Source of the DNA: Bilabrum cf. latius
Taxonomy: Eukaryota
NCBI GenBank assembly: GCA_965178125.1
Contig: OZ237743.1
Span: 558,001-622,000, forward strand
Direction of reading: 5' to 3'
Length of the DNA: 64,000 bases
The first letter of the stretch is position 1. The number at the start of each line of letters is the position of its first letter. This document shows positions 1 to 64,000 of this stretch, one piece after another. The position numbers and the translations under genes are program-made. Below the pieces are notes generated by a model. The model had not been told where the DNA came from. It saw only the letters and a program-made list of their open reading frames with translations, and ran no database searches.

Positions 1-1
1 C

Positions 2-3000
2 ATGTTGCCCACCCAGCTGCCGTCCGCCGACACAGGTGATGTCCAGCTGCAGCTGAGTGGTCTCCCGACGGGGGCTGCTGCTGCCAACTTGTCAGTCTCG
101 TTCGGGTCCAGAGAGTGCCGCGTCCTGTCGCTGTCACCGGCAGGTCTCGTGACCTGCGAGCTGATCCGCGCACTTCCATTGCAGATGCCTCAGACCGCGG
201 TGCTACCCTTGGTGTACGTGTCCAACTGGGGATACGCACAGGTCGATGAAACCGATGTTGGGGGAGGTCTTGACACTGGCTTCCGGATCGACGGCCTATC
301 TGCATCCTCCGGCGGGATGGCTGGCGGCGCCACGGTGACCATCACCGGCCATGGGTTTGGGTCATCGGTGACTGCAAATGATGTGCAGTTCCGCAGCTCT
401 GGAAACAACGAGACCGGAACTATCACGATCGGCTGCGACGTCCAGAACGTGAGCGACGCGCAAATCGTGTGTCAAACTCGGAGCGTGGCTCCAGCTCTTG
501 CAGCCTCAGCTGGTAGAAGCACTGATGCGCAGCTTTCAGCGGACCTTTCGGGCGAATGGGTCGTGTCGAGAAACGGCATTCAAGCCCAGTCAGCATGCGG
601 TGGTTCGGCAACGGAGGGCCCTTGCAGCTATACGTTCCGAGCCAGTGAGACGCCGCAGATCCACGGCGTTGTCTTCAACGCCACGGGCATGAAGCTGACT
701 GTAACGGGATCAGGATTCAGTGTCTCTGCTGGTAGTATGACCGTCAGCGTTGGCGAGGAGGAGTGTGCGTTGCTCGCTTCGCCTCGTGCGTTGGGCGACT
801 CTAGCTCGCTGGAGTGTCTGGTCCCTGCTGTTCCAGCCGGAACATACCCAGTTCGAGTGCGAGTCGAAGGCAAAGGCTTCGCAAATGCGTCCTCGACTAG
901 TCCTCCCGAGATCATCGTGCCTCTGCTGGTGACCAGCATCCAGCCGTCAACCGGCTCTAGCCAGGGCGGGCAGCGCGTGGTTGTCCACGGCTCCGGCTTT
1001 GCCACCGGTCCTCGTGCAGGCGAGCTCAACGTCGTTCAGTTCATCGGGAGCGAGCTCGGGAGTTCCAGCACCAAGGCCGCCCGGGTGCTTGTGCAAGGGG
1101 GCGACGCGCCCACCAGCACGCGCCTAGTGATTGTGACCCCGGCATTCAACAACGCGCCGGGTCCCATGTCTGCCGACGTCCGAGTGAGGGTGCTATCCGA
1201 CTCGAGCCAAGGCTCATCAGCGGATGGGGTGCAGCAGGAGTGGCAGGAAGCCATGGTCTCACGGGCGCACACAACGGATGTGATTGACACGGCTGCAACG
1301 CCGCATCTAGAGGGCGTCACGCCTGAAAACGGGGAGGATGGTACGGCCATCACGCTCGCAGGGGCTGGGTTTGAGTCCACCATGCCTGCAGGGAGCAGCG
1401 TGTCAGTGGGCGGTGCATCTTGCAACGTGACAGCTTGGAGCGACACGAGCATTTCGTGCTCGCTGCGGCAAGTCAGAGCCGGGGTCCACCTGCCTAAGGT
1501 CACCGTGGGGGGGAAGGGCCTTGCGTTTCCACTCGATATTGTCACGTTCACCGCGTCGCATGCTGTCACTGGCATGGACGGTGCTGCGACGGGGTACGGC
1601 GGCGGCGCTACTGTCGAGCTGCGTGGCAAGGGCTTCCCCGCAGTGACACGAGCTGAAGCGAGCGCCGCCTACGCCCTGAGAGACGAGCTCATCGCCCAGG
1701 GCCGTCCTTTCGCAGCCGCCGTCGAGCCGCTTCCCAGCGTCGACGTATGCGGCCAATCGTGCGAGGTCATCGAAAGCACGTATAATGCAATTTCGTGCAA
1801 GGCACCGGCCTTGCTGAACGCGCAGGCCCTCTCGCAATTCAATGCCGAGGTGCCAAGGGTGCTGACTGTGCAGGGGGAATTCGCGGATGGCGAGCTGCTA
1901 GAGGAATCTATGAGCAGCCCAAGCAACGCGATGGACGGCGATGTCGCCACAACGGCTGCATCCAATTCTGCCGGCTGCCACATCGGGATGGACCTAGGGC
2001 AGAATCAAGAGGCTGTGCTGACTCGATTCGCGTGGTATCCCGATTTCTGGAAGGCAGCAGACACGCGCGGCGCAGTCGTGGAAGGCAGCAACGACGGCAG
2101 CTCATGGACTGCGCTAGCAGCCGTGGACGATGATGCGCAGGTGCTGGAGGGCTGGAACCACATCGATGTCCTCAATGGCCCGGAGGGCCGGCAATAGAAC
2201 GACCTGGGCGCCGAGGACGGCTACAGGTACCTCCGGTACCGCGCAACGAAGGGTCATTGTCGCGTCAACGAACTGGAATTCATTGGTATCGTTCGGCACA
2301 CCTCGCAGGGCGCGTGCGATGTGAAAGCAAGCCTGCCTGCCGGCACCGCGGCGAGCCAGCGACTAGAGCTAGACTTGAGCGGGCAAGGCACGGTGCAGTA
2401 CAGCAGGGAACTCACGCCAACGTTTCACGCCATCGAGCCAGTGCAAGGCTCCGCTCTCGGCGGGACCAATATAACTATCAGGGGGGAAGGTTTCGGGACC
2501 GACTCTACCGCAGCTGACGTTGCAGTTCACCTGAACGGGGTCCCATGCAAAGTATTTCGTGTGACTGACACGGCCGTCCAGTGCACGACAGGACCAAGAG
2601 ACAGGATTCGAGAACCTTCGGTGGATGTTCTGGTGGCCGGCCGAGGCCTGGCAATCGGAAACTCGACCGTGTATTTCAGGTACCTGGACCTCTGGAGCGC
2701 CCGCACAACGTGGGCCGGCAACGAGCCCCCGGTGGAGGGAGACACGGTGATCATCCCCGAGGGGCAGGCGGTGCTCCTGGACATTAGCCCGCCCCGCCTC
2801 TTCTTGATCCTCGTGCAGGGCGAGCTGGTCTTTGACCGCAAGGACGGGCTGCACCTGCAGTCGACGTACATCTGGGTGCACGGCGGGCATTTCCAGATCG
2901 GAGAGGAGGACAACCCGTTCACCAACAAGGCCACCGTCACATTGCATGGAGACCGCTGGAGCGACATCGAGCTGCCGGGAATCGGCGCCAAGACGCTCTC

Positions 3001-6000
3001 GGTGTCAGACCGCAACACCCGCAACGTGATCGTGCCCCACCGCCAGCGGGCCATTCTGGAGATCCACGGCGAGCCGCGCAAGAGGTCCTGGACCAGGCTG
3101 GGCGCCACGAGCGAGGCCGGATCGGACGTGATCGAGCTGCAGGAACCCGTGGACTGGCGTGTGGGCGACAGGCTCTTCGTGACCTCCTCGTCCGGCGACT
3201 ACACCCACCAGGAGGATGTCGCGGTCGTCGAGGTGCTCTCACCCACTCGCCTGAGGGTACACCCACCCTTCACGCGGTAGCACAGGCACCAAATCTTTGA
3301 CGGCGGGCCTTACGGACACTCGGATTCGGATCTTTCGGCGGCTGTGGGCCTCGAGACGAGGAACGTGGTGATCCAGGGATCGGGGTCCGAGCTCACGCAC
3401 GCGACGCAGCTGTTCGGTGGCCACACCATGGCCATGGGAGGTGGGATCTACCGCATTGAGAACGCAGAGGTGCGCAGGGCGGGTCAAGCTGGCATATTGG
3501 GGCGGTATCCCACGCATACTCACATGGCCGGCGCCCAGGCCAAGTACCACTACGTCAAGTCGCTGGCCGTGCACGACACCAACCAGAGGTGCGCCACCAT
3601 CCACGGCAGCAAGTACTACACTGTGTTCTCCATCGCTTGCACTCGCGTGAGGGGCCACAGCGTCTTTGTGGAGGACGGTGCCGAGGAGTGGAACGTGATC
3701 GACGAGAACCTCGTGTCTCGCACGGTCAAGATCTTCAACGGGCTCAAGGGCGACCTGAAGCCGGCGTCGTTCTGGACCGCATCCCCAAAGAACATCTGGA
3801 AGAATAACTTTGCTGCTGGTGGGTCGAACGACGGTGCGTGGGTAGAGTTGCCATCGCATCCGCACGGCCCCAGCTACTCGCTCAATCTGTGCCCGCAGCA
3901 CGACAGGCTCGGGCAGTTCATCAACAACACCGCGACCGCCAACGGGGTCCACGGGCTGCGCATCTACCCGTCCTATGTCCCATGGAAGAACCCTTGCAAC
4001 TGGCAGGAGGGGCCTCCTGATATGTACGAGACGTTTGCCAACCTGACCGCGTTCCGCAACGGTGGCAACGGCGTCTTCAACAAGATCGGGGGTGCCATCA
4101 ACATCAAGCACAGCAAGCTGATGGGCAACTCGATGGAGGAGGAGCGCAGAAGGACTCTTGTTGACGTGTACGGCCCTCCCCTGCACCAGCCCAACTCGGA
4201 AGGAAATCTCTACGTGCGCGATCCGGACGCGCCGCTAGATGACAGCGTGGTAGACGACAACGTGGCTCTCTTCGCCCCCCAGGACGAGTACTACTACGGC
4301 AAGGACCTGACCTTCGTGGGGTACGGCAGCGGAGGGGCCATCGCGGGGTGCGCCAAGTGCGACTCTGAGATCAACAAGAAGCAGGGCGGGTACACGTTCC
4401 GGTTCTCGGGGCTCCGATTCGTGTCGTCAGCAAAGCGGGTGCGCTTCACCATGCCGTACAAGTAGATCTTCCAGGACGATGACGGCAGCCTGACTGGCAC
4501 TGCCGGCGGCTGGGCGACTGCCTACCGGGCGTTCAACGTGTGGCCTGGACAGTGCGAGAGGAGGGAGGGCGACGAGTTTGACGGCGGGATCGTGTGCGGT
4601 AGCTCTGTCAAGGTGAGGCGCATCGCGGTGGATGGATTCAGGCCCGACGCCCTGCAGGATCAGATGCTCGCGCTGACCGTCAGGCGGGGCACCCAAGACG
4701 AGAGCTGGGACGTGCAAGAGTTTGACACCAAAACCGAGTACGGGTGGGTGAGCCCGGTGGTGACCACCAAGCACTACGACCTGTCCTTCCGTCGCTTCGA
4801 CAACGACCGTCCCCTGAACATCGACCTGGACTGGGTCCGACTCAAGCTGTCGGACCCGGCGTACGTCGATTCCGATGCGGATGACGAGTGGGTCACGCTA
4901 GCCCTGAACCGCACCTACTATGCTCACCACATCCGAGTGCGCATGCCCTTCGACGATGAGCACCAGACGGTGGACCCCGGCATGGACGGATACCTCGAGC
5001 AGAACCCCTCCCGTGCCGCGTACGCAGAGGACAGGAGCAAGTACTGGGAGAGGCCTCCCATCGGGGCGTGGGATGGCAATGTGTTCGGCCGGGAGCGGCT
5101 TCCCATCCCAACGGATGACATGGGCACTGGTTTTTACAACCAGTCCTCCAACACCTGGACCGTAGTGCTGAACAACCGGAACGTAACCGAATCAAGCGAA
5201 ACGCACCACGACTCGAAGGGTGACTGGAACCCTCACCGCCACACCAAGCACAGGATTGAGGCAAAGGCGATGCAGTGTCCGCCAGAAGGATGCGATGATC
5301 CCACGGTCATCAACGTGGAGGGAGAAGACAACTGGAGCTCCTACTTTGCGGGCAACGGTACTCGGGACGACCTGGTTGTCCCCCCGGGCCTCCGCCTCAT
5401 CTTCGACATGAGCGAATCGCCCGTGTACAGGCAGGTCCGGGTGGAGGGCGAGGTCGTGTTCCTCAACGATGGGAGCTCCAGGAAGCTGAACTGCGAGCAC
5501 CTTTTAATCTTTGGCAGGGTCGTCGTGGGCACTGAGGACGAGCCGTGGAAGGAGGGCAGCCAGGCCGAGATCCAGCTGCACTCGCTTCGAGGAGAGGTGG
5601 ATGACGGCGCTGTTGTGGACAACGACATCTACCTGGACGACAAGGTCATCTTTGTGGCAGGTGAGCTGCTCATGCACGGGCAGAGCCGGCTGGCGAACTG
5701 GGCCAGGCTGGCAGTCACGGCAGAGGCAGGAAATTCGTCGATCGTCTTGGACCGAAACACCGACTTGCAGCCCGGTGACAGGCTGTCCATCACTCCAACC
5801 GAATGGCCGGGGGCAGGGTCAGACCCGCTCGAGACCGAAGAAGCTGTGGTGGAGTCTGTCGGCAGCGACGGCCGGGCAATCGTGCTCGAGAAGCCCCTAG
5901 AGTACCGCCATTTCGCAGGTGAGGTCGAGTCGGGGTCGTCGCAGACGGTTGCCCTCCGTGCCGCGGTGGGCCTTCTGACCCGCAACGTGAGGATCACTGG

Positions 6001-9000
6001 AAATATGGAGCCCGATGGCGCGGATGGACTCAGGGACACGTTCGGCGGCCACATAGTCGTTTCTGAGATGTACGGTGCCCGCAACCCAGTCACTGGCATG
6101 AGGGGCACGTTCCAGGGGCGCGTGGACCTGCACTCTGTGGAGTTGGCAGAGCTCGGCCAGGGTGGAATGGAGCACTCCGCGCTGCTACTGCAGTTTGCTC
6201 CTTGGCGCACGGAGACGCCGGACAACCCCATCCAGACTCTGGAAGGTTGCAGCATGCACAGCATGCACAACTACGTGGTCAAGGGAGAGGGTCTCAGGAA
6301 CCTCGTGGCCAAGGACAACGTGTTTGCAAGCATCGTGAAAGGTGGCATCTACCTGGACGACAAGTCCGTGAACGCGACGGTCGACGGAAACCTCGTGTCT
6401 GGGCTCTTCCGAGCTGCAGACGAGACGACGAGGCTGGCACGGAACCGTGCCGCGTTCTTCATCGATGTGGAGCCGCGCAGCCTGCGAGGCAACGTGGCTG
6501 GCGGGATCTACGACACGGGCTTCACCCTTCGGCCGACTCGATGCGAGCGACCGTTCGAGTCGGTGGGCGCCGATGCGATTCGGGGCAACGAGGCGTTCGC
6601 GGGCAAGATCGGGTTCTTTGTTCTGTCCACGCGGAGCATGGAGGAAGACAAGTGCGTTTAGCTGCTGGACCAGCTAGCGTGGAAACAGGCGCACGTGGGA
6701 GTTCTCACCGTGGACCAGACGGCGCATTTCAGGCTGGATCGAATCACCGTGTCGGACAGCCACATTGGCTTCTCTCCCAATTTCAGGCGGGGGGGGAGCA
6801 TCAAGAGTTCCTACGTCGTGGTCCAGAACTCTCGATTCGTCGGCGTGTCGGACGCGAACGCGTGCGACGCCTTTAGGGAGTGCCACGCCGCGGGGGAGGG
6901 CGACGCGTGGGGCAGCAAGTGCAACTCCGTGCTGGGCTCCGGTTTCCTGACCGCGGGCATTCTCACTGCCCAGTTCACTAACAGGGGCAAGACGTGCACC
7001 CACGACGACGAGGTCGCGGTGTGCGAGCCGTCCAACACCCCGACCCGCATGTGCGCCATGCCGTGGGAGAGGCGGTACGGGCTGCCCTCCACGAGGCATG
7101 CCGAGTTCCACGTGCTCGACACGAGCTTCGTTGGGTTCGGGTCCGGGTCGAAGACGTGCGGCAATGACGCGTCTCAGCACACGAAGGCCATCGTCAGTAA
7201 CCCGTCCCAGGTAGACTTCTTCCCGCCCATGAAGCTGCGAGGCATTGACTGGCACGACACGGAGCACGCCGCCAAGTTCCATTTCTTCAAGCGCAGTGGC
7301 GAGACCAAGTAGCTGTGCGTCGACCAGGGATGCGACTCGTTCGGGCAGGTGTTCGTCACCGACCTGGACGGATCCACAGTGTCGAGCAAGAGAGCCGGGG
7401 CACACGTGCTCTCGGGGTGGGATCCGGGACACGCCGTCTCGGCTCCGGCCTGCGCGGGGGTGTCCGAGTGGCGGGGCATCGAGTGCGGCGCCGGTGACAC
7501 TCCGCCCGGTGCCTCGGCCAAGTCGTACCTCAAGCTTGTCCCGGCCAGCTTCGACAACCTTGATAGGGACAGGGGCTTCAGGCTGATCGGTCCCGTACAG
7601 GTGCAGCGGGAGGCGGCGCCCTCTGGAGAGTTCCGCAACACGTCAGCGGTGGGCCCGATTGCGGACCCTTGCGCCTTGCGGTTCCCGTTCAGCCAGTACC
7701 CCCACGTGCTGGAGACGGGTGTGACGAACAGGGTGCGGTTCGGGGGGACCCTCCCGGGCACCCTTCGCGCGGGGTACTTCTCGTCCGACCCCAACGACGT
7801 CAGCATCGTCAAGCTGTTCACGCAGAGGCCGAACGCCATCGAGGTGTTCTACAACGGGAGGCTGGTGGCGCCCGTCGCAGGCGACGCGCTCCCCACCCTC
7901 GCCGATCCAGCGGGCTCCAACAAGTTCGATCCCCAGTCCAGGCACCTCTTCCTTGTCATGAGGGGGGGCGATCCAGGGGCAGAGTACCTGATCCGGAGAC
8001 GATCCTCGGTACAGCTGGACCTGACGCTGGCCGTGTCTGTGGACGAATTCCAGGGCGACAACGTGGTGCAGAACCTGGCCACCCTGCTGTCCATCCCAGC
8101 GGATCGGATCAAGGTGGTCAGCGTGGAGGCCGGGTCCGCGAGGATTGCCGTGGAGATTTTGGACGAGGCCGAGTCCACTCTGGACCAGGGTGCCACCGTG
8201 CAGCAGGTGGGCCGGCTGGTCCAAGTGGGCGCCAGCATCAAAGAGGCGCTCACCGGAGGCCAGCTGGACCTGGGATACCCGGTCGAAGACGCTGAGGTCG
8301 GCATATCCAGGCCGGCGCTTGAGCCGCCTCCGTCGGATGAGGCCATGACGAGCGAGAGGGGAACCGTGCTGCCGCCTTCAAACCCCGAGGTGGACCAGCT
8401 GCTGCAGTCAGTCATGTCCAACGGATTCACCGACCTCGCGGCGCCGGCGGTTCCGCTTTTTGCGGGCGAGAACATCACGTACAACAACGTGACGATCCAG
8501 GGATACGTGGACACCAACTTGGACGACGTGTCTGACGCGGTCGGGGTGCCAGTACCCCTTGCGGCCGATGCACCGCCGGTTCCCGGCCGCAACACGACCA
8601 ACCGCGTCATTGTCCCCAGGGGTGGCGACGATGGGAGTTCTGGCGACGATGGGGGCGATGACGGCCTGCCTATGGCTGCGATCGTGGGCATCGCCGTGGG
8701 AGCCGCGGTTGCCCTGGCTGCTGGTGTGGCCGTTGTGCTCGTGTGCAAGGCAGGCAAGGACTAGAGGGAGACAGCCCCTTCAAATGGGACCAAGAAGGGA
8801 GATAATGGCACCATGTCGACAAAAGGGAGCAAGTACCTCGTGGGCTCCAATGCCAGTGCCAGTGCTTACGCCAACAGTACGCTCGCCGCGAGAGCAGCTG
8901 CCAACCCGCAGCTCGCGACAGTGCCACCGCCGCAGGCCTCAGGGACACCACCACCGGCAGATTGCGCCCGTCACGGATCTCGAGTGCACCCTGCCGGCGA

Positions 9001-9289
9001 GATCGTGGAATCGGGCGGCAAGGCGGCATTCGTTGGCCAAAAGGACGAGTTCCGAGGAGAGAATCCGGGACTGGGCCCCAGGGCTGTGGGCATGGCCGGG
9101 CAGTTCGCGGGGCGCAGCCGGGGGATCAGCGATGCCGCGCCGCGTGACGCTGCCCTCGTGACGGGTTTGGACGCCTATAGGGCGGGAGGCGGCGGGCAGA
9201 GGCCCCACCCAGGCCGTGCAGCGTCTCGCCCGTTGAAGGTGCGTACCGGCGGACCAGGTTCATCTGGTCGCCCCGCTTGGAAGGCTTGA
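2..9289 (+). CDS. Fibrocystin-L / PKHD1L1-like large type I membrane protein (IPT/TIG repeats, two G8 domains, parallel beta-helix, C-terminal TM); 5' end probably outside the window; TAG read as sense
   Basis: ORFs 2-2197, 2321-3280, 3344-4465, 4538-6661, 6695-7312, 7349-8764 and 8813-9289 share one frame, separated only by TAG (2195, 3278, 4463, 6659, 7310, 8762); ends TGA 9287-9289. IPT motifs (GGTNITIRGEGFG, GGATVTITGHGFG), G8-like segments (WSARTTWAGNEPPVEGDTVIIPEGQAVLLD; VRVEGEVVF), VGLLTRNVRI, TM AAIVGIAVGAAVALAAGVAVVLV. Confidence 0.85.
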
Positions 9290-9595
9290 GGCCCAAGGCG
9301 GTCCGCACCCTTCGTGAATGTATTTAGAAATGCTGCCACTGCCATTTTAGTGTTTCAGGCTGGCCGCTGATTTGATTCGGGCCTGACGACCACTGCATAA
9401 ATCCGACACACGGAAATTCAAATTGTACTGGTTTTTAAGACGGACCTATACAGCCGTTGTGCATCTCTTCCCGTAACAGGATGCAATTATTGGTCCATTT
9501 AAGCTGCGAGAGCCAGATGATAAGCCAGTGGAACACACAGCGGCACACCAGCGGAGCTAACGCAACGGCCTTGGCTTAGCGCCGATGGGCTCTCC

Positions 9596-9811
9596 ATGGC
9601 ACAGCGAGACGAAGCACCGGCCTGGCCTGGCATGCCAGCCTCCATTGATTTAGTCCTGCTCCGTGAAGAATCTCGGGAGGCTCTCTGGAGGCAGCTTGAA
9701 GCGGTGGTGGACCGGTTGCCCGTGCAGTCCAGTAGCCGCTCTAGCTCATTTCAAGTCTCAGCAGCAACCGAGTCAATGGTGACAGCAACAATAAAGGCGT
9801 TTCGAGACTGA
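9596..9811 (+). CDS. Possible small hypothetical protein (71 aa) or gene fragment
   Basis: ATG-to-TGA ORF in an unusually long (~1 kb) intergenic gap; no recognisable motif. Confidence 0.2.
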   Translation: MAQRDEAPAWPGMPASIDLVLLREESREALWRQLEAVVDRLPVQSSSRSSSFQVSAATESMVTATIKAFRD

Positions 9812-10352
9812 TCGCAACGCGATTACGCTGGGAGAGACAGTGGCAGGCAAGAAACGCGGTAGAAATACACAAAACCGACAACTAGTCGAGCAGTGCATCT
9901 GATGGAGGCAGCTGGGCCGCACGCGGTTCGAGATTTTATGCAAATATATGGCTAGGAATTTGTCTATCTCGGAATTTCTCCGCCAGATGCATGGCAGAGG
10001 GGAAATCTGGCGTTGCTTCGGGTACCGGCTCTCGGTTTTATTTTGCCCTCGGGTATGCGGTTGTAACCGATAAAACGATGAACGTTCACGAACATCGCCG
10101 AAGCGCGTGCCCACCGGTGCGATCCCTGCACGTATAATTTCTTTGATAGGAGAGCACAATCATCTTGCTTCTAAAGTAAATCCATATAACGTAATATTTG
10201 GGCCAAATATACTGTCTAATCATCCAGTTGTTTGAGTGAGAATTGCTTTGAGCGGACATGTTCTGGCGAAAATATTGATGGGGCCATTGTCATGCTGCGG
10301 CTTTCCGAACCCACTAGCTCTCCCTTTTATACGTGCAGGCATAAATTGCCGA

Positions 10353-13300
10353 ATGCAGAGTACAGGACCAACAATTGCGTCCGACCTGCCCGTGCGATCG
10401 TCTTCGGATGAATCGTATACCTTCCACCAGAACCCTGTGAACCTTGCCACGGCTGGCAAGCACGTAGTTATTGAGGATGCTAGCGACCTTAAGCCGCTTG
10501 CGAGCAAGCGAGGTGCGGCTAGTCGTTCCGGTGACGAGCATTGGTCATGGCAGAGGCACGTGATCGATTTCTGCGAGGGCAAGTCGTGCCCGAGCCGTTC
10601 GCAAGCCACGATTGGCCTTCTCCTCGTAGCTGGCCTCGTTGCACTTGTTGGATTCAGCGTTTATTTTGCTTAGAGTGGCGACGAGAGCAACGGCGGTGAC
10701 GTATTGCAGGGAGATGCCAGAGCTGGCACAACGGCATATTTGCAGGCGAGCATAACGCTCCGCACGAGCCACGGGAATCCTGCCTTCGAGTACGGTTCCC
10801 CCGCCGCGATTGCATTCTGTAACGCCGTGGAGGAAACCGCTTCCCTGCCGTCCGAGACTTGCAACGTCACGGCCATCCGGCCTGGGCTGATCGCCAGCTA
10901 GTCGAGGCAGAGGCAGCTGGCAGGAGCCAGGTCCTGGGCCAGCACAGAGGTGGAGGTGACACTCAGGTTGCCGCCCACCCACAGGCCAGCCCTCACTGCA
11001 GATGAACTCTCGTCCGAGCTTGGCGCCGCTTTGTCGCAGGCAGCCGAATCGGGCGCGCTCCTCGAGTCGCTGGCCCAGCACGGGGGCGGCCTGGGACTCG
11101 ACGGGATCGTGGACATCGACGTGGGGGAAGATGCGGCTCGACCGGCACCCCCCCCGCTGCCATCAGGCACGCCCACGCCATCCGTATCGCCCACACCGTC
11201 CATCACGCCGACGCCGACTCCGACTCCGTCCATCAGCCCCACGCCGGCGCCCATCCTGGCCCCGGTGCCAGGCGGGCCCATCCTCCGAGTCCCCCTACAG
11301 GCAGGCCCGTTTATGCTGCGGAAATCGACGCAGGGAGTTCTCATCCGCATGTTCCGGACCAACAGTGGGGACTGGTCTTAGGCTGGCAAGGAGACGCAGG
11401 TCCCTGCCGGCATGTCGTACGACGGAAGGGACTGGGAGTCCCAGCCGCCGCTGTACCTGACGTTCGACTGCCAGCCCCCCTTCGAGCCCCGGCCGAACCT
11501 GTGCGCGGTCGATCTGATGAGCATCGATGGCTCATAGCTCAACGGATACACGTACTGGGTGCAGGCGCACGCCGCTCCCGAAGCGACCGACGCAGAGCTC
11601 GCCTCTCGCTTCTTGATGAGCGCATCTTTCGGCGGGACGAAGGCCCAGATCGAGTCGTTTCACCAGGCCCCGCAAGGCGGCAGGTCCCAGCAGGAGCACC
11701 ACCTCGAGGCGGCGACCGAGTGGGTCCGCAAGCAGCAGGAGGACGTGCCGCCCACTCTGCACAGGGCCATGTTCCGGACCCAAGCCAACCCTCCCAACAT
11801 GATACGGGCAGAGACGGGGGGCTATCGCGGCGCGTGCGAGGTGAACTCGAGGTGGGTGCCGTACGCCATGACCATCCGGGACGTCAAGGCCCGCAGGCTG
11901 CACTTCGAAGGCATGAAGCTGTTCGTGGACGGCATGCCGCGCTCGATCATCACCGAGAATGCCACCTTTGAGGACGTTGACCTCGGGAACGGTCCCTGGA
12001 TCGTGTGCAGCGTGGAAGAGCGTGTCGGTGGGCGCGTCTCGTTCGGCATGAACTGTAGGTCAAGGCTCAGCAACCCGCAGATCTCATTCGAGGGCAACGG
12101 ACCGGACGGCCGAGTCGCCATGGTCAACCCCACGATGCAGGCAGTCCCAGCCCCGGCCAGCGATGTGTTCGTCCTGTCTCGGGCACCGTCCAGCTGCAGT
12201 GCTCCTGGGTTTGGGCCCGTGTTTGCCCGCACCACCTCGAGCAGCTCCAGCCTGCCGAAGTGGCTCATGCTAGAGAAGAGGCTGAGGCTCGTGGCCAACG
12301 CACTAGAGGCGCCCGCACAGGCAGTGCAGGGCGAGCACGGGGTGTGTCCGACGGTAAAGAAATCTTTTCTCAACGCGCACACGTGCGTGCCAGCGTCGTC
12401 CGGGTGCTCCAAGCCCCTGTACTCTTCGGCGCACTTCGTGCTGAATGAGACCTCGGCCCGCCCCTTCTTTGAGATCGAGGGCTAGTTTGTGTACGTTGTC
12501 AAGGGGCTCCGGCTCGACGACGCGAGAGATCCGTGCCGCGAAACCACCACCAGGTGGAGGCGCATCACCGACGACCCCCAGTGCTCGCAGGCATCCGCCG
12601 CTGGATCCAGTGAGATTGACGAGACCACGCACGCCTGGCTGGCCGGGCTGCTGGAGGAGGCGGACGATGGGGCCGCTGTGGTGGACATCCGCTCGCGCGA
12701 CTCGAGAGAGTGCACGCTGGCAGAAAAGGGTGTGCGCATTGAGGTGCAGGACAACTCGACGGGTACACAGGTGATGAGGTGCTGGGAGCACGTGCATGCA
12801 CAGGAGCTGTCCGTGTACGACATGTCATTCTGGACCGAGCACCACGATGGGAACAGGGACGCGTTTAATGGCCGCAGGCCTAATCCCATCAAGGCACCGG
12901 CACTGGCTGGCTCTGCCGTGATGCAGTACCCGTCGTGGCACGACATGCGTCGCTGGGACGGTAACGACCACCTTCACACGTACCTTGGTCGCGTGGGCGA
13001 ACGCGTGGATTTCGCAGAGCTGCCGCGCTCGATGCAGTCCAAGAAGATGGCGGCGCACTTCGGGTCGTCGCTGACCTGGGAGCGCGAAGACGACGGGTTT
13101 GAAGCTTGCGGGTCGCCTGGCGAGACCAGCAACGACCCTCGTGGTGGCAACCTGCAGTACTACACCATTTCGGAGGACGATAACATCAGCCAGCAGCAGG
13201 ACCTCGAGCAGTACACCGAGGACACGTTGGGCTGGTACACCAAGAGCAACGTGTGGCTGAACGTGGTCCACAGTGCGCCCGACTAGCTCCGTCAGAGGGT

Positions 13301-16300
13301 GGCGTGGGCTCTGTCGCAGATCTTCGTGGTGACGCAAGAGGGCATCGCGAGAGAGCGCGAGGGCGAAATCTACGCGAATTACTACGACATCTTCGTGCGG
13401 AATGCTTTCGGAAACTTCCGTGACGTGATGAAGGAGGTGTCCTACAGCCCCGCCATGGCTATCATGCTGACCTTCCTAGAGTCCAGGTCGCTGTACTACT
13501 CGTCCGAGGTGTCTCCGCGCAAGGAGCTGTATCCTGACGAGAACTACGCCAGGGAAATCATGCAACTCTTCACCACGGGACTCTGGCAGCTGCACCCGAA
13601 CGGGACTCAGAAACTCGATGGCAGGGGCCGCCCCATGGTGACTTACACCAACGACGACATTTTGGATTTCTCGAGGGCGTGGACGGGCTTCGATCAGCAG
13701 CTGCATCGGGAGAACATTGAGAACTGGGGCGGCGACAGGAGCCAGAACAACATCGACCCCATGTTCATTCGAGCCGACTGGAGGGACACCTTCCCGAAGC
13801 TGGGCCTGGGGCAGCGCTACATCGGTGATGGATATCCTGCCTGCTGGGACCTGCCCCCGCGCGCTTTCCTTCGAAAAGGGGCCAAGTACATCTACCTGGG
13901 ACAAGACGCCCTCGGAACACTGAACGGGGACCACGGTCACGTGCGCACCTACCCGATTCTGACGCTCGACTCTTCCAGCTCTAAGCTCTTCGAGGCGCTG
14001 TGCGGCGGACGGGGCGCGCAGGCCACTTGCAGCGCCATGCGCTCTGAGGTGGTCCTCGCAGCCGATTTGTCGTGCGACGGGGTGGAGTGTGACGTGCAAA
14101 CCGTGCGCACGGTGCAGGTGAACCGCGCGGGGAAGAACCCCGTGTTCTTTGAGTACGTGCGGGAGCCCTGTGTGGAGTTCGCCTTTGTGGAGGAGGGGAG
14201 GCAGAAGCCGCTCTCCGACCGCTTCCGCGAACGGAGTGTGTGCATCGATGAGCGGTTGCAGGCGGGTGTGGCGGCATGCAAGACGTCCCCAACCGACTGG
14301 AGGGGTGCTGTGTAGTGCTCGCACTACGGCAGCGAGCGATATGACTATGCCGAGGCGGAGAGGAGGTGCCGGGCAGATGGGTACGAGCTAGGCTGGTTCG
14401 ATGATCCGACGTGGCCCGCCTCCTGCGGCAGGTACACGCTCGGCAGGTCGTGGGGCAATGGCAACTGCTCGATCCAGGCCAAGGTCCACCCCGACGGGCG
14501 CGTGTCTGTCGTGCATGAGTTCGAAGGCCTCCCCTACATCAAGGGGGACCCGCGGTTGTGGAGGTCCAAAGACAAGTACGGCTTCCGCGTGGATTGGAGG
14601 TCAGCTTCGGCTTCCCCCTCGTCTTCGGCCTCGTCGGGAGCATCTTTGTTCCCCACTGTGGAGGAAGCAGTCAGTCGCGGCCTAGTAGACAATAGCACCT
14701 GCTGGATGCAAGGAGAGCTTCTCGTGTGCGAAGCACAAACCAGCACCGAGGCTGTCTTCCACGAGGTTCCAGCGAGTGCTGCCGATGTGATGGATCGGCT
14801 CCGAGTAGGCGCAGCTGATCCAGCGCTCTTCGACGCTGGCGCGTACGTTGCTTGCGACACTGCCGAGTGCTCGGCGTTGCAGGATGCTCACGGCGTGCGC
14901 ACGTACTTCCGCGCGGTTGTGAATGGCACTGCCGGGTTTGACGAGCGGACCGTGTTTGCGCTCACGTGGCACGGCAAGGCGCGATTCATGGTCAACGCGC
15001 AGAGCATGGTGCACGTGGCAGGGGGCGAGTACGCTTTCCGCAACCCGCCTCAGTTCATGTCCCACTGGGAGGTCGCTGCTCGCGATGCCCACCACGAGAC
15101 CGACGCGGTGCTGGGCCACTACATGGAACACCCCAACACCCCGCCCTTCGTGGCCGACTTTTTCATCAAGCGATTCACCACGTCCAACCCCAGCCCTGCG
15201 TACGTCAAGCGTGTGGCCACTGCCTTTGAGGAAGGCAAGTATGGCGAGTTTGGGACCAGTGTAATCGGCGACATGGCCGCCACCATCGCAGCCGTGCTGC
15301 TGGACCCAGAGGCAATGTCACCTTCCCTGGAACGAGAGCCGTCCCACGGTAAGCTGAGGGAGCCCATGGTCAAGCTCATGCACCTCCTGCGGGCGCTGGA
15401 GTACCGCCCGGAGGGTGGCAGGCAGCTGCGCATGCGATACTTTGACAACAGGCTGGGGCAGCAGCCGCACTCGGCACCCAGCATCTTCAACTTTTATCAG
15501 AGCGACTTCCGCCCCGGTGGTATGGTGCAGTCGTCCTCCTTGGTGGCCCCAGAGGCGCAGATCCTCAACACTCCGACGATCGTGAGCTGGCTCAACGGCA
15601 TGCTCTCGCTATTCGAGTACGGCCTCACAAGCTGTGAGCTCGGGTTCGGCGAAAGACCATTCTCGCACTCTCGCTGCGACGAGGTGCGCGATCGACGCGC
15701 CGGGTACGTTCCGGACGACTACTGGTCTGGGAACCTGACGTGGATGCCTGCGGGAGGGGACGAGCAGTCGGCTGCCGCCGCCGTGGAGGAGCTGGACCTT
15801 CTGTTGACGGGCGGTCGGCTGAGCGAATCCAGCAAGGGCATCATCCAGGAGGCCTTCCTGGCGCAGGCCAATGACACCTCCCGCACCTTGCGAGACGCCC
15901 GGAATGCTGCGGCTGAGCTGGTGGCGGCAGCGCCCGAGTTTCACTCCCTGAATGCCGGCCACGAGCCCCAGCCCGAACAGCTCGCCGTCGCGGCTGAAGA
16001 CGACAGCCCGCCTCCCGAGGAGTACAAGGCCATCGTGTACCTGTACCTCAGCGGCGGCCTGGACTCGCACAACCTGCTTGTTCCCCATTCCGAGTGCGAA
16101 GGCAAGGACCTCTACCAGGAGTACGTGGATGTTCGCGACGACGTCGCCCTTCCCCAGACGGAGCTTCTGGAGCTGGAGGTTCCTGCTGGCACGCAGCCCT
16201 GCCGCAAGTTTGGCGTGCACCATCGATTGCCGCTTGTCAAGGACCTGTACGACCAGGGCCAGGCGGCTTTCATTGCTAACGTGGGGCCCATGATCGAGCC

Positions 16301-17315
16301 GGTGACCCGAGAGCAGTGGAACGCCGGCACGGTCGAGCTTCCTCCGCAGCTCTTCTCGCACAACCTGCAGTCCCGGGCCACGCAGAACGTGCACGCGCAG
16401 AGCAACGAGGGCAGGGGCATCTTGAGCAGGGTGAAGGACGCGCTGCACTACTAGGGCGAGCTGGCCACCATGTACTCCATCTCAGGGAACAAGGTGGCCA
16501 TCGAGGGATCGCTGACGGGCGCTGCTGCCGACATTGTGGATCGACTGGGTGGTGCCACTCCTTTCGATGAGTACGGCAGGATCGAGCACCTGCATGAGTC
16601 GCTGGAGAGAATCGTGCGCAACGGCTCCACGTCGATCATGGCTGACACGTGGTCGAGGCAGATGCTCAACGCGATGGCGAGGTCCAGGAAGCTGGCCGCC
16701 TCGATCGACGTGCACGGCACGCTGAACCAGACCTTTGCGGCAACCAGCGGCGATTACAACTCTGCCCTCGCCCAGCAGCTGGAGCAGGCAGCTCGCATTG
16801 TTTCCGCGAGAAAGTACCTTCGGTCGTCCAGGGACATGTTCTTCGTCGACATCGGCGGCTTTGATTCCCACTCTGACGCGTTCGCCACTCTCGAGCTGAG
16901 GTTTCCCATGATCAACGCAGCTCTGGATTCATTCGTTCAGGAGATGAAGCTGCAAGGGGTATGGGAGAATGTGACGATCGTGCAGACGTCCGAATTCGCA
17001 CGCACCATCACGAGCAATGGTGCCGGCACAGACCACGCGTGGGGCGGGCACATGTTCATGGTTGGCGGGTCGCTGAACGGAGGCAGGATCCACGGCACGT
17101 GCCCGTCCCTGGCCCTGGATTCGGACCTGAACGTGGGTGGTGGTCGCGGGCGTTACATCCCCACCACGCCGTGGGAGGGTCTTTGGGACGGTCTAGCGAA
17201 GTGGTTTGGCGTAAAGGACGAGCACATGGACGGGGTGCTTCCGAACAGGAAGAACTTCCCGGCGGAACAGCTCATCCCACTGGATCAGCTGTTCAGGACC
17301 AGCTCCGAAGCATGA
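10353..17315 (+). CDS. DUF1800-DUF1501 fusion protein with N-terminal membrane anchor (~2320 aa); TAG read as sense
   Basis: Eight same-frame ORFs joined across TAGs at 10671, 10899, 11379, 11535, 12483, 13284, 14313 and 16452; ends TGA. DUF1800 motifs D*LRQRVAWALSQIFVV, RNAFGNFRD, PDENYAREIMQLFTTGL, HPNTPPF, TSNPSP, GKLREP. DUF1501 motifs YKAIVYLYLSGGLDSHN, LFSHN, GGFDSH, SEFART, GTDHAWGG. Start could instead be ATG 10278. Confidence 0.9.
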
Positions 17316-17494
17316 ATGAATGTTGATTGATAATTGGCTCGCGCTTTCTAGCTGCTTGCTTATACTAAAGTACAGCTTAACTGCACACTTTGTCACTTTG
17401 GCGGTGAACCAGCAGCACTCGTCACTTCGAACTTCAAATCCGCCTGATCGTCGAGGCAAACACAATCCTCCAGTCGTTAAACTGCGAAGCTGCG

Positions 17495-20400
17495 ATGCTT
17501 AATATAGTTAGTCAGTTTAGCAGAACGGGTCCTGATGGTACACCAGGTCCTGCTAAACAATCAGAGGCATATTTAAACAGGGTTTTCCGCTCGGAAACTC
17601 GCGCTCGCATCGCCGGATACCCTCAGATTCAAGATAGCGAACGGTCATCTGCAGCAGCTGGGCCGGTGCAAAATCAAAGAATATTGCTCCAGGCTAGGCA
17701 AGTGTTTGTGCGGTAGAAGTTGCCACCCCCGCCAGCAGAGCTTCCCCCGAGGCGAGCTGCATCACAACTACAAGTTGCTGCATCACCAGGGGTCGCTGAG
17801 GCCACTGCAGACGATGAACTGGTTTCTCTGCCAGACCACAATGAAACATTCAAGAACGCTAAGAAGCAGAAAGCTAGGAAGAACCGTGGGCGAGCTTCCC
17901 TTGTGATTACCTCCAGACGAAAGCGGCCGATACGAGCCAAGCCGGACACCCGCCTTGGCGTGCCTGCCATAAATGCAACGCCGTTGGTAGACATCGAAGC
18001 GCAACTGGATGCACTGGATAACATTGCAAAATCAGCCCAGGAGGCTGAAGCTCTCGAAGCTATGCACCGCCGAAACCGTGCTCGTGCTGGAGACTTGGCA
18101 AGGCGAGGCTGGTGCTCTGACGTGCTATCCTGTGGTATGTAGGGAAATTATGACAACTAGCAGTACAAAAAGGACTCTAAGTGCCCATCTGTATCGTATT
18201 GCTTGTTGTATTTCGCGGACTTGGGGTCCTGCATGATCCACTCGTAGCGCTCCGTAAGGGTGACTGGACAGCCCGATGCTGGAACCGATAAGGGCGCATG
18301 CAGATCGTGCAAGGAGCTCGCCGAATCGTGTGGTGCCTTGTTGCAAACAAGCTCAGGTACTGTGCCTACAAGCTGCAGCCGATACAGGCACAGCTGCTTG
18401 GCCCCTTCCGATTTCGCCCAGCTCGGAGTAGGTGCCGCCGGCAGCATCCGAATGCGGACAGCAACAGCCTGCTTCATTTTGCTCGTGTGGATAGCGTGCG
18501 CCCCTCTGCTCGCGTCATACTCATCGAGGTCCTCATGGCCACTCGTTAGTGAGCGATACGACTGGGCAGCGCTGCAACTCGGCACGGGGTCGCCTTCCCC
18601 GCTGGCCAAGCTCGACTACCCGTTGTTGGCGGGATTGAGCGCTGCCAACCTGGCGGCTGCAACAGAGTGGAGTGACGCAATTGCCCGCAGCACCACCAGC
18701 ATCAGCTCTAATGCTGACATGTAGTCATTTGTGCAAGCGTGTGAAAGCCAGTCCATGCCGAGCAGGGTGCACGCACAGGTACAGCAGGTCGCCGTGACAA
18801 AGGCAGCCTCGTACACCGTATCAATCAGCGGTGGGATCGTCCTCCTCCTGTTTGTCATCCTAGCCATCACGCTAAGAGCTACGTGCAACCGACGCAGCGA
18901 AATGGACAGGTCATTCAACGAAAGTGACTGTGCTGCGGTGTAGCCCGGCAGTCACGACCATAGGCTCTAGCGCCTGCGGGTGCATGGTACTTGCCTTGAC
19001 CCGACCACTCCCCTAGGCGCTGCATATGTCTCCAATCCAGATGATGACATCGTAGCCGCATCATGCAGCGCCCTTGCTACCACGAGCAGGCCCCATATTG
19101 AAGCGCAGGACTACGCTGTGCTCATCTCGGGGCTGTCACCTGGGGTCGGTGTTGGTGCTTTGCGGCGCAGGATTGCTCGTGCCACTGGCTGCGGCGTGCA
19201 CCAGCTCGTGCTCCTGCACCGAGAATCAACAACAGCCGCTGAATGCATCGAGAGGGTTGAGCTGGCGACTCGCGCTCGTATTCTTGCGGGCATGTCCGGG
19301 TTCAAGACGAGCCGACACCGGTTGCGCACAAGGCTGGCTCGACCTTTTGGCGCTGTACCAACGAATGGAGAACAGCAAATCGCTAAAGCCACCAGTGCAT
19401 TTCAAGGGCAACAGGGGTCTGAAACGAGCAAAATCGATGAGTCAAGCTCGGAGCGCAATGGATATACAGACCACCTCGCCGCCTCTGCGGAGGGTCTAGC
19501 GAGCCTGTGGCAAAGCGACGAAACACGTGTGGCCGAGGCGCATCGACGGCGAAGTGCAGTCATACAGGAGCTCAAGACATGCGAGTCAGAGCTTTCGCTC
19601 GCGGTGCAGCGGTATCCAGCGGGTCGGGGTGCCTTGCTGCGGCGAGCAACGGCAGGCTTAGTCAGCATGCACGGGGTTACCGCCGAGCCTCAGCAGAGAC
19701 CATCCAAATCTGCTGCGTTGCTGCAGGCATCCTCGGTTCAGCTGGGTCGCCCAACGCCTAAGGCGCAAAGTACGTCGTTGCTTACGAATGTGCCGAAGCC
19801 TGCATCCGCATCTAGGGCCGGTATCGGAGCCGACACAGTAGTCACCGAGAGGCAGACAGTTGCTTCACCCCCTGCAAATCTCGGCCAACTCGCAACCCAA
19901 GTTCCACTGCTGAACGCCGCAGACAACGGAGATGATGACGGGCAGTATCGCACGGGCTTGGCTGCATTTGGACAGCAGCTGTCGGAGATGGCGAGCCAGG
20001 CGACTGATTTCTTGGTGGAGCAGGAGGAGCTGGCAAGTTCCAGTGCCAGCAGCACCAGCAGTGAAGGCAGTGATCAGGAGCCGCAATCTGCGTCGCAAGG
20101 CAAACCGAGCCGTGTACGCGATAGAAATACAATGAAATCGTCCTCAATACTCTCTGGCGGCTACAGTTCCCACCGCAGCGTGGGACACTCCCTCGGTGGC
20201 CTCAGTGAACGGGATAGGGACGCAATCGCAGAGTCCTCCCGGTCGCTGGCATGGGAAGGTACCGTTTCTGCTCTCGGTCTTTCATCGCTGCTTGGTTGTG
20301 GTCCGCAAATAGCGCAGGCTGTAGTCTGCTTTGATAGCCCTATCGGTGTGTAGCGCGCAGTGGAGTTGGCAGATCTCGGCTTGTCATCGGTTCTGGTCGG

Positions 20401-23400
20401 GAGATCTTCCACCGTGTCTGGGCGGAATCCGTCAGTCATGCCGGCACCGGGTCCCCCACATTCCATTCTTTGGAAGCACGTAGATGGCGTCCACAGGTAC
20501 ACGTTCGTTCGAGGCTGCTTGCACGCGATGTGCTTGCCCCTCTGCCCAGGTAGCAATGCCAGGGTCACTGGCGAAGACAGACGCAGTGCCGAGAGAAGAA
20601 TGAACGCATCGATGGTCTCACTAGGGCTGGAGCGGGCCAAACAAGGGCACCAGACTGAAAAAATAGGCGTGGCCGCGTTTGCATCTGTAAACTCCGAAGA
20701 GAGTGACTGGGCAGGTGCGCCTGCCGTCACGCCGTTGTCGACGTGTGGAGCGGTTACAGGGCACGCAGAGCAGTGGGCGCACTCTTGTAGCCTTGGACTT
20801 CTAGTTCTTGCTGCATCTTTCATCGCATTGCAATCTTCAATACGTGCTTTTAGCCTGCCAGCAGATGCCCGACGCGCGTGGATTGCTGATGGATCAGGGC
20901 CAGGACTCCTCGGATGCGGTATTATGCCTGAGCAACATGCTACAGTCATACGAGTGCTTGCAACAGATCCTTTGTGGACAAACATACCTGCTTCAACAAA
21001 CTTGACGTGTCTAGCAGAAGAGCTTGTCGCAGATCGTGCACAGTCAACTGGCGCATTGCTGGGCACGCTAACACCTTGGGAAGTCGGTGGGTCGCGGCAA
21101 GACGCATGCGACTAGCTGACTACCATTAAAACCAAGCAAGATTAGTGGCCGTTCAAAGTGGCAGCAATTGTTCTTGTATTGCCGATCGTTGCGGACTGGC
21201 TCTCCGCATCGACGTTTGTTGGGCCTTGGAGGCAGCACCGTACGAGAGCAGTCGCTGCAGTGTCAGTGCATGCAATGGCTTTCGCTGGCGTGGGCTCGTT
21301 GCTCCTGGCCCACATTGACTTTGCAGGTGGTGCAGATGGGTTGACTACGGGTTTCTTGGATAACTGGGGTTCGGGCATCCTGCGGGATGCCACGGCGGTC
21401 GGGCTTCGCAGCTACCTTTCCTGCTTGACTGCCATGCTGCTTTGGGTGGCCGGACTCGATGCCCTGTGGTCAACCTTAACCATGATGTGGTAGATCATGC
21501 GCCACTCGAATTGTAGTGTTAATCTTGCTTCAGGGTGCATAGAGTAGTGCATGCAGTGCTCATGGGTGCGTGGGGCCGCGACGTACCCTGGAATAGCAGC
21601 AGTCAATGATACAGCGGCTGACGAATCCATTCGGGTAGAAACAGAGGAGAAGAGTAAAACAATCTCTGGTGTTTAGCGTTCAAAGCAGCTGAAGAGCATC
21701 CCATCTGCCACTCGACGCGAGACCAGAACCAAGCAAGCAGTGGCAGCGGAGGTACTATCCAACATGAAACCGACGAAGGCAGGCGTGAAGCGGCGCACAC
21801 CCGTGGCTGTCGCCTCTCCAGTGCTCCATCAGGATACGAAGCACCAGTCATACCGGAAAGCACGACGGACGAAGCTCGTGCTGCAGGCATGGCTTGATGA
21901 CAACGACCGGTTCGGCGGCAGGGTGAGCTCCGTGGCACCATCTTCAACTGTGTCGCGAAGAGACGGCCCTGCTTTTGCATCCATTCGAAACGAAGCTATG
22001 AAATTAGCACTAGAGGAAGGCAAGAGTCGTAATGTACCCGTTATGGTCCAATATGCAGGCCCTAGCAGCGAGTAGCATGTCGAGGGTGCCAGTGGGGTGT
22101 CCCGCTCGCAAGCCTCGACCAGTGGCGAGCTGGCGGTGCGCGGTGTAGCTGACCTGCACGGCTCCCTGCATCTGAGAAAGGAGTCCGACGCAAATGACCA
22201 CAATTTGTCTATGGTGTAGCTGGTCCGAGAGAGCCGGGAGCCTTCCTCAGGTGACTAGGTTGTTGCGCCGGCGCCCCCTGGCCAGCACGACAGCGACACA
22301 ACGAGCGGCGGCGATACACACCAAAGCAGTGCCACTCCTGATGGCGGGCCACTATCACCAAAACCAACGAAGCCTGGCCATGAAGAGGATGCCGCCGCTG
22401 CTTCTACTAGCGGCACATGCCCGCTGCCGGACCGTGGCACCGCAGCACTGTGTCGCCTCCGTGCAGCGGACGCGTGCCTGCCTCTGTGGTTCCACATGCT
22501 AGACGATGACATAGGTGGTGCAAGCCACGTGGAGCACGTGATCTATCCTCGATTGAGCAGAGCATTCTATAGCTAGGCAAGGCGAGCGACAGTGGTTGCG
22601 TTCTTGCTGTTTGCATCGGTGGCCCATGCAACGCTGCACCCGATGCTGTTGCTCATACCGACAGCTCACCTTCTATTCACCACAAGCGTCGATAGCGCTC
22701 GAATCCTGCACGAATCGCGAAAATGGAAACGCTGGAGCGACATGGTCTGGTGGCCAACGGCAGTGGCGGCGGGAAAGCTGGCTCGAGCTGTTGAAGCGCA
22801 GACCGGCCGGCTGGGACACCGTGACATGTACAAGATCTTCTTCGGTGAGCGGGATTAGAGGGACTAGGGCCCGAAGGCAACGCAAGGCAAGGCCCTTGCT
22901 GCTGCAGCCATGGCAGGAGTCGTCTCCAGCTCGGGCCCAGTCGGTATTTCCCTGCACGAGTAGCAATCGACCATCCCGAGCGCGGGTCTGCATCCTCGCG
23001 ATGAGTGTATCGTGCTTGCTTCAGAGGGGGCTCAATCTGTGCAGCGGGTGATTGAATACCGAGAATGTCTTGTTGATGATATCGTCGCGCGGTCTCCACC
23101 CGTGGCTGGTGGCAAGAAGGCGTTACGGACAGCAAGTGGAACAGCGACAGGCACTGGTACAGGCACTGGTACAGGCACTGGTACAGGCACTGGTACAGGC
23201 AGGTGGACGAGCAGTGCAGCAGAACAGGAAGCGATCGACCCACAAACGAACCGTCTCAAGGAAAACCAAACAGTGTAGGCTCGCAACTACGAGGAGAAAG
23301 GTCACACGGCCAAGGGCCAGCCGCCGCAGCCACACCAGCACCCAGACTCCTGGTCGCCGCACCTGCTCGACCTACAGGCTGTACCGGACCATGCAGCCGA

Positions 23401-24166
23401 TGCGCAGGCCGCCATGGATCTAGACGGAGAGGCATGCCTGATCAGCGGCGCGATCCTGGCAGGCGCGGCGTGCAATGCAGTCGCACTCGTCATCCACACG
23501 TCGCACGTGCACGCCATGCCATCGTCTGGTTTCATCACGGAGGGTCCAGGAGAGGAAGGGGACACGGCCGGAGGAAACCGGCAAGGTGCGACGAGTTCTA
23601 CGTACATGCACTGGCAAACGCTGTATCCGTGGCGATTTGCACAGCCCCACGTGCTGCTGTCGATGTTGCTCGGTTCCGCTGCCTGCATCGTGGCCCTGTG
23701 CACCGTGTTTTCATGGACGTGCTGCCCCGCAGGCCTCAGGTGCTGCTCGCAGAGGGCGCAAGAAGCGGAGCAATCAGCAAAATCGTCCAGCCACGGGGTA
23801 GCCAGCGGCCGCAGGGTATTTGGCAGCGTGGTATCTCGAATCAACGACCCTTCCAACGTCGCGAATGCCAGGGATCCGAGCCTGAGGCTTGGCGTGGCGG
23901 AGGCTCTAGGCATGGTGCGTGGAATCTCGTCCTACCTCCCGTAGGATAGCGCTACCCTGAGAGCCATGTATCCCATTCAATCAGAGGAATAGATTAAGCA
24001 GGTGTATCCTTCCCACTCGGCTGCAGCCACCATCTTCGAATTGCCCGACCGTGCCACCAAGCGTGAGTACGAGAAGCAAATGGGCAAGGTGCTGCGTGCG
24101 CTGGTGGATCCAGGGGCCTTCGCAAGGGATGATGACATTGAGTCCAGCTCAGATGGCAGTACATGA
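17495..24166 (+). CDS. Large multi-pass membrane protein, tentatively a divergent OSCA/TMEM63 (CSC1)-like channel with long low-complexity inserts (~2220 aa); TAG read as sense
   Basis: One frame from ATG 17495 to TGA 24164-24166 with about 23 TAGs and no TAA/TGA. Several hydrophobic helices. The ordered motifs QDYAVLISGL, AVVCFDSP and PAPGPPHSILWKHV resemble the OSCA cytosolic-domain motifs (TVLVxxIP, AFVTF, APEPxDIxWxNL). The gene is well supported; the family call is weak. Confidence 0.6.
23147..23201 (+). repeat. 12-bp tandem repeat (ACAGGCACTGGT)x4.5 encoding a (Thr-Gly)n tract
   Basis: Directly visible; lies within the 17495-24166 CDS. Confidence 0.95.
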
Positions 24167-24448
24167 CGCATGCAGCATATACTAGGAAGTATTGGTGCCT
24201 GTGCGGCTCAGTGCAAATTGATGCAGCCTATTGCCATGTTTGTTGGTCACCACCTGGTAGCTGTGTCCAACAGACTAGACCAATTATATTTCCACTATAT
24301 GTAAGTTCACCCGCACAGACTTCGTACAGCACATTAAAGTGCAAATTGCCATCGTCACTGTTTGCGACCACGCCCTGCGACCTTCGGCGGTCGCAGCCTC
24401 TGGTGCCGTTTTGATCACAAACAAGCTACTTCCAGCAACGTAGCCATC

Positions 24449-27400
24449 ATGGGAAATTGCTGCGGGGGCGGAATGAATCCTGAAGATATAAATGGTCCGG
24501 ACAAGCCGAAGGGTGGCGCTGATCGCAATCAAGGGACAGGTGCGCCGAACGACGGAGATAATTCGACACGGGGAAGTGTTGGAAAAGACGGCAAGGAAAA
24601 CAAAACGTCGGGAAAAACCGGCAATGTTTGGACTACTGAGCTCAAGGATGTGTATGACAAGTATGGAGTGGAAAAGTAGATCGGAAGAGGACATTGTGAG
24701 ACGTACAGCTGTGACCGGCTCGGCGTTGCTCCATCTTCTCGGGGCCATCGTTTCGCACGCTATTTGAACTGTTCATCGTACACATTGATCAAATTTTGCA
24801 GATGGAAAGGTATTTAGGGGCTTTGAACGATCAAGCGGCCGGGAGGTGGCCATCAAGGTGCTGAGCCGAGACAGGAGCCGCCCGATCCGTCTGCGTCTTG
24901 AGGTTGAAATTCTGCAAACCATCGGATCGCACCCGGGCATTGTCGAGCTCCTGGACGTCTTTAAATTAAAGCGATACGTTGTGCTGATCCTGGAGCTTGC
25001 ATCTGGTGAGGACGTTCGTCGGTAAACCGGGTTACTGCAGAATCGCTTTCCGCTATCACCTCCCTGCGAACTGTAATTGCTACGTTCAGTGCACCTGGCG
25101 CGCCCATTCATACTTCTTAGGTGGGGAACTTTTCGATTTGCTGGTGGAGCACGGGCCTATGTCGGAGAGGCGGGCAGCTCAGATGACGCAGTCTTTGGCT
25201 TCGGCTCTGCGATACTGCCACGCCCAGGGGATTATTCACCGAGACTTAAAGCCCGAAAATTTGCTGCTTACGTCAAAGCATCCAGACAGAGCCAAAGTAA
25301 AAATTGCGGACTTCGGACTTGCCTGCAAGGTGAGAAACTGGCCGTGGACCCGGACCCGAGCAGATGTGAATCGGCCACGCTGCTTCGATCGGTTGCTTAA
25401 TGTTATTTCTTTCTTGGCTGCAGCGATATGATTCGTCCCAGAGACGGACGGTGTGTGGCACGTGGGCGTATTCTGCGCCAGAGGTGCGCCTGAATCGCTC
25501 AGCACACGGATATGGCCACAAGGTTGACCTGTGGAGCCTTGGCGTGATAACTGTAAGGACAAACAATACATCTTTGGACTAGTCGATAGCATGGGGCTTG
25601 CAGTCTGTCTCGGTTCTGTCACTTGGATCCCTCTCTTGTCGCCTATTTTCCACCGCAGTTCGTCCTCCTATCGGGTGAGTCCTCGCCGGCTTAAAAGCCA
25701 GCCATCAATGCGATTCCCATGATTAAGTGCTCTAACAACCGGAGTTGCGCTCTCGTCATGAGCAATTGCCATCCTCGCGGCCAGAACAACCCCATCGGTA
25801 TTCCGCGCCACTGGCAGCACCCCTCGTGATTTTGTCCACCTTGCCGCCTCTCTCCCGCCTCCGAGTCGCAGCCTACCACCCCTTCGACGTGGAGGGAAAC
25901 GCCACGGACACAGCTCTACAAAAGAATATAAAGAACGCCAAGTTCTCATTCGACGACCCGGTCTGGGACAGGGTGAGCGAAGAGGCTCAGGACCTCATAT
26001 CCAGGCTGCTAGTCGTGGACCCCGCTCATCGCATGGACACGGGGGCCCTCTTGAGGCACTCGTGGATCGTCAGGCACTGTGGGCACGTGCGAGGTACCGC
26101 CCGCAAGAGGACGAGAAACGCCCCAACCCAGCCTGACCCGAGCGGCCGCCGCAGTCCAAGCGCCCCGTACCAGCGGTCGAGACCAGCGGAAGACTCTGCC
26201 CACCAAGGGGGCATGAGGGGCCCCAGCCCGGCCCACAGGCAGGGCGCCACTAGGGGCAGGGGTGGCAGTGGAATTATGCAGCAGCAGCAGCAGCAGCAGC
26301 AGCACCCGAACTTCTTCGGAGATGACAGGGGACCTGGCGCCGGCAGTGCGAATCCTTATGACGCGAATGGTACCAGCAGCGGCGGTGCATTCCGGCCCGG
26401 TCGTGGAGCCGGCTCTGGCCCTGCTGCCGCCGCCACGCACGTGCACGCGCATCCGCTATACCAAGGTAACATGCAGGCTGTGGGTGGGGCTGCTGCCGCC
26501 GCAGGTGACCAGCAGCAGTACCAGTACCAGCAGCAGCACCAGCAGCCCGACAAGCTTCGAGGGCCCAATCGCGGCGGGATCCCTCTCACTGGCCACGGGG
26601 ATCCTGCTGAGGCCGAGGGGTCGCAGATGTACAGAGACACGATGGGAGCCGTGCAGTCCATCGGAGAACTGGGCCTCCAGATCCGGTCTCCGAGCGCTTC
26701 AATGCAGTCGCTGGGTCCCGCCACCGCCCGCACCAACACGCATCTCGGTGCCTCCAACCCCAACCTGGCTGACTAGGAGCGGCAGCAGCAGCAGCAGCGG
26801 CACCAGCTAGGAGACAGAGAGGCACCCCGACCTGCAGGTCGCACGCGCCAACAGCAGCAGCACCAATACCAGCAATAGCACCAGCATCACTTGCAGAGGC
26901 AAGACGACGAGCACGGTGCAACCCCAGTGGCCCATAGCTAGCGCCGGTCCATCCCGCAGGTGCAGGCCTATCCCGTCGGAACCGGGCCGATTCAGGGAAG
27001 GCAAGGGGGCGATCAGAGTGGCGGGGCTGTATCGAACTCCAGCAGTTCTGGCAATGTGTCTGGCAGCGTCGGGGTCGGCACTCACAAACATGCAGCAGCG
27101 CCGGACCACGTCCCCGTTGTGGTCGATAGCATGAGCATGGGCGCGACAGGGGGCCGGGACTCGGCACTCTCCAGGCCTGGTTCCTTCAGATCATCGCAGC
27201 ACAAGCCCAGGAGGGGCAGTGGGAGCCGGCCGCTAACCCCGCAGCTTGTCCCCCCGCCCCAGCGCGGAGCGGACGGGCAATCTAGCCCGAAAGCTGTGGG
27301 GTTACCTGGAGGAGGCGTGCCGGGTGGTCTACCGGGCGCAAGACTAGCGGGGCAATCCGGGCCATTCGGGGGGCTCACTGCGGGAGCAGCTGTGCCACAG

Positions 27401-27730
27401 GGCCAGGGGCCGGGCTTGGGTGGACCTGGACCTGGACTTGGAGCAGGAGCAGGGAATGGTGGGGATGGAGCGGGCGCGGGCGCGGGCGCGGGTGCGGGGG
27501 CGGGTGCAGGTGCTGCGAGCCAGCTCAAGTTCTACTCGGCGGCTGGTGGGGCGGGACAGGCGGCGGCAGGTGGCGTGCGCTCGCGTGTGATTGCTGGGGC
27601 AGGCCGGGGCCGTCGGACCGTGGCTCAGACGAAGCCCATGGCCGGAGGAGCTGAAGGGGAAATGCGGGACGGCGTGGGGCTGGGCAACGCGGGAGGGCAG
27701 CATGATGCTGCAAACGCTGAGCACGCCTGA
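24449..27730 (+). CDS. CAMK-group Ser/Thr protein kinase with N-terminal MGNCC acylation motif and Gln/Gly-rich tail; exons 24449-24695, 24802-25005, 25121-25329, 25424-25552, 25659-25674, 25872-27730
   Basis: Splicing five GT-AG introns rebuilds EK*IGRGHYGKVFRG, VAIK, ELASGGELFD, HRDLKPENLL, DFG, GTWAYSAPE and DLWSLGVITFVLLSAYHPFD. In-frame TAGs at 24677, 26774, 26876, 26939; ends TGA. Confidence 0.93.
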
Positions 27731-27900
27731 CCATTTGCTTCTATTGAACATTGTACAGGTCTTATTTCCAAATGCATTCTGTAGATACCACTCAACTTGC
27801 AACCGAGCGGTTTGTGAATTATAACGTGTAGTGTATCAAAAAATCGGTTTTATCGGCTGGGAAAGTCAACAATTGAATCATATCATCTCGGGGGTACATA

Positions 27901-29709
27901 ATGCGCTCTCAGTTTGCCACACTTGCACTGTGTGCTGCACTTGCGATTGCAGGCCCCCTCTCCAAGCAGGGGTCGGTTGTTCTCGAGTCCTCGGGCCAGC
28001 TGAAGTATGTTGAGGGCCAGCTCGTTGACGGCGCGATTGCTCGCGGAGTGTACACGGACATGGAAGACCGTCCGGTCTCGATGTTTGGAGAGCTTACGAT
28101 CCGGACGTCGAGCATGGGCGGCAAGGCCAACGATTCCGCCCAGGCCAGGGCTGCCGGCCTGCTGGAAGGCCACCTCACCGCAACCAGGATGAAGCAGCAC
28201 TACGACAACTGGAACCAGTGGTTGGTAGCCCAGGGTATCCCCCACGACAACGGAACGATCCCTGCCAAGTTCTACACCTGGTTCGGTCAGCAGAAGTCAT
28301 GGTCGGAGACGCAGGCTCGCGAGAACTTTGGAAAGGACGCCAACTGGACCCTGTCGCATCTCGTCGACCAGCAGTTCGAAGGCCTCATGCTCGGCTACAA
28401 CGCTGAGGCGGATGCCGACAAGCAGATCTCTCCGTTGGACCACTGGATGATCGTGTAGGGCATGGGCGATCTCCTGAACCTCAACACGATCCTGGACGAG
28501 GACCCGCGGCCGGTGTGGGAGCGCTTCGACAACACTGACGACCTACTGTCCTGGATGCGGGCCACGAGCCACTGCTCCGGGTTCGTCAAGGCCAATGGCG
28601 ACCTCAGCTTCCTGGCTTCGGCCCACGTGGCGTGGTTCACCTTCTCCTCCATGCTCAGGATCTTCAAGCACTACGAGCACGACTTCCAGACGGACGCCAT
28701 CAAGGCGCAGGACGTGTCCTACTCGAGCTACCCGGGCCTCCTGTCCTCCCTGGACGACTTCTACATGACTGGAAGCACCAAGATGAGCATGGTGCAGACC
28801 ACCAACAGCTTCATGGTGCCATTCACACCCGACGCCAACTCCGTGCTCGCGTGGCAGCGAGTGCGCATGGCCATGGCAGGCGCGGACAACGGCAAGGAAT
28901 GGTGCCAGATCCTCGGATTCCACCACAGCGGAACCTGTGAGCACTGTACCTCAATGCAATGCAATGCAATGCACCTATTGTGTCCCCCTACTCGAGATGC
29001 GCTCCCCCGACACGCCCCCCCATCCGCTTTCAGGTGCGCCCGTACCCCATCGATTCCATTGGCATGCGCAGACACCAACGCCTACCAGGTGACCGACTAC
29101 AAGCTCTTCACCCCGAGCAAGGGCCTGGCCAACAACACGCTCTGGTACTGTGAGGAGATCCCCGGCGAGATCCACATGGCCGACGTGACCCAGCAGCTTG
29201 AGAGGGGCTACTGGCCCTCCTACAACGTCCCCTACTTCGACGACGTGTACGCCAAGTCGGGGTACAGGTCTGCTCTCGAGTTCTGGACCAAGAAGGCGGG
29301 CAGCGACCCCAGGGCCCTGCAGAACCTCGCCCAGCTGGGCTACCAGACCGCCCCTCGCGCCAACATCTTCCGCAGGGACCAGGGCAAGGTGGACGATGCC
29401 GAGGGCATGAAGTGGATCATGCGCGAGAACCACTACAAGACGGACCCCTACTCCAAGGGCTCTCCCTGGAACGCAATCTGCTCTCGCGGCGACCTGGCGG
29501 GGTCGGCCGACGGTTGCTACGACGGCAAGATCACGACCTTCGACCTGATCGGAGAGCGCAAGGCCTGGGCCGTGAACGGGCCCACCACGAGCCAGCACAC
29601 CCTGGCGCCCTTCTCGTGGACTGGCGAATTCGCTAAGCTGCCTCACGAGGGCATGCCGACGACGTACAACTTCACCTTTGAGCTCACGCAGCCTGACCCC
29701 CAGGTCTGA
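27901..29709 (+). CDS. Phospholipase B-like protein (PLBD1/PLBD2 family, Ntn-hydrolase) with signal peptide; exons 27901-28936 and 29072-29709
   Basis: Signal peptide MRSQFATLALCAALAIA; GDLLNL, HCSGFVK (nucleophile Cys), SMLRIFKHY, SYSSYPGLLSSLDDFY, YWPSYNVPYF, PRANIFRRD, AICSRGDL, GCYDGK. One TAG at 28456. Removing intron 28937-29071 restores SGTYTN. Ends TGA. Confidence 0.92.
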
Positions 29710-30514
29710 GCTATCAGAGCTCTCGCATCGCTTGCTTGGCGGCACCTTCCGAGGAGCTCTGGCTTCAAAAGTTCCTGTCCCATATGTTTGATTCCCGACC
29801 TCCCATGTTTTCTGGAAGGCGCTTCGGCCCCCGGTATTTTGGGATGGCTTCGGTGTGCGGCATCTGGACCAGGACTGCTGTCTGAATGATCTCGAATATG
29901 AGGTTGCTGCACCCTTTCTATATTAATTAAGATGCCTTTTCCAAAACACGCATCCCGGTAGCTAAAACTAGCCGCGCTTGAGGTTGTTGCCCTTCCCTCC
30001 CCAGGCCTCAATCTTCCCCATGCTGCTCGCCAGTCGACGCTAGAGTGCGCACGATCAAACGTTGGTGTCTTTCCGGATTCGCTGACATGCCCGACGGTAC
30101 AGATGCTGTTGCTGGTCACACCTCTTCGCCGGGTCCGACCTCTGGCGTGCCTGCCGCGACCGGACTGAAGACGCAGGGCCGGGCGCGACTTGAGCAGGAA
30201 GCGATCGCTGCCGAATGCATCGAACAGCATCGAAGACTCCGAAAAAATTGCAACGAGACCTCCTGCATCCGCAACATGAATGCCCTACCGGACACTCTAC
30301 GCCGCAGCGGCGTGCGACACTGGATTGAGCACCACCATGTGGCTCTTGCTCCACTGGAGACCTGAGTGGCCTGCTACCAGCCGATTGGAACATGTGTGTT
30401 CTCTCCGCGGGGAGCTTTTTTAATTACACAACGAGCGATACACTTAGATATGAATCCAATAAACTCGAACAAGCAATACGCAGGCGGGTTTCTGGCGATA
30501 GCCAAGCCCTTCGC

Positions 30515-33226
30515 TCACAGCGAGCAAGTGCCCGTCACCGATGCGCCTTCAAATGACATCCCGCTGGGTAGCTGTACGGTTGCAGTTAGCACCTCCTGCT
30601 CCTGCACATTGCACGTCACTCCAGCCTTTGACGACGCAATTCCCTGCTGCTCATCACTAGAATACGCAGCCAGCGGGATCCCACCCACCAGTTGCAGCGG
30701 GATTGCGTGTCCTGCGCTTGGCGGGTCGGCTGCTCGTATCTTGAGAACAAATGGCTTAGGTGCAGGGGCCTGCAGCGGATCTGCCACGGTAATTTGCACA
30801 GCTTTCTCGTTCGTCGCGCCGGTGTTGTTCCACCGAATCAAGTACACTCCAGGGGCGGGCACCTCTGCGATTCCGCTGATGGGGGCGCCGTCGGGCAGAG
30901 GGAAGGCCGAAGCAGACACGGCCTGGCCGACGGGCGCATCTGGCCACACGGTCAGCGCCAGCACGCCGCCGGCGGGGAGGCCTCCGGAGGCCACCAGCGA
31001 GGCAGACACAGCAAGCACCGTGCCGTTGGCGTAGCTCACGGCCCTAATCGCCCCCTGCGTGTCCTGGGCCACCTTGCCGGCATCTTTGGCGCCGGTACCT
31101 GCAATGCGCTGCACCCACGCGAAGCTGGCCGGTGCAGCGCCATTTCGTCTTGCCGATGGCCCGGCGGCGGACCAGTTGCCGTGGCTCAGCTGGGCCTGGA
31201 AGACGGCCCTCTGCACGCGTGCGGGGCTCTGCGGGGTCGAGGACCGCTGCCAGTCCCCCCAGCGGTTGCCGGACTCGATCGCGACCGACTGAGCCTCGCC
31301 AAAGCTAGGCTGTGACGAACCGAGCGACTTTGCTCCTGCGGACCCATCTTGATCGAGCAGAGTGAGGGGCACAAACACTGACCCGTCGTGAGACACCCAC
31401 TGCACATCGGATCCCTCGTAGGTCAGGTTGCCGGTCAGCGGGCCGGAGGGACTGCCCCCCTTGGATGCTAGGCCCACCTGCGGCATGTAGTCATCGCCCT
31501 GTGGGTGTGGCGGGCTCTTGGGCAGCAGGGACTGCTGTGTTAGCGTGGTGACCACGGGGAACTCGTCTGCGCTGGCGGCTTTCCTGGCCCCAGTCCGGTC
31601 CTGCTCATGCCTGTTCTCTAGCCGCAGCCCGTGCACGAGCATCACGGCAGCACCGGGCAGCAAGACGGACATGCGCCGGCTGCGCAGGGCGGTGGATGAC
31701 TCAGCTGATGCACCGAAATCCCCAGACTTCTGGTCGTACGCAGTGACCGCAACGCCAGCGCCAGCGTTGGGGGAAGACCCGTGCAGTATGATCCCACCCG
31801 CCGCCCCGTCGCCGTCCCCGAGACCACCCACGAAGGTTGTTAGTCCCATTTGCTTCACCTTGGAGCACTCCACCTCCCCCGGCACCCGCCATTCAGACGT
31901 GCCGGGGAACCCTCGCCAGTCCAGCACTGGCACGATGGAGCCGCCGTAGGTCACCTCATCGCCGTACTGGAGCGCCTAAAGCACCCCATCCGCCTTGTGC
32001 CAGCTGCGAAGGCCCTCGGAATTGACGCACTCTGCGTTGTACGTGCGGGTGGACCAGCCCCTGTACGACAGCAGCGACTGCTCCGTTCCCGCCACCGTGT
32101 AGTCGCTGGTCCAGAAGTGCCGCGCCACGCCGGAAGTCAGCGGGGGACAGTTGCCCTTGTCCGGCACCAGAGCCGTGGCCATCTACTTCAGGCGAGCAGC
32201 CAGGATGGCCGCCGTGCCGTTTTCGTTCGCCAGCACCACGAGCTCAGGCGCCTCGCCACTGGACAACGAGAGCGCTTGGTCGCTGGATCGGGTGATCTCC
32301 CTGCCCCTGGCGAGGAGGTCCCAGTGCACCTCGGAGTTCCAGTCGCCCGAGGATTGCCATGCCTGGGAACGCATCGACGGCCACTATCCCAGCGTGATGT
32401 ACGACGAAAGGAGGCTTAGCTTGTCCTGGGGAGGCGCGACCGGAGCTCCCATCCCCTGCACAAGAGAGATTAGGCCGAGTAAGTCCCCGGAGAAGCCCGC
32501 GCCGTACGTCCCGGTTTGTACCAGCTGTCCGTGCTGATGGAATGATCGATCGCGCTGGATGCCGCCTGCAGGGTCGCTGCTTACGACGATGCCTTGCCAT
32601 AGAAGCGAGAAAGCCTCGACCACAGCCGACGCGTTGCCGGTGATGCAGCCGCGATTGGCCTAAATGCGGAGCCCCCACTCTCGATTCTGACCGACCCATG
32701 TACCACCGCCTTTTCTCCATGCAGCTCTCTCCATGACCTTCTTGCCGTACGCGATCTCGACGTCAGAAAGCGAGCTCGTGGGTTTGATGAGGAGGTAGGC
32801 CTGCATCAGGTCCATGGGGATGCCAATGTCGTTGAACCACCAGTTCGGGTTCTAGAAGTCGTACTTTGCCCAGAACGCGATTCCGCGATGGATCGTTGCC
32901 AGGATCGCGGAGGAGTTCTGCACGCTCGAGTTGCACTTCGGGCATTCATGGGCCTTCGCCATCGTATCCAGCCTGGTCCAGTGATCTGCTGCCTTCCATA
33001 GGGATCTGTCCTCATCTTTGTAGTCAACATCGGACCATGATCCGTTTGCTTGCATGGATTGGCTCCATTTTAGGCCGATACCGCAAGCCTCTGCGCATTC
33101 GCTGCCACCCAGATACTGTGCGTGCAGCCTCCCCGAAAGCTCCTCTAGCCAGGGGGGAGGGCTGGCGGCAGCAACACTTATAGTGAATACACAAGGGTAA
33201 GCTGCTAGCAAAATCAGTGACAGCAT
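30515..33226 (-). CDS. Secreted polysaccharide lyase family 8 (chondroitin AC / hyaluronate lyase-like), apparently intronless; TAG read as sense
   Basis: Five same-frame minus ORFs joined across TAGs at 32852, 32660, 32384, 32183 and 31976; ends TGA at 30515. Signal peptide; NGSWSDVDY, NWWFNDIGIP, GQN, GIQRDRSFHQHG...GTYG, GREITR, HFWTSDY, ECVNSEG, DWRGFPGT, FVGG. Confidence 0.88.
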
Positions 33227-33244
33227 TGTTTTTTCCAGAATGAG

Positions 33245-33931
33245 ATGATACGCGATGGATCCGCCAGACTAAATCATTTTCTTGTCATTTGGAAGTGCAC
33301 GCAACTTTACGATCAAGTTCACCGGGCTGAGCATGAGCGTCACGCCGAAACGAAGCCGTGGCAACCTGATGCCGGGGATCAGAATAGAGGGAGGTCGCCC
33401 GCCTCTCTTCGGAAGGCATGGGCGAAGACAGCTCTCGCCCTGGAGCCCTGGGACGAGAAGCTGGAGCACACCAACAGGGCCAAGCCAATCGTCGAAGGCG
33501 CGCTCATTCGGATAGAGCGCACGATTGCACGGTCCTCGGAACGTACAGCTGTCAAGGTGCTGGCCAACCAAGTGGTGCAGGTGCTCAGAAACCAGCTGCG
33601 CCAGCAGGAGCAACTGACATGCAGGCAGTGGATGCGTGGTGATGCGGCGGCTGCCTTAGCCGCCACGGCCACGCAGGAGCTGATAGCGGCAACCAATGCG
33701 AACGCCCGACTACAGCGACGGATTTTCAAGCCCCACGGCTTGCTAAAGGATATAGAGAGGCAATGGGCCAAAGGCATGAGCGCGTGCATGCTCGCCTCTC
33801 TGAAGGATCGTGAGACGCAGAGACGGTCATGGAGGAGGAAAGGGTGGGTCTCGACCGGGGAACCCGATGTGGGACTGGACCGCGCCTTGTGCCGGGCACA
33901 CGCTCCGCACCTGTATGCTTTCTCCTTGTGA
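33245..33931 (+). CDS. Hypothetical 228-aa ORF, possibly a gene or mobile-element remnant
   Basis: ATG-to-TGA ORF, basic and helical-looking, no recognised motif; its ATG is under 20 nt from the divergent PL8 start codon, which is suspiciously close. Confidence 0.35.
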   Translation: MIRDGSARLNHFLVIWKCTQLYDQVHRAEHERHAETKPWQPDAGDQNRGRSPASLRKAWAKTALALEPWDEKLEHTNRAKPIVEGALIRIERTIARSSERTAVKVLANQVVQVLRNQLRQQEQLTCRQWMRGDAAAALAATATQELIAATNANARLQRRIFKPHGLLKDIERQWAKGMSACMLASLKDRETQRRSWRRKGWVSTGEPDVGLDRALCRAHAPHLYAFSL

Positions 33932-34726
33932 AGGCAACAGGCTGGGGGCCTGTGGGGGACCACACTGATGGCGAAGAATGGGAACTCGGCGGCATTGGCT
34001 GAGAACGGGGGGCCTTTGGCCTGAAAGGGTCGGGGGTCTTGTAGTCCTTTGTTTTTAGGGCTCCTCTGGATCTAGGTGATCACCCAAACCCCCTCGGGGG
34101 CGACGGTGCATCTGGGTGTTTATGGAATCTTTACCCAACAATGTATTTCTGTATTTCTGTATTTCATTCATGATGAACTGTTTCATCGTGGCCTTCTGAA
34201 CAACAGCAGCTCGACAATTCCTGGATGCCTACACGTCTACAAAACCATTCAAGTATGGCGGCCCAACCCACCACTTCTTCACACGCCGGCGGGCCAAGGT
34301 GTGGCACGACTGCTCCAGCACTGCCACTGCCGCATTGGCGATGTGCAGCGCTCACGGCCATCGGTACAGGAACGCTAGGTTGTCAATTTTGTCCTCTCGT
34401 GTGCCACTGAGCCTCTCCCAGGGTGCTTGTTGATGGCAGGATAGTTGATGAGTCAATGATGACCCAATGGTGTGGTGCGTGTGGCCGGGGTGTTACGTGT
34501 GCGAGGTACTCCGTTGATGGCATCCGAAAGTCTTCTCCAAAATCGGAGTGTACTAGGGATCACCCCTTTTCCTTCTTGGCATACTACCAGATTTTAGGAT
34601 AGCAAGCGAACGAATATTGATTTTCGAGCAGGAGACGGATGTCTTTCGCCGAGTAGCGTACACATAGCCTGAGGCATGAATTCCGATATAATCAGTTGGC
34701 CGAGTGCATTCATCCATTCATCCGCT

Positions 34727-37700
34727 ATGCGCGCCTTGACGGTACTTTTAGCGATAACAGCGGCGTATGCATCCATACGTTACGATGTGTCTCTGCGCGC
34801 GGGCGCTGGTCAGGCGTATAGCATCAGGACCTATCGAAGCCCCGGCATACTCAGTGCCAGAGTTGAGGTGAATGGCACGTGGGGTCCTATCCGGCCCATC
34901 TGTGGCGACGGATTCACACAGAGCGATGCTCTCGAGTACTGCAAAGCGTAGGATAATGCGGGGCTGGCGCAGTTTGCCCTGGTGCCCTCTGCTAATGCGT
35001 CTGACGCTGAGGTCACGACTTCGTGTACTGCCGCTAGATGCGAGTACGCGCACTCTCCGGGCGCTTGCACCTCTGGAACCATAGTTGGCCTTGAATGTGC
35101 CAAGGTAGAGCTCGGGATCGCTCGCGAGGCGGACCCTAGCAAGGAGCCGCTGAACAGGCCAGCTCCTACTCGCGTGCTACCCCCTCGAGCGAGAGGCATC
35201 GGGGCGATGTGGTCCTTCAACGGAGATGTGTGGCGCTATTTGTGGTAGAATAAGTTTGACGATCCCAGTAATCGGACTGTGAACAACTTCTGCCGGTTGG
35301 TGGGATTTCCGGCGGGCTTGGTGAGCTCGTCCGGTGGAGGGATCACTCATGGCGTCGAGTACATCGACTACGGATCTTCTGGCCGCCAAACTCTGGTCAA
35401 GTCGTATTACGGCGTTATGAAAGACTGTGACGTTGAGCTCATGAGCATCAATGGCTGTAGCGACCTTGCCGATTCCTGGGTTGCAGACGTTGGTGAGGGT
35501 TAGCGGATCGAGTGCTCCAGGGTTCGGTTCCACACGGACGGGGGCAGCTCCGGCGGCATCTCTGCCGAGGCCGTCGCTATCGAACACCCGCTGGCCACAA
35601 CGGCCAGTGGTATGCTCCTGGCCGATCGATTCCTCGAGCACCTGCCCTCTGGATGCGCAGACACAAACGGAGAGACGTCCGGCTGGGGCAGCACCACCGC
35701 CACCTCGGGTCCTGTGTGCGACCAGAACATGGACGATGCCACGGCAGACAGGGTGTGCTCGTGGATGGGCTTCGACAGAGCATCGAGCTACACCAAGGGA
35801 CGAGACTTGTCCTCACACGGCGCCGGCGCGTCTTTCCCCATCGGGGCACTGTCGTGCGCTGCAGATGCGCACGTGCCCGAGGACTGCGCCATGCAGACCA
35901 TGAAGGGCGCCACTGGCGAGGCGCGGTCCGGGGACACCACGGGTGCGTGCGCGCTTCCGGACGACGGCACTGCCGCCGAGCCGCTGCCCAGCGAATGCGG
36001 CGGCACCAGCGGAGTGCAGCTGACGTGCGAGCGGGAGTGGATCGTGAGGGTCATGCCGGAGTCGCACGGTGGCCAGCCGGCCGAGGACTACACGCTGTAC
36101 ACGAGCCAGGACACTTTCGATGGAGTCGTGATGGTGCAGGTGCACGGCCAGCCGCAGCACCGGGTCTGCGCCGCTGAAGCAGACCTCGATGGAGATGCCG
36201 GCCAGCGGATCGGAGATGCCGTGTGCAGGTCGATGGGGTACGCCTTGGGGGCATGGAAGGGCTCCGTGAGGACTGGCAAAGGACCCGCTGTGTATGACCC
36301 TTCGGTGCCTGTGGGTGTTCACCTGCGGTCCTGCAGCAGCGGCGCGAGCTCTCTGAGTTCCTGCCAGCACAATCTCCTAGAGCCGTCACTGTCGTGGTGG
36401 GAAGCAGGCGACACGTGCGCCAGTCGCGGCCTGGTGGACGTGCGGGTCAGCTGCCAAGAGAGAGAGCTGGCGCTGATGCGATACTACAAGTTCACGGACG
36501 ACCAAGCCCTGATCCTGACTCCGCAAGCACAGCCAGGTGGCAGTGCTATCCCGCCGTACCAGGGACTGCTCGTCTGGAAGGCTCCGCGAGAGGGGGCCTA
36601 CAGCCCTCAAGTGTGCTCACCGTCTAGCATGAGCCCAGAGCCGGATGCAGCCATCGCCCTGGTGTGCCAAGAGCTGGGGTATTCCGGCGCACCGGGGACC
36701 TTCAGGATCCGTCCACCGTACGACTTCCGCTATCGCTACACGCAGGGCATGGGACAGACCCTGGGCATGGGTGCTACAAACATGCCGCTGGGCTGCCTGG
36801 GCCTCGACGAGGAGGAGCTTACCAGCATCGGCGACTGCTCCCTACTGAGCTCGTACAGCGCGTGCGGCAACCGTGCGGCCTACAGCGTGCAGTGCGCTAC
36901 ACCCACGGTGGAGCTGCGGGAGGGCCAGCAGGGCGTGCTGGAAGCGAGGCTGACTATCCCGGCAGAGGCTGCAGCAGGCAGTGAACCGGCGGTGGGCGGG
37001 TGGGGCCCCGTGTGCTTCGAGTCCGGCTAGACTCTAGAGGAGACGGCATACGATGGGTATTGCCAGGCCATTGGCACATCTACTGCTGCTGTCAAGTACG
37101 AGCAGCCGAAGCAGATCGACGACGTGCCCACGTCAATACAAGGATTCACAGCGAAGAACCTAGAGTGCAGCGGCGGGGACTGCACGGCAGACGGTTACTT
37201 CGAGCACGGGTGGGAACGAGCCTGGTCGGTGGGTTGCGTGGTGGTGCAGATCCAGTGCGATGCAGGCTCCAGCGGCTACGTGGCGTTCGGGCGCGGGAGT
37301 GGTGGGTATGGAGATGACGGCAGCAGCGGCGGGGGGAGTTGGTGGGAGGATGACCGGCAGGGCGGGGGCAGCTGGGCCGACGACGGGTGGTCGGACGGAT
37401 ATGACAGCTTCGATGAAAGTGGAGGTGGTGGCGGTTTTGGTGAAGGCGATGATGGTGGCGGTGGCGGCGGCGGTGGCGGCGGCGGTGGCGGCGGCGGCGG
37501 GGGCGGCGGCGGTGGCGGCGGTGGAGAAGGGGGTGCCGGCGGGGACGGGATAGGGGCAGACGGCCAGTCTACCGGAGGCGACGGTGGAAATGATGGTGAT
37601 GGCGACGGTGATGGTGTGGGTGCTGGTGCGGTTGCTGGGATCGTGGTTGGTGCGGTGGTTTTGGTGGGCATCGGTGCCGGCGTGGCCTACTTCATGCTTG

Positions 37701-37939
37701 GAAGCAGCGCGGGGGTGGCGGGAACAGCTGCCACCGCTGGCGCCGGTGGCGCGGCTGGGCTCGCGCCTGCATCCTCGGGCCCTGTCCAAGTCAATGTGCA
37801 ATTCGAGCAGCTGTCCGGTCCCACGACCGCGGGTAGTGACTCCTTCGGCAAGACGAACCCGTTACAACAAGCCCAAGGTTTTGCGACCGCGAGCTCCGCC
37901 CCTCAGGCTGGTTCAAAGCCTGGGGCCGGATTTGTGTGA
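34727..37939 (+). CDS. Type I membrane protein with divergent scavenger-receptor cysteine-rich (SRCR)-like repeats and Gly-rich stalk; TAG read as sense
   Basis: Signal peptide MRALTVLLAITAAYA; TAGs at 34949, 35246, 35501, 37028; ends TGA. SRCR-like motifs RVEVNGTWGP..ICGDGF, VCDQNMDDATADRVCSWMGF, AVCRSMGY, LVCQELGY, WGPVC; TM AVAGIVVGAVVLVGIGAGVAYFML. Confidence 0.8.
37454..37523 (+). repeat. (GGY)n trinucleotide run encoding a poly-Gly tract
   Basis: Directly visible GGC/GGT run inside the SRCR-like CDS. Confidence 0.9.
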
Positions 37940-38116
37940 GCGAGAGCGCTTTGCCTGGTCTTGTGTGACTCTGGCATCAATCACGGACTGACATTAGTCA
38001 CGCCTAGTGATCGTGCATGGTACGTTCGGGCTGCTTACCGCCCTGCGTCTGCAACCCTCAGCGATGATCGTAGCGATTGCTTTAACCTTAAGACGGCCTA
38101 CTGCAGTACATACACA

Positions 38117-41100
38117 TTAATGCTCTTTCAATGGATGGGCAACAAACCAGCTGTGCGTGTGGCCGTCGTCACCCCCGACCGTGACCCTCACGACCCCCTC
38201 CTGGCCTTCCTCCCCGTACGAGGCCCACTGGCTGGTTCCAGTTTGAGCGTCCGTCCAGTAGTACGACTGCTCCGTTGGGTCATACAAGAGAGACCACGTT
38301 TCAAACACTGCCACCGCACCACCGTGATCACCACCTGCACTCTGCAACGAATCACCGTTCGGGCCGTGCTGCCCTTCTTCACTAGCAGCGCTCTGGCCCG
38401 CCCCCTAGCTTGCTTCAGGACCAGGCACCGCATGCCCGCCGCCACCATGCCCAACCTCATCGACAGCTTTTTCTGCATCAGCATGCGCTGCGGAACCGCC
38501 CGCTTCAGGAGACTTGCCTATCCCGAGAGCATCGTGCAACTGTTGAATCTGTGCCAGCTCGGCCTCTTCCAAGGTGGCCCGTTTCTCATCTGATACCTCA
38601 GCGCTCTGAGCTATCATCCCATCGGCGATGGACCGAACGTCTTGCAAGGTGTATGGCGCATGCAGGCTCTCGGCACTGCCAGGGGCAGGCTGCTGCGCAA
38701 GCCATGCATTCAGCATGGGCCTGTCGACCTCGTTCTCTGGCTGCACCTCGTAGCCAAGCCTGTTTCTGGGGTCTTCATGCCAGAGGAGTGCCTCTTGCGC
38801 GGCGTGAACTGGGTGACCAATGGCAGATCCATCGTTGTGCCAGCTGCCTTCATGCTGCTGCTGGCCATTGCTGTAGCCCGATTCGGCACCGGGAGCAGCT
38901 TCACCGTCGTATCCTCCCTCCTATGTGGGACTGGGGGTGCCGAGCGCCATGCTGATGAGATTGCCAGTGGCACCATGATCCAACTCGTTCTGCATCACAC
39001 CCCCAAGTCCAGCGTCGGTGGCATGCACTGACGCAGTGCTACTGCTGTCCTACGGCGGCTGCTGCAGCTCCCTCCGTACTGTGGTGTTGCCTTGCACTAC
39101 TGCCTCCTGTCCACCAACGGCTCCACTGACAGAGACGTTGCGTCTTGATCCAACAGAAGCCACGCCCAGAGCTGCTTCGGCAGCAGCTCCAAACATTACG
39201 GCCTGCTTCTCGCTTGCACTTGATGGTGCCTCCAACGGACGCTCGATGCCAGTGGCTGAGGCCTCGGCCATCAGGGCAGCCTGCAGCGCTGCATTGGCAG
39301 ATTGCGGCGTGGGCGTGGGGTCAGCGGTGAAAATCGCATCGGCCTGCGGACGAGTGCCCGCCTACACTTCCCTGTGCCTGGCGAGTACCCTCACGACGTG
39401 CCTGTGCCTGTTCATGGCAGCAATCCTCTCCGCAGTGAGGCCTGCCTTATTCGACAGAGTAGAATCTGCGCCGGCTTGCAGCAGCGCCACCACCATTCCG
39501 CGCTATCCGTTGCTCGCTGCTGCATGGAGCGGCGTATCGCCCCGTTGGTCCGGCATTGACACCGTGGCTAAGTCATCATCACGAGAGCACAGCAGCATGG
39601 CCGCCTCGGTCCTGCCTGTCGCGGCCATGGTGAAGAGGGGGCACCTGCCCACCTTGTCAATCGCGAAGATATCGCCACCTGCTTCGATCAGCTTCTCCAA
39701 GCAGGCATCAGTGCTGGCGGCGTGCGTGGGCGTGATCCCCTACAGGTTGGCCTGCGTTGCGCGGGCACCGCTATCGAGAAGAATAGATAGTGACTCGAGA
39801 TTACCTCGAGCGGCGGCCACGTGGACTGGAGTGTCGGCGTTCTGATCGCCTGCATCGACCCAAGTGGGCTGAGTGTCGATCAGCACGGCGCAGCACTCCA
39901 TGTGATTGCGAGCAGCCGCGAAGAATAGAGGTGACCGACCCAAGTCATCCGCTTGGTTCAAGCCGGACATGTCTCCAAGCATAAGCTGCTGCAGGCACTC
40001 CATGTGTCCGCAAGATGCAGCGAAATGGAGGGCGTATGCACCGGCGCCCAAGCAGAACTGGCAGGGTGCCTCGCCAGGCCCAGGCATCGGAAGGTGGTCA
40101 GCGGCATCCTCAGCCGGTTCTGCGACCGTAGGACGATGCTCGTGGTGCTCCGCATAGCCGGCCTAGTGCTGCTACCGGTGGTCGTGCTGGTGGTGCTACC
40201 CATGATGCCAATCATGGGATTGATGATGTGAGTCGTCTGTCCAGTCAGTGACGCCGTGCTCTTGCTACTGGTAGTGCTGGTCAGCTGCAGCGTTGCCATC
40301 CTTGTGCTCGGAATCAACCCCTGTGTATCCAGCAAAGTCCATGGGGGGATCCTCAGCGGGCGTTTGCGGCACTGCTGGGAACACGCCATTTGAGTGAGGC
40401 TCGGGCTCGCCTGCGGGTGTCTGCGGCACCGCAGCTGCGACAGCCACGAAGGCTTTGCCCGACTCTGTGACGCTAGGCGGGGTCCCAAGCGGCGTCTATG
40501 GCACCACGAAAGCATGCGATGAGCCTTCCTCGGCCTAGTGAGGGGCGTGCGTAGACTATGCCTCTGCTCGATCGTCCATCTCGCCGTCCCGACTGGTCTC
40601 ACTGTTCGGCTCGGTTTGTATCTGCAGAAGTGCGAAGCCAGGCGTGGACTGGGCTGCTAGTGCAGGCGCTTCGCTACTTGCTTTACTGCCAGTACTGTCT
40701 TTTTCAGTGCGATCGATGCTGACTGTTTCTTGGAGTGCGGGTGACTTGACGTCCTGCGTCAAGACTGCCGGTGCTGGGTCAGGGCTGCGATCTTGGCCGC
40801 TCGGGGGTCGTGCAATTGGTGCCTCGATGGACTGGGGCTCCCGGGGTAACTTATTGCTAGTTGCATTCGTGACCACTGAAGCGGCAGCCACAGCTGATGC
40901 AGCAGCGGTGGGGGCGGTTGATGCCAGCGAACCAGACATGCTACCGCCTTGTAACGCTGATGAGGGCACAGGTGCGGACAACCGGCTGCTTGGGTGCTGA
41001 TCAGCCACTTTAGGCTCAGTTGCAGTCGGGGTTGTCTCCTTTGCAGAAACTGTCTGACTTGCTCCATTGCTAGGAGCTGCTCGTACTGACGCTGGGGCAC

Positions 41101-43795
41101 TATCGGTAGAAACGGCTGTCTCCTGCAAAAGACCAGCCTATGAGCACGGACCTTGCTGCTGCTCAACTTTGCCATGTGCTTTTGGATTCGCATTGGAATC
41201 AGGGGCAACTTGCGACTATGGGACGCCTTCATCAGGACTGTCTACCAGGGCCGCGCGGCCGCTGTTAGCCTTCGGGTCAGAGGAAGACTAGGCGGTGGGC
41301 TAGGGTACACTACTCGGTTCACCAATTGCAGACTTCTTCTGCTAAGAGGTAGTAGGGTCTGATCTCTGTTCAGTACTCTCGTGATGAGATGTGCCTGAGC
41401 ATGCTGCTGATAGACCTGCAGCACCTTGCAAGGCGCCAACGTGATCGGCACCCGCACGTATCGCAGAGGCCCCAATCATAGCGATACCAGCTGCTGGTGC
41501 TTCCACTGGTCTGCCTGTATCGGTTTGGTCTTGCCTTGGGCTCATGGCAGTCGATGGTACATTCGAGTGCACATTGGTGCGATCAACAGCATCCGGAGGC
41601 ACAGTCATAGAGCCCACTTCACTGGAGATATGGGAAGGTTCCCCCAGATCAAATCCTAGTGCTGCACTGACGGCTTGGGAGGCAGCATCGCCAGGCGCCG
41701 AGCTATGCGGCTCCGACAGTTTGTCGTCCACATCAAGCTGAGACAAGCGACGCTGGCTAGTGATGTCGCCTGACACGTGCGCGACCCCTGGTGCAGTCTG
41801 ACTGCCCCCATCTGACTGGCTGACCGGCGGCTCGTCGTTGGGCTGGCTGGTCAGCTGGATCTTTGAAGACTATGAATGTGACCCAATCGTTGTTGCAGCC
41901 ACGGACACGGCGTCAGTGTTGCCGCGCGCTAGCTCACTCGATCCTGCTTGGCTCGACGGTCTAGTTGTGACGCCGTTGTCCAACGCCACACCCACACTTG
42001 CGGCAGCGTCCAGGGCTACGTGAGGTGTCCTAGGCAGCGCTGGCAGAGTTACGACGCTGCTTCCTTCACGCCTAGCATCCTGCGCCAGACCGCTGGGACT
42101 ATCTGCACCGTTGATAGCTGCTGCGCCCGACTATCTCCCTTTGCTCGGTGTGACGTGTGGCTTCATTGTCTCCCCGCCGCTTATGCGCTTTCGCCTGCGG
42201 TCTGCATTCATGATCGAGCTGGGCAACCTAGCTTGTTCGTCTTGCTGACCTCCAAGTTGCTGCACATCCATGGCTCCAAATTGTAAGTGACTACCTTGAT
42301 GCCGCGCACCCGAATCGTTGCTATGATCCAAAGGTATTTGCCTTGGATTCTTACCGAGCGGGTCTGCGACACCGTGCCTTGCCTGCGTTGGTGGCTGACG
42401 TCGAGCAGCATCGCTCGCTGTCGAGGCATTCACCGGTGAGACTGCAGGGAGGCGATCTGGCTGGTGACCAGAGGTAGCAGGAAGTATACTTTGGTTCGTG
42501 TCACGGTTGACTGTACCATCAAGAGAGTCCACGCTGGCCCTTCTTGTTCTGGGCTGCAATGGGCCAAGGCCCGGCTGATTTGCTCCGCTGATGGGGCCAT
42601 CCTTCAGATGCAGTGCGCCGGCTTTCGCTGATGATTGTACGCCAAGGCTATCTAGGCCCAGATTCGGATCCCTGATTGCCGCCCGACTGCCGCGATTGGG
42701 CGAGACGTCAGCTCGGCCTAGTTGAGCAGGCAGGGATGGCAGCATGGCTTTCCTTGCCGGTGAGGGCGAGGACAAGCTGGGAAGTGCGGCATTGGCAGGC
42801 GACCCTCCCTGCAGCGGAGAGCCCTGTGCTGGGGCCTGTCTTGCCCGCAGTTGGCCCAGCCTTCCAAGTGTCTTGTTTCCGCTGCATTGGGTCGGGTCAG
42901 TTACCGCAGCTCGCGACCATTGGTCCTGCTGCAGCTCTTTGACTCCCTGCACGGCTGCAAGCCGTCGTGGAGGCGAAATCATTCCCTACGTCTACTCTAT
43001 TCTGCCTGAGGGCTTCCCCCCGGGTGGGGAAGAGGCCAAGGAGGTCGCACCACCACCGAACATGAAGGTACGCGGTGCGAGCGGTGAGAGCCCGGGCGGC
43101 GATGTGCCGGCCCCTACAGTGCACACCTGGCCTTGTAGCGGACTAGACATCGGAACAGGGGCGCCTTCTATCGCCTAGAGTCTGGCAGGTGTCATGCGGC
43201 GAGGTTCTTTGCGCTACGCTGACCGATGGGCTGCGGTTGCGAGGCCGCTGCGTGGCACGCGACCGAGCGCATGCCCCGGAGTCGCATTTGCAGCTCGGTC
43301 CGGGCTGAACAACTGAGACATGGGCGAGGCATAACCACCAAATGAGGGCTGCTTGGATTCTTCCATTGCGGCACTCCGCACAGAACTTGCAGTAGTTTGC
43401 GGACCTACAAGGCCGCCATGTTGGGATTGCCGCCGTCTCTGTGGAGAAGCAAAAACGTGTGAAGGAGAGTCCACCCGAAGTGGAGTCACACCTGGCTAAA
43501 AGCCTCCTTTACCTCCATGTGATGCTGGTAATTCTGAGCTCCCGCGCGAGCTCCGGCGGCCAGCACGACTTCCGAGTCCTGCACGCTGAAAGGCTTGCGC
43601 AGCATCTGGTGCAATCCCACTCAGCAAGTGTCCGTGCGAAAGATGGCCCAGCCCAGCATCAACTCCGTATCCACCTCCCTTCCCGCCTTGATGGCTCGCA
43701 GAAGGGCTCCCAAAAGTGCCCCAATCATCAGCGTCCGCTCTGGTTAATTTGTCTGGTGACGAAAACATTGCCTGAGCACTACTAAATTCAGACAT
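38117..43795 (-). CDS. Ankyrin-repeat protein with long disordered N-terminus and C-terminal WW-like domain (~1890 aa); TAG read as sense
   Basis: Eleven minus ORFs share one frame from ATG 43795 to TAA 38119-38117, with over 20 TAGs and no internal TAA/TGA. Ankyrin motifs ALHFAASCGHMECL, GRSPLFFAAARNH, DTPVHVAAARGN, GDTPLHAAASNG*; WW-like WSLLYDPTEQSYYWTDAQTGTSQW. Confidence 0.85.
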
Positions 43796-43990
43796 CCCGC
43801 TGCTGTAGGGTGACTTTGTATCAAATTAAGTTAAGCACTGAATACTACGGGACAAAGTATGCTCTCATCGTGCTACATTATTGAGTTTGTGCTAACGCCT
43901 ATTCGTTGTATGCTAACGAACGTTCGGCACAACGAGCGAACCGGTGGTGACGATACAACCCCTGCTTTTTCCAAGCGTAAATTAGAGTCC

Positions 43991-46030
43991 ATGCGGCTCG
44001 ACAATGTTGACTCGAGTAGCAGCGAGATGTTCAAATATGCAAGTTTGACTGCAGACGTTCGCCATGGGATCAACGAAGCTGAAGCTGAAGCTGGAATGGA
44101 CATCGAGGAATCTGGAGGAGGAGGCGCACACCTCGGTTGGGCAAAGGCAGGATCAGCTCTCCTGCTACTGTTTGCCGCCCTTCTTGGCGGCGTTCTATCG
44201 GTCTGGGTCAGCGGACCTGATGCCGCTACTGCGGGGATTTAGTATCTAGTTCAGTTAGGACAGCGTTTCTGCTGCTGCCAACAGTGCCGCAGCTCTCGAT
44301 AGGCTGCGATGCCGTCGTTGAGAGATCGTTAGGTTGATCGCATCAGAGAAGATGCGATAGAATCAGGTTCTCCAAAAGCTACGGTCAGCATGACGGTTGC
44401 CGGAGTGCCAAAGCCACTGGAGCTACCAGGGACGCGCAAGGAAGATAGCCAACGGGTCGATGCATCCAGAATAGGTGACTAGAGCGAAGGTCTTGCTCTA
44501 GAGGAAGTGTCTCAATGCCTCGTTCTAGCCCAGCTTCTTGCAGCTGGGGTTGTTCTTGCCGCTGCTCTGGTGCATCTGCTGCCTGACGCGGCCGATGCGG
44601 CGAGCACGCTGCTGGGCTCCTGCGAGGGCGACGAGGACTGCGACGAGAGCTTCCCGATCGGGCACGCGATCGCGGGTATCGCATTCGTGCTAGTGGCGGG
44701 CGTGGACGCGGCGGCGCACGAAGCTGTGCATGCTTCGGTAGCCGGTGCCGGGTCTACCACACTAACACCAACTGCCAACGCAACCACCCCCATGCTCACT
44801 CCCAGGGCAGTGGCATCGCCCGGCGGTGTCACCAAGCGACTGCTGAAGCGACTGCACCCCTCCGTCCAGAATGGTGAAAGAAATCACCGAGAGTTGTCGG
44901 GAGCTGATGCACGCGCTGCCCTGGGTGCTGCCGTGGATGTTGTGCACAAAGAGGCCGGCGATTCGGCACGGGGCGGGAGCACGAGTCCAGTCATGGAAGG
45001 CAGTCCCGGCCACACAGCCATGACCGCGACTGCATCGGCTTCTGCAGCGGGGAGGGTGACGAGTGCCAATGCCGGAGGTACTTCCAGGTTAGGTGCGAGG
45101 GCACCAAGCTACGGCTCGGTCGATCGTGATGGTGGACAGGCAGCGGGGCGGGGCGGGTCAGGTGATGGCAGCGGTTCCGATGATGCATCGGCCAGGATCA
45201 GGGCGAGCACGGAGCAGGTGCTCGGTGGCGAGCATGGGGATACTGAAGATGAAGAAAACGAGGAGCTCGTGCCCTCCTTCGGCATGTCCAAAGCAGACCA
45301 GCTCGGGGCGGCCAGCACGGGCGTGATCTTCGTGCTGGCTCTGGTGCTGCACTCGTCACTCGCAGGTCTGGCCGCGGGAGCCGCAGGGGAGCCTAGGGAA
45401 CTGTTGGATGTGATGGTGGCGCTGGTCGCACACAAAGGACTCGCTGCCTTTGCTCTGGGGCAGCAGCTGCTGCGGGCAGTGGCTGGCCTCGGCTGGCGCA
45501 TGGCACTGGGTCTCTTCTTCGTCTTCGCGCTGTCCACACCGATCGGCGTGGGTGTGGGGGCTGGGCTGCGCGCAGCTGCCAGCGGCTTCAACGCAGATGG
45601 GCCGCTGGTGGGCGTGCTGCTGGCAGCTGCAGCCGGCGCGTTCCTGCAGGTGGCCATTCAGGAGATGGTGGCGCCTCCGCTGGGCAGAAGGCTGCAGGTG
45701 GGGGAGCATCCGTGCTTCTGCTGCATGCCGGGCCGGTGGTCCTGTTGCGGGGAAAAAGGCACCGGGAGGACACCGCGTGGTGGTTCAGGAGAGGGCGAGG
45801 GCGGCACTGGTGGTGGTGGCGCGATGCATGCGGGTGCTCGTGATGACAGCCACGGCGATGACGCCGGGACGACCGGTTTCCTGGCTGGAAACAGGACCGT
45901 GAGCGATACTGTGGGAGGAAGGGACGGCGGTGTGTCCGGGGCATTTGGCGCTCTTCTGTGGTCTGGGAGCAAGATCGCTGCGCTTGGGCTGGGATTTGGC
46001 GCCATGTCTTTGCTGGCAGTGTGGGTGTGA
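43991..46030 (+). CDS. ZIP (SLC39/ZRT-IRT) metal transporter, copy 1; TAG read as sense
   Basis: ORFs 43859-44242 and 44507-46030 share a frame across 4 TAGs. TM1 KAGSALLLLFAALLGG, AAGVVLAAALVHLLPDA, LVLHSSLAGLA, VAHKGLAAFALG, STPIGVGVG, AAGAFLQVAIQEMV; ends TGA. Start uncertain (in-frame ATGs from 43859 to ~44096). Confidence 0.88.
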
Positions 46031-47914
46031 TGGTTTGATGAGCGCAAGGGATATTATTATAGCGACGAATGACGGGCGAATGATTCTGTTTAATGCTGAA
46101 TTAGGCCTCAGCCAGCGGAACCTTGCTAGGCCATACGAACGGAACCTGCTTAGCGGAACAGGTTCCGGAGACTTTCACGACAGCCACACATCACATTTAC
46201 CGGGACTGGTAGTACATCAGTCGCTGCAGAAGCCAAGATAGGGTGTAGGAGTCTCGTGCGCAACATGATCCGCGGATGGATCGGATCGACCGAAAACGCT
46301 ACGGCTGAACACTACCAAGATTCGATCGAATCAATCGCGGGAATCCAGGAAGAGGAACATCCCCAAAACGAAATATTACTGGGATGGACCAAATCGGGAT
46401 CGGCTCTTTTACTGCTTGTTTCGGCGGTATTTGGAGGTCTGTTGGCGGTTGTGGCCAGCGATTCCGGACATCCAGCACGTGCTTGGACACGTTGCTTGTT
46501 CTGCCTCAAGTGTCTGTGTGCATCCGCTGCTCATCAGCGAAACACAGACCCCCATGCGGATCTCACCGTACCCATCAGGGATGCTGGAGACGGCCAAGGC
46601 TGCCAGCAGACCACTGCGACTGCTGCAGGGACGTCAATCGCGAGGCAGGAGCTCGGGGCGCGCGAGTCTGCCAGTGGCTACGGGACAGTGCAATCTGATG
46701 CCTCGAACAAGACACACGATGCCGGTACTCCATAGGAAGTGTCTCAATGCCTCGTTCTAGCCCAGCTTCTTGCAGCTGGGGTTGTTCTTGCCGCTGCTCT
46801 GGTGCACCTGCTGCCTGACGCGGCCGATGCGGCTAGCACGCTGCTGGGCTCCTGCGAGGGCGACGAGGACTGCGACGAGAGCTTCCCGATCGGGCACGCG
46901 ATCGCGGGTATCGCATTCGTGGTAGTGGCGGGCGTGGACGCGGCGGCGCACGACTCCGTGCACGCAGGTGCATTGCATGCAGGTGCACCGTCAGCAACCG
47001 CTGGCACGCCGGCCCTCCCCCTGCCTGCAACACCGCATCCTTTCGCAGCATGCCCGCAAATCACCGAGACCATGCGGGTGGCAGCTGACTCGGAACAGGT
47101 GCTCGGTGGCGAGCACGGGGATGCTGAAGATGAAGAAACGGAGGAGCTCGTGCCCTCCTTCGGCATGTCCAAAGCAGACCAACTCGGGGCGGCCAGCACG
47201 GGCGTGATCTTCGTGCTGGCTCTGGTGCTGCACTCGTCACTCGCAGGTCTGGCCGCGGGAGCCGCCACGGATCCCCGCTAGCTGCTCGGGGTTGTGGTGG
47301 CTCTGGTGGCGCACAAGTGGCTGGCCGCCTTTGCACTGGGGCAGCAGCTGCTGCGGGCAGTGGCTGGCCTCGGCTGGCGCATGGCACTGGGTCTCTTCTT
47401 TGTATTCGCGCTGTCTACACCGATCGGCGTGGGTGTGGGGGCTGGGCTGCGCGCAGCTGCCAGCGGCTTCAACGCAGATGGGCCGCTGGTGGGCGTGCTG
47501 CTGGCAGCTGCAGCCGGCGCGTTCCTGCAGGTGGCCATTCAGGAGATGGTGGCGCCTCCGCTGGGCAGAAGGCTGCAGGTGGGGGAGCATCCGTGCTTCT
47601 GCTGCATGCCGGGCCGGTGGTCCTGTTGCGGGGGAAAAGGCACCGGGAGGACACCGCGTGGTGGTTCAGGAGAGGGCGAGGGCGGCACTGGTGGTGGTGG
47701 CGCGATGCATGCGGGTGCTCGTGATGACAGCCACGGCGATGACGCCGGGACGACCGGCTTCCTGGCTGGAAACAGGACCGTGAGCGATACTGTGGGAGGA
47801 AGGGACGGCGGTGTGTCCGGGGCATTTGGCGCTCTTCTGTGGTCTGGGAGCAAGATCGCTGCGCTTGGGCTGGGATTTGGCGCCATGTCTTTGCTGGCAG
47901 TGTGGGTGTGATGG
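44503..47914 (+). repeat. Direct repeat blocks between the ZIP paralogues: ~44503-44721 matches ~46735-46953; ~45210-46033 matches ~47091-47914
   Basis: Near-identical nucleotide blocks at offsets 2232 and 1881. Confidence 0.95.
46265..47911 (+). CDS. ZIP (SLC39/ZRT-IRT) metal transporter, copy 2 (tandem paralogue); TAG read as sense
   Basis: Same motifs as copy 1; TAGs at 46733 and 47279; ends TGA. Confidence 0.88.
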
Positions 47915-48057
47915 GTGGATGTGCTCCGCGTGTTATCCATGGAGACACAAAGGCGCCATAAGTGCGACCACACCGCACTCATCACTCGACGAGTCATGCG
48001 ACCGCCGGATTCAATGACCGGTAGCTTGCACAGAATTAAGCCTTCTTCTACGAGGGT

Positions 48058-51000
48058 ATGGCAGAAATTCAATCCGAAACACCATTTTGGACGTAAGAAC
48101 CCTCTTTGATCTGGTCCTAATTACGTCTCAATGTCGTACACATTGCTTCTTTTGGCCTTGCAATTTGATCCGTTCGCAGGACCCTTAAATCTCCTGGTGG
48201 TGCATCACACCCACGAGTCCTCCATGGGTATTGCAGCGCGCGCGTAGGTCCATTTTTGTTTATCTTTGGAGGTGTGGCAAATCGTGGCGGCGAGGCAAGC
48301 CGAGGACGATTAAGGCGAATGCGAGACGGCCGCGTCATGGATGGCACTGCGCTCGGGAAGCAGCGCACTAACGAATTGTATTGCTTGCACCTGGGCACAA
48401 GCGAGTGGGTTGGAGTGCTTCCCTGTATTCCGGAGGGCGGTATGCCGGGTGGTCTGTACGTGGGATCTGATGCATTGAGCGGCAGCGCTTGCCTCGATCG
48501 TAGCGCGTACAAGGCTGCAAAATCGGAGCAGAGGGTAGCCAAAGGGTACAATGGAAGAATCAAGTAGCAAGTCATGCCATCGTCAGGCCCTCTATTACAA
48601 GTTGCCGCGGCTACAGAGCTGGATGACGCTGTGCAGCGAAGTATTGCGCTCGCGAAAGCCGAGAGGCGAGCCAAGTCTCCCGGATCACAGTCGGACGAAG
48701 GCACCCACACAACCCCAAAACCAAAATTCAAGCGAAACACGAACACCGTGATCGCAGATCATGCCGTCCGGGGCGCTCGCCCCCCGCAGCTGCTGCCGTC
48801 TGGTGCACACGCAGTGGCAACCGGTGATCAAGCCCTACGCATGAGTGAGCAGGCCAGGCGACTGCTCCAGGTGATCACCACTAAAGGCAGGCAGGTCCTC
48901 CCCAGCGCTCGATCGAGCGCAGCAATGTGCGCAGTTGGGCGCACCTTGTTTGTGATGGGAGGAGAAAGCGATGTCTAGCTGCCAGGGGACTCCAGCGACT
49001 CGGAGGAGAGCGGGCCCGATGGGGGGAATCTCGAGTTCCAGGGAAATTCCCTTGGGGGAACCGGGGGCGCGCAAGATAGCACCACCACAGATGACGACTC
49101 TAACAGTGACAGCGGGAGCGGCGATGCCATTCGGGGAAATGACCGCGATGACACGAGAACTGGAGCGAGGTGGACCAGAAGGGCGGGCGATGTGCTCAAC
49201 AGGCAGACGGGAGGGAAGCCAGTCATGCTGGCGCAGGCGGCTGGGAAAGAAGCCCCTCCGGCAAGAAGTGCGCTTAGGAGCAGTGCGGCTAGCAAAGGCG
49301 CGCAGTCGACCGCGGGAGCCACCGGGGTGTCATTCGAGGGCACAAGAGGCAGGGCAAGGACATTGTCGTCTACTCGCAGATTGCCCGGTGATGAATCCAG
49401 TACCAGCGATGACGAACCACCGGATCCTACCGACGTTCATGTAGCTAAAGCGCGCGCCCGAGCCAAGCAGAGGCGCCGGGACCTTCAGTTTGCCGCATCC
49501 AAGGGAGGCCCAGGTGGCTTCATGAAGGCAAAGGCTGCGATGAGCGGTAGGAACCTTGCAGACATGGCAAGCAGCACGCGGAAGGGTGGTGGGGGCGGCC
49601 TCGCGCAGAGTGGTGGTGTTGGGCAGGTGCGGCGCCAGAGCCACGCCGATCTCTGGACCTTCGATTGCCAGACTTTGCGGTGGAAGCTTGCGTGGAAGGG
49701 GAGGGCAAGTGGCGCTCTAGCATCTGCTAGACAGGCCACCCCACCTGGTCCCAGTGGCAGAAGAGGGCACTCGATGAGCCTTTGGGCTGCATCTGGCGGA
49801 GAAATTGAAGCACTTGAGGCAGTGGCGAGCGGCGAGCCCGTGCCCGTGCCGAATAACTAGAGCTCCACGCCGCCCCAAGGCTCCCACCGGACAGCCGATG
49901 GCGGGAAGCCAAAGGCTGCAGTGAGGAGGGTTGGTGGCCGCCGGCGCTCAATCGTACAGATCGATCGTTCGAGCTCCGCTGTGCAGAGCGAGAGCTAGAC
50001 GTTGGAGAAGGAGAGGACGAGAAGGAGGCCAGTCCTCGTGATATTTGGGGGCATTGGTCACGGGGAGAGCGGTGTCAACTCTCGCCTGAATGACCTGCAC
50101 ATGTACGACGTAGAGCAGGAGCGTTGGCTAGCACTACCGCACCGCGTGGCAGGGACCGGCGGTTTCGGTGATGGTGCAGGGCACGGTAGTGCCTCCATGC
50201 TACCCGGTGCTCGCAGCGGCCACTCCGCCTTTGTCCACGATGGAATGCTGTGGATCTTCGGAGGCTACACCAGGTGGGGCTCTGCAAATGATCTTTGGTG
50301 CCTCCCTCTGGACGGGCCGCTGCCAGGCAGTGACCCAAAGAAGCACGGCTATCGGTGGCGATGCATCCACCGAAACGTGTTCTGGCCCGCCATGCATTCT
50401 CAAGTGACCGATGGATTCGGAAGCAGAGTGGGGCTGCACGCAGGTCAATCCGTGGGTGACGACTCGTGGCTGTTCACTCCACTGGGTGCGCAAAGTAGCA
50501 TGTCGAGCACTGGTGGGACCTCACGGCCAGTGACCGGAGGACTCGCAGCTACGTCCACTGTCCTCCTTGCGAGCAGGGCGGAGTGGCAGGTGAAGCTCAT
50601 GCAACATGCTTCCTCTCTGCTGGCAGAGGTGCCCGCGCGTCGGGCAGGCGCTGTCATCGTGCCGGATCCCCGCAATGCGGGAGCATTTTTGCTTATCGGC
50701 GGCGTGGCGGAGGGTAAAGAGCACCCCACTGTGCAGCAATGGTCGCTCGGACAGCCACCCGATCGAGCCGGGATTGCCGTGTGGCGATGTTGGGCCCCCC
50801 AGCTTATTCGCAGGCAGCTATAGCGGGAGCGCGAGAGCGCGGCCGCCGCTCAAGACCAGGTCACGGCGCTGGGCACCGTGCCTCGATGCACCCCCGCATC
50901 GCGAGAGTTCGCCGGGGTGTCACAGAAGTACTTGTGGGGTGCCTCCAAAGATGGTAAGCGGATCCGAGCAAGCGCCCGTCTGGCCCTCAGGCTCCTTGCT

Positions 51001-54000
51001 GCCAGTGATGTGGACCTTCGGACGGAGCTGAGAGCCATGGTACAAGAGGAAAGTGGGGATCCGAGTTTGGCTGCAAGAGGCAGCGGCAAGCTGGCATAGG
51101 CTATTTAGTCATTGGGCGTGCCGTGGGAGGAGCGGGGCTCCTCGTTTCTGGGCAAATGCAAGCTGGACAAGGCCATGTCGGCATGGCTCGTGAACGAATC
51201 GGCCGTTCGCGATGTTATTCATGCCGCTCGGACGGAGGCCGACCGGATAGTGACAGAGTTGAAGCGGATCATTTCCGTGGGTGGCGACCCCGGCGATCCA
51301 TCCACCCACAGCACCGCCGGCGTACTCAGGCCAGGGTCCGCGTTGCAGGCTATCTCTAGCCGGCAGTCGAGTCGATCCGCTGGCAGCAAGCGGTCCATGT
51401 TCGAAGCCCTCACCACAAAAGGGGAAGATGACGACCCGCCCCTGTGGCAGCGCGTCTACCCGGAGACTGCGTTGGACGGTTCCTCGGAATACGGCGAGAC
51501 GATGCTGCCTGCTGGCGTCCCTTCGACCTCCAGGGCAGTGCACTGCATCCTAGGAAAGAACCGGTTCTCTAAGCGGCGGCACGGTGCCCAGCAGGAGGAG
51601 CGTGGGTTTGTGGCTGCGGTGTCGCTGCGCCCTGCAGACACTCGATCGGCAGAGGCCTTCAGTCACGACCCGCAGCAAGAGCTCCTCTCTGCCGCTCGGT
51701 GGCGAGACCAGTTGAAAGACGCAATGAGGTTGGCTCCTGTGCCGTCTGACGGTGGATTGTAGCCTGGTTCAACGACCACAAGGCAAGCTGCGTCCTCCTC
51801 TACGCCGCAAACTGGCACTGCCCAGGGATCGTCAATCAAGGCTGTCTCAGGTAGAGGCTCGCCCACGCTTGACGAGCTGAAGGAGATGGAAAAAGGCGGA
51901 AGACAGGGAGCAATATCTGGCCGAGGCGGCTCCATAGAGCGGCGATCGATGAATCCGCGCGATGCCGTCAGGGTGCTCGTCGTAGGGGGGTCTGTCAAAG
52001 CGTAGCACGACGCCGACAATGAACGCCCCGTTGGAAGCCTCGCCAGCTCGCAGGAGCTGTGGTTGTGGGAACCAACTGCCGTTGATATTGCCAGCATCAA
52101 GGACGTGGAAGGGATCGCGATCGATAAGCTGCGCAAACGCTCAACCGAGCTGCCTGCCTCTGCTGGACCCATGCCGCAGGCATATTGGGACAAGAAGGCC
52201 AAGTGGCAGGCACAGGAACAAGGCCTCAAGCTGCTTGCAAAGCGAGAAGCAGACAAGCTGAGGAGGAGCCCGTGGAATGCTAAGAAAGCTGACCGGTAGA
52301 AAACAGCAAGCAAAGCCCGTCCCAGACGCAAGCTATAGATCGCTGGAAATCTTGGTCCCCAGCATGGGGATCGCGATCGCGATCGCGAGTTGCCTCCCAG
52401 CGCACTGACCCAGCTGATTGAGGAGAGAAAGGCCTTTCTTGAGCAAGGAGCTACGGGCCCGCCAGACCCATAGCTGGCCCCTACTCTTGCGGCCGCGATG
52501 GCTTCGCAAGACAAGCGCGGCAGACCAGGCGCAATCACGCCCATCGACCGGTCGACCCCTACCGCTCGGAACGACTCCACGCGAAGCATCTTGCAGAACG
52601 TGGGACTGGATGACGGCGGATCCATGACCGAAAACCAGCTCGTGTCCGACTCTCTCTACGGGGCATCAAGCCAGCTGCTCGAGTCGAGGTCGGGAAGAGA
52701 GACGTCCAGACGGGCGCAGCACGGCTCGACCTCGAGACTGTTCCAAGTGCGAGCACCGGGAGCAGCGGGACATGGGCTGCAGCAGCAGTCCATTGGGGGT
52801 GACACGGCGCACGGTCTGTTTGGAGGCGAATCCACAGCGACGCTTGGAGGTGGTGCCCACACGCTCGCCCTGGCCTCTTATCTTGCTCCTCACAGAGACC
52901 GCTCCCTAGTGGCCCCGCAACGGTCCAAGGCCGGTCTGCCTCAAGAACCTATTCTGCCGCTGCCTCTGGAAGACGCCAAGGGCGTGAGCGTGCAGGCAAG
53001 ACTGGTCCCAGCAGGGACCATCGTTTCAAGCGCTGGCGTCCCTCTGCAGCCCGACTGGGCACCGGCCTCGACCAAGACCACGGCCGGCGGCACTCGCCTG
53101 GAATCGAAGTCGCAGCGGCAGGCACCGAGAGCGAGGCGAGCTGGTAGCCCCGGAGGCTCTCCTGCTGGAAAACACGGCACGAGTCCCAGCACGAGCGGTC
53201 GCAGCAGATCTAGATCGCGGTCAACGTCCAGATCCAGGAGCCGTGCTGGGTCTGCCAGCGAGGAGGTCGGCGCTGTGCACGTGTCTGAGGCGCATGCAAC
53301 CACTCCCGGGCACAGAGGCGCGGCTCCCACCATATCTGGACCGCACAGCGAAGCAGAGACACTGCTGGCAGCGAAGGAACAGGCAGATGCGAAGCGCTTG
53401 CTGTCGCAGGCAGCCAAGGGAATTGGGCTTGGTCGCAACCGAGACAAGCACAAGGAGGGCAGCCTCTACCATAGCGAGTCGCCCATCCAGGCGGCCACGA
53501 GGGCCGAGCGCGAGTCGCTCAAATCTCGGCAAAGCAGAAAGGAGGCCAGGGAGCAGCGGGCGAGGTTGGTTGGCGTGCGGACGCCCACGAGTGCCGAGAG
53601 GTCCGGCGTTGTGGCCCTAGAACGGGCCCTCGGAAACGCAAGCCACGCGGGAGTGAAAGGGCCTCGCGGGAGGCGCTCTGCTTCCTCTCGCGGATCTTAG
53701 TAGCGGCCCGGGACTGGGATGAGCGCGGGCTCCTCCTTGCTTCAGACTTACGAGACTATTCGAGAGGATGACAACGATAGCGGCTTTGCTCCGTCTGCAG
53801 TTGGTCACGAGAGGGCAGATAGGGGCACTGACTTCCGTCTAGAGCACCATGCCCTCCCGGATGCCCCGGCATCGGGGAGACAATCTGCCGAAGCATAGCA
53901 GGCCACCACGCCAGTACCACGTGCTGGTGGGTCCTTCCCGCACATGTCTCCTTTGAAGCGGCCGGGCGCCTAGCAGGGCCAGCCCCGCGGTTTCGAGCCG

Positions 54001-57000
54001 GTGGCTGCACGGGAGAAGCACAGCCCCAAGGGAAGAGGAATCGTCACCGCAGAGTTTGTCGCACCCCCAACGGAAGCTCCCCGCAAGTCTTCTGACCTCT
54101 TTTCTTCCGAGGACGAGGACGCAAGCGGGAGCAGCAGAGCTCGTGACGGCTCCGTTGGCTCCATGCCCAGTCCGACGCTCGGCCCGAGGGCACCCCCCAG
54201 TCCGTCGAATGCGAGCGGGAGGCCCTTCACAGCGTTTTCAGCGAGTCGAAGCAACTTGACAATCCCCAACGGAAATTCAGACGTCCGCGGCCGATCGCGC
54301 CCTGCTGATAGCGGCACTCAATCCAGCAGCCGGGATCGGCACGGCAAAGCAGCAGCACCGGCTGTGGCTCTTCGCGATAGCGTCACCCCCAATGAGTCGT
54401 AGTTCGATGATGTTGACCAGCGATCAATCCCCTCCAATAAAGAGCGTCACAGCCGATCGGCTCGCAGCGCTGCCGGCAACTCTGTGACGTTCGACTTTGA
54501 CGGGTTCAGGGTCGCTGCAGGAACGCCTGAGGGCGACGAGAGGTTGCAGCAGGCATCGAGTCAAGTAGGCAGCGGTGAGCTGCCTTCCATTGGAGGGTCG
54601 GCGTTGGAGTCGCTTCGACCAGGCAGCCGGCAGGGTGGCCAGTGGGAGGCTCGCAGCTCCAGTCGTTTGTCATCGTCCAGAAAAGGCCTCAGGATCTCCA
54701 CGGAGGGCAGCAGCGACGCGGACGGCGACGAGGACGTGGTGCCAGCTGCTGGTCGAGGAACCGCAGTCGCTGCTGCTGCGGCAAAAGCACAGCTCCTGTC
54801 TCCAATGAATGCGGCTGCCGCCGTGCTGGACGACGACGATGCCGTGAGCTCCGCATTAGGGCGCCCTGGCACGCACGAGCACCAGCAGCAAGCTGGTACC
54901 TTGCTTCGGTCCTCAACGTCTGTCGGCACGCCCCTCACTCCAGCTGCTGACGGCCATCTGTTCCCCATGACAAGCCCTATGGCTAACAGCGTGCGACCAG
55001 GAAGCAGTTCCTCATCCGTCCGGTCCATGCTCGGTGCTAGCGGCATGGTGGAAGGGGGATGGCGTCCTGAGACTGGCGGCTCCATGCGGAGCACGATAGA
55101 CAACAAGCTACTCCGCAGCATGTTGAAGAAATCCGGCCACAGGCTTCAGACTCCGCAAGAGGCGGCGCTGCTGCGTCAGACGGATGATGCGAGGCTGGGT
55201 GGGGTGGAACGCGCGCGCTCGATCAGCTCCAGAGGCAGCCAAGGGGGCTGGGTGGGCCGCAGCGCCTCCCCCTCTCGCTCTGCAGGGTCCCCTTCCATGG
55301 ACGGCCATTCTAATTCCGACGGAACCTCTCACAGAGCCCACACGCCACTGCCGTTGTCGCCATCTGGAAGTGCCGAACCGTCCCATCCGGACGTCGAATA
55401 CACCAGAGCGAATGTTGGTCAGCACCCCGGTGAAGCACGGCCGACTCGAGCGCCGCACCACCAGGCAGCCGGGCCCATGCCATCCCTTCACACCCTCCCA
55501 TCCCCCGCGGGTGGATCGAGGGGAGATGCCCCTGCCACGGAGACGGGTGGGATGAGGACGTTCAGCTACAGCGAGCAGTCGCTGCAGTCGCGGGAGGACG
55601 AGACCCCAGCTAGGCACGGATCGAAGCTTCGATCTATGGCACCGCCGGGCCAGCGCAGTCGCGAATCGTTGCCACCGCCCGGTGAGCAGTGGAGGTGGCA
55701 CGGGCCGCTGCCTGGCGAGGCGCTGGAGCAGAGCGGGCTGGTCCCCCGGCAATCGCTGCTCGACGCGACGGAGCAGAGCAAGCTGGTGGAGGAAAAGCAG
55801 AAGATCTCGAGGACTCACGGCCCCATCGGGGCGGGCGGCAAGGCGTTTGCCGAGCACCACGTCGGGAGCACCATGCAGGCGTCGAGGATTAAATTGGACG
55901 AGACGGGATTCGATGGATCTCGACCCTCGGCCGCCGGCAGGCCAAGCCTCGCGCGTGCGCTGTCGCCTGCCCTATATAGCGCCGATGTGGAGGGAGGCAA
56001 GCCACCCCCACGGGCTTCGGGTCACCTGGCGTACGGGGATGACGACGAGCACGATGATGACCACCAGCTCAAGTCCATGAGTCTAAACCTGAGGACAGAC
56101 CCGACCAGGGTGCCGCCGTCGGCGCACGTGCCCGACCGTCACCTCAGGGCCCTAGCCGCCGCAGCGAGGGCGCAGCGGCGGGGCGACGAGGAAGATCAGA
56201 CTGTTCGAGCTCTCATGCGGACCAAGCAGGTGGACGGCTACCGGGAGCAAGCGAGACTAGGAGGTGCCGTTCCTTCTGGATACGCGGCGGACGGCATGTC
56301 TCGGCGGCACCACGACAAGAAGAGGTTCAAGCAGACCAGCAGTGGCAGCGGCGGCGGAATCGGAAGTGGAGGTAGGCTAGCCACCAGCCTGCGGTCATCA
56401 GGCACTTCGGCCGAGTCTCCCGCCGCGCGAGACTTGTGGGACAACGCATCGGCCGAGGGAGACGACTCGAGCTCCTCAGACGAGGACCGAGAGGTGCCAA
56501 CCTTTTCCATGCGCAGGCGCAGGGCGGCAGGGCACGGTGGCAGCGGTGCAGCAACCAGCAGCAGCACGTCGCTCGAGTCAAAGACAGCGCCGAGCCAGAC
56601 CAGATCAGACAAGGGACAGAAGTCCACCAGAACCGCGCGCGGACCACGGCACGAGAGCAAGGAGCAAGGCGAGGACACGTGGGCGGGCAGGGGCCGAGGG
56701 CCCGTGAGCGTCATCGTGGAAAACGGTCCCATCGCGCTGGACGTCTCGCTGGCCGCCGAGGCGGAGCGCCACGCCCTCAGGGAACAACGAGAGGCAGGAA
56801 TCGCGACTAGGAGGCGCCAGAGCGGCGCTGCCACCGAGCTGTCCGAATCGGCTACCCGACGGGACGACAGGCACGTGCCGGATGCGCCCAGGGGAACAAC
56901 GGAGGGCAGCGCGGCGCACCGTCGAGCCGCGTTGTCCGCCGGTCTATCGACCAAAGACGCCCCCGTCGGGTCGGGCGGGGCCGTGCGCGCCGTGGCACGG

Positions 57001-58161
57001 GCCATGGCGGCAGCTGCAGCTCACGGCTCGGCATCGATGGCGCGCGGGGCCGCGGGCGGCTTGCAGCAGCACCGCCGGAATCAGGCGGCCGCAGCTCAGC
57101 TGGCCATGCAGCGGCGGGCGATGGCTCTGCAGCGGCGAACAGGCGGCAGTTCTACTAGTGGCAATGGCAGAGGATACACGAAGTCTGGTCGCAGGCCGGG
57201 CCATGCAATGCTGGATGCCTCCAGCTTCGAGACGAGCGCCGCCGTTGCCAGTGCGTTCCGCAGCGGCGCCGACGGCAGGGCAGGGGACCGCACGGTAGCC
57301 GCTGCATTTGACGACCGAGGGGCGGTACGGCCTGCGGGCAGTCACCGCGGTGGTAGAGGTGCTATGGGTGGGCTGGGTAGGCTGGCGGACCCGAGCGGGA
57401 CGGGAGTGTCCCTGAGGCCCAGCACGGTGGGGCACGTTGGCAGGGTGCTGCGGGGACGGAACTCCGCCGAGCCTGCGCGCCGGAGTGACGAGTGGAGCGG
57501 CGGGGTGGAGGCCGCCGAGGCCTTGCGAAGGGCAAGGCATGCGGCTCTGTCCAACGTGCTAAGGAGGGAAGGGGTGCGGCCGTCGAGCGCCATTGGTGAC
57601 GGTCGCAATGCGGACGCCGGGATGAGGAAACAGCCCCAGCCCTACGCGAGCGTGCTGGCACAAAACGCGATCCGGGAGGCGGGGGCCACGGCGGCATGGC
57701 AGGGGGGCGGGCACGCCGACGGTTCCATCAGCGGGCAGCGGGCGGTGGCCAGCGCCTTCGACGACCCCATACCCGCGCCGCACCTTGGCTCGCTCAGGGC
57801 AGCCACGCGAAGGGTGGGTCTGGCGGCTGGTCCCGCGGGGTCTAGGGTGCAGCGCCTTGCAGAGGAAGCGGCGCTCCATGGACGACCGCTGCGGGAGGCG
57901 CTGCGAGCAGCCGACGCGTACGAGGCGGTTTCGGTGGCGACCCGCAGCACCCTGCGGTCCGCGGGCGGCGGGTCTGTGCTGGGTGGTGTGGAGGAGGCAC
58001 GCGGAGCGCTGCAGGCGGCCGCAAGGGCTGGCCTCTCTGCCAGCCGTTCCGCTGTGGCGCTGCCTTCGAGGCAGAAGCTGGGCGGGTAGTCGGGTGGCGG
58101 CGGCAGCAGAGGCAAGTCGCGCGCGAGAATGCGGCGGACCAGGCTGGGCTACATGGCGTGA
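48058..58161 (+). CDS. Giant Kelch-repeat protein with very long Ser/Arg/Gly/Ala-rich disordered C-terminus (~3340 aa); exons 48058-48092 and 48180-58161; TAG read as sense
   Basis: One frame over 48181-58161 with about 18 TAGs and no TAA/TGA until TGA 58159. Kelch motifs VGPFLFIFGG, ARSSAAMCAVGRTLFVMGG, DLWTFD, RRGHSM, LVIFGG..LNDLHMYD, ARSGHSAFVHDGMLWIFGG..NDLW. First exon inferred from an 87-nt GTAAG...GCAG intron (48093-48179). Confidence 0.82.
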
Positions 58162-58206
58162 AGGTACAGGCTAACTAATATCTGTACTATCTTTGCAAAA
58201 CTATCA

Positions 58207-58692
58207 TCAGAAACCTCCCATTCGCCCGTCGTCACCAGAGCCTTGCTGCTGCGCCTTGAGGGCCGCCTGCTGGACGGCGTCGGCCTGCGAGAGAGGAACG
58301 AAAGTTGATCGTTGCAAGAACATGCAGTGATGCCAAGACATCGTTATGACCAAACCCAACGATTCACGATCGGTAAAGGCCTCACGGCAACCTGGAATGT
58401 GGACATGTACGCTCCGTTGCATGCTTGCAAACAGGTCTGCTGCGAGAAATCCAGAACGCCGCCACTGGCCGCCGTGGGCACGCACTTCTTGAAGCAAACG
58501 CTGACAGCTTCTTCTTGCAGCTGTTGCAGCAGCATCATCTGCATCTGTCCTGCCGCCTGCGATCACGCTAGGGTGGTGGGAGCGGTCTTGCGTGCCGTCG
58601 AGACAAGTGCGGAGATTCAGCGGCATCATGCAATCAATACAAAAGCGTACCTGCTGGATTTTTGCCTGCATTCCTGAGCCTGACGAAGCCAT
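58207..58692 (-). CDS. Small Tim family mitochondrial intermembrane-space chaperone (Tim8/9/10/13-type, twin CX3C); exons 58692-58651, 58556-58386, 58284-58207
   Basis: Spliced product MASSGSGMQAKIQQAAGQMQMMLLQQLQEEAVSVCFKKC...QQTCLQACNGAYMSTFQVAADAV...; two GT-AG introns (second donor could instead be 58391); ends TGA. Confidence 0.8.
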   Translation of the reverse strand: MASSGSGMQAKIQQVRFCIDCMMPLNLRTCLDGTQDRSHHPSVIAGGRTDADDAAATAARRSCQRLLQEVRAHGGQWRRSGFLAADLFASMQRSVHVHIPGCREAFTDRESLGLVITMSWHHCMFLQRSTFVPLSQADAVQQAALKAQQQGSGDDGRMGGF

Positions 58693-58839
58693 CGCGTGCT
58701 AAAGGCAACTGAAGTGCAGCTAGCTTGCCCCCCAAATCTGTGATGAATAAGCGGTTGTAACCTCAAACAACAGCCAGACGAGACGAACAGCATCAGCGCG
58801 GAGAATACAGCGTATCTAGCGCGCTCTGCGCCTCTAAGT

Positions 58840-60132
58840 TCATTCAAACAATTCATCCTCGTCATCGTACTCATCCTCCGGGTCGGACTCCTCTGCCTGC
58901 CTCTGCATCCGAGCCGCTTCCCGCGCCGCCTTCGCCTCTGCCTCTTTCTGCGCCGCCTCCCTTCGCACCCGAGCCGCTTCCTGTGCCCTCACGTCCACCT
59001 GAGGAGCAGCGGTGCCTTTTCCTTCAGCTGCACCACCGGCACCAGCACCGCTCTGCCCAACAACTCCAGAGCCCGAAGGCCCACCCACTGGCGCGCCGCC
59101 AGCGCTGCCAGAGGCAAGTGCTTTCGGGCGAGCGTCCTCGGGCTCGCGCAGACGGAGCACCGCACGAATCGATTCCCGCATTTCATCGGCCTTCACAGCC
59201 TCATCGAAGGAAGCTCCCATACTAAAACCTGTGCCGAATCCGAATCCACCTCTTGTTGATCGCGGCCCGCCCTCTCGGCTGTTCGAACCGCCTAGGAGCA
59301 GGTCGTCAGACTCGGCTGCGTCTCCTCCTCCTAATGTTCCTGCTGCTGCAGCTGGACCATTGTCGGCGACCAGAGACCACCCGCCATCCGCCCAGTCATC
59401 GTCGTCCAGGTCGTCTTCGCCGTCGTCATCACCATCGCTTTCTACGACTCTCCCGGCTTTCACTGCAGTTCCAGCTCCTGCACCGCCCGTGATGGGTGTA
59501 GCAACAGCAAGAGAAGGGGTACTGGGAACAGCAGGCTCGGTTATTTCCATCCTGCGACGTTTCTTGTCCTGCTAGTCTTCGGTGCCATCCTCTTCCATTG
59601 GCTCTGACCCGGCCAGCGGGCCACACATGACCGATAGCTCCTCAAACTGCTGCATCAATCCCTCCAATACATGCTCAGATCCTATGCCGGGGAGTGGGAG
59701 CCTCTCTCTTGCTCCTTGCTTGGCGACGTCTTGCTGGCCCTTGGTCGCGGTCTGCATAATCTTGGCCAGTATCGCGTCGGCACCCTCCGCTAGCAGAATC
59801 TGCCGCTTCCGCGTAAGATGTAGCTTGGCATCGGCTGCCTCCCACGTCTGGGCGATTTCCTTATGGCCGGCCACGAGCAGCACAAGGCGAGCAATCCGCG
59901 AATACTGGTGTGCAACAGGGCCAATCGCCACGGCCTGCTTGAAATTCTGCGGAATGGACGATGGATGGTAGCCAGCCTTTCTACAGGCCATCATCATGAT
60001 TGATACTTCTATCTCAGTAGCCCAATCCCACCCCGCAAGGTTTCGGGTTCGCAGACTAGCGATCTCGGCCAGTTTTCCGAGAAACGATTGCCACTCGAAC
60101 TCCAACCCTTTCGATGCAGAATTTGAAGCCAT
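58840..60132 (-). CDS. Hypothetical protein (~430 aa) with acidic tracts, basic KKRRR motif and C-terminal coiled coil; TAG read as sense
   Basis: ORFs 60150-59572 and 59550-58840 share a frame across TAG 59574-59572; ends TGA. First in-frame ATG is 60132; an upstream exon cannot be excluded. Confidence 0.65.
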
Positions 60133-60364
60133 TGCCCAACCTTCAGTCAAATATAGTCATGCCTCTGCGGGCCTGCTGTAGAATGATCTGTCTACAGCTG
60201 CCGCCAGCGATGGTGGCACTATCGTGCAGTGAGCCAGCCGGAACAAGCGGCCACCATCGAGGATATGGATGTTCTGGTTGACTGGTTGTGGTGGACATTA
60301 TTGCTGTTGTGAACGAACAGACGACGTGGGTAGACCATGCAAATCAGCACGTGTTTTGTATCCA

Positions 60365-63300
60365 TCAAACAGCAGACCGACCCGCCCCCGCGGCGGCCTA
60401 CTGTTTCACCAGCCGCTTCACCCTCGCTATCTCCCTCTGCCGAGCCGCCTCCGCATCGGCCGCGGCGCTCGCGAACAGCGCCCTCGCCGATCCGTCGCCG
60501 GGAGCGGCCTGCGCCCCAGACCACCACAGTCCGACGGACGGCATGACCAGCGCACCATCCCCCTCACCCCCGTCACCGTCCGCTGGCCCCTCGCTGCTCG
60601 CAATGCTGCGCACCAGGACCGCCCGATCTCTTGCGTCCAGGTGTCGGTGCCGGAGACGCAGACCCACCGACATTGGAGCACCAGTACCAGTACCAGCACC
60701 AGCACCAGCACAAGCACCAGCACCAGCACCAGCACCAGCACCAGCACCAGCACCAGCACCAGCACCAGCACCAGCACCAGCACCAGCACCAGCACCAGCA
60801 CCAGCACCAGCACCAGCACCAGCACCAGCACCAGCACCAGCACCAGCACCAGCACCAGCACCAGCACCAGCACCAGCACCAGCACCAGCACCAGCACCAG
60901 CACCAGCACCAGCACCAGCACCAGCACCAGCACCAGCACCAGCACCAGCACCAGCACCAGCACCAGCACCAGCACCAGCACCAGCACCAGCACCAGCACC
61001 ATCTTCCAAGCCATCCTCGCCTGGATTGGCCATTGCTTCAATGAGAGCTGCGTGTGTGGCTCTGCCGATACCAGCACCCGCACGCAGACTACCATCGGCT
61101 GCCCTGCCAGTCCTCATCCCCCCGCCAGCCCCCGGCTGTGCCGCAGCCGCAGCCACCCTGGGTGCATCGGCCCAGTCGGCTTCCCCGTCTTCTTCCTCCT
61201 CGTCGTCTGACAAGTCATCGTCAGCATCGTCGTCCCCGTCGCCACCACCCCCGGGCATTCCCTCCATGATGCGAGCCCTCATTCTAGCAGCCATAGGTCC
61301 CATGGCCCGCCCCCCCCCCGGGCCCACCGCGCCACCCATGGCCCTCATCATCGCATCCATGCCACCAGCGGGGTGCACGCCACCCCTCGGTCCCCCCCAA
61401 GCCCCCGGAGCCGCTGCTGCAAGCGGGATCTCCAAGCCCCCCTGTCTCGCAATCAGGTGCGTGGACGAGTGCTGCAGTCCTGCGCGCACGACAGAGGGAC
61501 CGGGACCAACGACTCCAAGGAACCGCGCGATATCGCGAACGATCCTGGTGCGCCGGCACACCTGCTGGATCGCAGCCCCAGCCGCCGTGCCACTGCCCCC
61601 TTTGGTGCGACCACCGTCGATACCTCTGCCTCTGCCTGATGCGCCTCGCATGGCCGACACGCAGCCCCACGTCACCAGCTGCTAGAGAGCCGCCCTCCGA
61701 CTCAGCAACTCAACGGCTCTCTGCGCCGCCGCGGTGCTGGCGCGCTGACCCGACTGCCTGCCGAGCGGTGTCTGCAGCAGCCACAGCCCCGCAGGGTCCA
61801 CGCCACTCATCACGCCCCCGCGCGCGATGGCCTCCCAAGCCCGCGCACCCCTACCGTCACCGACACCGTCACCGTCACCGACGGAGAGGCTGCCCACCGC
61901 GCTGCCCTGGTGGAAGCTCACCACACGGACGGGGCAGTCCCAGGAGCCCCGCAGCCGGCGGAGGGACGCCTCGGCCGCCCGCCGCCCCGCAGCGCACTCG
62001 TCACACTGTGCCAGGACCAGGGACCGGAGCCTGGGCTGCAGCTCGGCCAGGGCCAGGATCTCGGCCTTGGCGCCCAGCGGGGGCACAGAGGACATGGAGA
62101 GCTCCGCCAGCATCCACTTGGGGGCGTGCAGGGGGGAGGGTCCCACCGGCGACATGGCCTCGCTGGGGAACACCATGGCGCGGAGGTCCTTGGATCCGGG
62201 TCTCAGCGCCGCATGGTCCCTGTGGCGGCCCCTGCCCCCTGCAGAGCCGTCCCGCCTGGATCCCGTCCATGCCGCCCCCGGGGCATCGGCGCCCGCCCCG
62301 CGAGCGGGCCGTGGCGCGGCGTTGGCAGCCGCCTGCCAGTCCGGGTCGAAGCCCCCGGGGCACGACCCCAGGGAACAGCCCTGCTCCATGGACAACAGCC
62401 CCGGGCAGCACGTTAGGCCCGCCCACGCCCCCCTCGCGGGGTCGGCGTCCCCCCCCATGGGCACCCCCGAGGGCCCAACCCCTCCCCAGCTGCCGCGGAT
62501 GGGGGCGGACGGGGGTCCCAGCGGCGCGTTAGCACCCTGAGGGGCCTCTACCCCCGGGGTGCCGTCCTTGGCCTCGCCGTCTCTCCAGACCTCGGGCTCG
62601 GACAGCCAAGCCAGGAGGGCGGGAGGCAGCAGCGGCGCCGACTGCGACCGTCCCAGGGCCACGCCCCAGCCGGCCATGGCACCGACCCCCGCGGCGGCGG
62701 GACCCACGGACACGTGCCGCAGCGACCCTCGGCGGATCCCGGCCTGCATGGCCAGCGTGCTGGGCATGCCGTCCACGTGCATGGCGAGGAGCTGCGGCAC
62801 CCTCGCTCCGAATGCAAGGGCCGGCCCTTGCGCAGCAGACGGGGACAGCACGGGCAGCCCTACGCACTCGAGCCCGGCCAGCGGGTGCGCCAGCATGAGT
62901 GCCACATCGTCCGCGCTGCCGTCCACGATGGACCCGTCGCCCGAAGACACAGACGAAGAAAAGGGTGCTGTCCGACCCGCCGAGGCCCCGCGTCCGTGGT
63001 AGGGAACAACGCTGGGCATGCGGGCCCGCATCAGCTCGCTGACAGCCACCAGATCCACCGGTTCGGCCTCCGTCGCCGTCCCGCCGTCGCAGCGGAAGGC
63101 CCTCAGGTGGGGCGCAGAGGCCAGAGAACACCGCCGCAGCCCGTACCACGACAGCCTCGGGTTGCCGCTAAGGTCCAAGGCAAGCAGCGTTGAGGAGCCC
63201 AGGGAGGACTGCAGCATCTCTTCCGTCAGCATTACGTGCTCGTGCACGGGCGCACCACCCTCGCCATCGTCGTCAACCTCTTCATTGTTGCGGTACTTGA

Positions 63301-64000
63301 CCCCGCACGCGAGCGCCAGCGCCTCGGCGGCCCCACTGGGCAGCGAGTTCCGGGCTAGGGACAGCGCCCGCAGCCCCCCGCAGCCGGCCATCACCCCGCA
63401 CCACGCCTCCAGCTCAGGGTGAGTCGCCCGCGCCTCGACCAGCTCTGCGTCGGCCGCTCTCACCTTGAAGGGTGCGGCAACTCCAGCCTGGTCTGCCTTG
63501 TCCCAAGGGGCTCCTTCTTCGCCTGCACCTGTGGCATAGTCCTCCTCGCCTTCCTCTTTCTCCTATTGATGCCGTTCGTCCGCGGCTCGATCGCTGCCGG
63601 GGGCCCCTAGAGCCACAGCCTCCGCCAGGGCGGCTTCCACGCCGGAGCCATCTGCGAGAGAGTGCAGCACACGGTCGTGCGAGGGCGCCGCGGATGCCGC
63701 CACGGCCCCCTTCACACCCCGTGGTGCCGGCAGCAGCCCCGCGAGGTCCAGGGAACGCAGGGACTCCGTTGCGATGCCCCCGTGCCGGAGCGCCTCCGAG
63801 AGCGCGGTCATGGCGCGACCCCACTGCCGGGCACCCTCCGCTCCCGCGCCCCACTGCTTGCAGTCCGTGGGACCCAGCCCGCGACCCCTGGCTGCCTGAA
63901 GTCCCCGCCTGTGCCCCGCTTTGAGCCACAGGCAGAGAGACTCGATCCCAGCCGCGGACAGCCTGCAGTCCCCCGGCCTTGCTATGGACACATCCAGCCA
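60365..64000 (-). CDS. Leucine-rich repeat (RNI/FBXL-like) protein, 5' part outside the window; TAG read as sense
   Basis: ORFs 63991-63563, 63463-61682 and 61675-60398 share a frame across TAGs; first TGA at 60367-60365. LRR motifs LRSLDLAG, LRALSLARNSL, LLALDLSGNPRL, LRSLVLAQC. Confidence 0.75.
60681..61000. repeat. Hexanucleotide microsatellite (CCAGCA)n, ~53 units, encoding (Gly-Ala)n on the minus strand
   Basis: Directly visible, almost perfect array with variant units only at the left edge. Confidence 0.98.

What the first reader, a model, noticed from the sequence alone, without database searches (positions are those of the whole stretch)
2..64000. Non-standard nuclear genetic code: UAG is a sense codon (most likely Gln) throughout the window
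Seen: in 13 of 14 reconstructed genes on both strands, consecutive ORF fragments stay in one frame and are broken only by TAG (about 100 by manual count). Domains run straight through the TAGs, and I found no internal TAA/TGA or frameshift in coding exons. Spliceosomal introns and a small Tim gene show this is eukaryotic nuclear DNA. Known: nuclear stop reassignments nearly always move UAA and UAG together. UAG-only cases I know of are few: the fornicate Iotanema spirale (Gln), a rhizarian (Leu) and some ciliates. Inference: this GC-rich genome with ~90-200 nt introns looks unlike a ciliate (a stramenopile-type flagellate is only a guess), so it may be an independent, undescribed origin of a translation-table-15-like code.
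Basis: partly seen in the sequence, partly recalled or inferred. Interest (0 to 1): 0.97.

Follow-up and report, generated by a model that had tools for sequence, protein, structure and literature searches.

The report
UAG read as glutamine, nuclear genes
This stretch of eukaryotic nuclear DNA comes from an organism that reads the stop codon UAG as the amino acid glutamine while keeping UGA and UAA as stops, a rare kind of genetic-code change.

Summary
In 13 reading frames (18,940 codons from the first ATG) there are 104 in-frame TAG, 0 TAA and 0 TGA. The other two forward frames of the same DNA hold 234 TAG, 103 TAA and 646 TGA. Reading TAG as sense lengthens the longest frames from 1228 aa to 3330, 3095, 2359, 2252 and 1902 aa; reading TAA as sense changes nothing.

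Pfam domains run through the TAGs. Contigs of three runs splice out a 135-nt GT..AG intron, and their listed pieces cover 36 of 44 TAGs laid, those pieces with no differing letter.

TAG means Gln. One TAG sits in a column that is Q in 70 of 71 homologues. Log-odds over 11 columns give Q +9.6 bits, next best R -5.8. In relatives 83-96% identical, 6 of 7 TAG sites are Q.

A 54%-identical relative in two metagenomes has the same code. Twelve frames end in TGA and one in TAA.

No tRNA or eRF1 could be examined, because no genome is held. The organism stays unplaced and I found no prior report. The code type is known; the lineage is probably new.

The parts
2..9289 (+). Fibrocystin-L-like gene (TIG, G8 and CEMIP beta-helix domains), open at its 5' end. 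It has 6 in-frame TAG and ends in TGA.
   Evidence: Pfam. Homologues, with 47 of 51 having 10 or fewer residues beyond the query's C-end. The TAG at aa 1488 is Q in the three homologues P0119, P0120 and P0123. The TAG at aa 2220 is Q in 20 of 51 homologues, the commonest residue.
10236..17315 (+). DUF1800 + DUF1501 fusion gene with 8 in-frame TAG, ending in TGA.
   Evidence: Pfam. The TAG at aa 978 of the query is Q in 70 of 71 homologues. 57 of 71 homologues have 10 or fewer residues beyond the query's C-end.
17408..24166 (+). Long frame of 2252 aa with no known family. It has 23 in-frame TAG and ends in TGA.
24338..27730 (+). Multi-exon protein kinase gene. The last-exon frame 25736-27730 carries 3 TAG, one of them inside a Q/H-rich run. 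The exon structure was not verified.
   Evidence: exon-like frames with kinase motifs read by eye. (Pkinase C-end, E 7e-5, below Pfam's cut-off).
27877..29709 (+). Phospholipase B gene with 1 TAG at 28456 and an intron at 28937-29071 (GT..AG). It ends in TGA.
   Evidence: Pfam E 4.6e-114. The intron is skipped by contigs of X5, X6 and X7 but not X1.
30515..33655 (-). Polysaccharide lyase family 8 gene. TAGs lie at 33269, 32852, 32660, 32384, 32183 and 31976. It ends in TGA.
   Evidence: Pfam. In fragments of a relative about 93% identical, 4 of 4 covered TAG are Q. Orthologue in L001. Contigs of X5 and X6 cover 5 of the TAGs in pieces listed with 0 other letters.
34673..37939 (+). SRCR-domain membrane protein gene with 4 TAG, ending in TGA.
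   Evidence: Pfam. Contigs of X5 and X7 cover 3 of the 4 TAG.
38117..43825 (-). Ankyrin-repeat protein gene with 25 in-frame TAG. It is the only frame ending in TAA.
   Evidence: Pfam. One 5772-nt X5 contig covers 38103-43874 with 0 other letters and 0 gaps. An 83%-identical fragment has Q, Q and L at three TAG sites.
43835..46030 (+). ZIP metal transporter, paralogue 1, with 4 TAG, ending in TGA.
   Evidence: Pfam.
46100..47911 (+). ZIP metal transporter, paralogue 2. It has 4 TAG in the frame (2 after the first ATG) and ends in TGA.
   Evidence: Pfam. An X7 contig covers 46208-47758 unspliced. Two of its TAG face GAG (Glu) in paralogue 1, read by eye.
48169..58161 (+). Giant Kelch-repeat protein gene of 3330 aa with 18 TAG, ending in TGA.
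   Evidence: Pfam.
58344..58562 (-). Small Tim (Tim10/DDP) gene, the one gene without TAG.
   Evidence: Pfam E 6.4e-11.
58840..60156 (-). Acidic protein of unknown family with 1 TAG, ending in TGA.
60365..64000 (-). Frame of 1211 aa of unknown family, open at the window's end. It has 3 TAG, ends in TGA, and holds the (AGCACC)54 array.

Best explanation
The window is nuclear DNA of a GC-rich (about 62%) eukaryote whose cytoplasmic translation reads UAG as glutamine. UGA (mainly) and UAA remain the stop codons, which is the pattern of NCBI translation table 15. UAG behaves as a minor synonymous Gln codon: about 11.5% of Gln codons here and about 27% in a lower-GC relative. It is rarest in the most codon-biased gene. 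Shown: TAG is in frame in real genes, it survives into spliced transcripts, and it corresponds to Gln in homologues. Shown also: TAA and TGA never occur in frame, and TGA-defined ends coincide with homologue C-termini. Inferred from how other UAG/UAR-to-Gln lineages work, not shown here: a tRNA-Gln with anticodon CUA, or an efficient near-cognate tRNA-Gln, decodes UAG, and eRF1 has lost or weakened UAG recognition while keeping UAA and UGA.
For: Frames. 104 TAG against 0 TAA and 0 TGA in 18,940 in-frame codons; off-frame counts are 234, 103 and 646. Frame lengths rise only when TAG is made sense. Pfam domains lie on both sides of the TAGs.

RNA. Contigs of X5, X6 and X7 (two studies) skip 28937-29071 (GT..AG), while the X1 contig is continuous there. 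X5 depth is 110-138 over the phospholipase B gene and 0.96 in the next intergenic bin. 36 of 44 in-frame TAG in 27800-47799 lie inside the listed pieces. The pieces that hold them are listed with 0 other letters, and no listed differing letter falls in a TAG.

Amino acid, from distant homologues. Q in 70 of 71 homologues at one TAG column. Log-odds over the 11 TAG columns with at least 50% occupancy: Q +9.6 bits, R -5.8, T -8.5, K -10.7, E -12.9.

Amino acid, from close relatives. In fragments about 93% identical, 4 of 4 covered TAG are Q. In an 83%-identical fragment the three TAG sites read Q, Q and L. In the 54% orthologue pair, TAG faces CAG 5 times, TAG 2, GAG 2, GCx 2, AGC 1 and ACG 1.

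Stops. 12 of 13 frames end in TGA and 1 in TAA. Homologues with 10 or fewer residues beyond the query's end number 57 of 71, 47 of 51 and 124 of 144, and homology continues after the last TAG.

Relative. L001 frames reach at most 289 aa under the standard code and 1079 and 969 aa with TAG sense. L002, from a second metagenome, has the same TAGs.
Against: No tRNA gene lies in the window or in L001-L003. No genome is held, so tRNA-Gln(CUA) and eRF1 are unexamined and the mechanism is inference.

The tool labels X5-X7 as RNA only as a guess, and marks X5 'probably DNA'. I call them transcripts on the strength of the splice joint, the gene-bounded contigs and the depth pattern. 15 differing letters were not shown, so I cannot say that no unlisted difference touches one of the 8 uncovered TAGs.

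Not every comparison gives Q. Two TAG face GAG in the 54% orthologue. Two TAG in ZIP paralogue 2 face Glu in paralogue 1 (by eye). One TAG faces Leu. Of 19 TAG columns in the distant-homologue alignments, 8 were too gapped to score, and among the 11 scored several favour other residues, for example Y/F/L at PL8 aa 418 and S at G8 aa 2437.

UAA as a stop rests on one gene end plus its absence in frame. Whether UAG ever terminates cannot be told from 14 genes.
Confidence: 0.88

Rival explanations
1. UAG is ambiguous: it is read as Gln inside genes but also terminates some genes depending on context, as in ciliates with context-dependent codes.
For: Nothing direct. Only 13 gene ends were seen. 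A frame defined with TAG as sense cannot reveal a terminal TAG upstream of the TGA.
Against: For the three genes with many homologues, the TGA-defined end coincides with homologue C-termini and homology continues after the last TAG. The PL8 orthologues of the window, of the relative about 93% identical (P0200) and of L001 end at the same aligned position. In the codes of that kind known to me, all three stops are reassigned (passage of PMC11687900), whereas TAA and TGA are never in frame here.
Confidence: 0.07
2. Both UAA and UAG encode Gln (the common UAR=Gln code, NCBI table 6), and TAA is merely rare because the genome is GC-rich.
For: TAA is the rarest stop triplet in the window (325 on both strands against 847 TAG and 1514 TGA).
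Against: There are 0 in-frame TAA in 18,940 codons, against about 32 expected if TAA:TAG followed CAA:CAG (190:610). Off-frame TAA is common (103 in two frames). Making TAA sense lengthens no frame. One gene ends in TAA, with the X5 contig ending 14 nt beyond it.
Confidence: 0.02
3. UAG is sense but encodes another amino acid (Glu, Leu, Ser, Lys or Tyr), as in other reassigned lineages.
For: TAG faces GAG twice in the 54% orthologue and twice between the ZIP paralogues (by eye). It faces Leu once. A neighbour-composition test could not separate K, Q and E.
Against: Log-odds are Q +9.6 bits against E -12.9, S -15.0, and L below the eight listed. One column is invariant Q, 70 of 71. 6 of 7 sites are Q in relatives 83-96% identical. 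Q-to-E is a common replacement, and TAG-to-GAG or TAG-to-TTG are single-base changes.
Confidence: 0.03
4. The TAGs are not translated: they are pseudogene lesions or assembly errors, lie in introns, or are edited in RNA.
For: None found.
Against: Only one of the three stop triplets occurs in frame. Independent assemblies of four runs agree letter for letter. Spliced contigs keep the TAGs. Relatives in two further metagenomes show the same pattern, with two TAG at identical positions.
Confidence: 0.01

Closest known systems
Iotanema spirale (Metamonada: Fornicata) nuclear code: UAG = Gln, UAA kept as stop (Panek et al. 2017, PMC5304391; abstract read)
   Same: UAG alone is reassigned to Gln, and UAA and UGA remain stops. 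It is a non-ciliate.
   Different: Iotanema is an anaerobic fornicate whose primary stop is UAA (abstract). Here TGA ends 12 of 13 frames, the DNA is about 62% GC, and a small Tim gene is present. The homologue hits found here are from marine algae and choanoflagellates. No relationship to fornicates was seen, but none was formally tested.
Ciliates with UAG-only to Gln: Hartmannula sinica, Trochilia petrani (two origins in Phyllopharyngea) and Protocruzia tuzeti; NCBI table 15 (McGowan et al. 2024, PMC11687900; passages read)
   Same: The same codon table. In-frame UAG falls at conserved Gln positions.
   Different: In those ciliates 93.5-100% of C-terminal alignments end at UAA (passage); here TGA dominates. 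The window has long, nearly intron-free, GC-rich genes. I did not test ciliate membership with marker genes, because none is in the window.
UAR = Gln codes (NCBI table 6: many ciliates, ulvophycean green algae, Hexamita, Streblomastix, Amoeboaphelidium; passage of PMC11687900)
   Same: A stop codon is captured by Gln, presumably through tRNA-Gln variants.
   Different: In those codes UAA is reassigned together with UAG. Here TAA is never in frame (0 of 18,940 codons).
Other UAG-only reassignments: rhizarian exLh (Leu; PMC5304391, abstract) and Scotinosphaera (Ser; passage of PMC11687900)
   Same: UAG is uncoupled from UAA in a non-ciliate nuclear genome.
   Different: A different amino acid. 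In one search Ser scores -15.0 bits and Leu scores below all eight listed residues.

Membership tests
Nuclear code of NCBI table 15 type (UAG = Gln; UAA and UGA = stop) | In-frame UAG inside conserved protein-coding sequence, while no other stop triplet is in frame. | tested here: met
   104 TAG, 0 TAA and 0 TGA in 18,940 codons. Pfam domains span the TAGs.
Nuclear code of NCBI table 15 type (UAG = Gln; UAA and UGA = stop) | UAG is present in the mature mRNA, neither spliced out nor edited. | tested here: met
   36 of 44 TAG lie inside the listed contig pieces of runs that splice the 135-nt intron, and those pieces have 0 other letters. The RNA nature of these runs is inferred, not on record.
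Nuclear code of NCBI table 15 type (UAG = Gln; UAA and UGA = stop) | UAG positions correspond to Gln in homologues. | tested here: met
   Q in 70 of 71 homologues at one column. Q +9.6 bits over 11 columns, next best -5.8. 6 of 7 sites are Q in close relatives. TAG faces CAG at 5 of 11 non-TAG pairings in the orthologue.
Nuclear code of NCBI table 15 type (UAG = Gln; UAA and UGA = stop) | UGA terminates. | tested here: met
   12 of 13 frames end in TGA. The ends coincide with homologue C-termini.
Nuclear code of NCBI table 15 type (UAG = Gln; UAA and UGA = stop) | UAA terminates and is not sense. | tested here: inconclusive
   Not sense: 0 in frame against about 32 expected. As a terminator there is only one gene end (38117-38119), with a contig ending 14 nt beyond it.
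Nuclear code of NCBI table 15 type (UAG = Gln; UAA and UGA = stop) | UAG never terminates. | tested here: inconclusive
   Three genes with many homologues end at TGA, not TAG. The sample is too small.
Nuclear code of NCBI table 15 type (UAG = Gln; UAA and UGA = stop) | A tRNA-Gln able to read UAG (anticodon CUA) is encoded in the genome. | not testable with these tools
   No tRNA lies in the window or in L001-L003, and no genome is held.
Nuclear code of NCBI table 15 type (UAG = Gln; UAA and UGA = stop) | eRF1 N-domain altered so that UAG is not recognised. | not testable with these tools
UAR = Gln code (NCBI table 6) | UAA in frame at Gln positions. | tested here: not met
   0 in-frame TAA. 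Making TAA sense changes no frame.
Context-dependent codes with all three stops reassigned (Condylostoma and karyorelict type) | UGA and UAA also occur in frame. | tested here: not met
   0 TGA and 0 TAA in frame.
   In one gene tree (DUF1800/1501, FastTree, support values not examined) the query sits with two unnamed proteins next to Triparma strigata and among diatom sequences. The best named hits for PL8 and fibrocystin-L are choanoflagellate transcriptomes. There is no rRNA in the window.

The most novel reading that the evidence does not exclude
This is an independent origin of the UAG=Gln / UAA=stop code, not yet reported. It lies in a GC-rich, non-ciliate protist clade that carries a small Tim gene and has at least three sequence-distinct members: the window organism, a relative about 93% identical, and a relative about 54-83% identical seen in two environmental metagenomes. 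It arose in a genome where TGA, not UAA, is the main stop. In such a genome UAG would not be expected to have been rare before its capture, which bears on how UAG can be uncoupled from UAA.
Probability: 0.45. Interest if true: 0.85.

Novelty: new member of a known kind. Interest (0 to 1): 0.74.

Why it matters
Nuclear stop-codon reassignments are rare. Cases in which UAG changes meaning while UAA does not are rarer still: in the papers I read they are Iotanema, one rhizarian, Scotinosphaera and a few ciliate lineages.

Each new independent case tests whether decoding of UAG and UAA can be separated mechanically, through eRF1 specificity and tRNA-Gln anticodons. A GC-rich, TGA-terminating example is a different background from the UAA-terminating ciliates and Iotanema.

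There is also a practical consequence. Standard-code gene callers shatter this organism's genes. The public protein collections already hold its relatives' PL8 gene as fragments of 67-490 aa broken at TAG. Any annotation, BUSCO score or metagenome binning of this clade is therefore wrong until table 15 is used.

Identical transcripts occur in runs filed under several organism names. The organism may therefore be available for bench work on tRNA, eRF1 and proteomics.

Tried and rejected
Whole genome: none is held. That ruled out genome-wide codon inference, a tRNA-Gln(CUA) search, and finding eRF1 or 18S.

tRNA and Rfam scans: nothing in the window and no tRNA in L001-L003.

The look-up of sequencing runs: no RNA holder listed. 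RNA status of X5-X7 is the tool's guess, and I inferred it from the splice joint.

I did not pursue it.

Neighbour-composition test (which residues cluster around TAG): inconclusive. K, Q and E profiles correlate alike at 0.46, 0.44 and 0.43.

Synteny between the window and L001: none beyond the PL8 gene. The four other L001 frames have no hit in the window, so only one orthologue pair was available.

'Shorter' search with the ankyrin gene: 1 hit among 8000 scored candidates.

L003: an unrelated PL8 homologue with standard-looking frames; uninformative.

Literature for a prior report: six searches and passages of five papers. I found no UAG reassignment in a stramenopile or in any other GC-rich non-ciliate. 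The library lacks most subscription journals and supplements were closed, so this is not proof of absence. One preprint on a diatom culture with a co-occurring dictyochophyte (10.1101/2025.10.10.681168) was checked for genetic-code terms and has none.

Rejected readings: UAR=Gln, UAG=Glu/Leu/Ser, and pseudogenes, editing or introns (see rival explanations).
Full report

The window is 64 kb at about 62% G+C. Under the standard code its longest stop-to-stop frames are 1228, 731 and 731 aa. Reading TAG as sense gives frames of 3330, 3095, 2359, 2252, 1902, 1211, 1088 and 1046 aa. Reading TAA as sense changes nothing, and reading TGA as sense gives at most 1362 aa.

In 13 frames counted from the first ATG (18,940 codons) there are 104 in-frame TAG, 0 TAA and 0 TGA. 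The two other forward frames of the same DNA hold 234 TAG, 103 TAA and 646 TGA. At about 0.02 TAA+TGA per off-frame codon, frames of 1900-3300 codons free of both cannot be chance.

The frames are real genes. Pfam finds TIG, G8 and CEMIP beta-helix (2-9289), DUF1800 plus DUF1501 (10236-17315), and phospholipase B (27877-29709, E 4.6e-114). It also finds PL8 lyase (30515-33655, minus strand), SRCR (34673-37939), ankyrin repeats (38117-43825, minus strand), two ZIP transporters (43835-46030 and 46100-47911), Kelch repeats (48169-58161) and a small Tim (58344-58562, minus strand). Fourteen genes can be counted.

THE TAGs ARE IN THE MESSAGE

One sequencing-run search and one laying of contigs were allowed. 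X1, the likely source DNA, covers the stretch continuously. Contigs of X5, X6 and X7 come from two other studies. They skip 28937-29071 (135 nt, GT..AG) inside the phospholipase B gene. They also begin and end near gene borders: 27881-29796, 30463-33233, 34782-36961 and 38103-43874. X5 depth falls from 110-138 over that gene to 0.96 in the next intergenic bin.

The tool lists these runs as RNA only by guess, and marks X5 'probably DNA'. I read them as transcript assemblies on the grounds above.

Of the 44 in-frame TAG between 27800 and 47799, 36 lie within the listed pieces of these contigs. That includes all 25 of the ankyrin gene, which sit in one 5772-nt contig with 0 other letters and 0 gaps. 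No listed differing letter falls in a TAG. Fifteen differing letters were not displayed by the tool, and 8 TAG are outside the listed pieces.

It also confirms spliceosomal introns, and hence nuclear DNA.

WHICH AMINO ACID

Distant homologues. I used three sets:
- 71 homologues of the DUF1800/1501 protein;
- 51 fibrocystin-L-like proteins, chosen as P0119-P0169 out of the 81 found;
- 144 PL8 lyases, being the 150 listed minus six close-relative fragments.

Of 19 TAG columns, 8 are too gapped to use. At one TAG (SAPD-TAG-LRQRV) 70 of 71 homologues have Q and one has a gap. At fibrocystin aa 1488 the homologues P0119, P0120 and P0123 have Q. At aa 2220 Q is the commonest residue, 20 of 51. Two PL8 columns have Q as the commonest or second commonest residue, 36 and 39 of 144.

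Several columns favour other residues, for example Y/F/L at PL8 aa 418 and S at fibrocystin aa 2437. Summed log-odds over the 11 usable columns are Q +9.6 bits, R -5.8, T -8.5, K -10.7 and E -12.9. Q is the only positive score.

Close relatives. The all-against-all search returned the PL8 gene of a relative about 93% identical as four fragments on one 4620-nt contig, evidently broken by a standard-code gene caller. Their identities are 64/67, 91/96, 137/146 and 449/489. They carry Q at 4 of the 4 window TAG they cover. One fragment ends exactly at the fifth TAG. An 83%-identical ankyrin fragment has Q, Q and L at three TAG sites. That is 6 Q in 7 sites.

A more distant relative. L001 is 13.3 kb of a metagenome contig at 55% G+C. 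Its frames are at most 289 aa under the standard code but 1079 and 969 aa with TAG sense. L002, from another metagenome, repeats the same TAGs.

In the PL8 orthologue pair (484 of 897 aligned residues identical), TAG faces TAG twice, CAG five times, GAG twice, GCx twice, and AGC and ACG once each. Glu also faces TAG twice between the two ZIP paralogues (by eye). Q-to-E is a common replacement and TAG-to-GAG is one base change, so I read these as ordinary substitutions. They are the main counter-signal.

A neighbour-composition test was uninformative.

WHICH CODONS STOP

Twelve of 13 frames end in TGA and one, the ankyrin gene, ends in TAA. For the three genes with many homologues, the TGA-defined end coincides with homologue C-termini. 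Homologues with 10 or fewer residues beyond the query's end number 57 of 71, 47 of 51 and 124 of 144. Alignable sequence continues for 174-486 residues after the last TAG.

If TAA shared TAG's meaning in the ratio CAA:CAG = 190:610, about 32 in-frame TAA would be expected; there are none. After the one terminal TAA the X5 contig ends 14 nt downstream, which is only a weak hint.

So UAA is not Gln. Its role as a terminator rests on one gene. Whether UAG ever terminates cannot be settled with 14 genes.

HOW IT LIKELY WORKS

UAG behaves as a minor synonymous Gln codon. Here it makes up 104 of 904 Gln-type codons, 11.5%. In L001 it makes up 36 of 131, 27%.

It is scarce in the most codon-biased gene. 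Phospholipase B has 1 TAG, 1 CAA and 29 CAG. It is common in weakly biased genes such as the ankyrin gene, with 25 TAG, 41 CAA and 70 CAG.

By analogy with other Gln-capturing lineages I infer two things: a tRNA-Gln that reads UAG, and an eRF1 that no longer recognises UAG but keeps UAA and UGA. Neither could be examined. There is no tRNA in the window or the loci and no genome is held.

WHO IT IS

Unresolved. There is no rRNA in the window.

The DUF1800/1501 protein is at most 42-43% identical to any uninterrupted homologue. In a FastTree tree whose support values I did not examine, it sits with two unnamed proteins beside Triparma strigata and among diatom sequences.

The best named hits of the PL8 and fibrocystin-L genes are choanoflagellate transcriptomes.

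The high G+C, the long and nearly intron-free genes and TGA as the main stop do not resemble the UAA-terminating ciliates described in PMC11687900 (passage). No marker gene was available to test this.

Identical sequence occurs in runs filed under four coded organism names. I made no attempt to decode them.

COMPARISON AND NOVELTY

The table itself is known. UAG=Gln with UAA kept as a stop is reported for Iotanema spirale (PMC5304391, abstract). It is also reported for Protocruzia tuzeti and two phyllopharyngean ciliate lineages (PMC11687900, passages). UAG=Leu occurs in a rhizarian and UAG=Ser in Scotinosphaera (same sources).

Six full-text searches found no such code in a stramenopile or any other GC-rich non-ciliate. 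The library lacks most subscription journals and supplements were closed.

I therefore file this as a new member of a known kind. It is very likely real and probably an independent origin, carried by a small clade that also occurs in environmental metagenomes.

Interest is high for students of code evolution, and there is a practical point for annotation.

Noticed in passing
window 33320-34170: A dispersed high-copy element between the PL8 and SRCR genes. Word depth in DNA run X1 is 2400-5500 against about 24 in the flanks, with many variant letters and loose ends at 34007, 34048 and 34164. Its frames (33221-33931 plus strand, 33379-34119 minus strand) match no Pfam family.
   Followed up: partly
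window 60677-61001: An (AGCACC)54 hexamer array, 98% matches. It lies inside the 60365-64000 minus-strand frame, where it reads as a long Gly-Ala run. Shorter coding microsatellites lie at 23147-23201 and 37457-37542.
   Followed up: no
window 43835-47911: Two tandem ZIP transporter paralogues with nearly identical C-terminal halves. One X7 contig joins 47758 back to 45878, most simply because the paralogues were merged in that assembly.
   Followed up: partly
runs X1-X8: Letter-identical sequence over kilobases occurs in runs filed under four different coded organism names from four studies. This suggests the organism travels with, or is sequenced alongside, other cultured organisms.
   Followed up: no
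proteins P0200, P0203, P0215, P0331, P0212, P0259: Public protein collections hold this clade's PL8 gene only as fragments of 67-490 aa that start or end at TAG positions. Standard-code gene calling has already mis-annotated these organisms.
   Followed up: yes
L001 12300-13262: The last frame of the relative's contig ends in three copies of a 16-residue unit, each closing with TAG then His, read with TAG as X. It may be non-coding repeat DNA rather than a gene.
   Followed up: no

What the first reader, a model, noticed from the sequence alone, without database searches (positions are those of the whole stretch)
13272..13331. Diagnostic site: TAG at the conserved Gln of the DUF1800 motif APDQLRQRVAWALSQ
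The sequence reads GCG CCC GAC TAG CTC CGT CAG AGG GTG GCG TGG GCT CTG TCG CAG, i.e. A-P-D-*-L-R-Q-R-V-A-W-A-L-S-Q. From my knowledge of the family, the motif is DQLRQR(V/M)A(W/F)AL. This is the best single site for assigning UAG=Gln.
Basis: partly seen in the sequence, partly recalled or inferred. Interest (0 to 1): 0.8.

Follow-up and report, generated by a model that had tools for sequence, protein, structure and literature searches.

The report
Marine flagellate reads UAG as glutamine
This single-celled flagellate, a relative of Cafeteria, reads the stop codon UAG as glutamine while UAA and UGA still stop translation, and the tRNA that would read UAG looks more like the cell's tyrosine tRNA than like its glutamine tRNAs.

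Summary
The TAG at 13284-13286 lies in frame in a 2,320-aa DUF1800+DUF1501 gene, in a column that is Gln in 118 of 120 homologs. Across 19 dynein heavy chains, 181 aligned TAG sites match the Gln profile (r=0.997; next residue 40 log units worse). Spliced contigs from two studies carry all eight TAGs unchanged. UAA and UGA remain stops: 13 of 13 homology-anchored gene ends. The genome holds one intact tRNA(CUA) and one eRF1 with a divergent N domain but an intact GTS motif. The eRF1 tree places the organism among bicosoecid stramenopiles near Cafeteria. The same code is reported for Iotanema and some ciliates; ten paper searches found no stramenopile nuclear case. The tRNA's acceptor and anticodon stems match the organism's tRNA-Tyr (20 of 24 bases), with a Gln-type D arm and G73, which suggests a tyrosine tRNA remade into a glutamine suppressor (inferred). 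A second bicosoecid-like transcript hints at an independent UAG change. No proteomics or charging data.

The parts
13284..13286 (+). In-frame TAG read as Gln in the DUF1800 motif D-Q-L-R-Q-R (codon 978)
   Evidence: (Q in 118 of 120 homologs)
10353..17315 (+). Coding sequence of a 2,320-aa DUF1800+DUF1501 fusion protein, single coding exon, 8 in-frame TAG (10671, 10899, 11379, 11535, 12483, 13284, 14313, 16452), ends TGA; a hydrophobic stretch near the N terminus and a Pro/Thr-rich linker are seen by eye
   Evidence: one contig per run spans it with 0 differences and 0 gaps in X1, X2, X3
10236..10338 (+). GT..AG intron in the 5' untranslated part of that gene
   Evidence: skipped by contigs of X1, X2, X3; first ATG follows at 10353
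13239..13832 (+). DUF1800 (PF08811) best-scoring stretch
   Evidence: aa 1002-1199 of P0001
16026..17120 (+). DUF1501 (PF07394) domain; lies downstream of seven TAGs and contains the eighth
   Evidence: aa 1931-2295 of P0001
16452..16454 (+). In-frame TAG that is CAG in a related organism (run X4, about 94% identical here)
   Evidence: (16452 T>C, one contig, depth 6.5)
2..9289 (+). 3' part of an IPT/TIG-G8-CEMIP beta-helix protein gene, 6 in-frame TAG, ends TGA
17495..24166 (+). 2,223-aa frame without Pfam match, 23 in-frame TAG, ends TGA
27901..29709 (+). Phospholipase B gene, intron 28937-29071, 1 in-frame TAG, ends TGA
30515..33334 (-). Polysaccharide lyase family 8 gene, 6 in-frame TAG, ends TGA
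34676..37939 (+). SRCR-domain membrane protein gene, 4 in-frame TAG, ends TGA
38117..43795 (-). Ankyrin-repeat protein gene, 25 in-frame TAG, ends TAA
43859..47911 (+). Two tandem ZIP transporter genes (43859-46030, 46265-47911), 4 and 2 in-frame TAG, both end TGA
48319..58161 (+). Kelch-repeat protein gene, 18 in-frame TAG, ends TGA

Best explanation
The window comes from the nuclear genome of a bicosoecid stramenopile in which UAG has been fully reassigned to glutamine while UAA and UGA remain stops. SHOWN in sequence: TAG is spread through genes on many contigs, sits where homologs have Gln, is kept in spliced transcript contigs, swaps with CAG between relatives, and ended none of the genes whose ends could be anchored by homology; the genome has an intact tRNA gene with anticodon CUA and a single eRF1 with a much-changed stop-reading N domain. 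INFERRED: the tRNA(CUA) is charged by GlnRS and reads UAG but not UAA (C34 does not pair with A); eRF1 has lost most UAG recognition through changes around, not in, the core motifs (R28K, G29A, N30D, I35V, S60V, L69Q, F117P, N129S, K130H in human numbering); the tRNA descends from a copy of tRNA-Tyr (G34C) that lost the tyrosine discriminator (A73G) and took a Gln-type D arm. The confidence below is for the code; the tRNA ancestry is about 0.55 and the causal eRF1 residues are unknown.
For: Q in 118 of 120 at the site. 19 dynein heavy chains on 13 contigs carry 407 in-frame TAG in 92,837 codons; the 181 that aligned to at least 8 paralogs face Q 0.21, E 0.12, R 0.08, K 0.08, like CAG (0.23, 0.12, 0.09, 0.08), and Y only 0.01; of 21 such sites conserved at 70% or more, 17 are Q. 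Log-likelihood against Gln: Lys -40.5, Glu -41.0, Leu -214, Tyr -227. 12 of 28 AAA_6 matches hold stops, all TAG. TAG share of Gln codons rises as GC3 falls (rho -0.86) and follows CAA (rho 0.77) over 20 frames, as for an ordinary synonymous codon. Contigs of X1 (study P1), X2 and X3 (P2) skip GT..AG introns and span 10339-17360 or more with 0 differences. TAG/CAG swaps: X4 at 16452; locus L103, a 92% relative, has TAG where this genome has CAG. Ends: 12 dyneins (10 TGA, 2 TAA) and eRF1 (TAA). tRNA(CUA) at G000:C23:907607-907679, 69.8 bits, best-scoring nuclear tRNA, single copy, on a contig whose neighbouring gene has 8 in-frame TAG. eRF1 breaks 19 of 92 conserved N-domain columns against a median of 1 in 84 homologs and 8 in C. 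roenbergensis, but 8 of 95 and 9 of 64 in the M and C domains (C. roenbergensis 6 and 9).
Against: No mass spectrometry, ribosome profiling or charging assay. 4 of 21 conserved dynein TAG sites are not Q (D, V, I, E). The second eRF1 TAG faces L in 88 and Q in 7 of 95 homologs; the L103 TAG column is mostly E in wider homologs. The tRNA(CUA) is not most like the Gln tRNAs (stems 20 and 23 of 42 against 29 for Tyr) and keeps C1:G72, a TyrRS determinant (PMC9976931 passages). The runs are not on record as RNA, X3 is flagged probably DNA, and contigs drop rare variants, so partial editing is not excluded; whether these runs are independent of the assembly's source is unknown. GTS, E55, NIKS, S70 and YxCxxxF of eRF1 are intact; L69Q and N129S also occur in P0139, whose code is unknown, and N30A had no effect in yeast (PMC4381064 passages). 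One of 84 homologs breaks more N-domain columns (21) than this eRF1. The bicosoecid placement rests on one gene.
Confidence: 0.95

Rival explanations
1. UAG is mostly Gln but still ambiguous: it terminates near transcript ends or in some genes, or the Tyr-like tRNA inserts some tyrosine.
For: eRF1 core motifs are intact; only one tRNA(CUA) gene was found and it keeps C1:G72; only 13 gene ends were anchored by homology.
Against: 0 of 13 anchored ends are TAG; genes with 25 to 60 TAG would rarely be finished if termination were frequent; in-frame TAGs lie 11 and 24 codons from a terminal TGA in two window frames; Tyr share at TAG sites is 0.01; G73 replaces the A73 that TyrRS needs.
Confidence: 0.03
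2. UAG encodes another residue (Glu, Lys, Leu, Tyr or pyrrolysine).
For: E, R and K are the next most common aligned residues; ARAGORN labels the tRNA 'Pyl' from its anticodon; the tRNA resembles tRNA-Tyr.
Against: The same E/R/K background is seen for CAG and CAA; every other residue is at least 40 log units worse; TAG swaps with CAG in two relatives. PylRS was not searched for.
Confidence: 0.01
3. The TAGs are removed from the mRNA (editing or tiny introns), or are pseudogene lesions or assembly errors.
For: Runs are only guessed to be RNA and were laid as contigs.
Against: Contigs that have lost their introns keep all eight TAGs with no gap; errors or decay would not give TAG only, at Gln positions, in essential single-copy genes such as eRF1 and Prp8; a cognate tRNA exists.
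Confidence: 0.01

Closest known systems
Iotanema spirale nuclear code (Panek et al. 2017, PMC5304391, passages and section 9 read; PMC9161772, passages)
   Same: UAG=Gln, UAA and UGA stops.
   Different: Iotanema is a fornicate known from a transcriptome; its tRNA(CUA) was predicted, not found, and its eRF1 has T32G in the GTS motif. Here GTS is intact, the tRNA gene is in hand, and the organism is a stramenopile with a GC-rich genome in which TGA, not TAA, ends most genes examined.
Hartmannula sinica, Trochilia petrani and Protocruzia tuzeti (ciliates; McGowan et al. 2024, PMC11687900, passages; PMC10089648, passages)
   Same: UAG=Gln with UAA kept as stop.
   Different: No suppressor tRNA was detected in H. 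sinica or T. petrani; UAG is 18.5-31.8% of their Gln codons against 9.1% (dyneins) and 11.8% (12 window frames) here; UAA is their preferred stop.
Rhizaria sp. exLh and three TARA ciliate MAGs, UAG=Leu (PMC5304391, PMC11687900)
   Same: UAG alone reassigned; exLh also has a change at eRF1 position 69 (L69A) with the core motifs intact.
   Different: Leucine, and suppressors derived from the tRNA of the same amino acid.
Genetic code 15 of crAss-like phages (PMC9523058, seen only in the search listing)
   Same: Same codon table: TAG=Gln.
   Different: Phage, bacterial release factors.
Laboratory amber suppressors mischarged with glutamine in E. coli (tRNA-Trp, fMet, Ser, Asn, Lys A73G, yeast tRNA-Tyr variants; PMC9976931 section 17 and passages, PMC2965240 passages)
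   Same: A CUA anticodon supplies U35, and G73 favours glutamine charging.
   Different: Engineered, bacterial; here the candidate is a natural eukaryotic nuclear tRNA, and eukaryotic Gln identity elements are blank in that review's table.
Cafeteria roenbergensis
   Same: Nearest named eRF1 (69% over the last exon); intron-poor GC-rich genes.
   Different: Its eRF1 keeps RGNGTS, TASNIKS, L69 and N129; that it uses the standard code is recalled, not tested here.

Membership tests
Nuclear code with UAG=Gln only (code 15 type) | In-frame UAG widespread in intact genes | tested here: met
   102 in 12 window frames, 407 in 19 dyneins; eRF1 2, Prp8 frame 4
Nuclear code with UAG=Gln only (code 15 type) | UAG at conserved Gln positions | tested here: met
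Nuclear code with UAG=Gln only (code 15 type) | UAA and UGA still terminate | tested here: met
   13 anchored ends: 10 TGA, 3 TAA; stops inside AAA_6 matches are all TAG
Nuclear code with UAG=Gln only (code 15 type) | tRNA with CUA anticodon, none with UUA | tested here: met
   one CUA gene; no UUA among the 9 matches; the tRNA inventory is incomplete (63 of 780 candidates scored)
Nuclear code with UAG=Gln only (code 15 type) | Suppressor derived from tRNA-Gln (the route proposed in PMC5304391) | tested here: not met
   best match is tRNA-Tyr: acceptor 12/14, anticodon stem 8/10; Gln(CUG) 6/14 and 6/10; Gln(UUG) 2/14 and 4/10, but D stem 8/8
Nuclear code with UAG=Gln only (code 15 type) | eRF1 T32G as in Iotanema (feature of that lineage) | tested here: not met
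   GTS intact; other N-domain changes
Nuclear code with UAG=Gln only (code 15 type) | Gln shown in protein | not testable with these tools
   needs mass spectrometry
UAR=Gln code (table 6) | UAA also read as Gln | tested here: not met
   TAA ends eRF1 and two dyneins; opening TAA lengthens no long frame
Context-dependent stop/sense codes (Blastocrithidia, Condylostoma) | The reassigned codon also ends genes | tested here: not met
   0 of 13 anchored ends are TAG; small sample
Pyrrolysine system | UAG at Lys-like or non-Gln sites | tested here: not met
   Lys profile 40.5 log units worse than Gln
Pyrrolysine system | PylRS gene | not tested
   no search made
Bicosoecida (Stramenopiles) | Groups with named bicosoecids in a protein tree | tested here: met
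   16-row clade with C. roenbergensis and Bicosoecida sp. CB-2014 at 100/99; grouping with the Cafeteria branch only 89/77; 83 in the 21-row quick tree; one gene
Bicosoecida (Stramenopiles) | Mitochondrial code 4 with tRNA(UCA), as in Cafeteria and Cafileria (PMC6723347 passages) | tested here: met
   C111; consistent, not diagnostic; no named cox1 relative among the close hits
Bicosoecida (Stramenopiles) | 18S rRNA placement, genus and species | not testable with these tools
   1.7-kb 18S array on C12; no named 18S collection on hand

The most novel reading that the evidence does not exclude
This is an unreported nuclear genetic-code change in a stramenopile, made by recruiting a tyrosine tRNA copy as a glutamine-charged amber suppressor (a natural version of the laboratory identity switches of amber tRNAs), with an eRF1 that drops UAG without touching GTS; and bicosoecids have reassigned UAG at least twice, the second lineage being that of locus L145.
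Probability: 0.4. Interest if true: 0.88.

Novelty: new variant of a known kind. Interest (0 to 1): 0.78.

Why it matters
Codes that split UAG from UAA are rare, and the papers read here list them only for ciliates, one fornicate and one rhizarian. For Iotanema, Hartmannula and Trochilia the decoding tRNA was not found. Here a 48.6-Mb assembly in 111 contigs gives the tRNA, eRF1 and GlnRS together, next to close relatives, so two open questions become testable: how eRF1 stops reading UAG while keeping UAA and UGA, and whether the amino acid given to a captured stop is set by the tRNA's ancestry or by which synthetase grabs it. An eRF1 that ignores only UAG is also of use for amber-codon expansion in eukaryotic cells (PMC12440015, passages). 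In practice the organism appears in runs filed under three different organism labels, and standard-code gene calls of its relatives are cut at TAG (P0382/P0383, P0152).

Tried and rejected
No RNA holder listed: one search found no run on record as RNA; this is no evidence either way. The site 13284 in run X4 is covered (13185-13665) but its row was among 297 not shown. Prp8 gave no diagnostic site: the two TAGs inside the stretch searched fell at an unaligned and a variable position. ZIP paralog comparison was uninformative (TAG opposite GAG, GAA and non-aligned codons). Exact 23-base pieces of the tRNA(CUA) found nothing in viral contigs or prokaryote genomes, which only excludes identical copies. 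Four further CTA-anticodon candidates were not tRNAs by ARAGORN. Nuclear His, Leu, Glu(UUC) and most Ser tRNAs were not retrieved; Asp was seen only as a pattern match; Phe, Cys and Ser(GCU) were retrieved but dropped from the stem table because the parser did not take them. The first eRF1 splice attempt was off by one base and printed nothing (fixed). Look-ups of earlier findings returned nothing. Autoregulation of eRF1 by its own TAGs was considered and dropped: 2 of 16 Gln codons is the genome-typical share. Paper searches for a prior report found no stramenopile nuclear UAG reassignment; the library lacks most subscription journals, and no supplements were opened (eRF1 alignments in the supplements of PMC5304391 and PMC10089648 may bear on which substitutions are unusual).
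Full report
Observation. With TAG open the window falls into long frames of up to 3,330 codons, against at most 696 in 30 shuffles; opening TAA alone changes nothing. Ten of the 12 frames scanned have Pfam matches. The gene in question starts at 10353 after a 5' intron, ends at TGA 17315, has 8 TAGs and encodes a DUF1800+DUF1501 fusion like those of diatoms, parmales, thraustochytrids and dinoflagellates among the hits. The column is Gln in 118 of 120 homologs, and Gln scores best of 12 readings against PF08811, 1.4 bits ahead of Pro. The function of the protein itself is not resolved here.

The genome. The window is G000:C9:558001-622000, in an assembly of 48.6 Mb and 111 contigs with a 1.7-kb 18S array on C12, a second and different 18S on the 17.9-kb contig C95, and a 38.4-kb mitochondrial contig C111. 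A C12 stretch also has in-frame TAGs in a long frame. The nearest named eRF1 is that of Cafeteria roenbergensis (69%). In a 36-row eRF1 tree (35 of the 120 hits plus this sequence) it sits in a 100/99 clade with C. roenbergensis and Bicosoecida sp. CB-2014, on a long branch with an unnamed 88% relative; its tie to the Cafeteria branch is weaker (89/77). So it is a bicosoecid stramenopile, genus unknown, on one-gene evidence.

What UAG means. I took 19 dynein heavy-chain loci on 13 contigs. Eighteen read as one frame of 4,300 to 5,333 codons when TAG is open. Of 407 TAGs, 181 aligned to at least 8 paralogs; the residues opposite them match the profile opposite CAG and CAA (r=0.997), with Lys 40.5, Glu 41.0, Leu 214 and Tyr 227 log units worse. 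Seventeen of 21 strongly conserved TAG columns are Gln; four are not. TAG is 9.1% of Gln codons in the dyneins and 11.8% in the window, rises as GC3 falls and follows CAA. In eRF1 one TAG is the last codon of exon 2 at the Gln of PPKxQI (89 of 94 homologs); the other is at position 69, Leu in 88 and Gln in 7 of 95; the eRF1 exon borders come from homology and GT..AG ends, not from RNA. Two relatives show TAG/CAG swaps: run X4 has CAG at 16452, and locus L103 has TAG where this genome has CAG, at a column that is mostly Glu in distant homologs.

Is the TAG in the mRNA? No listed run is on record as RNA. Laid on 10100-30000, contigs of X1, X2 and X3 (two studies) skip GT..AG introns in three genes, and one contig per run spans the whole coding sequence with 0 differences and 0 gaps. 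This argues against editing or splicing of the TAGs, within the limits of contigs; the tool flags X3 as probably DNA although it shows the same joints.

Stops. Twelve dyneins have a C terminus that aligns to within five residues of the stop: 10 end in TGA and 2 in TAA; the other seven ran off the fetched stretch or ended far from the last aligned residue and were left out. eRF1 ends in TAA at the place where C. roenbergensis eRF1 ends. None ends in TAG. Read through, the 12 window frames end in TGA (11) or TAA (1).

The tRNA. One gene with anticodon CUA lies at C23:907607-907679; it scores 69.8 bits, pairs in all stems and has no second copy within two mismatches of its D arm. Against 23 nuclear tRNA types it is closest to tRNA-Tyr(GUA): acceptor stem 12 of 14 bases (next best 6), anticodon stem 8 of 10, a five-base variable loop, and C1:G72, which only tRNA-Tyr has in this set. 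None of 243 pairs of tRNAs for different amino acids reaches 18 of 24 on these two stems; two pairs reach its all-stem score of 29 of 42, and one (Met/Pro) has a 12 of 14 acceptor stem. The two stems were chosen after seeing the sequences. Its D stem equals that of tRNA-Gln(UUG) (8 of 8; Tyr 3 of 8) and its discriminator is G, as in tRNA-Gln(UUG), not the A of tRNA-Tyr. A review (PMC9976931, section 17 and passages) gives A73 and C1-G72 as eukaryotic tyrosine determinants and G73, G2-C71, G10 and U35 among bacterial glutamine determinants, all four present here, and reports amber suppressors of several tRNAs being charged with glutamine in E. coli; PMC2965240 (passages) adds a yeast tRNA-Tyr amber variant. 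My reading is a tRNA-Tyr copy that became a suppressor by G34C and a glutamine acceptor by A73G and D-arm change. A mosaic or a convergent tRNA-Gln is not excluded, several tRNA families were not retrieved, and eukaryotic Gln identity is not tabulated there.

The release factor. One eRF1 and one pelota gene were found. The N domain breaks 19 of 92 conserved columns (median 1 in 84 homologs; C. roenbergensis 8), the M and C domains about as many as C. roenbergensis. G31-T32-S33, E55, NIKS, S70 and YxCxxxF are kept; R28K, G29A, N30D, I35V, S60V, L69Q, F117P, N129S and K130H are changed. In yeast L69A raises readthrough slightly more at UAG and N30A does nothing (PMC4381064, passages); the yeast equivalent of N129S was enriched in an amber-readthrough screen (PMC12440015, passages). 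L69Q and N129S also occur in P0139, of unknown code, so they are probably not enough alone. The mechanism differs from the T32G of Iotanema (PMC5304391 section 9; PMC9161772 passages).

A second lineage. Among 80 eRF1 loci from metagenomes (the best of 377), L145, a 1,310-base contig without introns, has two in-frame TAGs, both opposite Gln in its nearest relative L139, ends in TGA, and carries altered stop-reading motifs (N61Q, L69N, S70A). It groups with sequences free of in-frame TAG (SH-aLRT 99), and a tree forcing it together with this organism's clade is rejected (p-AU 0.0008). It may mark an independent UAG reassignment in bicosoecids or be a decayed paralog; two codons in one contig cannot decide.

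Comparison with what is known. UAG=Gln with UAA kept as stop is reported for Iotanema spirale, Hartmannula sinica, Trochilia petrani and Protocruzia tuzeti, UAG=Leu for a rhizarian and three ciliate MAGs (PMC11687900, passages; PMC5304391; PMC10553269, passages; PMC10089648, passages). No suppressor tRNA was found for the first three. The word stramenopile does not occur in the main text of PMC11687900, PMC10553269 or PMC12153298; the Cafileria paper mentions UAG only as a mitochondrial stop (PMC6723347, passages); the passages shown from a stramenopile review (PMC11412368) mention no nuclear code change. Ten searches found no stramenopile nuclear case; this covers only the open library, and those who assembled the genome may know of it.

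Verdict. The code is real (0.95). The table is known; the lineage appears new, the tRNA is in hand and seems to have an unexpected ancestry, and the release factor took a different route. New variant of a known kind, interest 0.78.

Noticed in passing
L145:2-1291: Bicosoecid-like eRF1 with two in-frame TAG opposite Gln, TGA end and altered motifs (N61Q, L69N, S70A); not in one clade with this organism (p-AU 0.0008). Possible second UAG reassignment.
   Followed up: partly
L060-L063 (G000:C111, 38,401 bases): Mitochondrial genome under code 4 with only 10 tRNAs found by ARAGORN, so most tRNAs must be imported; 29 of 30 long plus-strand frames end in TAA. Two frames near 27.7 and 29.3 kb share a stretch of sequence.
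   Followed up: partly
L188 (G000:C3:1096620-1097120), L029, L184, L194: An AT-rich tRNA-Met(CAU) in several nuclear copies and a tRNA-Pro(UGG) about 300 bases from one of them share 12 of 14 acceptor bases: perhaps another tRNA that changed identity, or mitochondrion-derived copies.
   Followed up: no
L001 / L059 (G000:C95, 17.9 kb): A second, 1.8-kb 18S unlike the C12 array, by eye ochrophyte-like (recalled, not tested); probably a co-cultured alga in the assembly.
   Followed up: no
window 10200-17400: The same sequence (0.98-1.00 of words) is in runs filed under three different organism labels, and a 94% relative under a fourth: the flagellate seems to ride along in cultures.
   Followed up: partly
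L052:4075-6714 (-): GlnRS has F-G-L where human GlnRS has K-R-L in the anticodon-binding region. That this Arg contacts G36 in E. coli is recalled; whether the change is special to this lineage was not tested.
   Followed up: no
window 43859-47911: Two tandem ZIP transporter genes with nearly identical C-terminal halves and diverged N-terminal parts: recent duplication or gene conversion.
   Followed up: partly
window 30515-33334 (-): Polysaccharide lyase family 8 gene with a signal-like N terminus; possibly of bacterial origin, not tested.
   Followed up: no
G000, e.g. C4:1246589, C9:434761, C11:403979, C12:301717, C22:354441: A short AT-rich dispersed repeat turned up at more than ten places in the pattern search.
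   Followed up: no
L005:1418-1426: In eRF1 a TAG codon is the last codon of exon 2, directly before the intron donor.
   Followed up: partly

Follow-up and report, generated by a model that had tools for sequence, protein, structure and literature searches.

Few nuclear genetic codes treat UAG and UAA differently; those in the available text of PMC5304391, PMC11687900, and PMC8271138 belong to a single case each among fornicates, rhizarians, and green algae and to a few ciliates. Such codes are important as evidence that eRF1 and the tRNA pool are able to distinguish the two codons. The closest described codes, in which UAG stands for Gln and UAA and UGA are stops, are those of the fornicate Iotanema spirale and of the ciliates Protocruzia tuzeti, Hartmannula sinica, and Trochilia petrani (PMC5304391; PMC11687900). 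This type of code is rare, and it has already been published for Iotanema and some ciliates. UAA is the main stop in the UAG=Gln-only cases, as far as the available text of these two papers covers them. UAG alone has also been reassigned to Leu in the rhizarian exLh and in TARA ciliate MAGs, and to Ser in Scotinosphaera, with UAA still a stop (PMC5304391; PMC11687900; PMC8271138). PMC5304391 documents that UAA is kept as a stop in Iotanema spirale and the rhizarian, and PMC11687900 documents this for ciliates. In another code, UAR=Gln (NCBI table 6), both UAG and UAA stand for Gln. This code is assigned to ciliates, hexamitin diplomonads, and green algae of the Dasycladales, Trentepohliales, and Cladophorales, and is reported for Amoeboaphelidium protococcarum.

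The window analyzed here is a stretch of 64,000 nucleotides with a GC content of 62%, a GC3 of 0.70, dense genes, and few introns. When TAG is read as a sense codon, the window yields ORFs of 600–3330 codons with Pfam domains; the standard code breaks them into pieces. We modeled 14 genes, namely 12 long ORFs, the gene at 58840–60156, and a three-exon Tim10/DDP gene. Eight introns of 94–197 nt are defined, in three of the 14 genes. With its long genes, introns of this size, and high GC, the window is presumably not ciliate-like.

The forward strand carries a fibrocystin-like TIG/G8/CEMIP beta-helix gene (positions 2–9289; 5′ end beyond the window; 6 in-frame TAG codons), a DUF1800–DUF1501 fusion gene (10236–17315; 8 TAG), a gene of 2252 codons without a Pfam match (17408–24166; 23 TAG), and a protein kinase gene (24449–27730; one TAG in the first exon and three in the last) with five introns (24696–24801, 25006–25120, 25330–25423, 25553–25658, and 25675–25871). 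These are followed by a phospholipase B-like gene (PLB; 27901–29709; 1 TAG) with an in-frame 135-nt intron (28937–29071), an SRCR gene (34673–37939, with its TGA at 37937–37939; 4 TAG), two tandem paralogous ZIP transporter genes (ZIP1, 43835–46030, and ZIP2, 46100–47911; 4 TAG each), and a Kelch-repeat gene of 3330 codons (48169–58161; 18 TAG). On the reverse strand are a polysaccharide lyase family 8 gene (Lyase_8; 30515–33655, with its TGA at 30515–30517; 6 TAG), an ankyrin-repeat gene convergent with the SRCR gene (stop-to-stop ORF 38117–43825; 1902 codons, first ATG at codon 11; 25 TAG and no TAA in frame), the small Tim10/DDP gene (58207–58692; exons 58692–58651, 58556–58392, and 58284–58207, the last ending TGA TGA TAG), a gene of 438 codons without a Pfam match (58840–60156, with its TGA at 58840–58842; 1 TAG), and a long Ala-Gly dipeptide repeat gene (60365–64000, with its TGA at 60365–60367; 5′ end beyond the window; 3 TAG). 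Each of them ends in TGA except the ankyrin-repeat gene, which ends in TAA.

In the Lyase_8 gene, four of the six TAG codons are positioned opposite Q in a relative with 92–96% identity, which is available as protein fragments. These four are all of the window TAG sites that the relative covers. At a fifth site, the protein fragment of the relative stops, suggesting that the relative has a TAG there too. In 11 alignment columns of distant homologues, the summed BLOSUM62 score is highest for Q (5.4); the next-best score is 2.3, for S, and E and L score 1.8 and −19.2. Some of the TAG codons also fall within Q/H-rich runs. These comparisons show UAG to be a sense codon that stands for Gln. The same scores set the window apart from exLh and the TARA ciliates (Leu) and from Scotinosphaera (Ser), with which it shares the capture of UAG alone.

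Some sites run counter to Gln. Two TAG codons of ZIP2 are opposite Glu codons (GAG and GAA) in ZIP1, and one break in the relative is opposite a GAG of the window. Each of these corresponds to one conservative Q/E change. Glu, considered as the meaning of TAG on account of the ZIP paralogue sites, is rejected by Q at 4/4 sites in the 92–96% identical relative and by the scores of 5.4 for Q versus 1.8 for E. The TAG column of PLB has N in 23 of 25 homologues, and a stretch of PLB that table 11 can translate had no usable match in the ESM Atlas. A search for the DNA of the 92–96% identical relative, with the C-terminal half of Lyase_8 as the query, returned 81 pattern matches in genome contigs, none of which was confirmed. 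Both this close relative and a more distant one (~60% identity) are present in public data as mispredicted protein fragments; public-database proteins of the lineage are truncated at every TAG.

The first-pass annotation had stated that TAA is absent from coding exons that contain about 100 TAG codons. Our gene models agree: counted from the first ATG, the 14 models (19,088 codons) contain 104 in-frame TAG and no TAA. The 12 ORFs taken from stop to stop (18,891 codons) contain 105 TAG and no TAA. As a trinucleotide, TAA is not rare in the window. It occurs 104 times in the two off-frames of the genes, about once per 60–100 nt in noncoding DNA (57 times on the forward strand of 5,974 bases), and inside five of the eight introns. 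When TGA is used as the only stop, seven of the 12 long ORFs are unaltered, and four lengthen by 21–171 nt, only at the edge of an exon or ahead of the putative start codon. The ankyrin ORF is the only one that also lengthens at its 3′ end, and no coding ORFs merge. The absence of in-frame TAA is not an artefact of ORFs delimited by TAA; UAA is kept out of the reading frames.

If UAA also stood for Gln, as in table 6, it would have to be scarce because of GC pressure, and the ankyrin protein would extend by 67 residues to a TGA at 37913–37915. This code belongs to a widespread family (ulvophytes, ciliates, hexamitins, and, as reported, Amoeboaphelidium, in the available text of PMC5304391, PMC6299283, and PMC8271138). 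A GC3 of 0.70 disfavors A-ending codons, and TGA ends 13 of the 14 genes, as this code would have it. We applied the A/G third-base ratios of two-fold codon pairs to TAA versus TAG. If the two codons were synonymous, 13.6–39.4 TAA codons would be expected, and the probability of observing none is 1.3e-6 to 7.9e-18. The CAA/CAG ratio of 0.316 gives an expectation of 32.8 (P = 5.5e-15), and even the lowest ratio, TTA/TTG, gives 13.6 (P = 1.3e-6). The absence of TAA and the failure of any two coding ORFs to merge under TGA-only stops both argue against a Gln meaning of UAA.

The tally of gene ends in the 64-kb window is 13 TGA and one TAA, the same as in the first-pass annotation. UGA is thus in use as a terminator, and the C-terminus of Lyase_8 coincides with the C-terminus of the relative P0160. 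Of all TAA and TGA trinucleotides in the off-frames of these genes, 13.8% are TAA, and at this composition the probability of at most one TAA among 14 ends is 0.41. The strong TGA bias noted previously (13 in 14) is therefore confirmed as a count but does not exceed what base composition gives. A special explanation of the 13:1 ratio is not needed: the high GC content of the genome accounts for UGA as the usual terminator. No further TAA-ending gene was found among ORFs of at least 70 codons in the 5,974 bases not covered by the 13 long ORFs. These ORFs score as noncoding, except for exon 2 of the Tim10 gene; the frame of this exon meets a TAA in the intron, and the spliced gene ends in TGA.

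The one gene end that uses TAA is that of the ankyrin-repeat gene, on the reverse strand at 38117–38119. The 3′ coding end reads GTT GCC CAT CCA TTG AAA GAG CAT TAA (VAHPLKEH*), as seen in both the sequence and the ORF models, and this is the PLKEH-TAA terminus (38119–38117) that had been noted before. Of the earlier name "ankyrin/WW," the ankyrin part holds (Pfam Ank_2, 1.9e-28), whereas the last 100 residues have no Pfam WW match. The 67 codons ahead of the TAA have a codon score of +0.15 per codon and a GC3 of 0.72. The 67 codons past it (37913–38116) score −0.12 per codon, compared with a coding median of +0.16, and have a GC3 of 0.52. The 13 3′ flanks that were scored span −0.05 to −0.28, a range that includes this value, and 98.6% of coding windows (n = 282) score higher. 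Thus, the coding signal ceases at the single terminal UAA.

Read-through of this TAA would also enter the convergent SRCR gene, as the first-pass annotation had pointed out, and would overlap the last 27 nt of its coding region. A second in-frame TAA is the 41st codon past the first, so that the extension would contain two TAA in 68 codons, compared with none in 19,088. The noncoding score of the extension, its TAA content, and its overlap with SRCR add to the deficit of in-frame TAA, and we regard a Gln meaning of UAA as extremely unlikely. As UAG is sense and UAA is not, the code differs from UAR=Gln. The earlier distinction from table 6 is therefore upheld, by the count of 104 TAG to no TAA together with the loss of signal past the ankyrin TAA. 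The window shares with the table 6 lineages the Gln meaning of UAG and the role of UGA as main or sole terminator; it differs from them in having no in-frame UAA and one gene that ends in UAA. Amoeboaphelidium is rejected as the source of the window, since its genomes are ~40% GC (PMC10608142, Table 1), compared with 62% in the window.

Because TAA ends only one of the 14 genes, the direct evidence for UAA termination comes from one gene, a dependence that had been acknowledged at the outset. To look for an orthologue of the ankyrin C-terminus, we used as the query the last 100 residues plus 40 read-through residues, with TAA as X. The targets were limited to proteins of 77–247 residues, and none of the 19 scored candidates from a set of 5.8 billion proteins reached E ≤ 0.01.

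Alternatively, UAA may be an avoided and effectively unassigned codon, with UGA as the sole stop, as at 13 of the 14 gene ends. In that case, the ankyrin TAA would be spliced out and the gene would end at a TGA at 37998–38000. A candidate GT donor (TTT/GTTGCC, 38143) and AG acceptors at 38049 and 38043 define an intron of 95–101 nt, which is within the size range of the eight defined introns. The donor hexamer GTTGCC is identical to the donor of the second Tim intron, one of the acceptors ends in CGCAG as do five of the eight real introns, and the spliced frame meets the TGA after 16 codons. In addition, GC3 is low (3/8) in the final eight codons ahead of the TAA. However, with scores of −0.8 for the donor and 1.7 and −2.5 for the acceptors, the candidate sites are background: intron-free coding DNA contains equally good sites at densities of 31, 8.8, and 25 per kb, respectively. 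The acceptors lack a pyrimidine-rich stretch and score below all eight training acceptors (11.2–18.8); in leave-one-out scoring (0.5–12.6), the weaker one is below the entire range and the stronger one is at its low end. Moreover, introns are scarce, being confined to three genes, and one TAA among 14 ends is what base composition predicts for a normal stop. The UAG-only nuclear codes in the available text of PMC5304391, PMC11687900, and PMC8271138 also keep UAA as a stop. We therefore consider an unassigned UAA unlikely. A code with UAG as Gln, UAA unassigned and avoided, and UGA as the sole stop would be a living intermediate in a stepwise transition that starts at the standard code and leads to UAR=Gln, in a GC-rich non-ciliate; it is improbable that the window represents one.

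Ambiguous codes of the Condylostoma, karyorelict, and Blastocrithidia type use one codon both as sense within genes and as a stop at the 3′ end, and this codon becomes scarce shortly before the stop. If UAG were context-dependent in this way, some of the genes would terminate at a TAG close to the 3′ end. In two genes, a TAG lies at most 25 codons from the TGA, at codon 1201 of 1211 in the 60365–64000 gene and at codon 3307 of 3330 in the Kelch-repeat gene. However, two TAG codons in the last 25 codons compares with 1.91 expected from a uniform spread, 14 genes being too few to reveal a depletion. A stop function of UAG, which has no bearing on UAA, is very unlikely.

Taken with the evidence from the ankyrin gene, these results indicate that the code of the window is very probably of the NCBI table 15 type, with UAG as Gln and UAA and UGA as terminators, UAA being used occasionally and UGA usually. 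In such a code, a tRNA-Gln with the anticodon CUA would read UAG, being unable to pair with UAA, and eRF1 would no longer recognize UAG but would still recognize UAA and UGA. The available text of PMC5304391 argues for both the eRF1 change and the capture of UAG by tRNA-Gln(CUA), which are deductions of a standard kind. The eRF1 change would be expected in the N-terminal domain, in the motifs that recognize stop codons; PMC5304391 discusses GTS, NIKS, YxCxxxF, and position 69, and Iotanema has T32G. ARAGORN found no tRNA genes in the 64-kb window, there were no Rfam matches, and eRF1 was not among the Pfam matches of the window genes.

Iotanema and the table 15-type ciliates share three features with the window: the Gln meaning of UAG, the lack of any reassignment of UAA, and the uncoupling of the two codons. 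The mechanism proposed for them, tRNA-Gln(CUA) and an eRF1 that ignores UAG, would be the same. The difference lies in stop usage. In the available text, UAA is the primary stop of Iotanema and accounts for 93.5–100% of C-terminal alignments in two of the ciliates, whereas in the window, with 62% GC, UGA ends 13 of 14 genes and UAA ends one. Open-access papers and preprints yielded no GC-rich, UGA-terminating eukaryote for which UAG=Gln has been described. A GC-rich lineage with UGA as the main stop and no UAA within its genes would provide an independent case in which mutation pressure acts in the opposite direction, and would show that capture of UAG is independent of AT bias. For gene calling in this lineage, table 15 is suited and table 1 fragments genes; table 6 would pass TAA stops and add 67 codons to the ankyrin gene.

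TGTAA is the poly(A) signal of core chlorophytes, and an origin of the window from this group gains no support from it. In the window, this motif is present in only three of the 13 3′ flanks, within 400 nt past the stop.

The 64-kb window has a G+C content of 62%. Read with the standard code it contains few long ORFs; read with TAG as a sense codon it contains ORFs of 600–3330 codons on both strands. The Pfam domains of the long ORFs are eukaryotic sets and identify a TIG/G8/CEMIP β-helix gene, a DUF1800–DUF1501 fusion gene, and genes for a protein kinase, a phospholipase B (PLB), a polysaccharide lyase 8 (Lyase_8), an SRCR protein, an ankyrin-repeat protein (38117–43825, minus strand), two ZIP transporters (ZIP1, 43835–46030, and ZIP2, 46100–47911, plus strand), and a Kelch-repeat protein. 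An additional gene lies at 58840–60156 (minus strand). The Tim10/DDP gene (58207–58692, minus strand; Pfam 5e-10 on exon 2) is composed of 94 codons in three exons (58692–58651, 58556–58392, and 58284–58207), and its two introns measure 94 and 107 nt. In exon 2 the frame reads on into an intronic TAA, and the gene ends with a tandem TGA TGA TAG. Our models number 14, as did those of the first-pass annotation. The best named protein matches reach 32–37% identity at most and are taxonomically scattered.

In the 14 models (19,088 codons, counted from the first ATG with the PLB intron taken out), TAG occurs in frame 104 times and TAA and TGA do not occur, in line with the earlier claim of about 100 TAGs and no TAA in coding exons. 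Counted from stop to stop, 12 ORFs (18,891 codons) contain 105 TAG and 0 TAA. Because these ORFs had been delimited with TAA as a stop, the search was redone with TGA as the sole stop. This leaves seven of the 12 long ORFs as they were and lengthens four by 21–171 nt in the 5′ direction, where the gain precedes the likely start or falls at an exon edge; the ankyrin ORF alone grows on the 3′ side as well, and no coding ORFs fuse. Were TAA synonymous with TAG, its expected number would follow from the third-base A/G ratios seen in other codon pairs: 32.8 TAA from CAA/CAG (ratio 0.316), 39.4 from GAA/GAG (0.379), and 13.6–13.7 from GTA/GTG and TTA/TTG (0.13, the lowest); the probability of zero is 1.3e-6 to 7.9e-18. 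As a trinucleotide, TAA is not scarce: it occurs 104 times in the two off-frames of the 14 genes and 57 times on the plus strand in the 5,974 bases that lie outside long ORFs, and five of eight introns contain it. Within the window, the exclusion of UAA as a sense codon is secure. Zero TAA against 13.6–39.4 expected separates the code from table 6 (UAR=Gln), a distinction already drawn from inspection of the sequence; we assign it to the table 15 type (UAG=Gln; UGA and, in all likelihood, UAA as stops).

The ankyrin gene ends with VAHPLKEH followed by TAA at 38119–38117 (minus strand), precisely where the first-pass annotation placed its end. The 67 codons from this TAA to the next in-frame TGA (37913–37915) average −0.12 in codon log-odds, with a GC3 of 0.52; the 67 codons upstream average +0.15, with a GC3 of 0.72. 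The downstream score falls within the range of 3′ flanks (−0.05 to −0.28; 13 flanks scored) and below 98.6% of 282 same-length coding windows (median +0.16). This stretch contains another in-frame TAA and, if translated, would overlap the convergent SRCR gene (34673–37939, plus strand) by its final 27 nt; read-through had been expected to run into this gene. A terminal intron could instead splice out the TAA, in which case the gene would end at TGA 37998–38000, after 16 codons of the spliced frame, and TGA would end 14 of 14 genes. A GT is positioned eight codons before the TAA (TTT/GTTGCC, 38143) in a hexamer identical to that of the second Tim10 intron, and AGs at 38049 and 38043 would define an intron of 95–101 nt. 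However, with a splice-site weight matrix derived from the eight introns, the sites are undistinctive (donor, −0.8; acceptors, 1.7 and −2.5): 54 kb of intron-free coding DNA contains sites that score as high or higher at densities of 31, 8.8, and 25 per kb, respectively. All eight training acceptors score above both candidates (11.2–18.8), and the −2.5 acceptor is also below the leave-one-out range (0.5–12.6). We therefore regard the terminal intron as improbable. UAA is likely to serve as a working terminator, on the basis of one gene.

The product had been described as an ankyrin/WW protein. The ankyrin repeats are called by Pfam; the WW domain is not, the last 100 residues (38120–38419, minus strand) giving no Pfam call for it at E ≤ 0.01. 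A segment there, ETW...YYW...SQW, has WW-like tryptophan spacing, with 22 residues between the flanking tryptophans. It lacks the proline that usually follows the second tryptophan in the WW consensus.

TGA ends 13 of the 14 genes, as claimed earlier, and TAA ends one. In the off-frames of the genes, TAA occurs 104 times and TGA 650 times, so that TAA makes up 13.8% of the two; at this share, one or no TAA in 14 stops has a probability of 0.41. Therefore, the TGA bias is explained by base composition. TAG is not depleted towards the 3′ ends: the last 25 codons contain 2 TAG in the 14 genes versus 1.91 expected. Nothing here points to a meaning of TAG that changes with context, although 14 genes are too small a sample for a verdict.

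To assign TAG, the Lyase_8 protein (30515–33655, minus strand) was searched against 1.84 billion cluster representatives. The matches from public protein sets (proteins P0160, P0163, P0176, P0293, P0172, and P0221) are four short proteins 92–96% identical to it and two about 60% identical. The four fragments tile the window protein and have Q at all four window TAG sites covered. One fragment stops where the window has a fifth TAG, which makes a TAG at this position of the relative probable as well; two more breaks in the relative face CAG and GAG codons of the window. This pattern suggests that the standard code cut the relative's protein at each TAG, and the relative thus appears to use the same code. 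The lineage seems to be in public data already, mis-translated by the standard code, with two relatives (92–96% and about 60%). When three genes are aligned with distant homologues, the BLOSUM62 score summed over 11 TAG columns is highest for Q (5.4); S (2.3), N (2.1), and E (1.8) come next. TAG also occurs within Q/H-rich runs. Contrary to Q, 23 of 25 homologues have N at the TAG column of PLB (27901–29709, plus strand), and two ZIP2 TAG codons correspond to GAG and GAA in ZIP1. These are conservative changes, outweighed by four of four Q at 92–96% overall identity. ZIP1 and ZIP2 are tandem paralogues, 98% identical over the final 600 nt with diverged N-terminal parts. TAG density is 23/2252 and 25/1902 codons in low-complexity or unannotated proteins and lower in enzyme-like genes (6/3095, 8/2359, and 1/610), a contrast that fits TAG originating mostly where constraint is weak.

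In the proposed mechanism, a CUA-anticodon tRNA would read UAG without pairing with UAA, and eRF1 would have lost UAG recognition while keeping that of UAA and UGA. Neither gene is within the window, where no tRNA genes or Rfam matches were found. The same argument has been put forward for both Iotanema and the rhizarian exLh, with candidate eRF1 changes named (PMC5304391), and UAG-only reassignment with UAA still a stop is described for Iotanema spirale (Gln) and a rhizarian (Leu; PMC5304391), Scotinosphaera (Ser; PMC8271138), and several ciliates (Gln or Leu; PMC11687900). The code type is thus already known, and the window lineage adds a case, provided that it has not been described before. 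In the UAG=Gln cases cited here, genes terminate mainly at UAA, which is the primary stop of Iotanema (PMC5304391) and, for Hartmannula and Trochilia, accounts for 93.5–100% of C-terminal alignments (PMC11687900). In contrast, UGA dominates in the window and the DNA is GC-rich; no report of a GC-rich, UGA-terminating UAG=Gln case was found in open-access papers and preprints. Amoeboaphelidium, for which TAG/TAA=Gln is reported (PMC6299283), is ruled out as the origin of this DNA by its GC content of about 40% (PMC10608142, Table 1) versus 62%.

Introns are scarce. The eight defined are in the kinase gene (24696–24801, 25006–25120, 25330–25423, 25553–25658, and 25675–25871), PLB (28937–29071, plus strand), and Tim10 (58285–58391 and 58557–58650). 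They are 94–197 nt long with GT–AG ends; the 3′ end is CGCAG in five and GCAG in seven, and the donor is GT[GA]AG in six, both Tim10 donors being unusual (GTACGC and GTTGCC). Since the PLB intron (135 nt) is a multiple of three without an in-frame stop, the gene resembles a single unbroken ORF; left unspliced, it carries a 45-residue insert that none of the 25 aligned homologues has.

Long dinucleotide microsatellites at about 60600–60900 (in the minus-strand gene 60365–64000), 23300–23400, and 27500–27600 lie inside ORFs, where they encode dipeptide runs of Ala-Gly (about 70 repeats), Thr-Gly, and Gly-Ala. The ankyrin and ZIP1 ORFs are divergent, with first ATGs about 63 nt apart (43793–43859); the 9-nt gap between the ORFs (43826–43834) has a GC content of 11% and contains TAA on each strand. 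This arrangement implies either a very short promoter region or true starts located further inside the ORFs.
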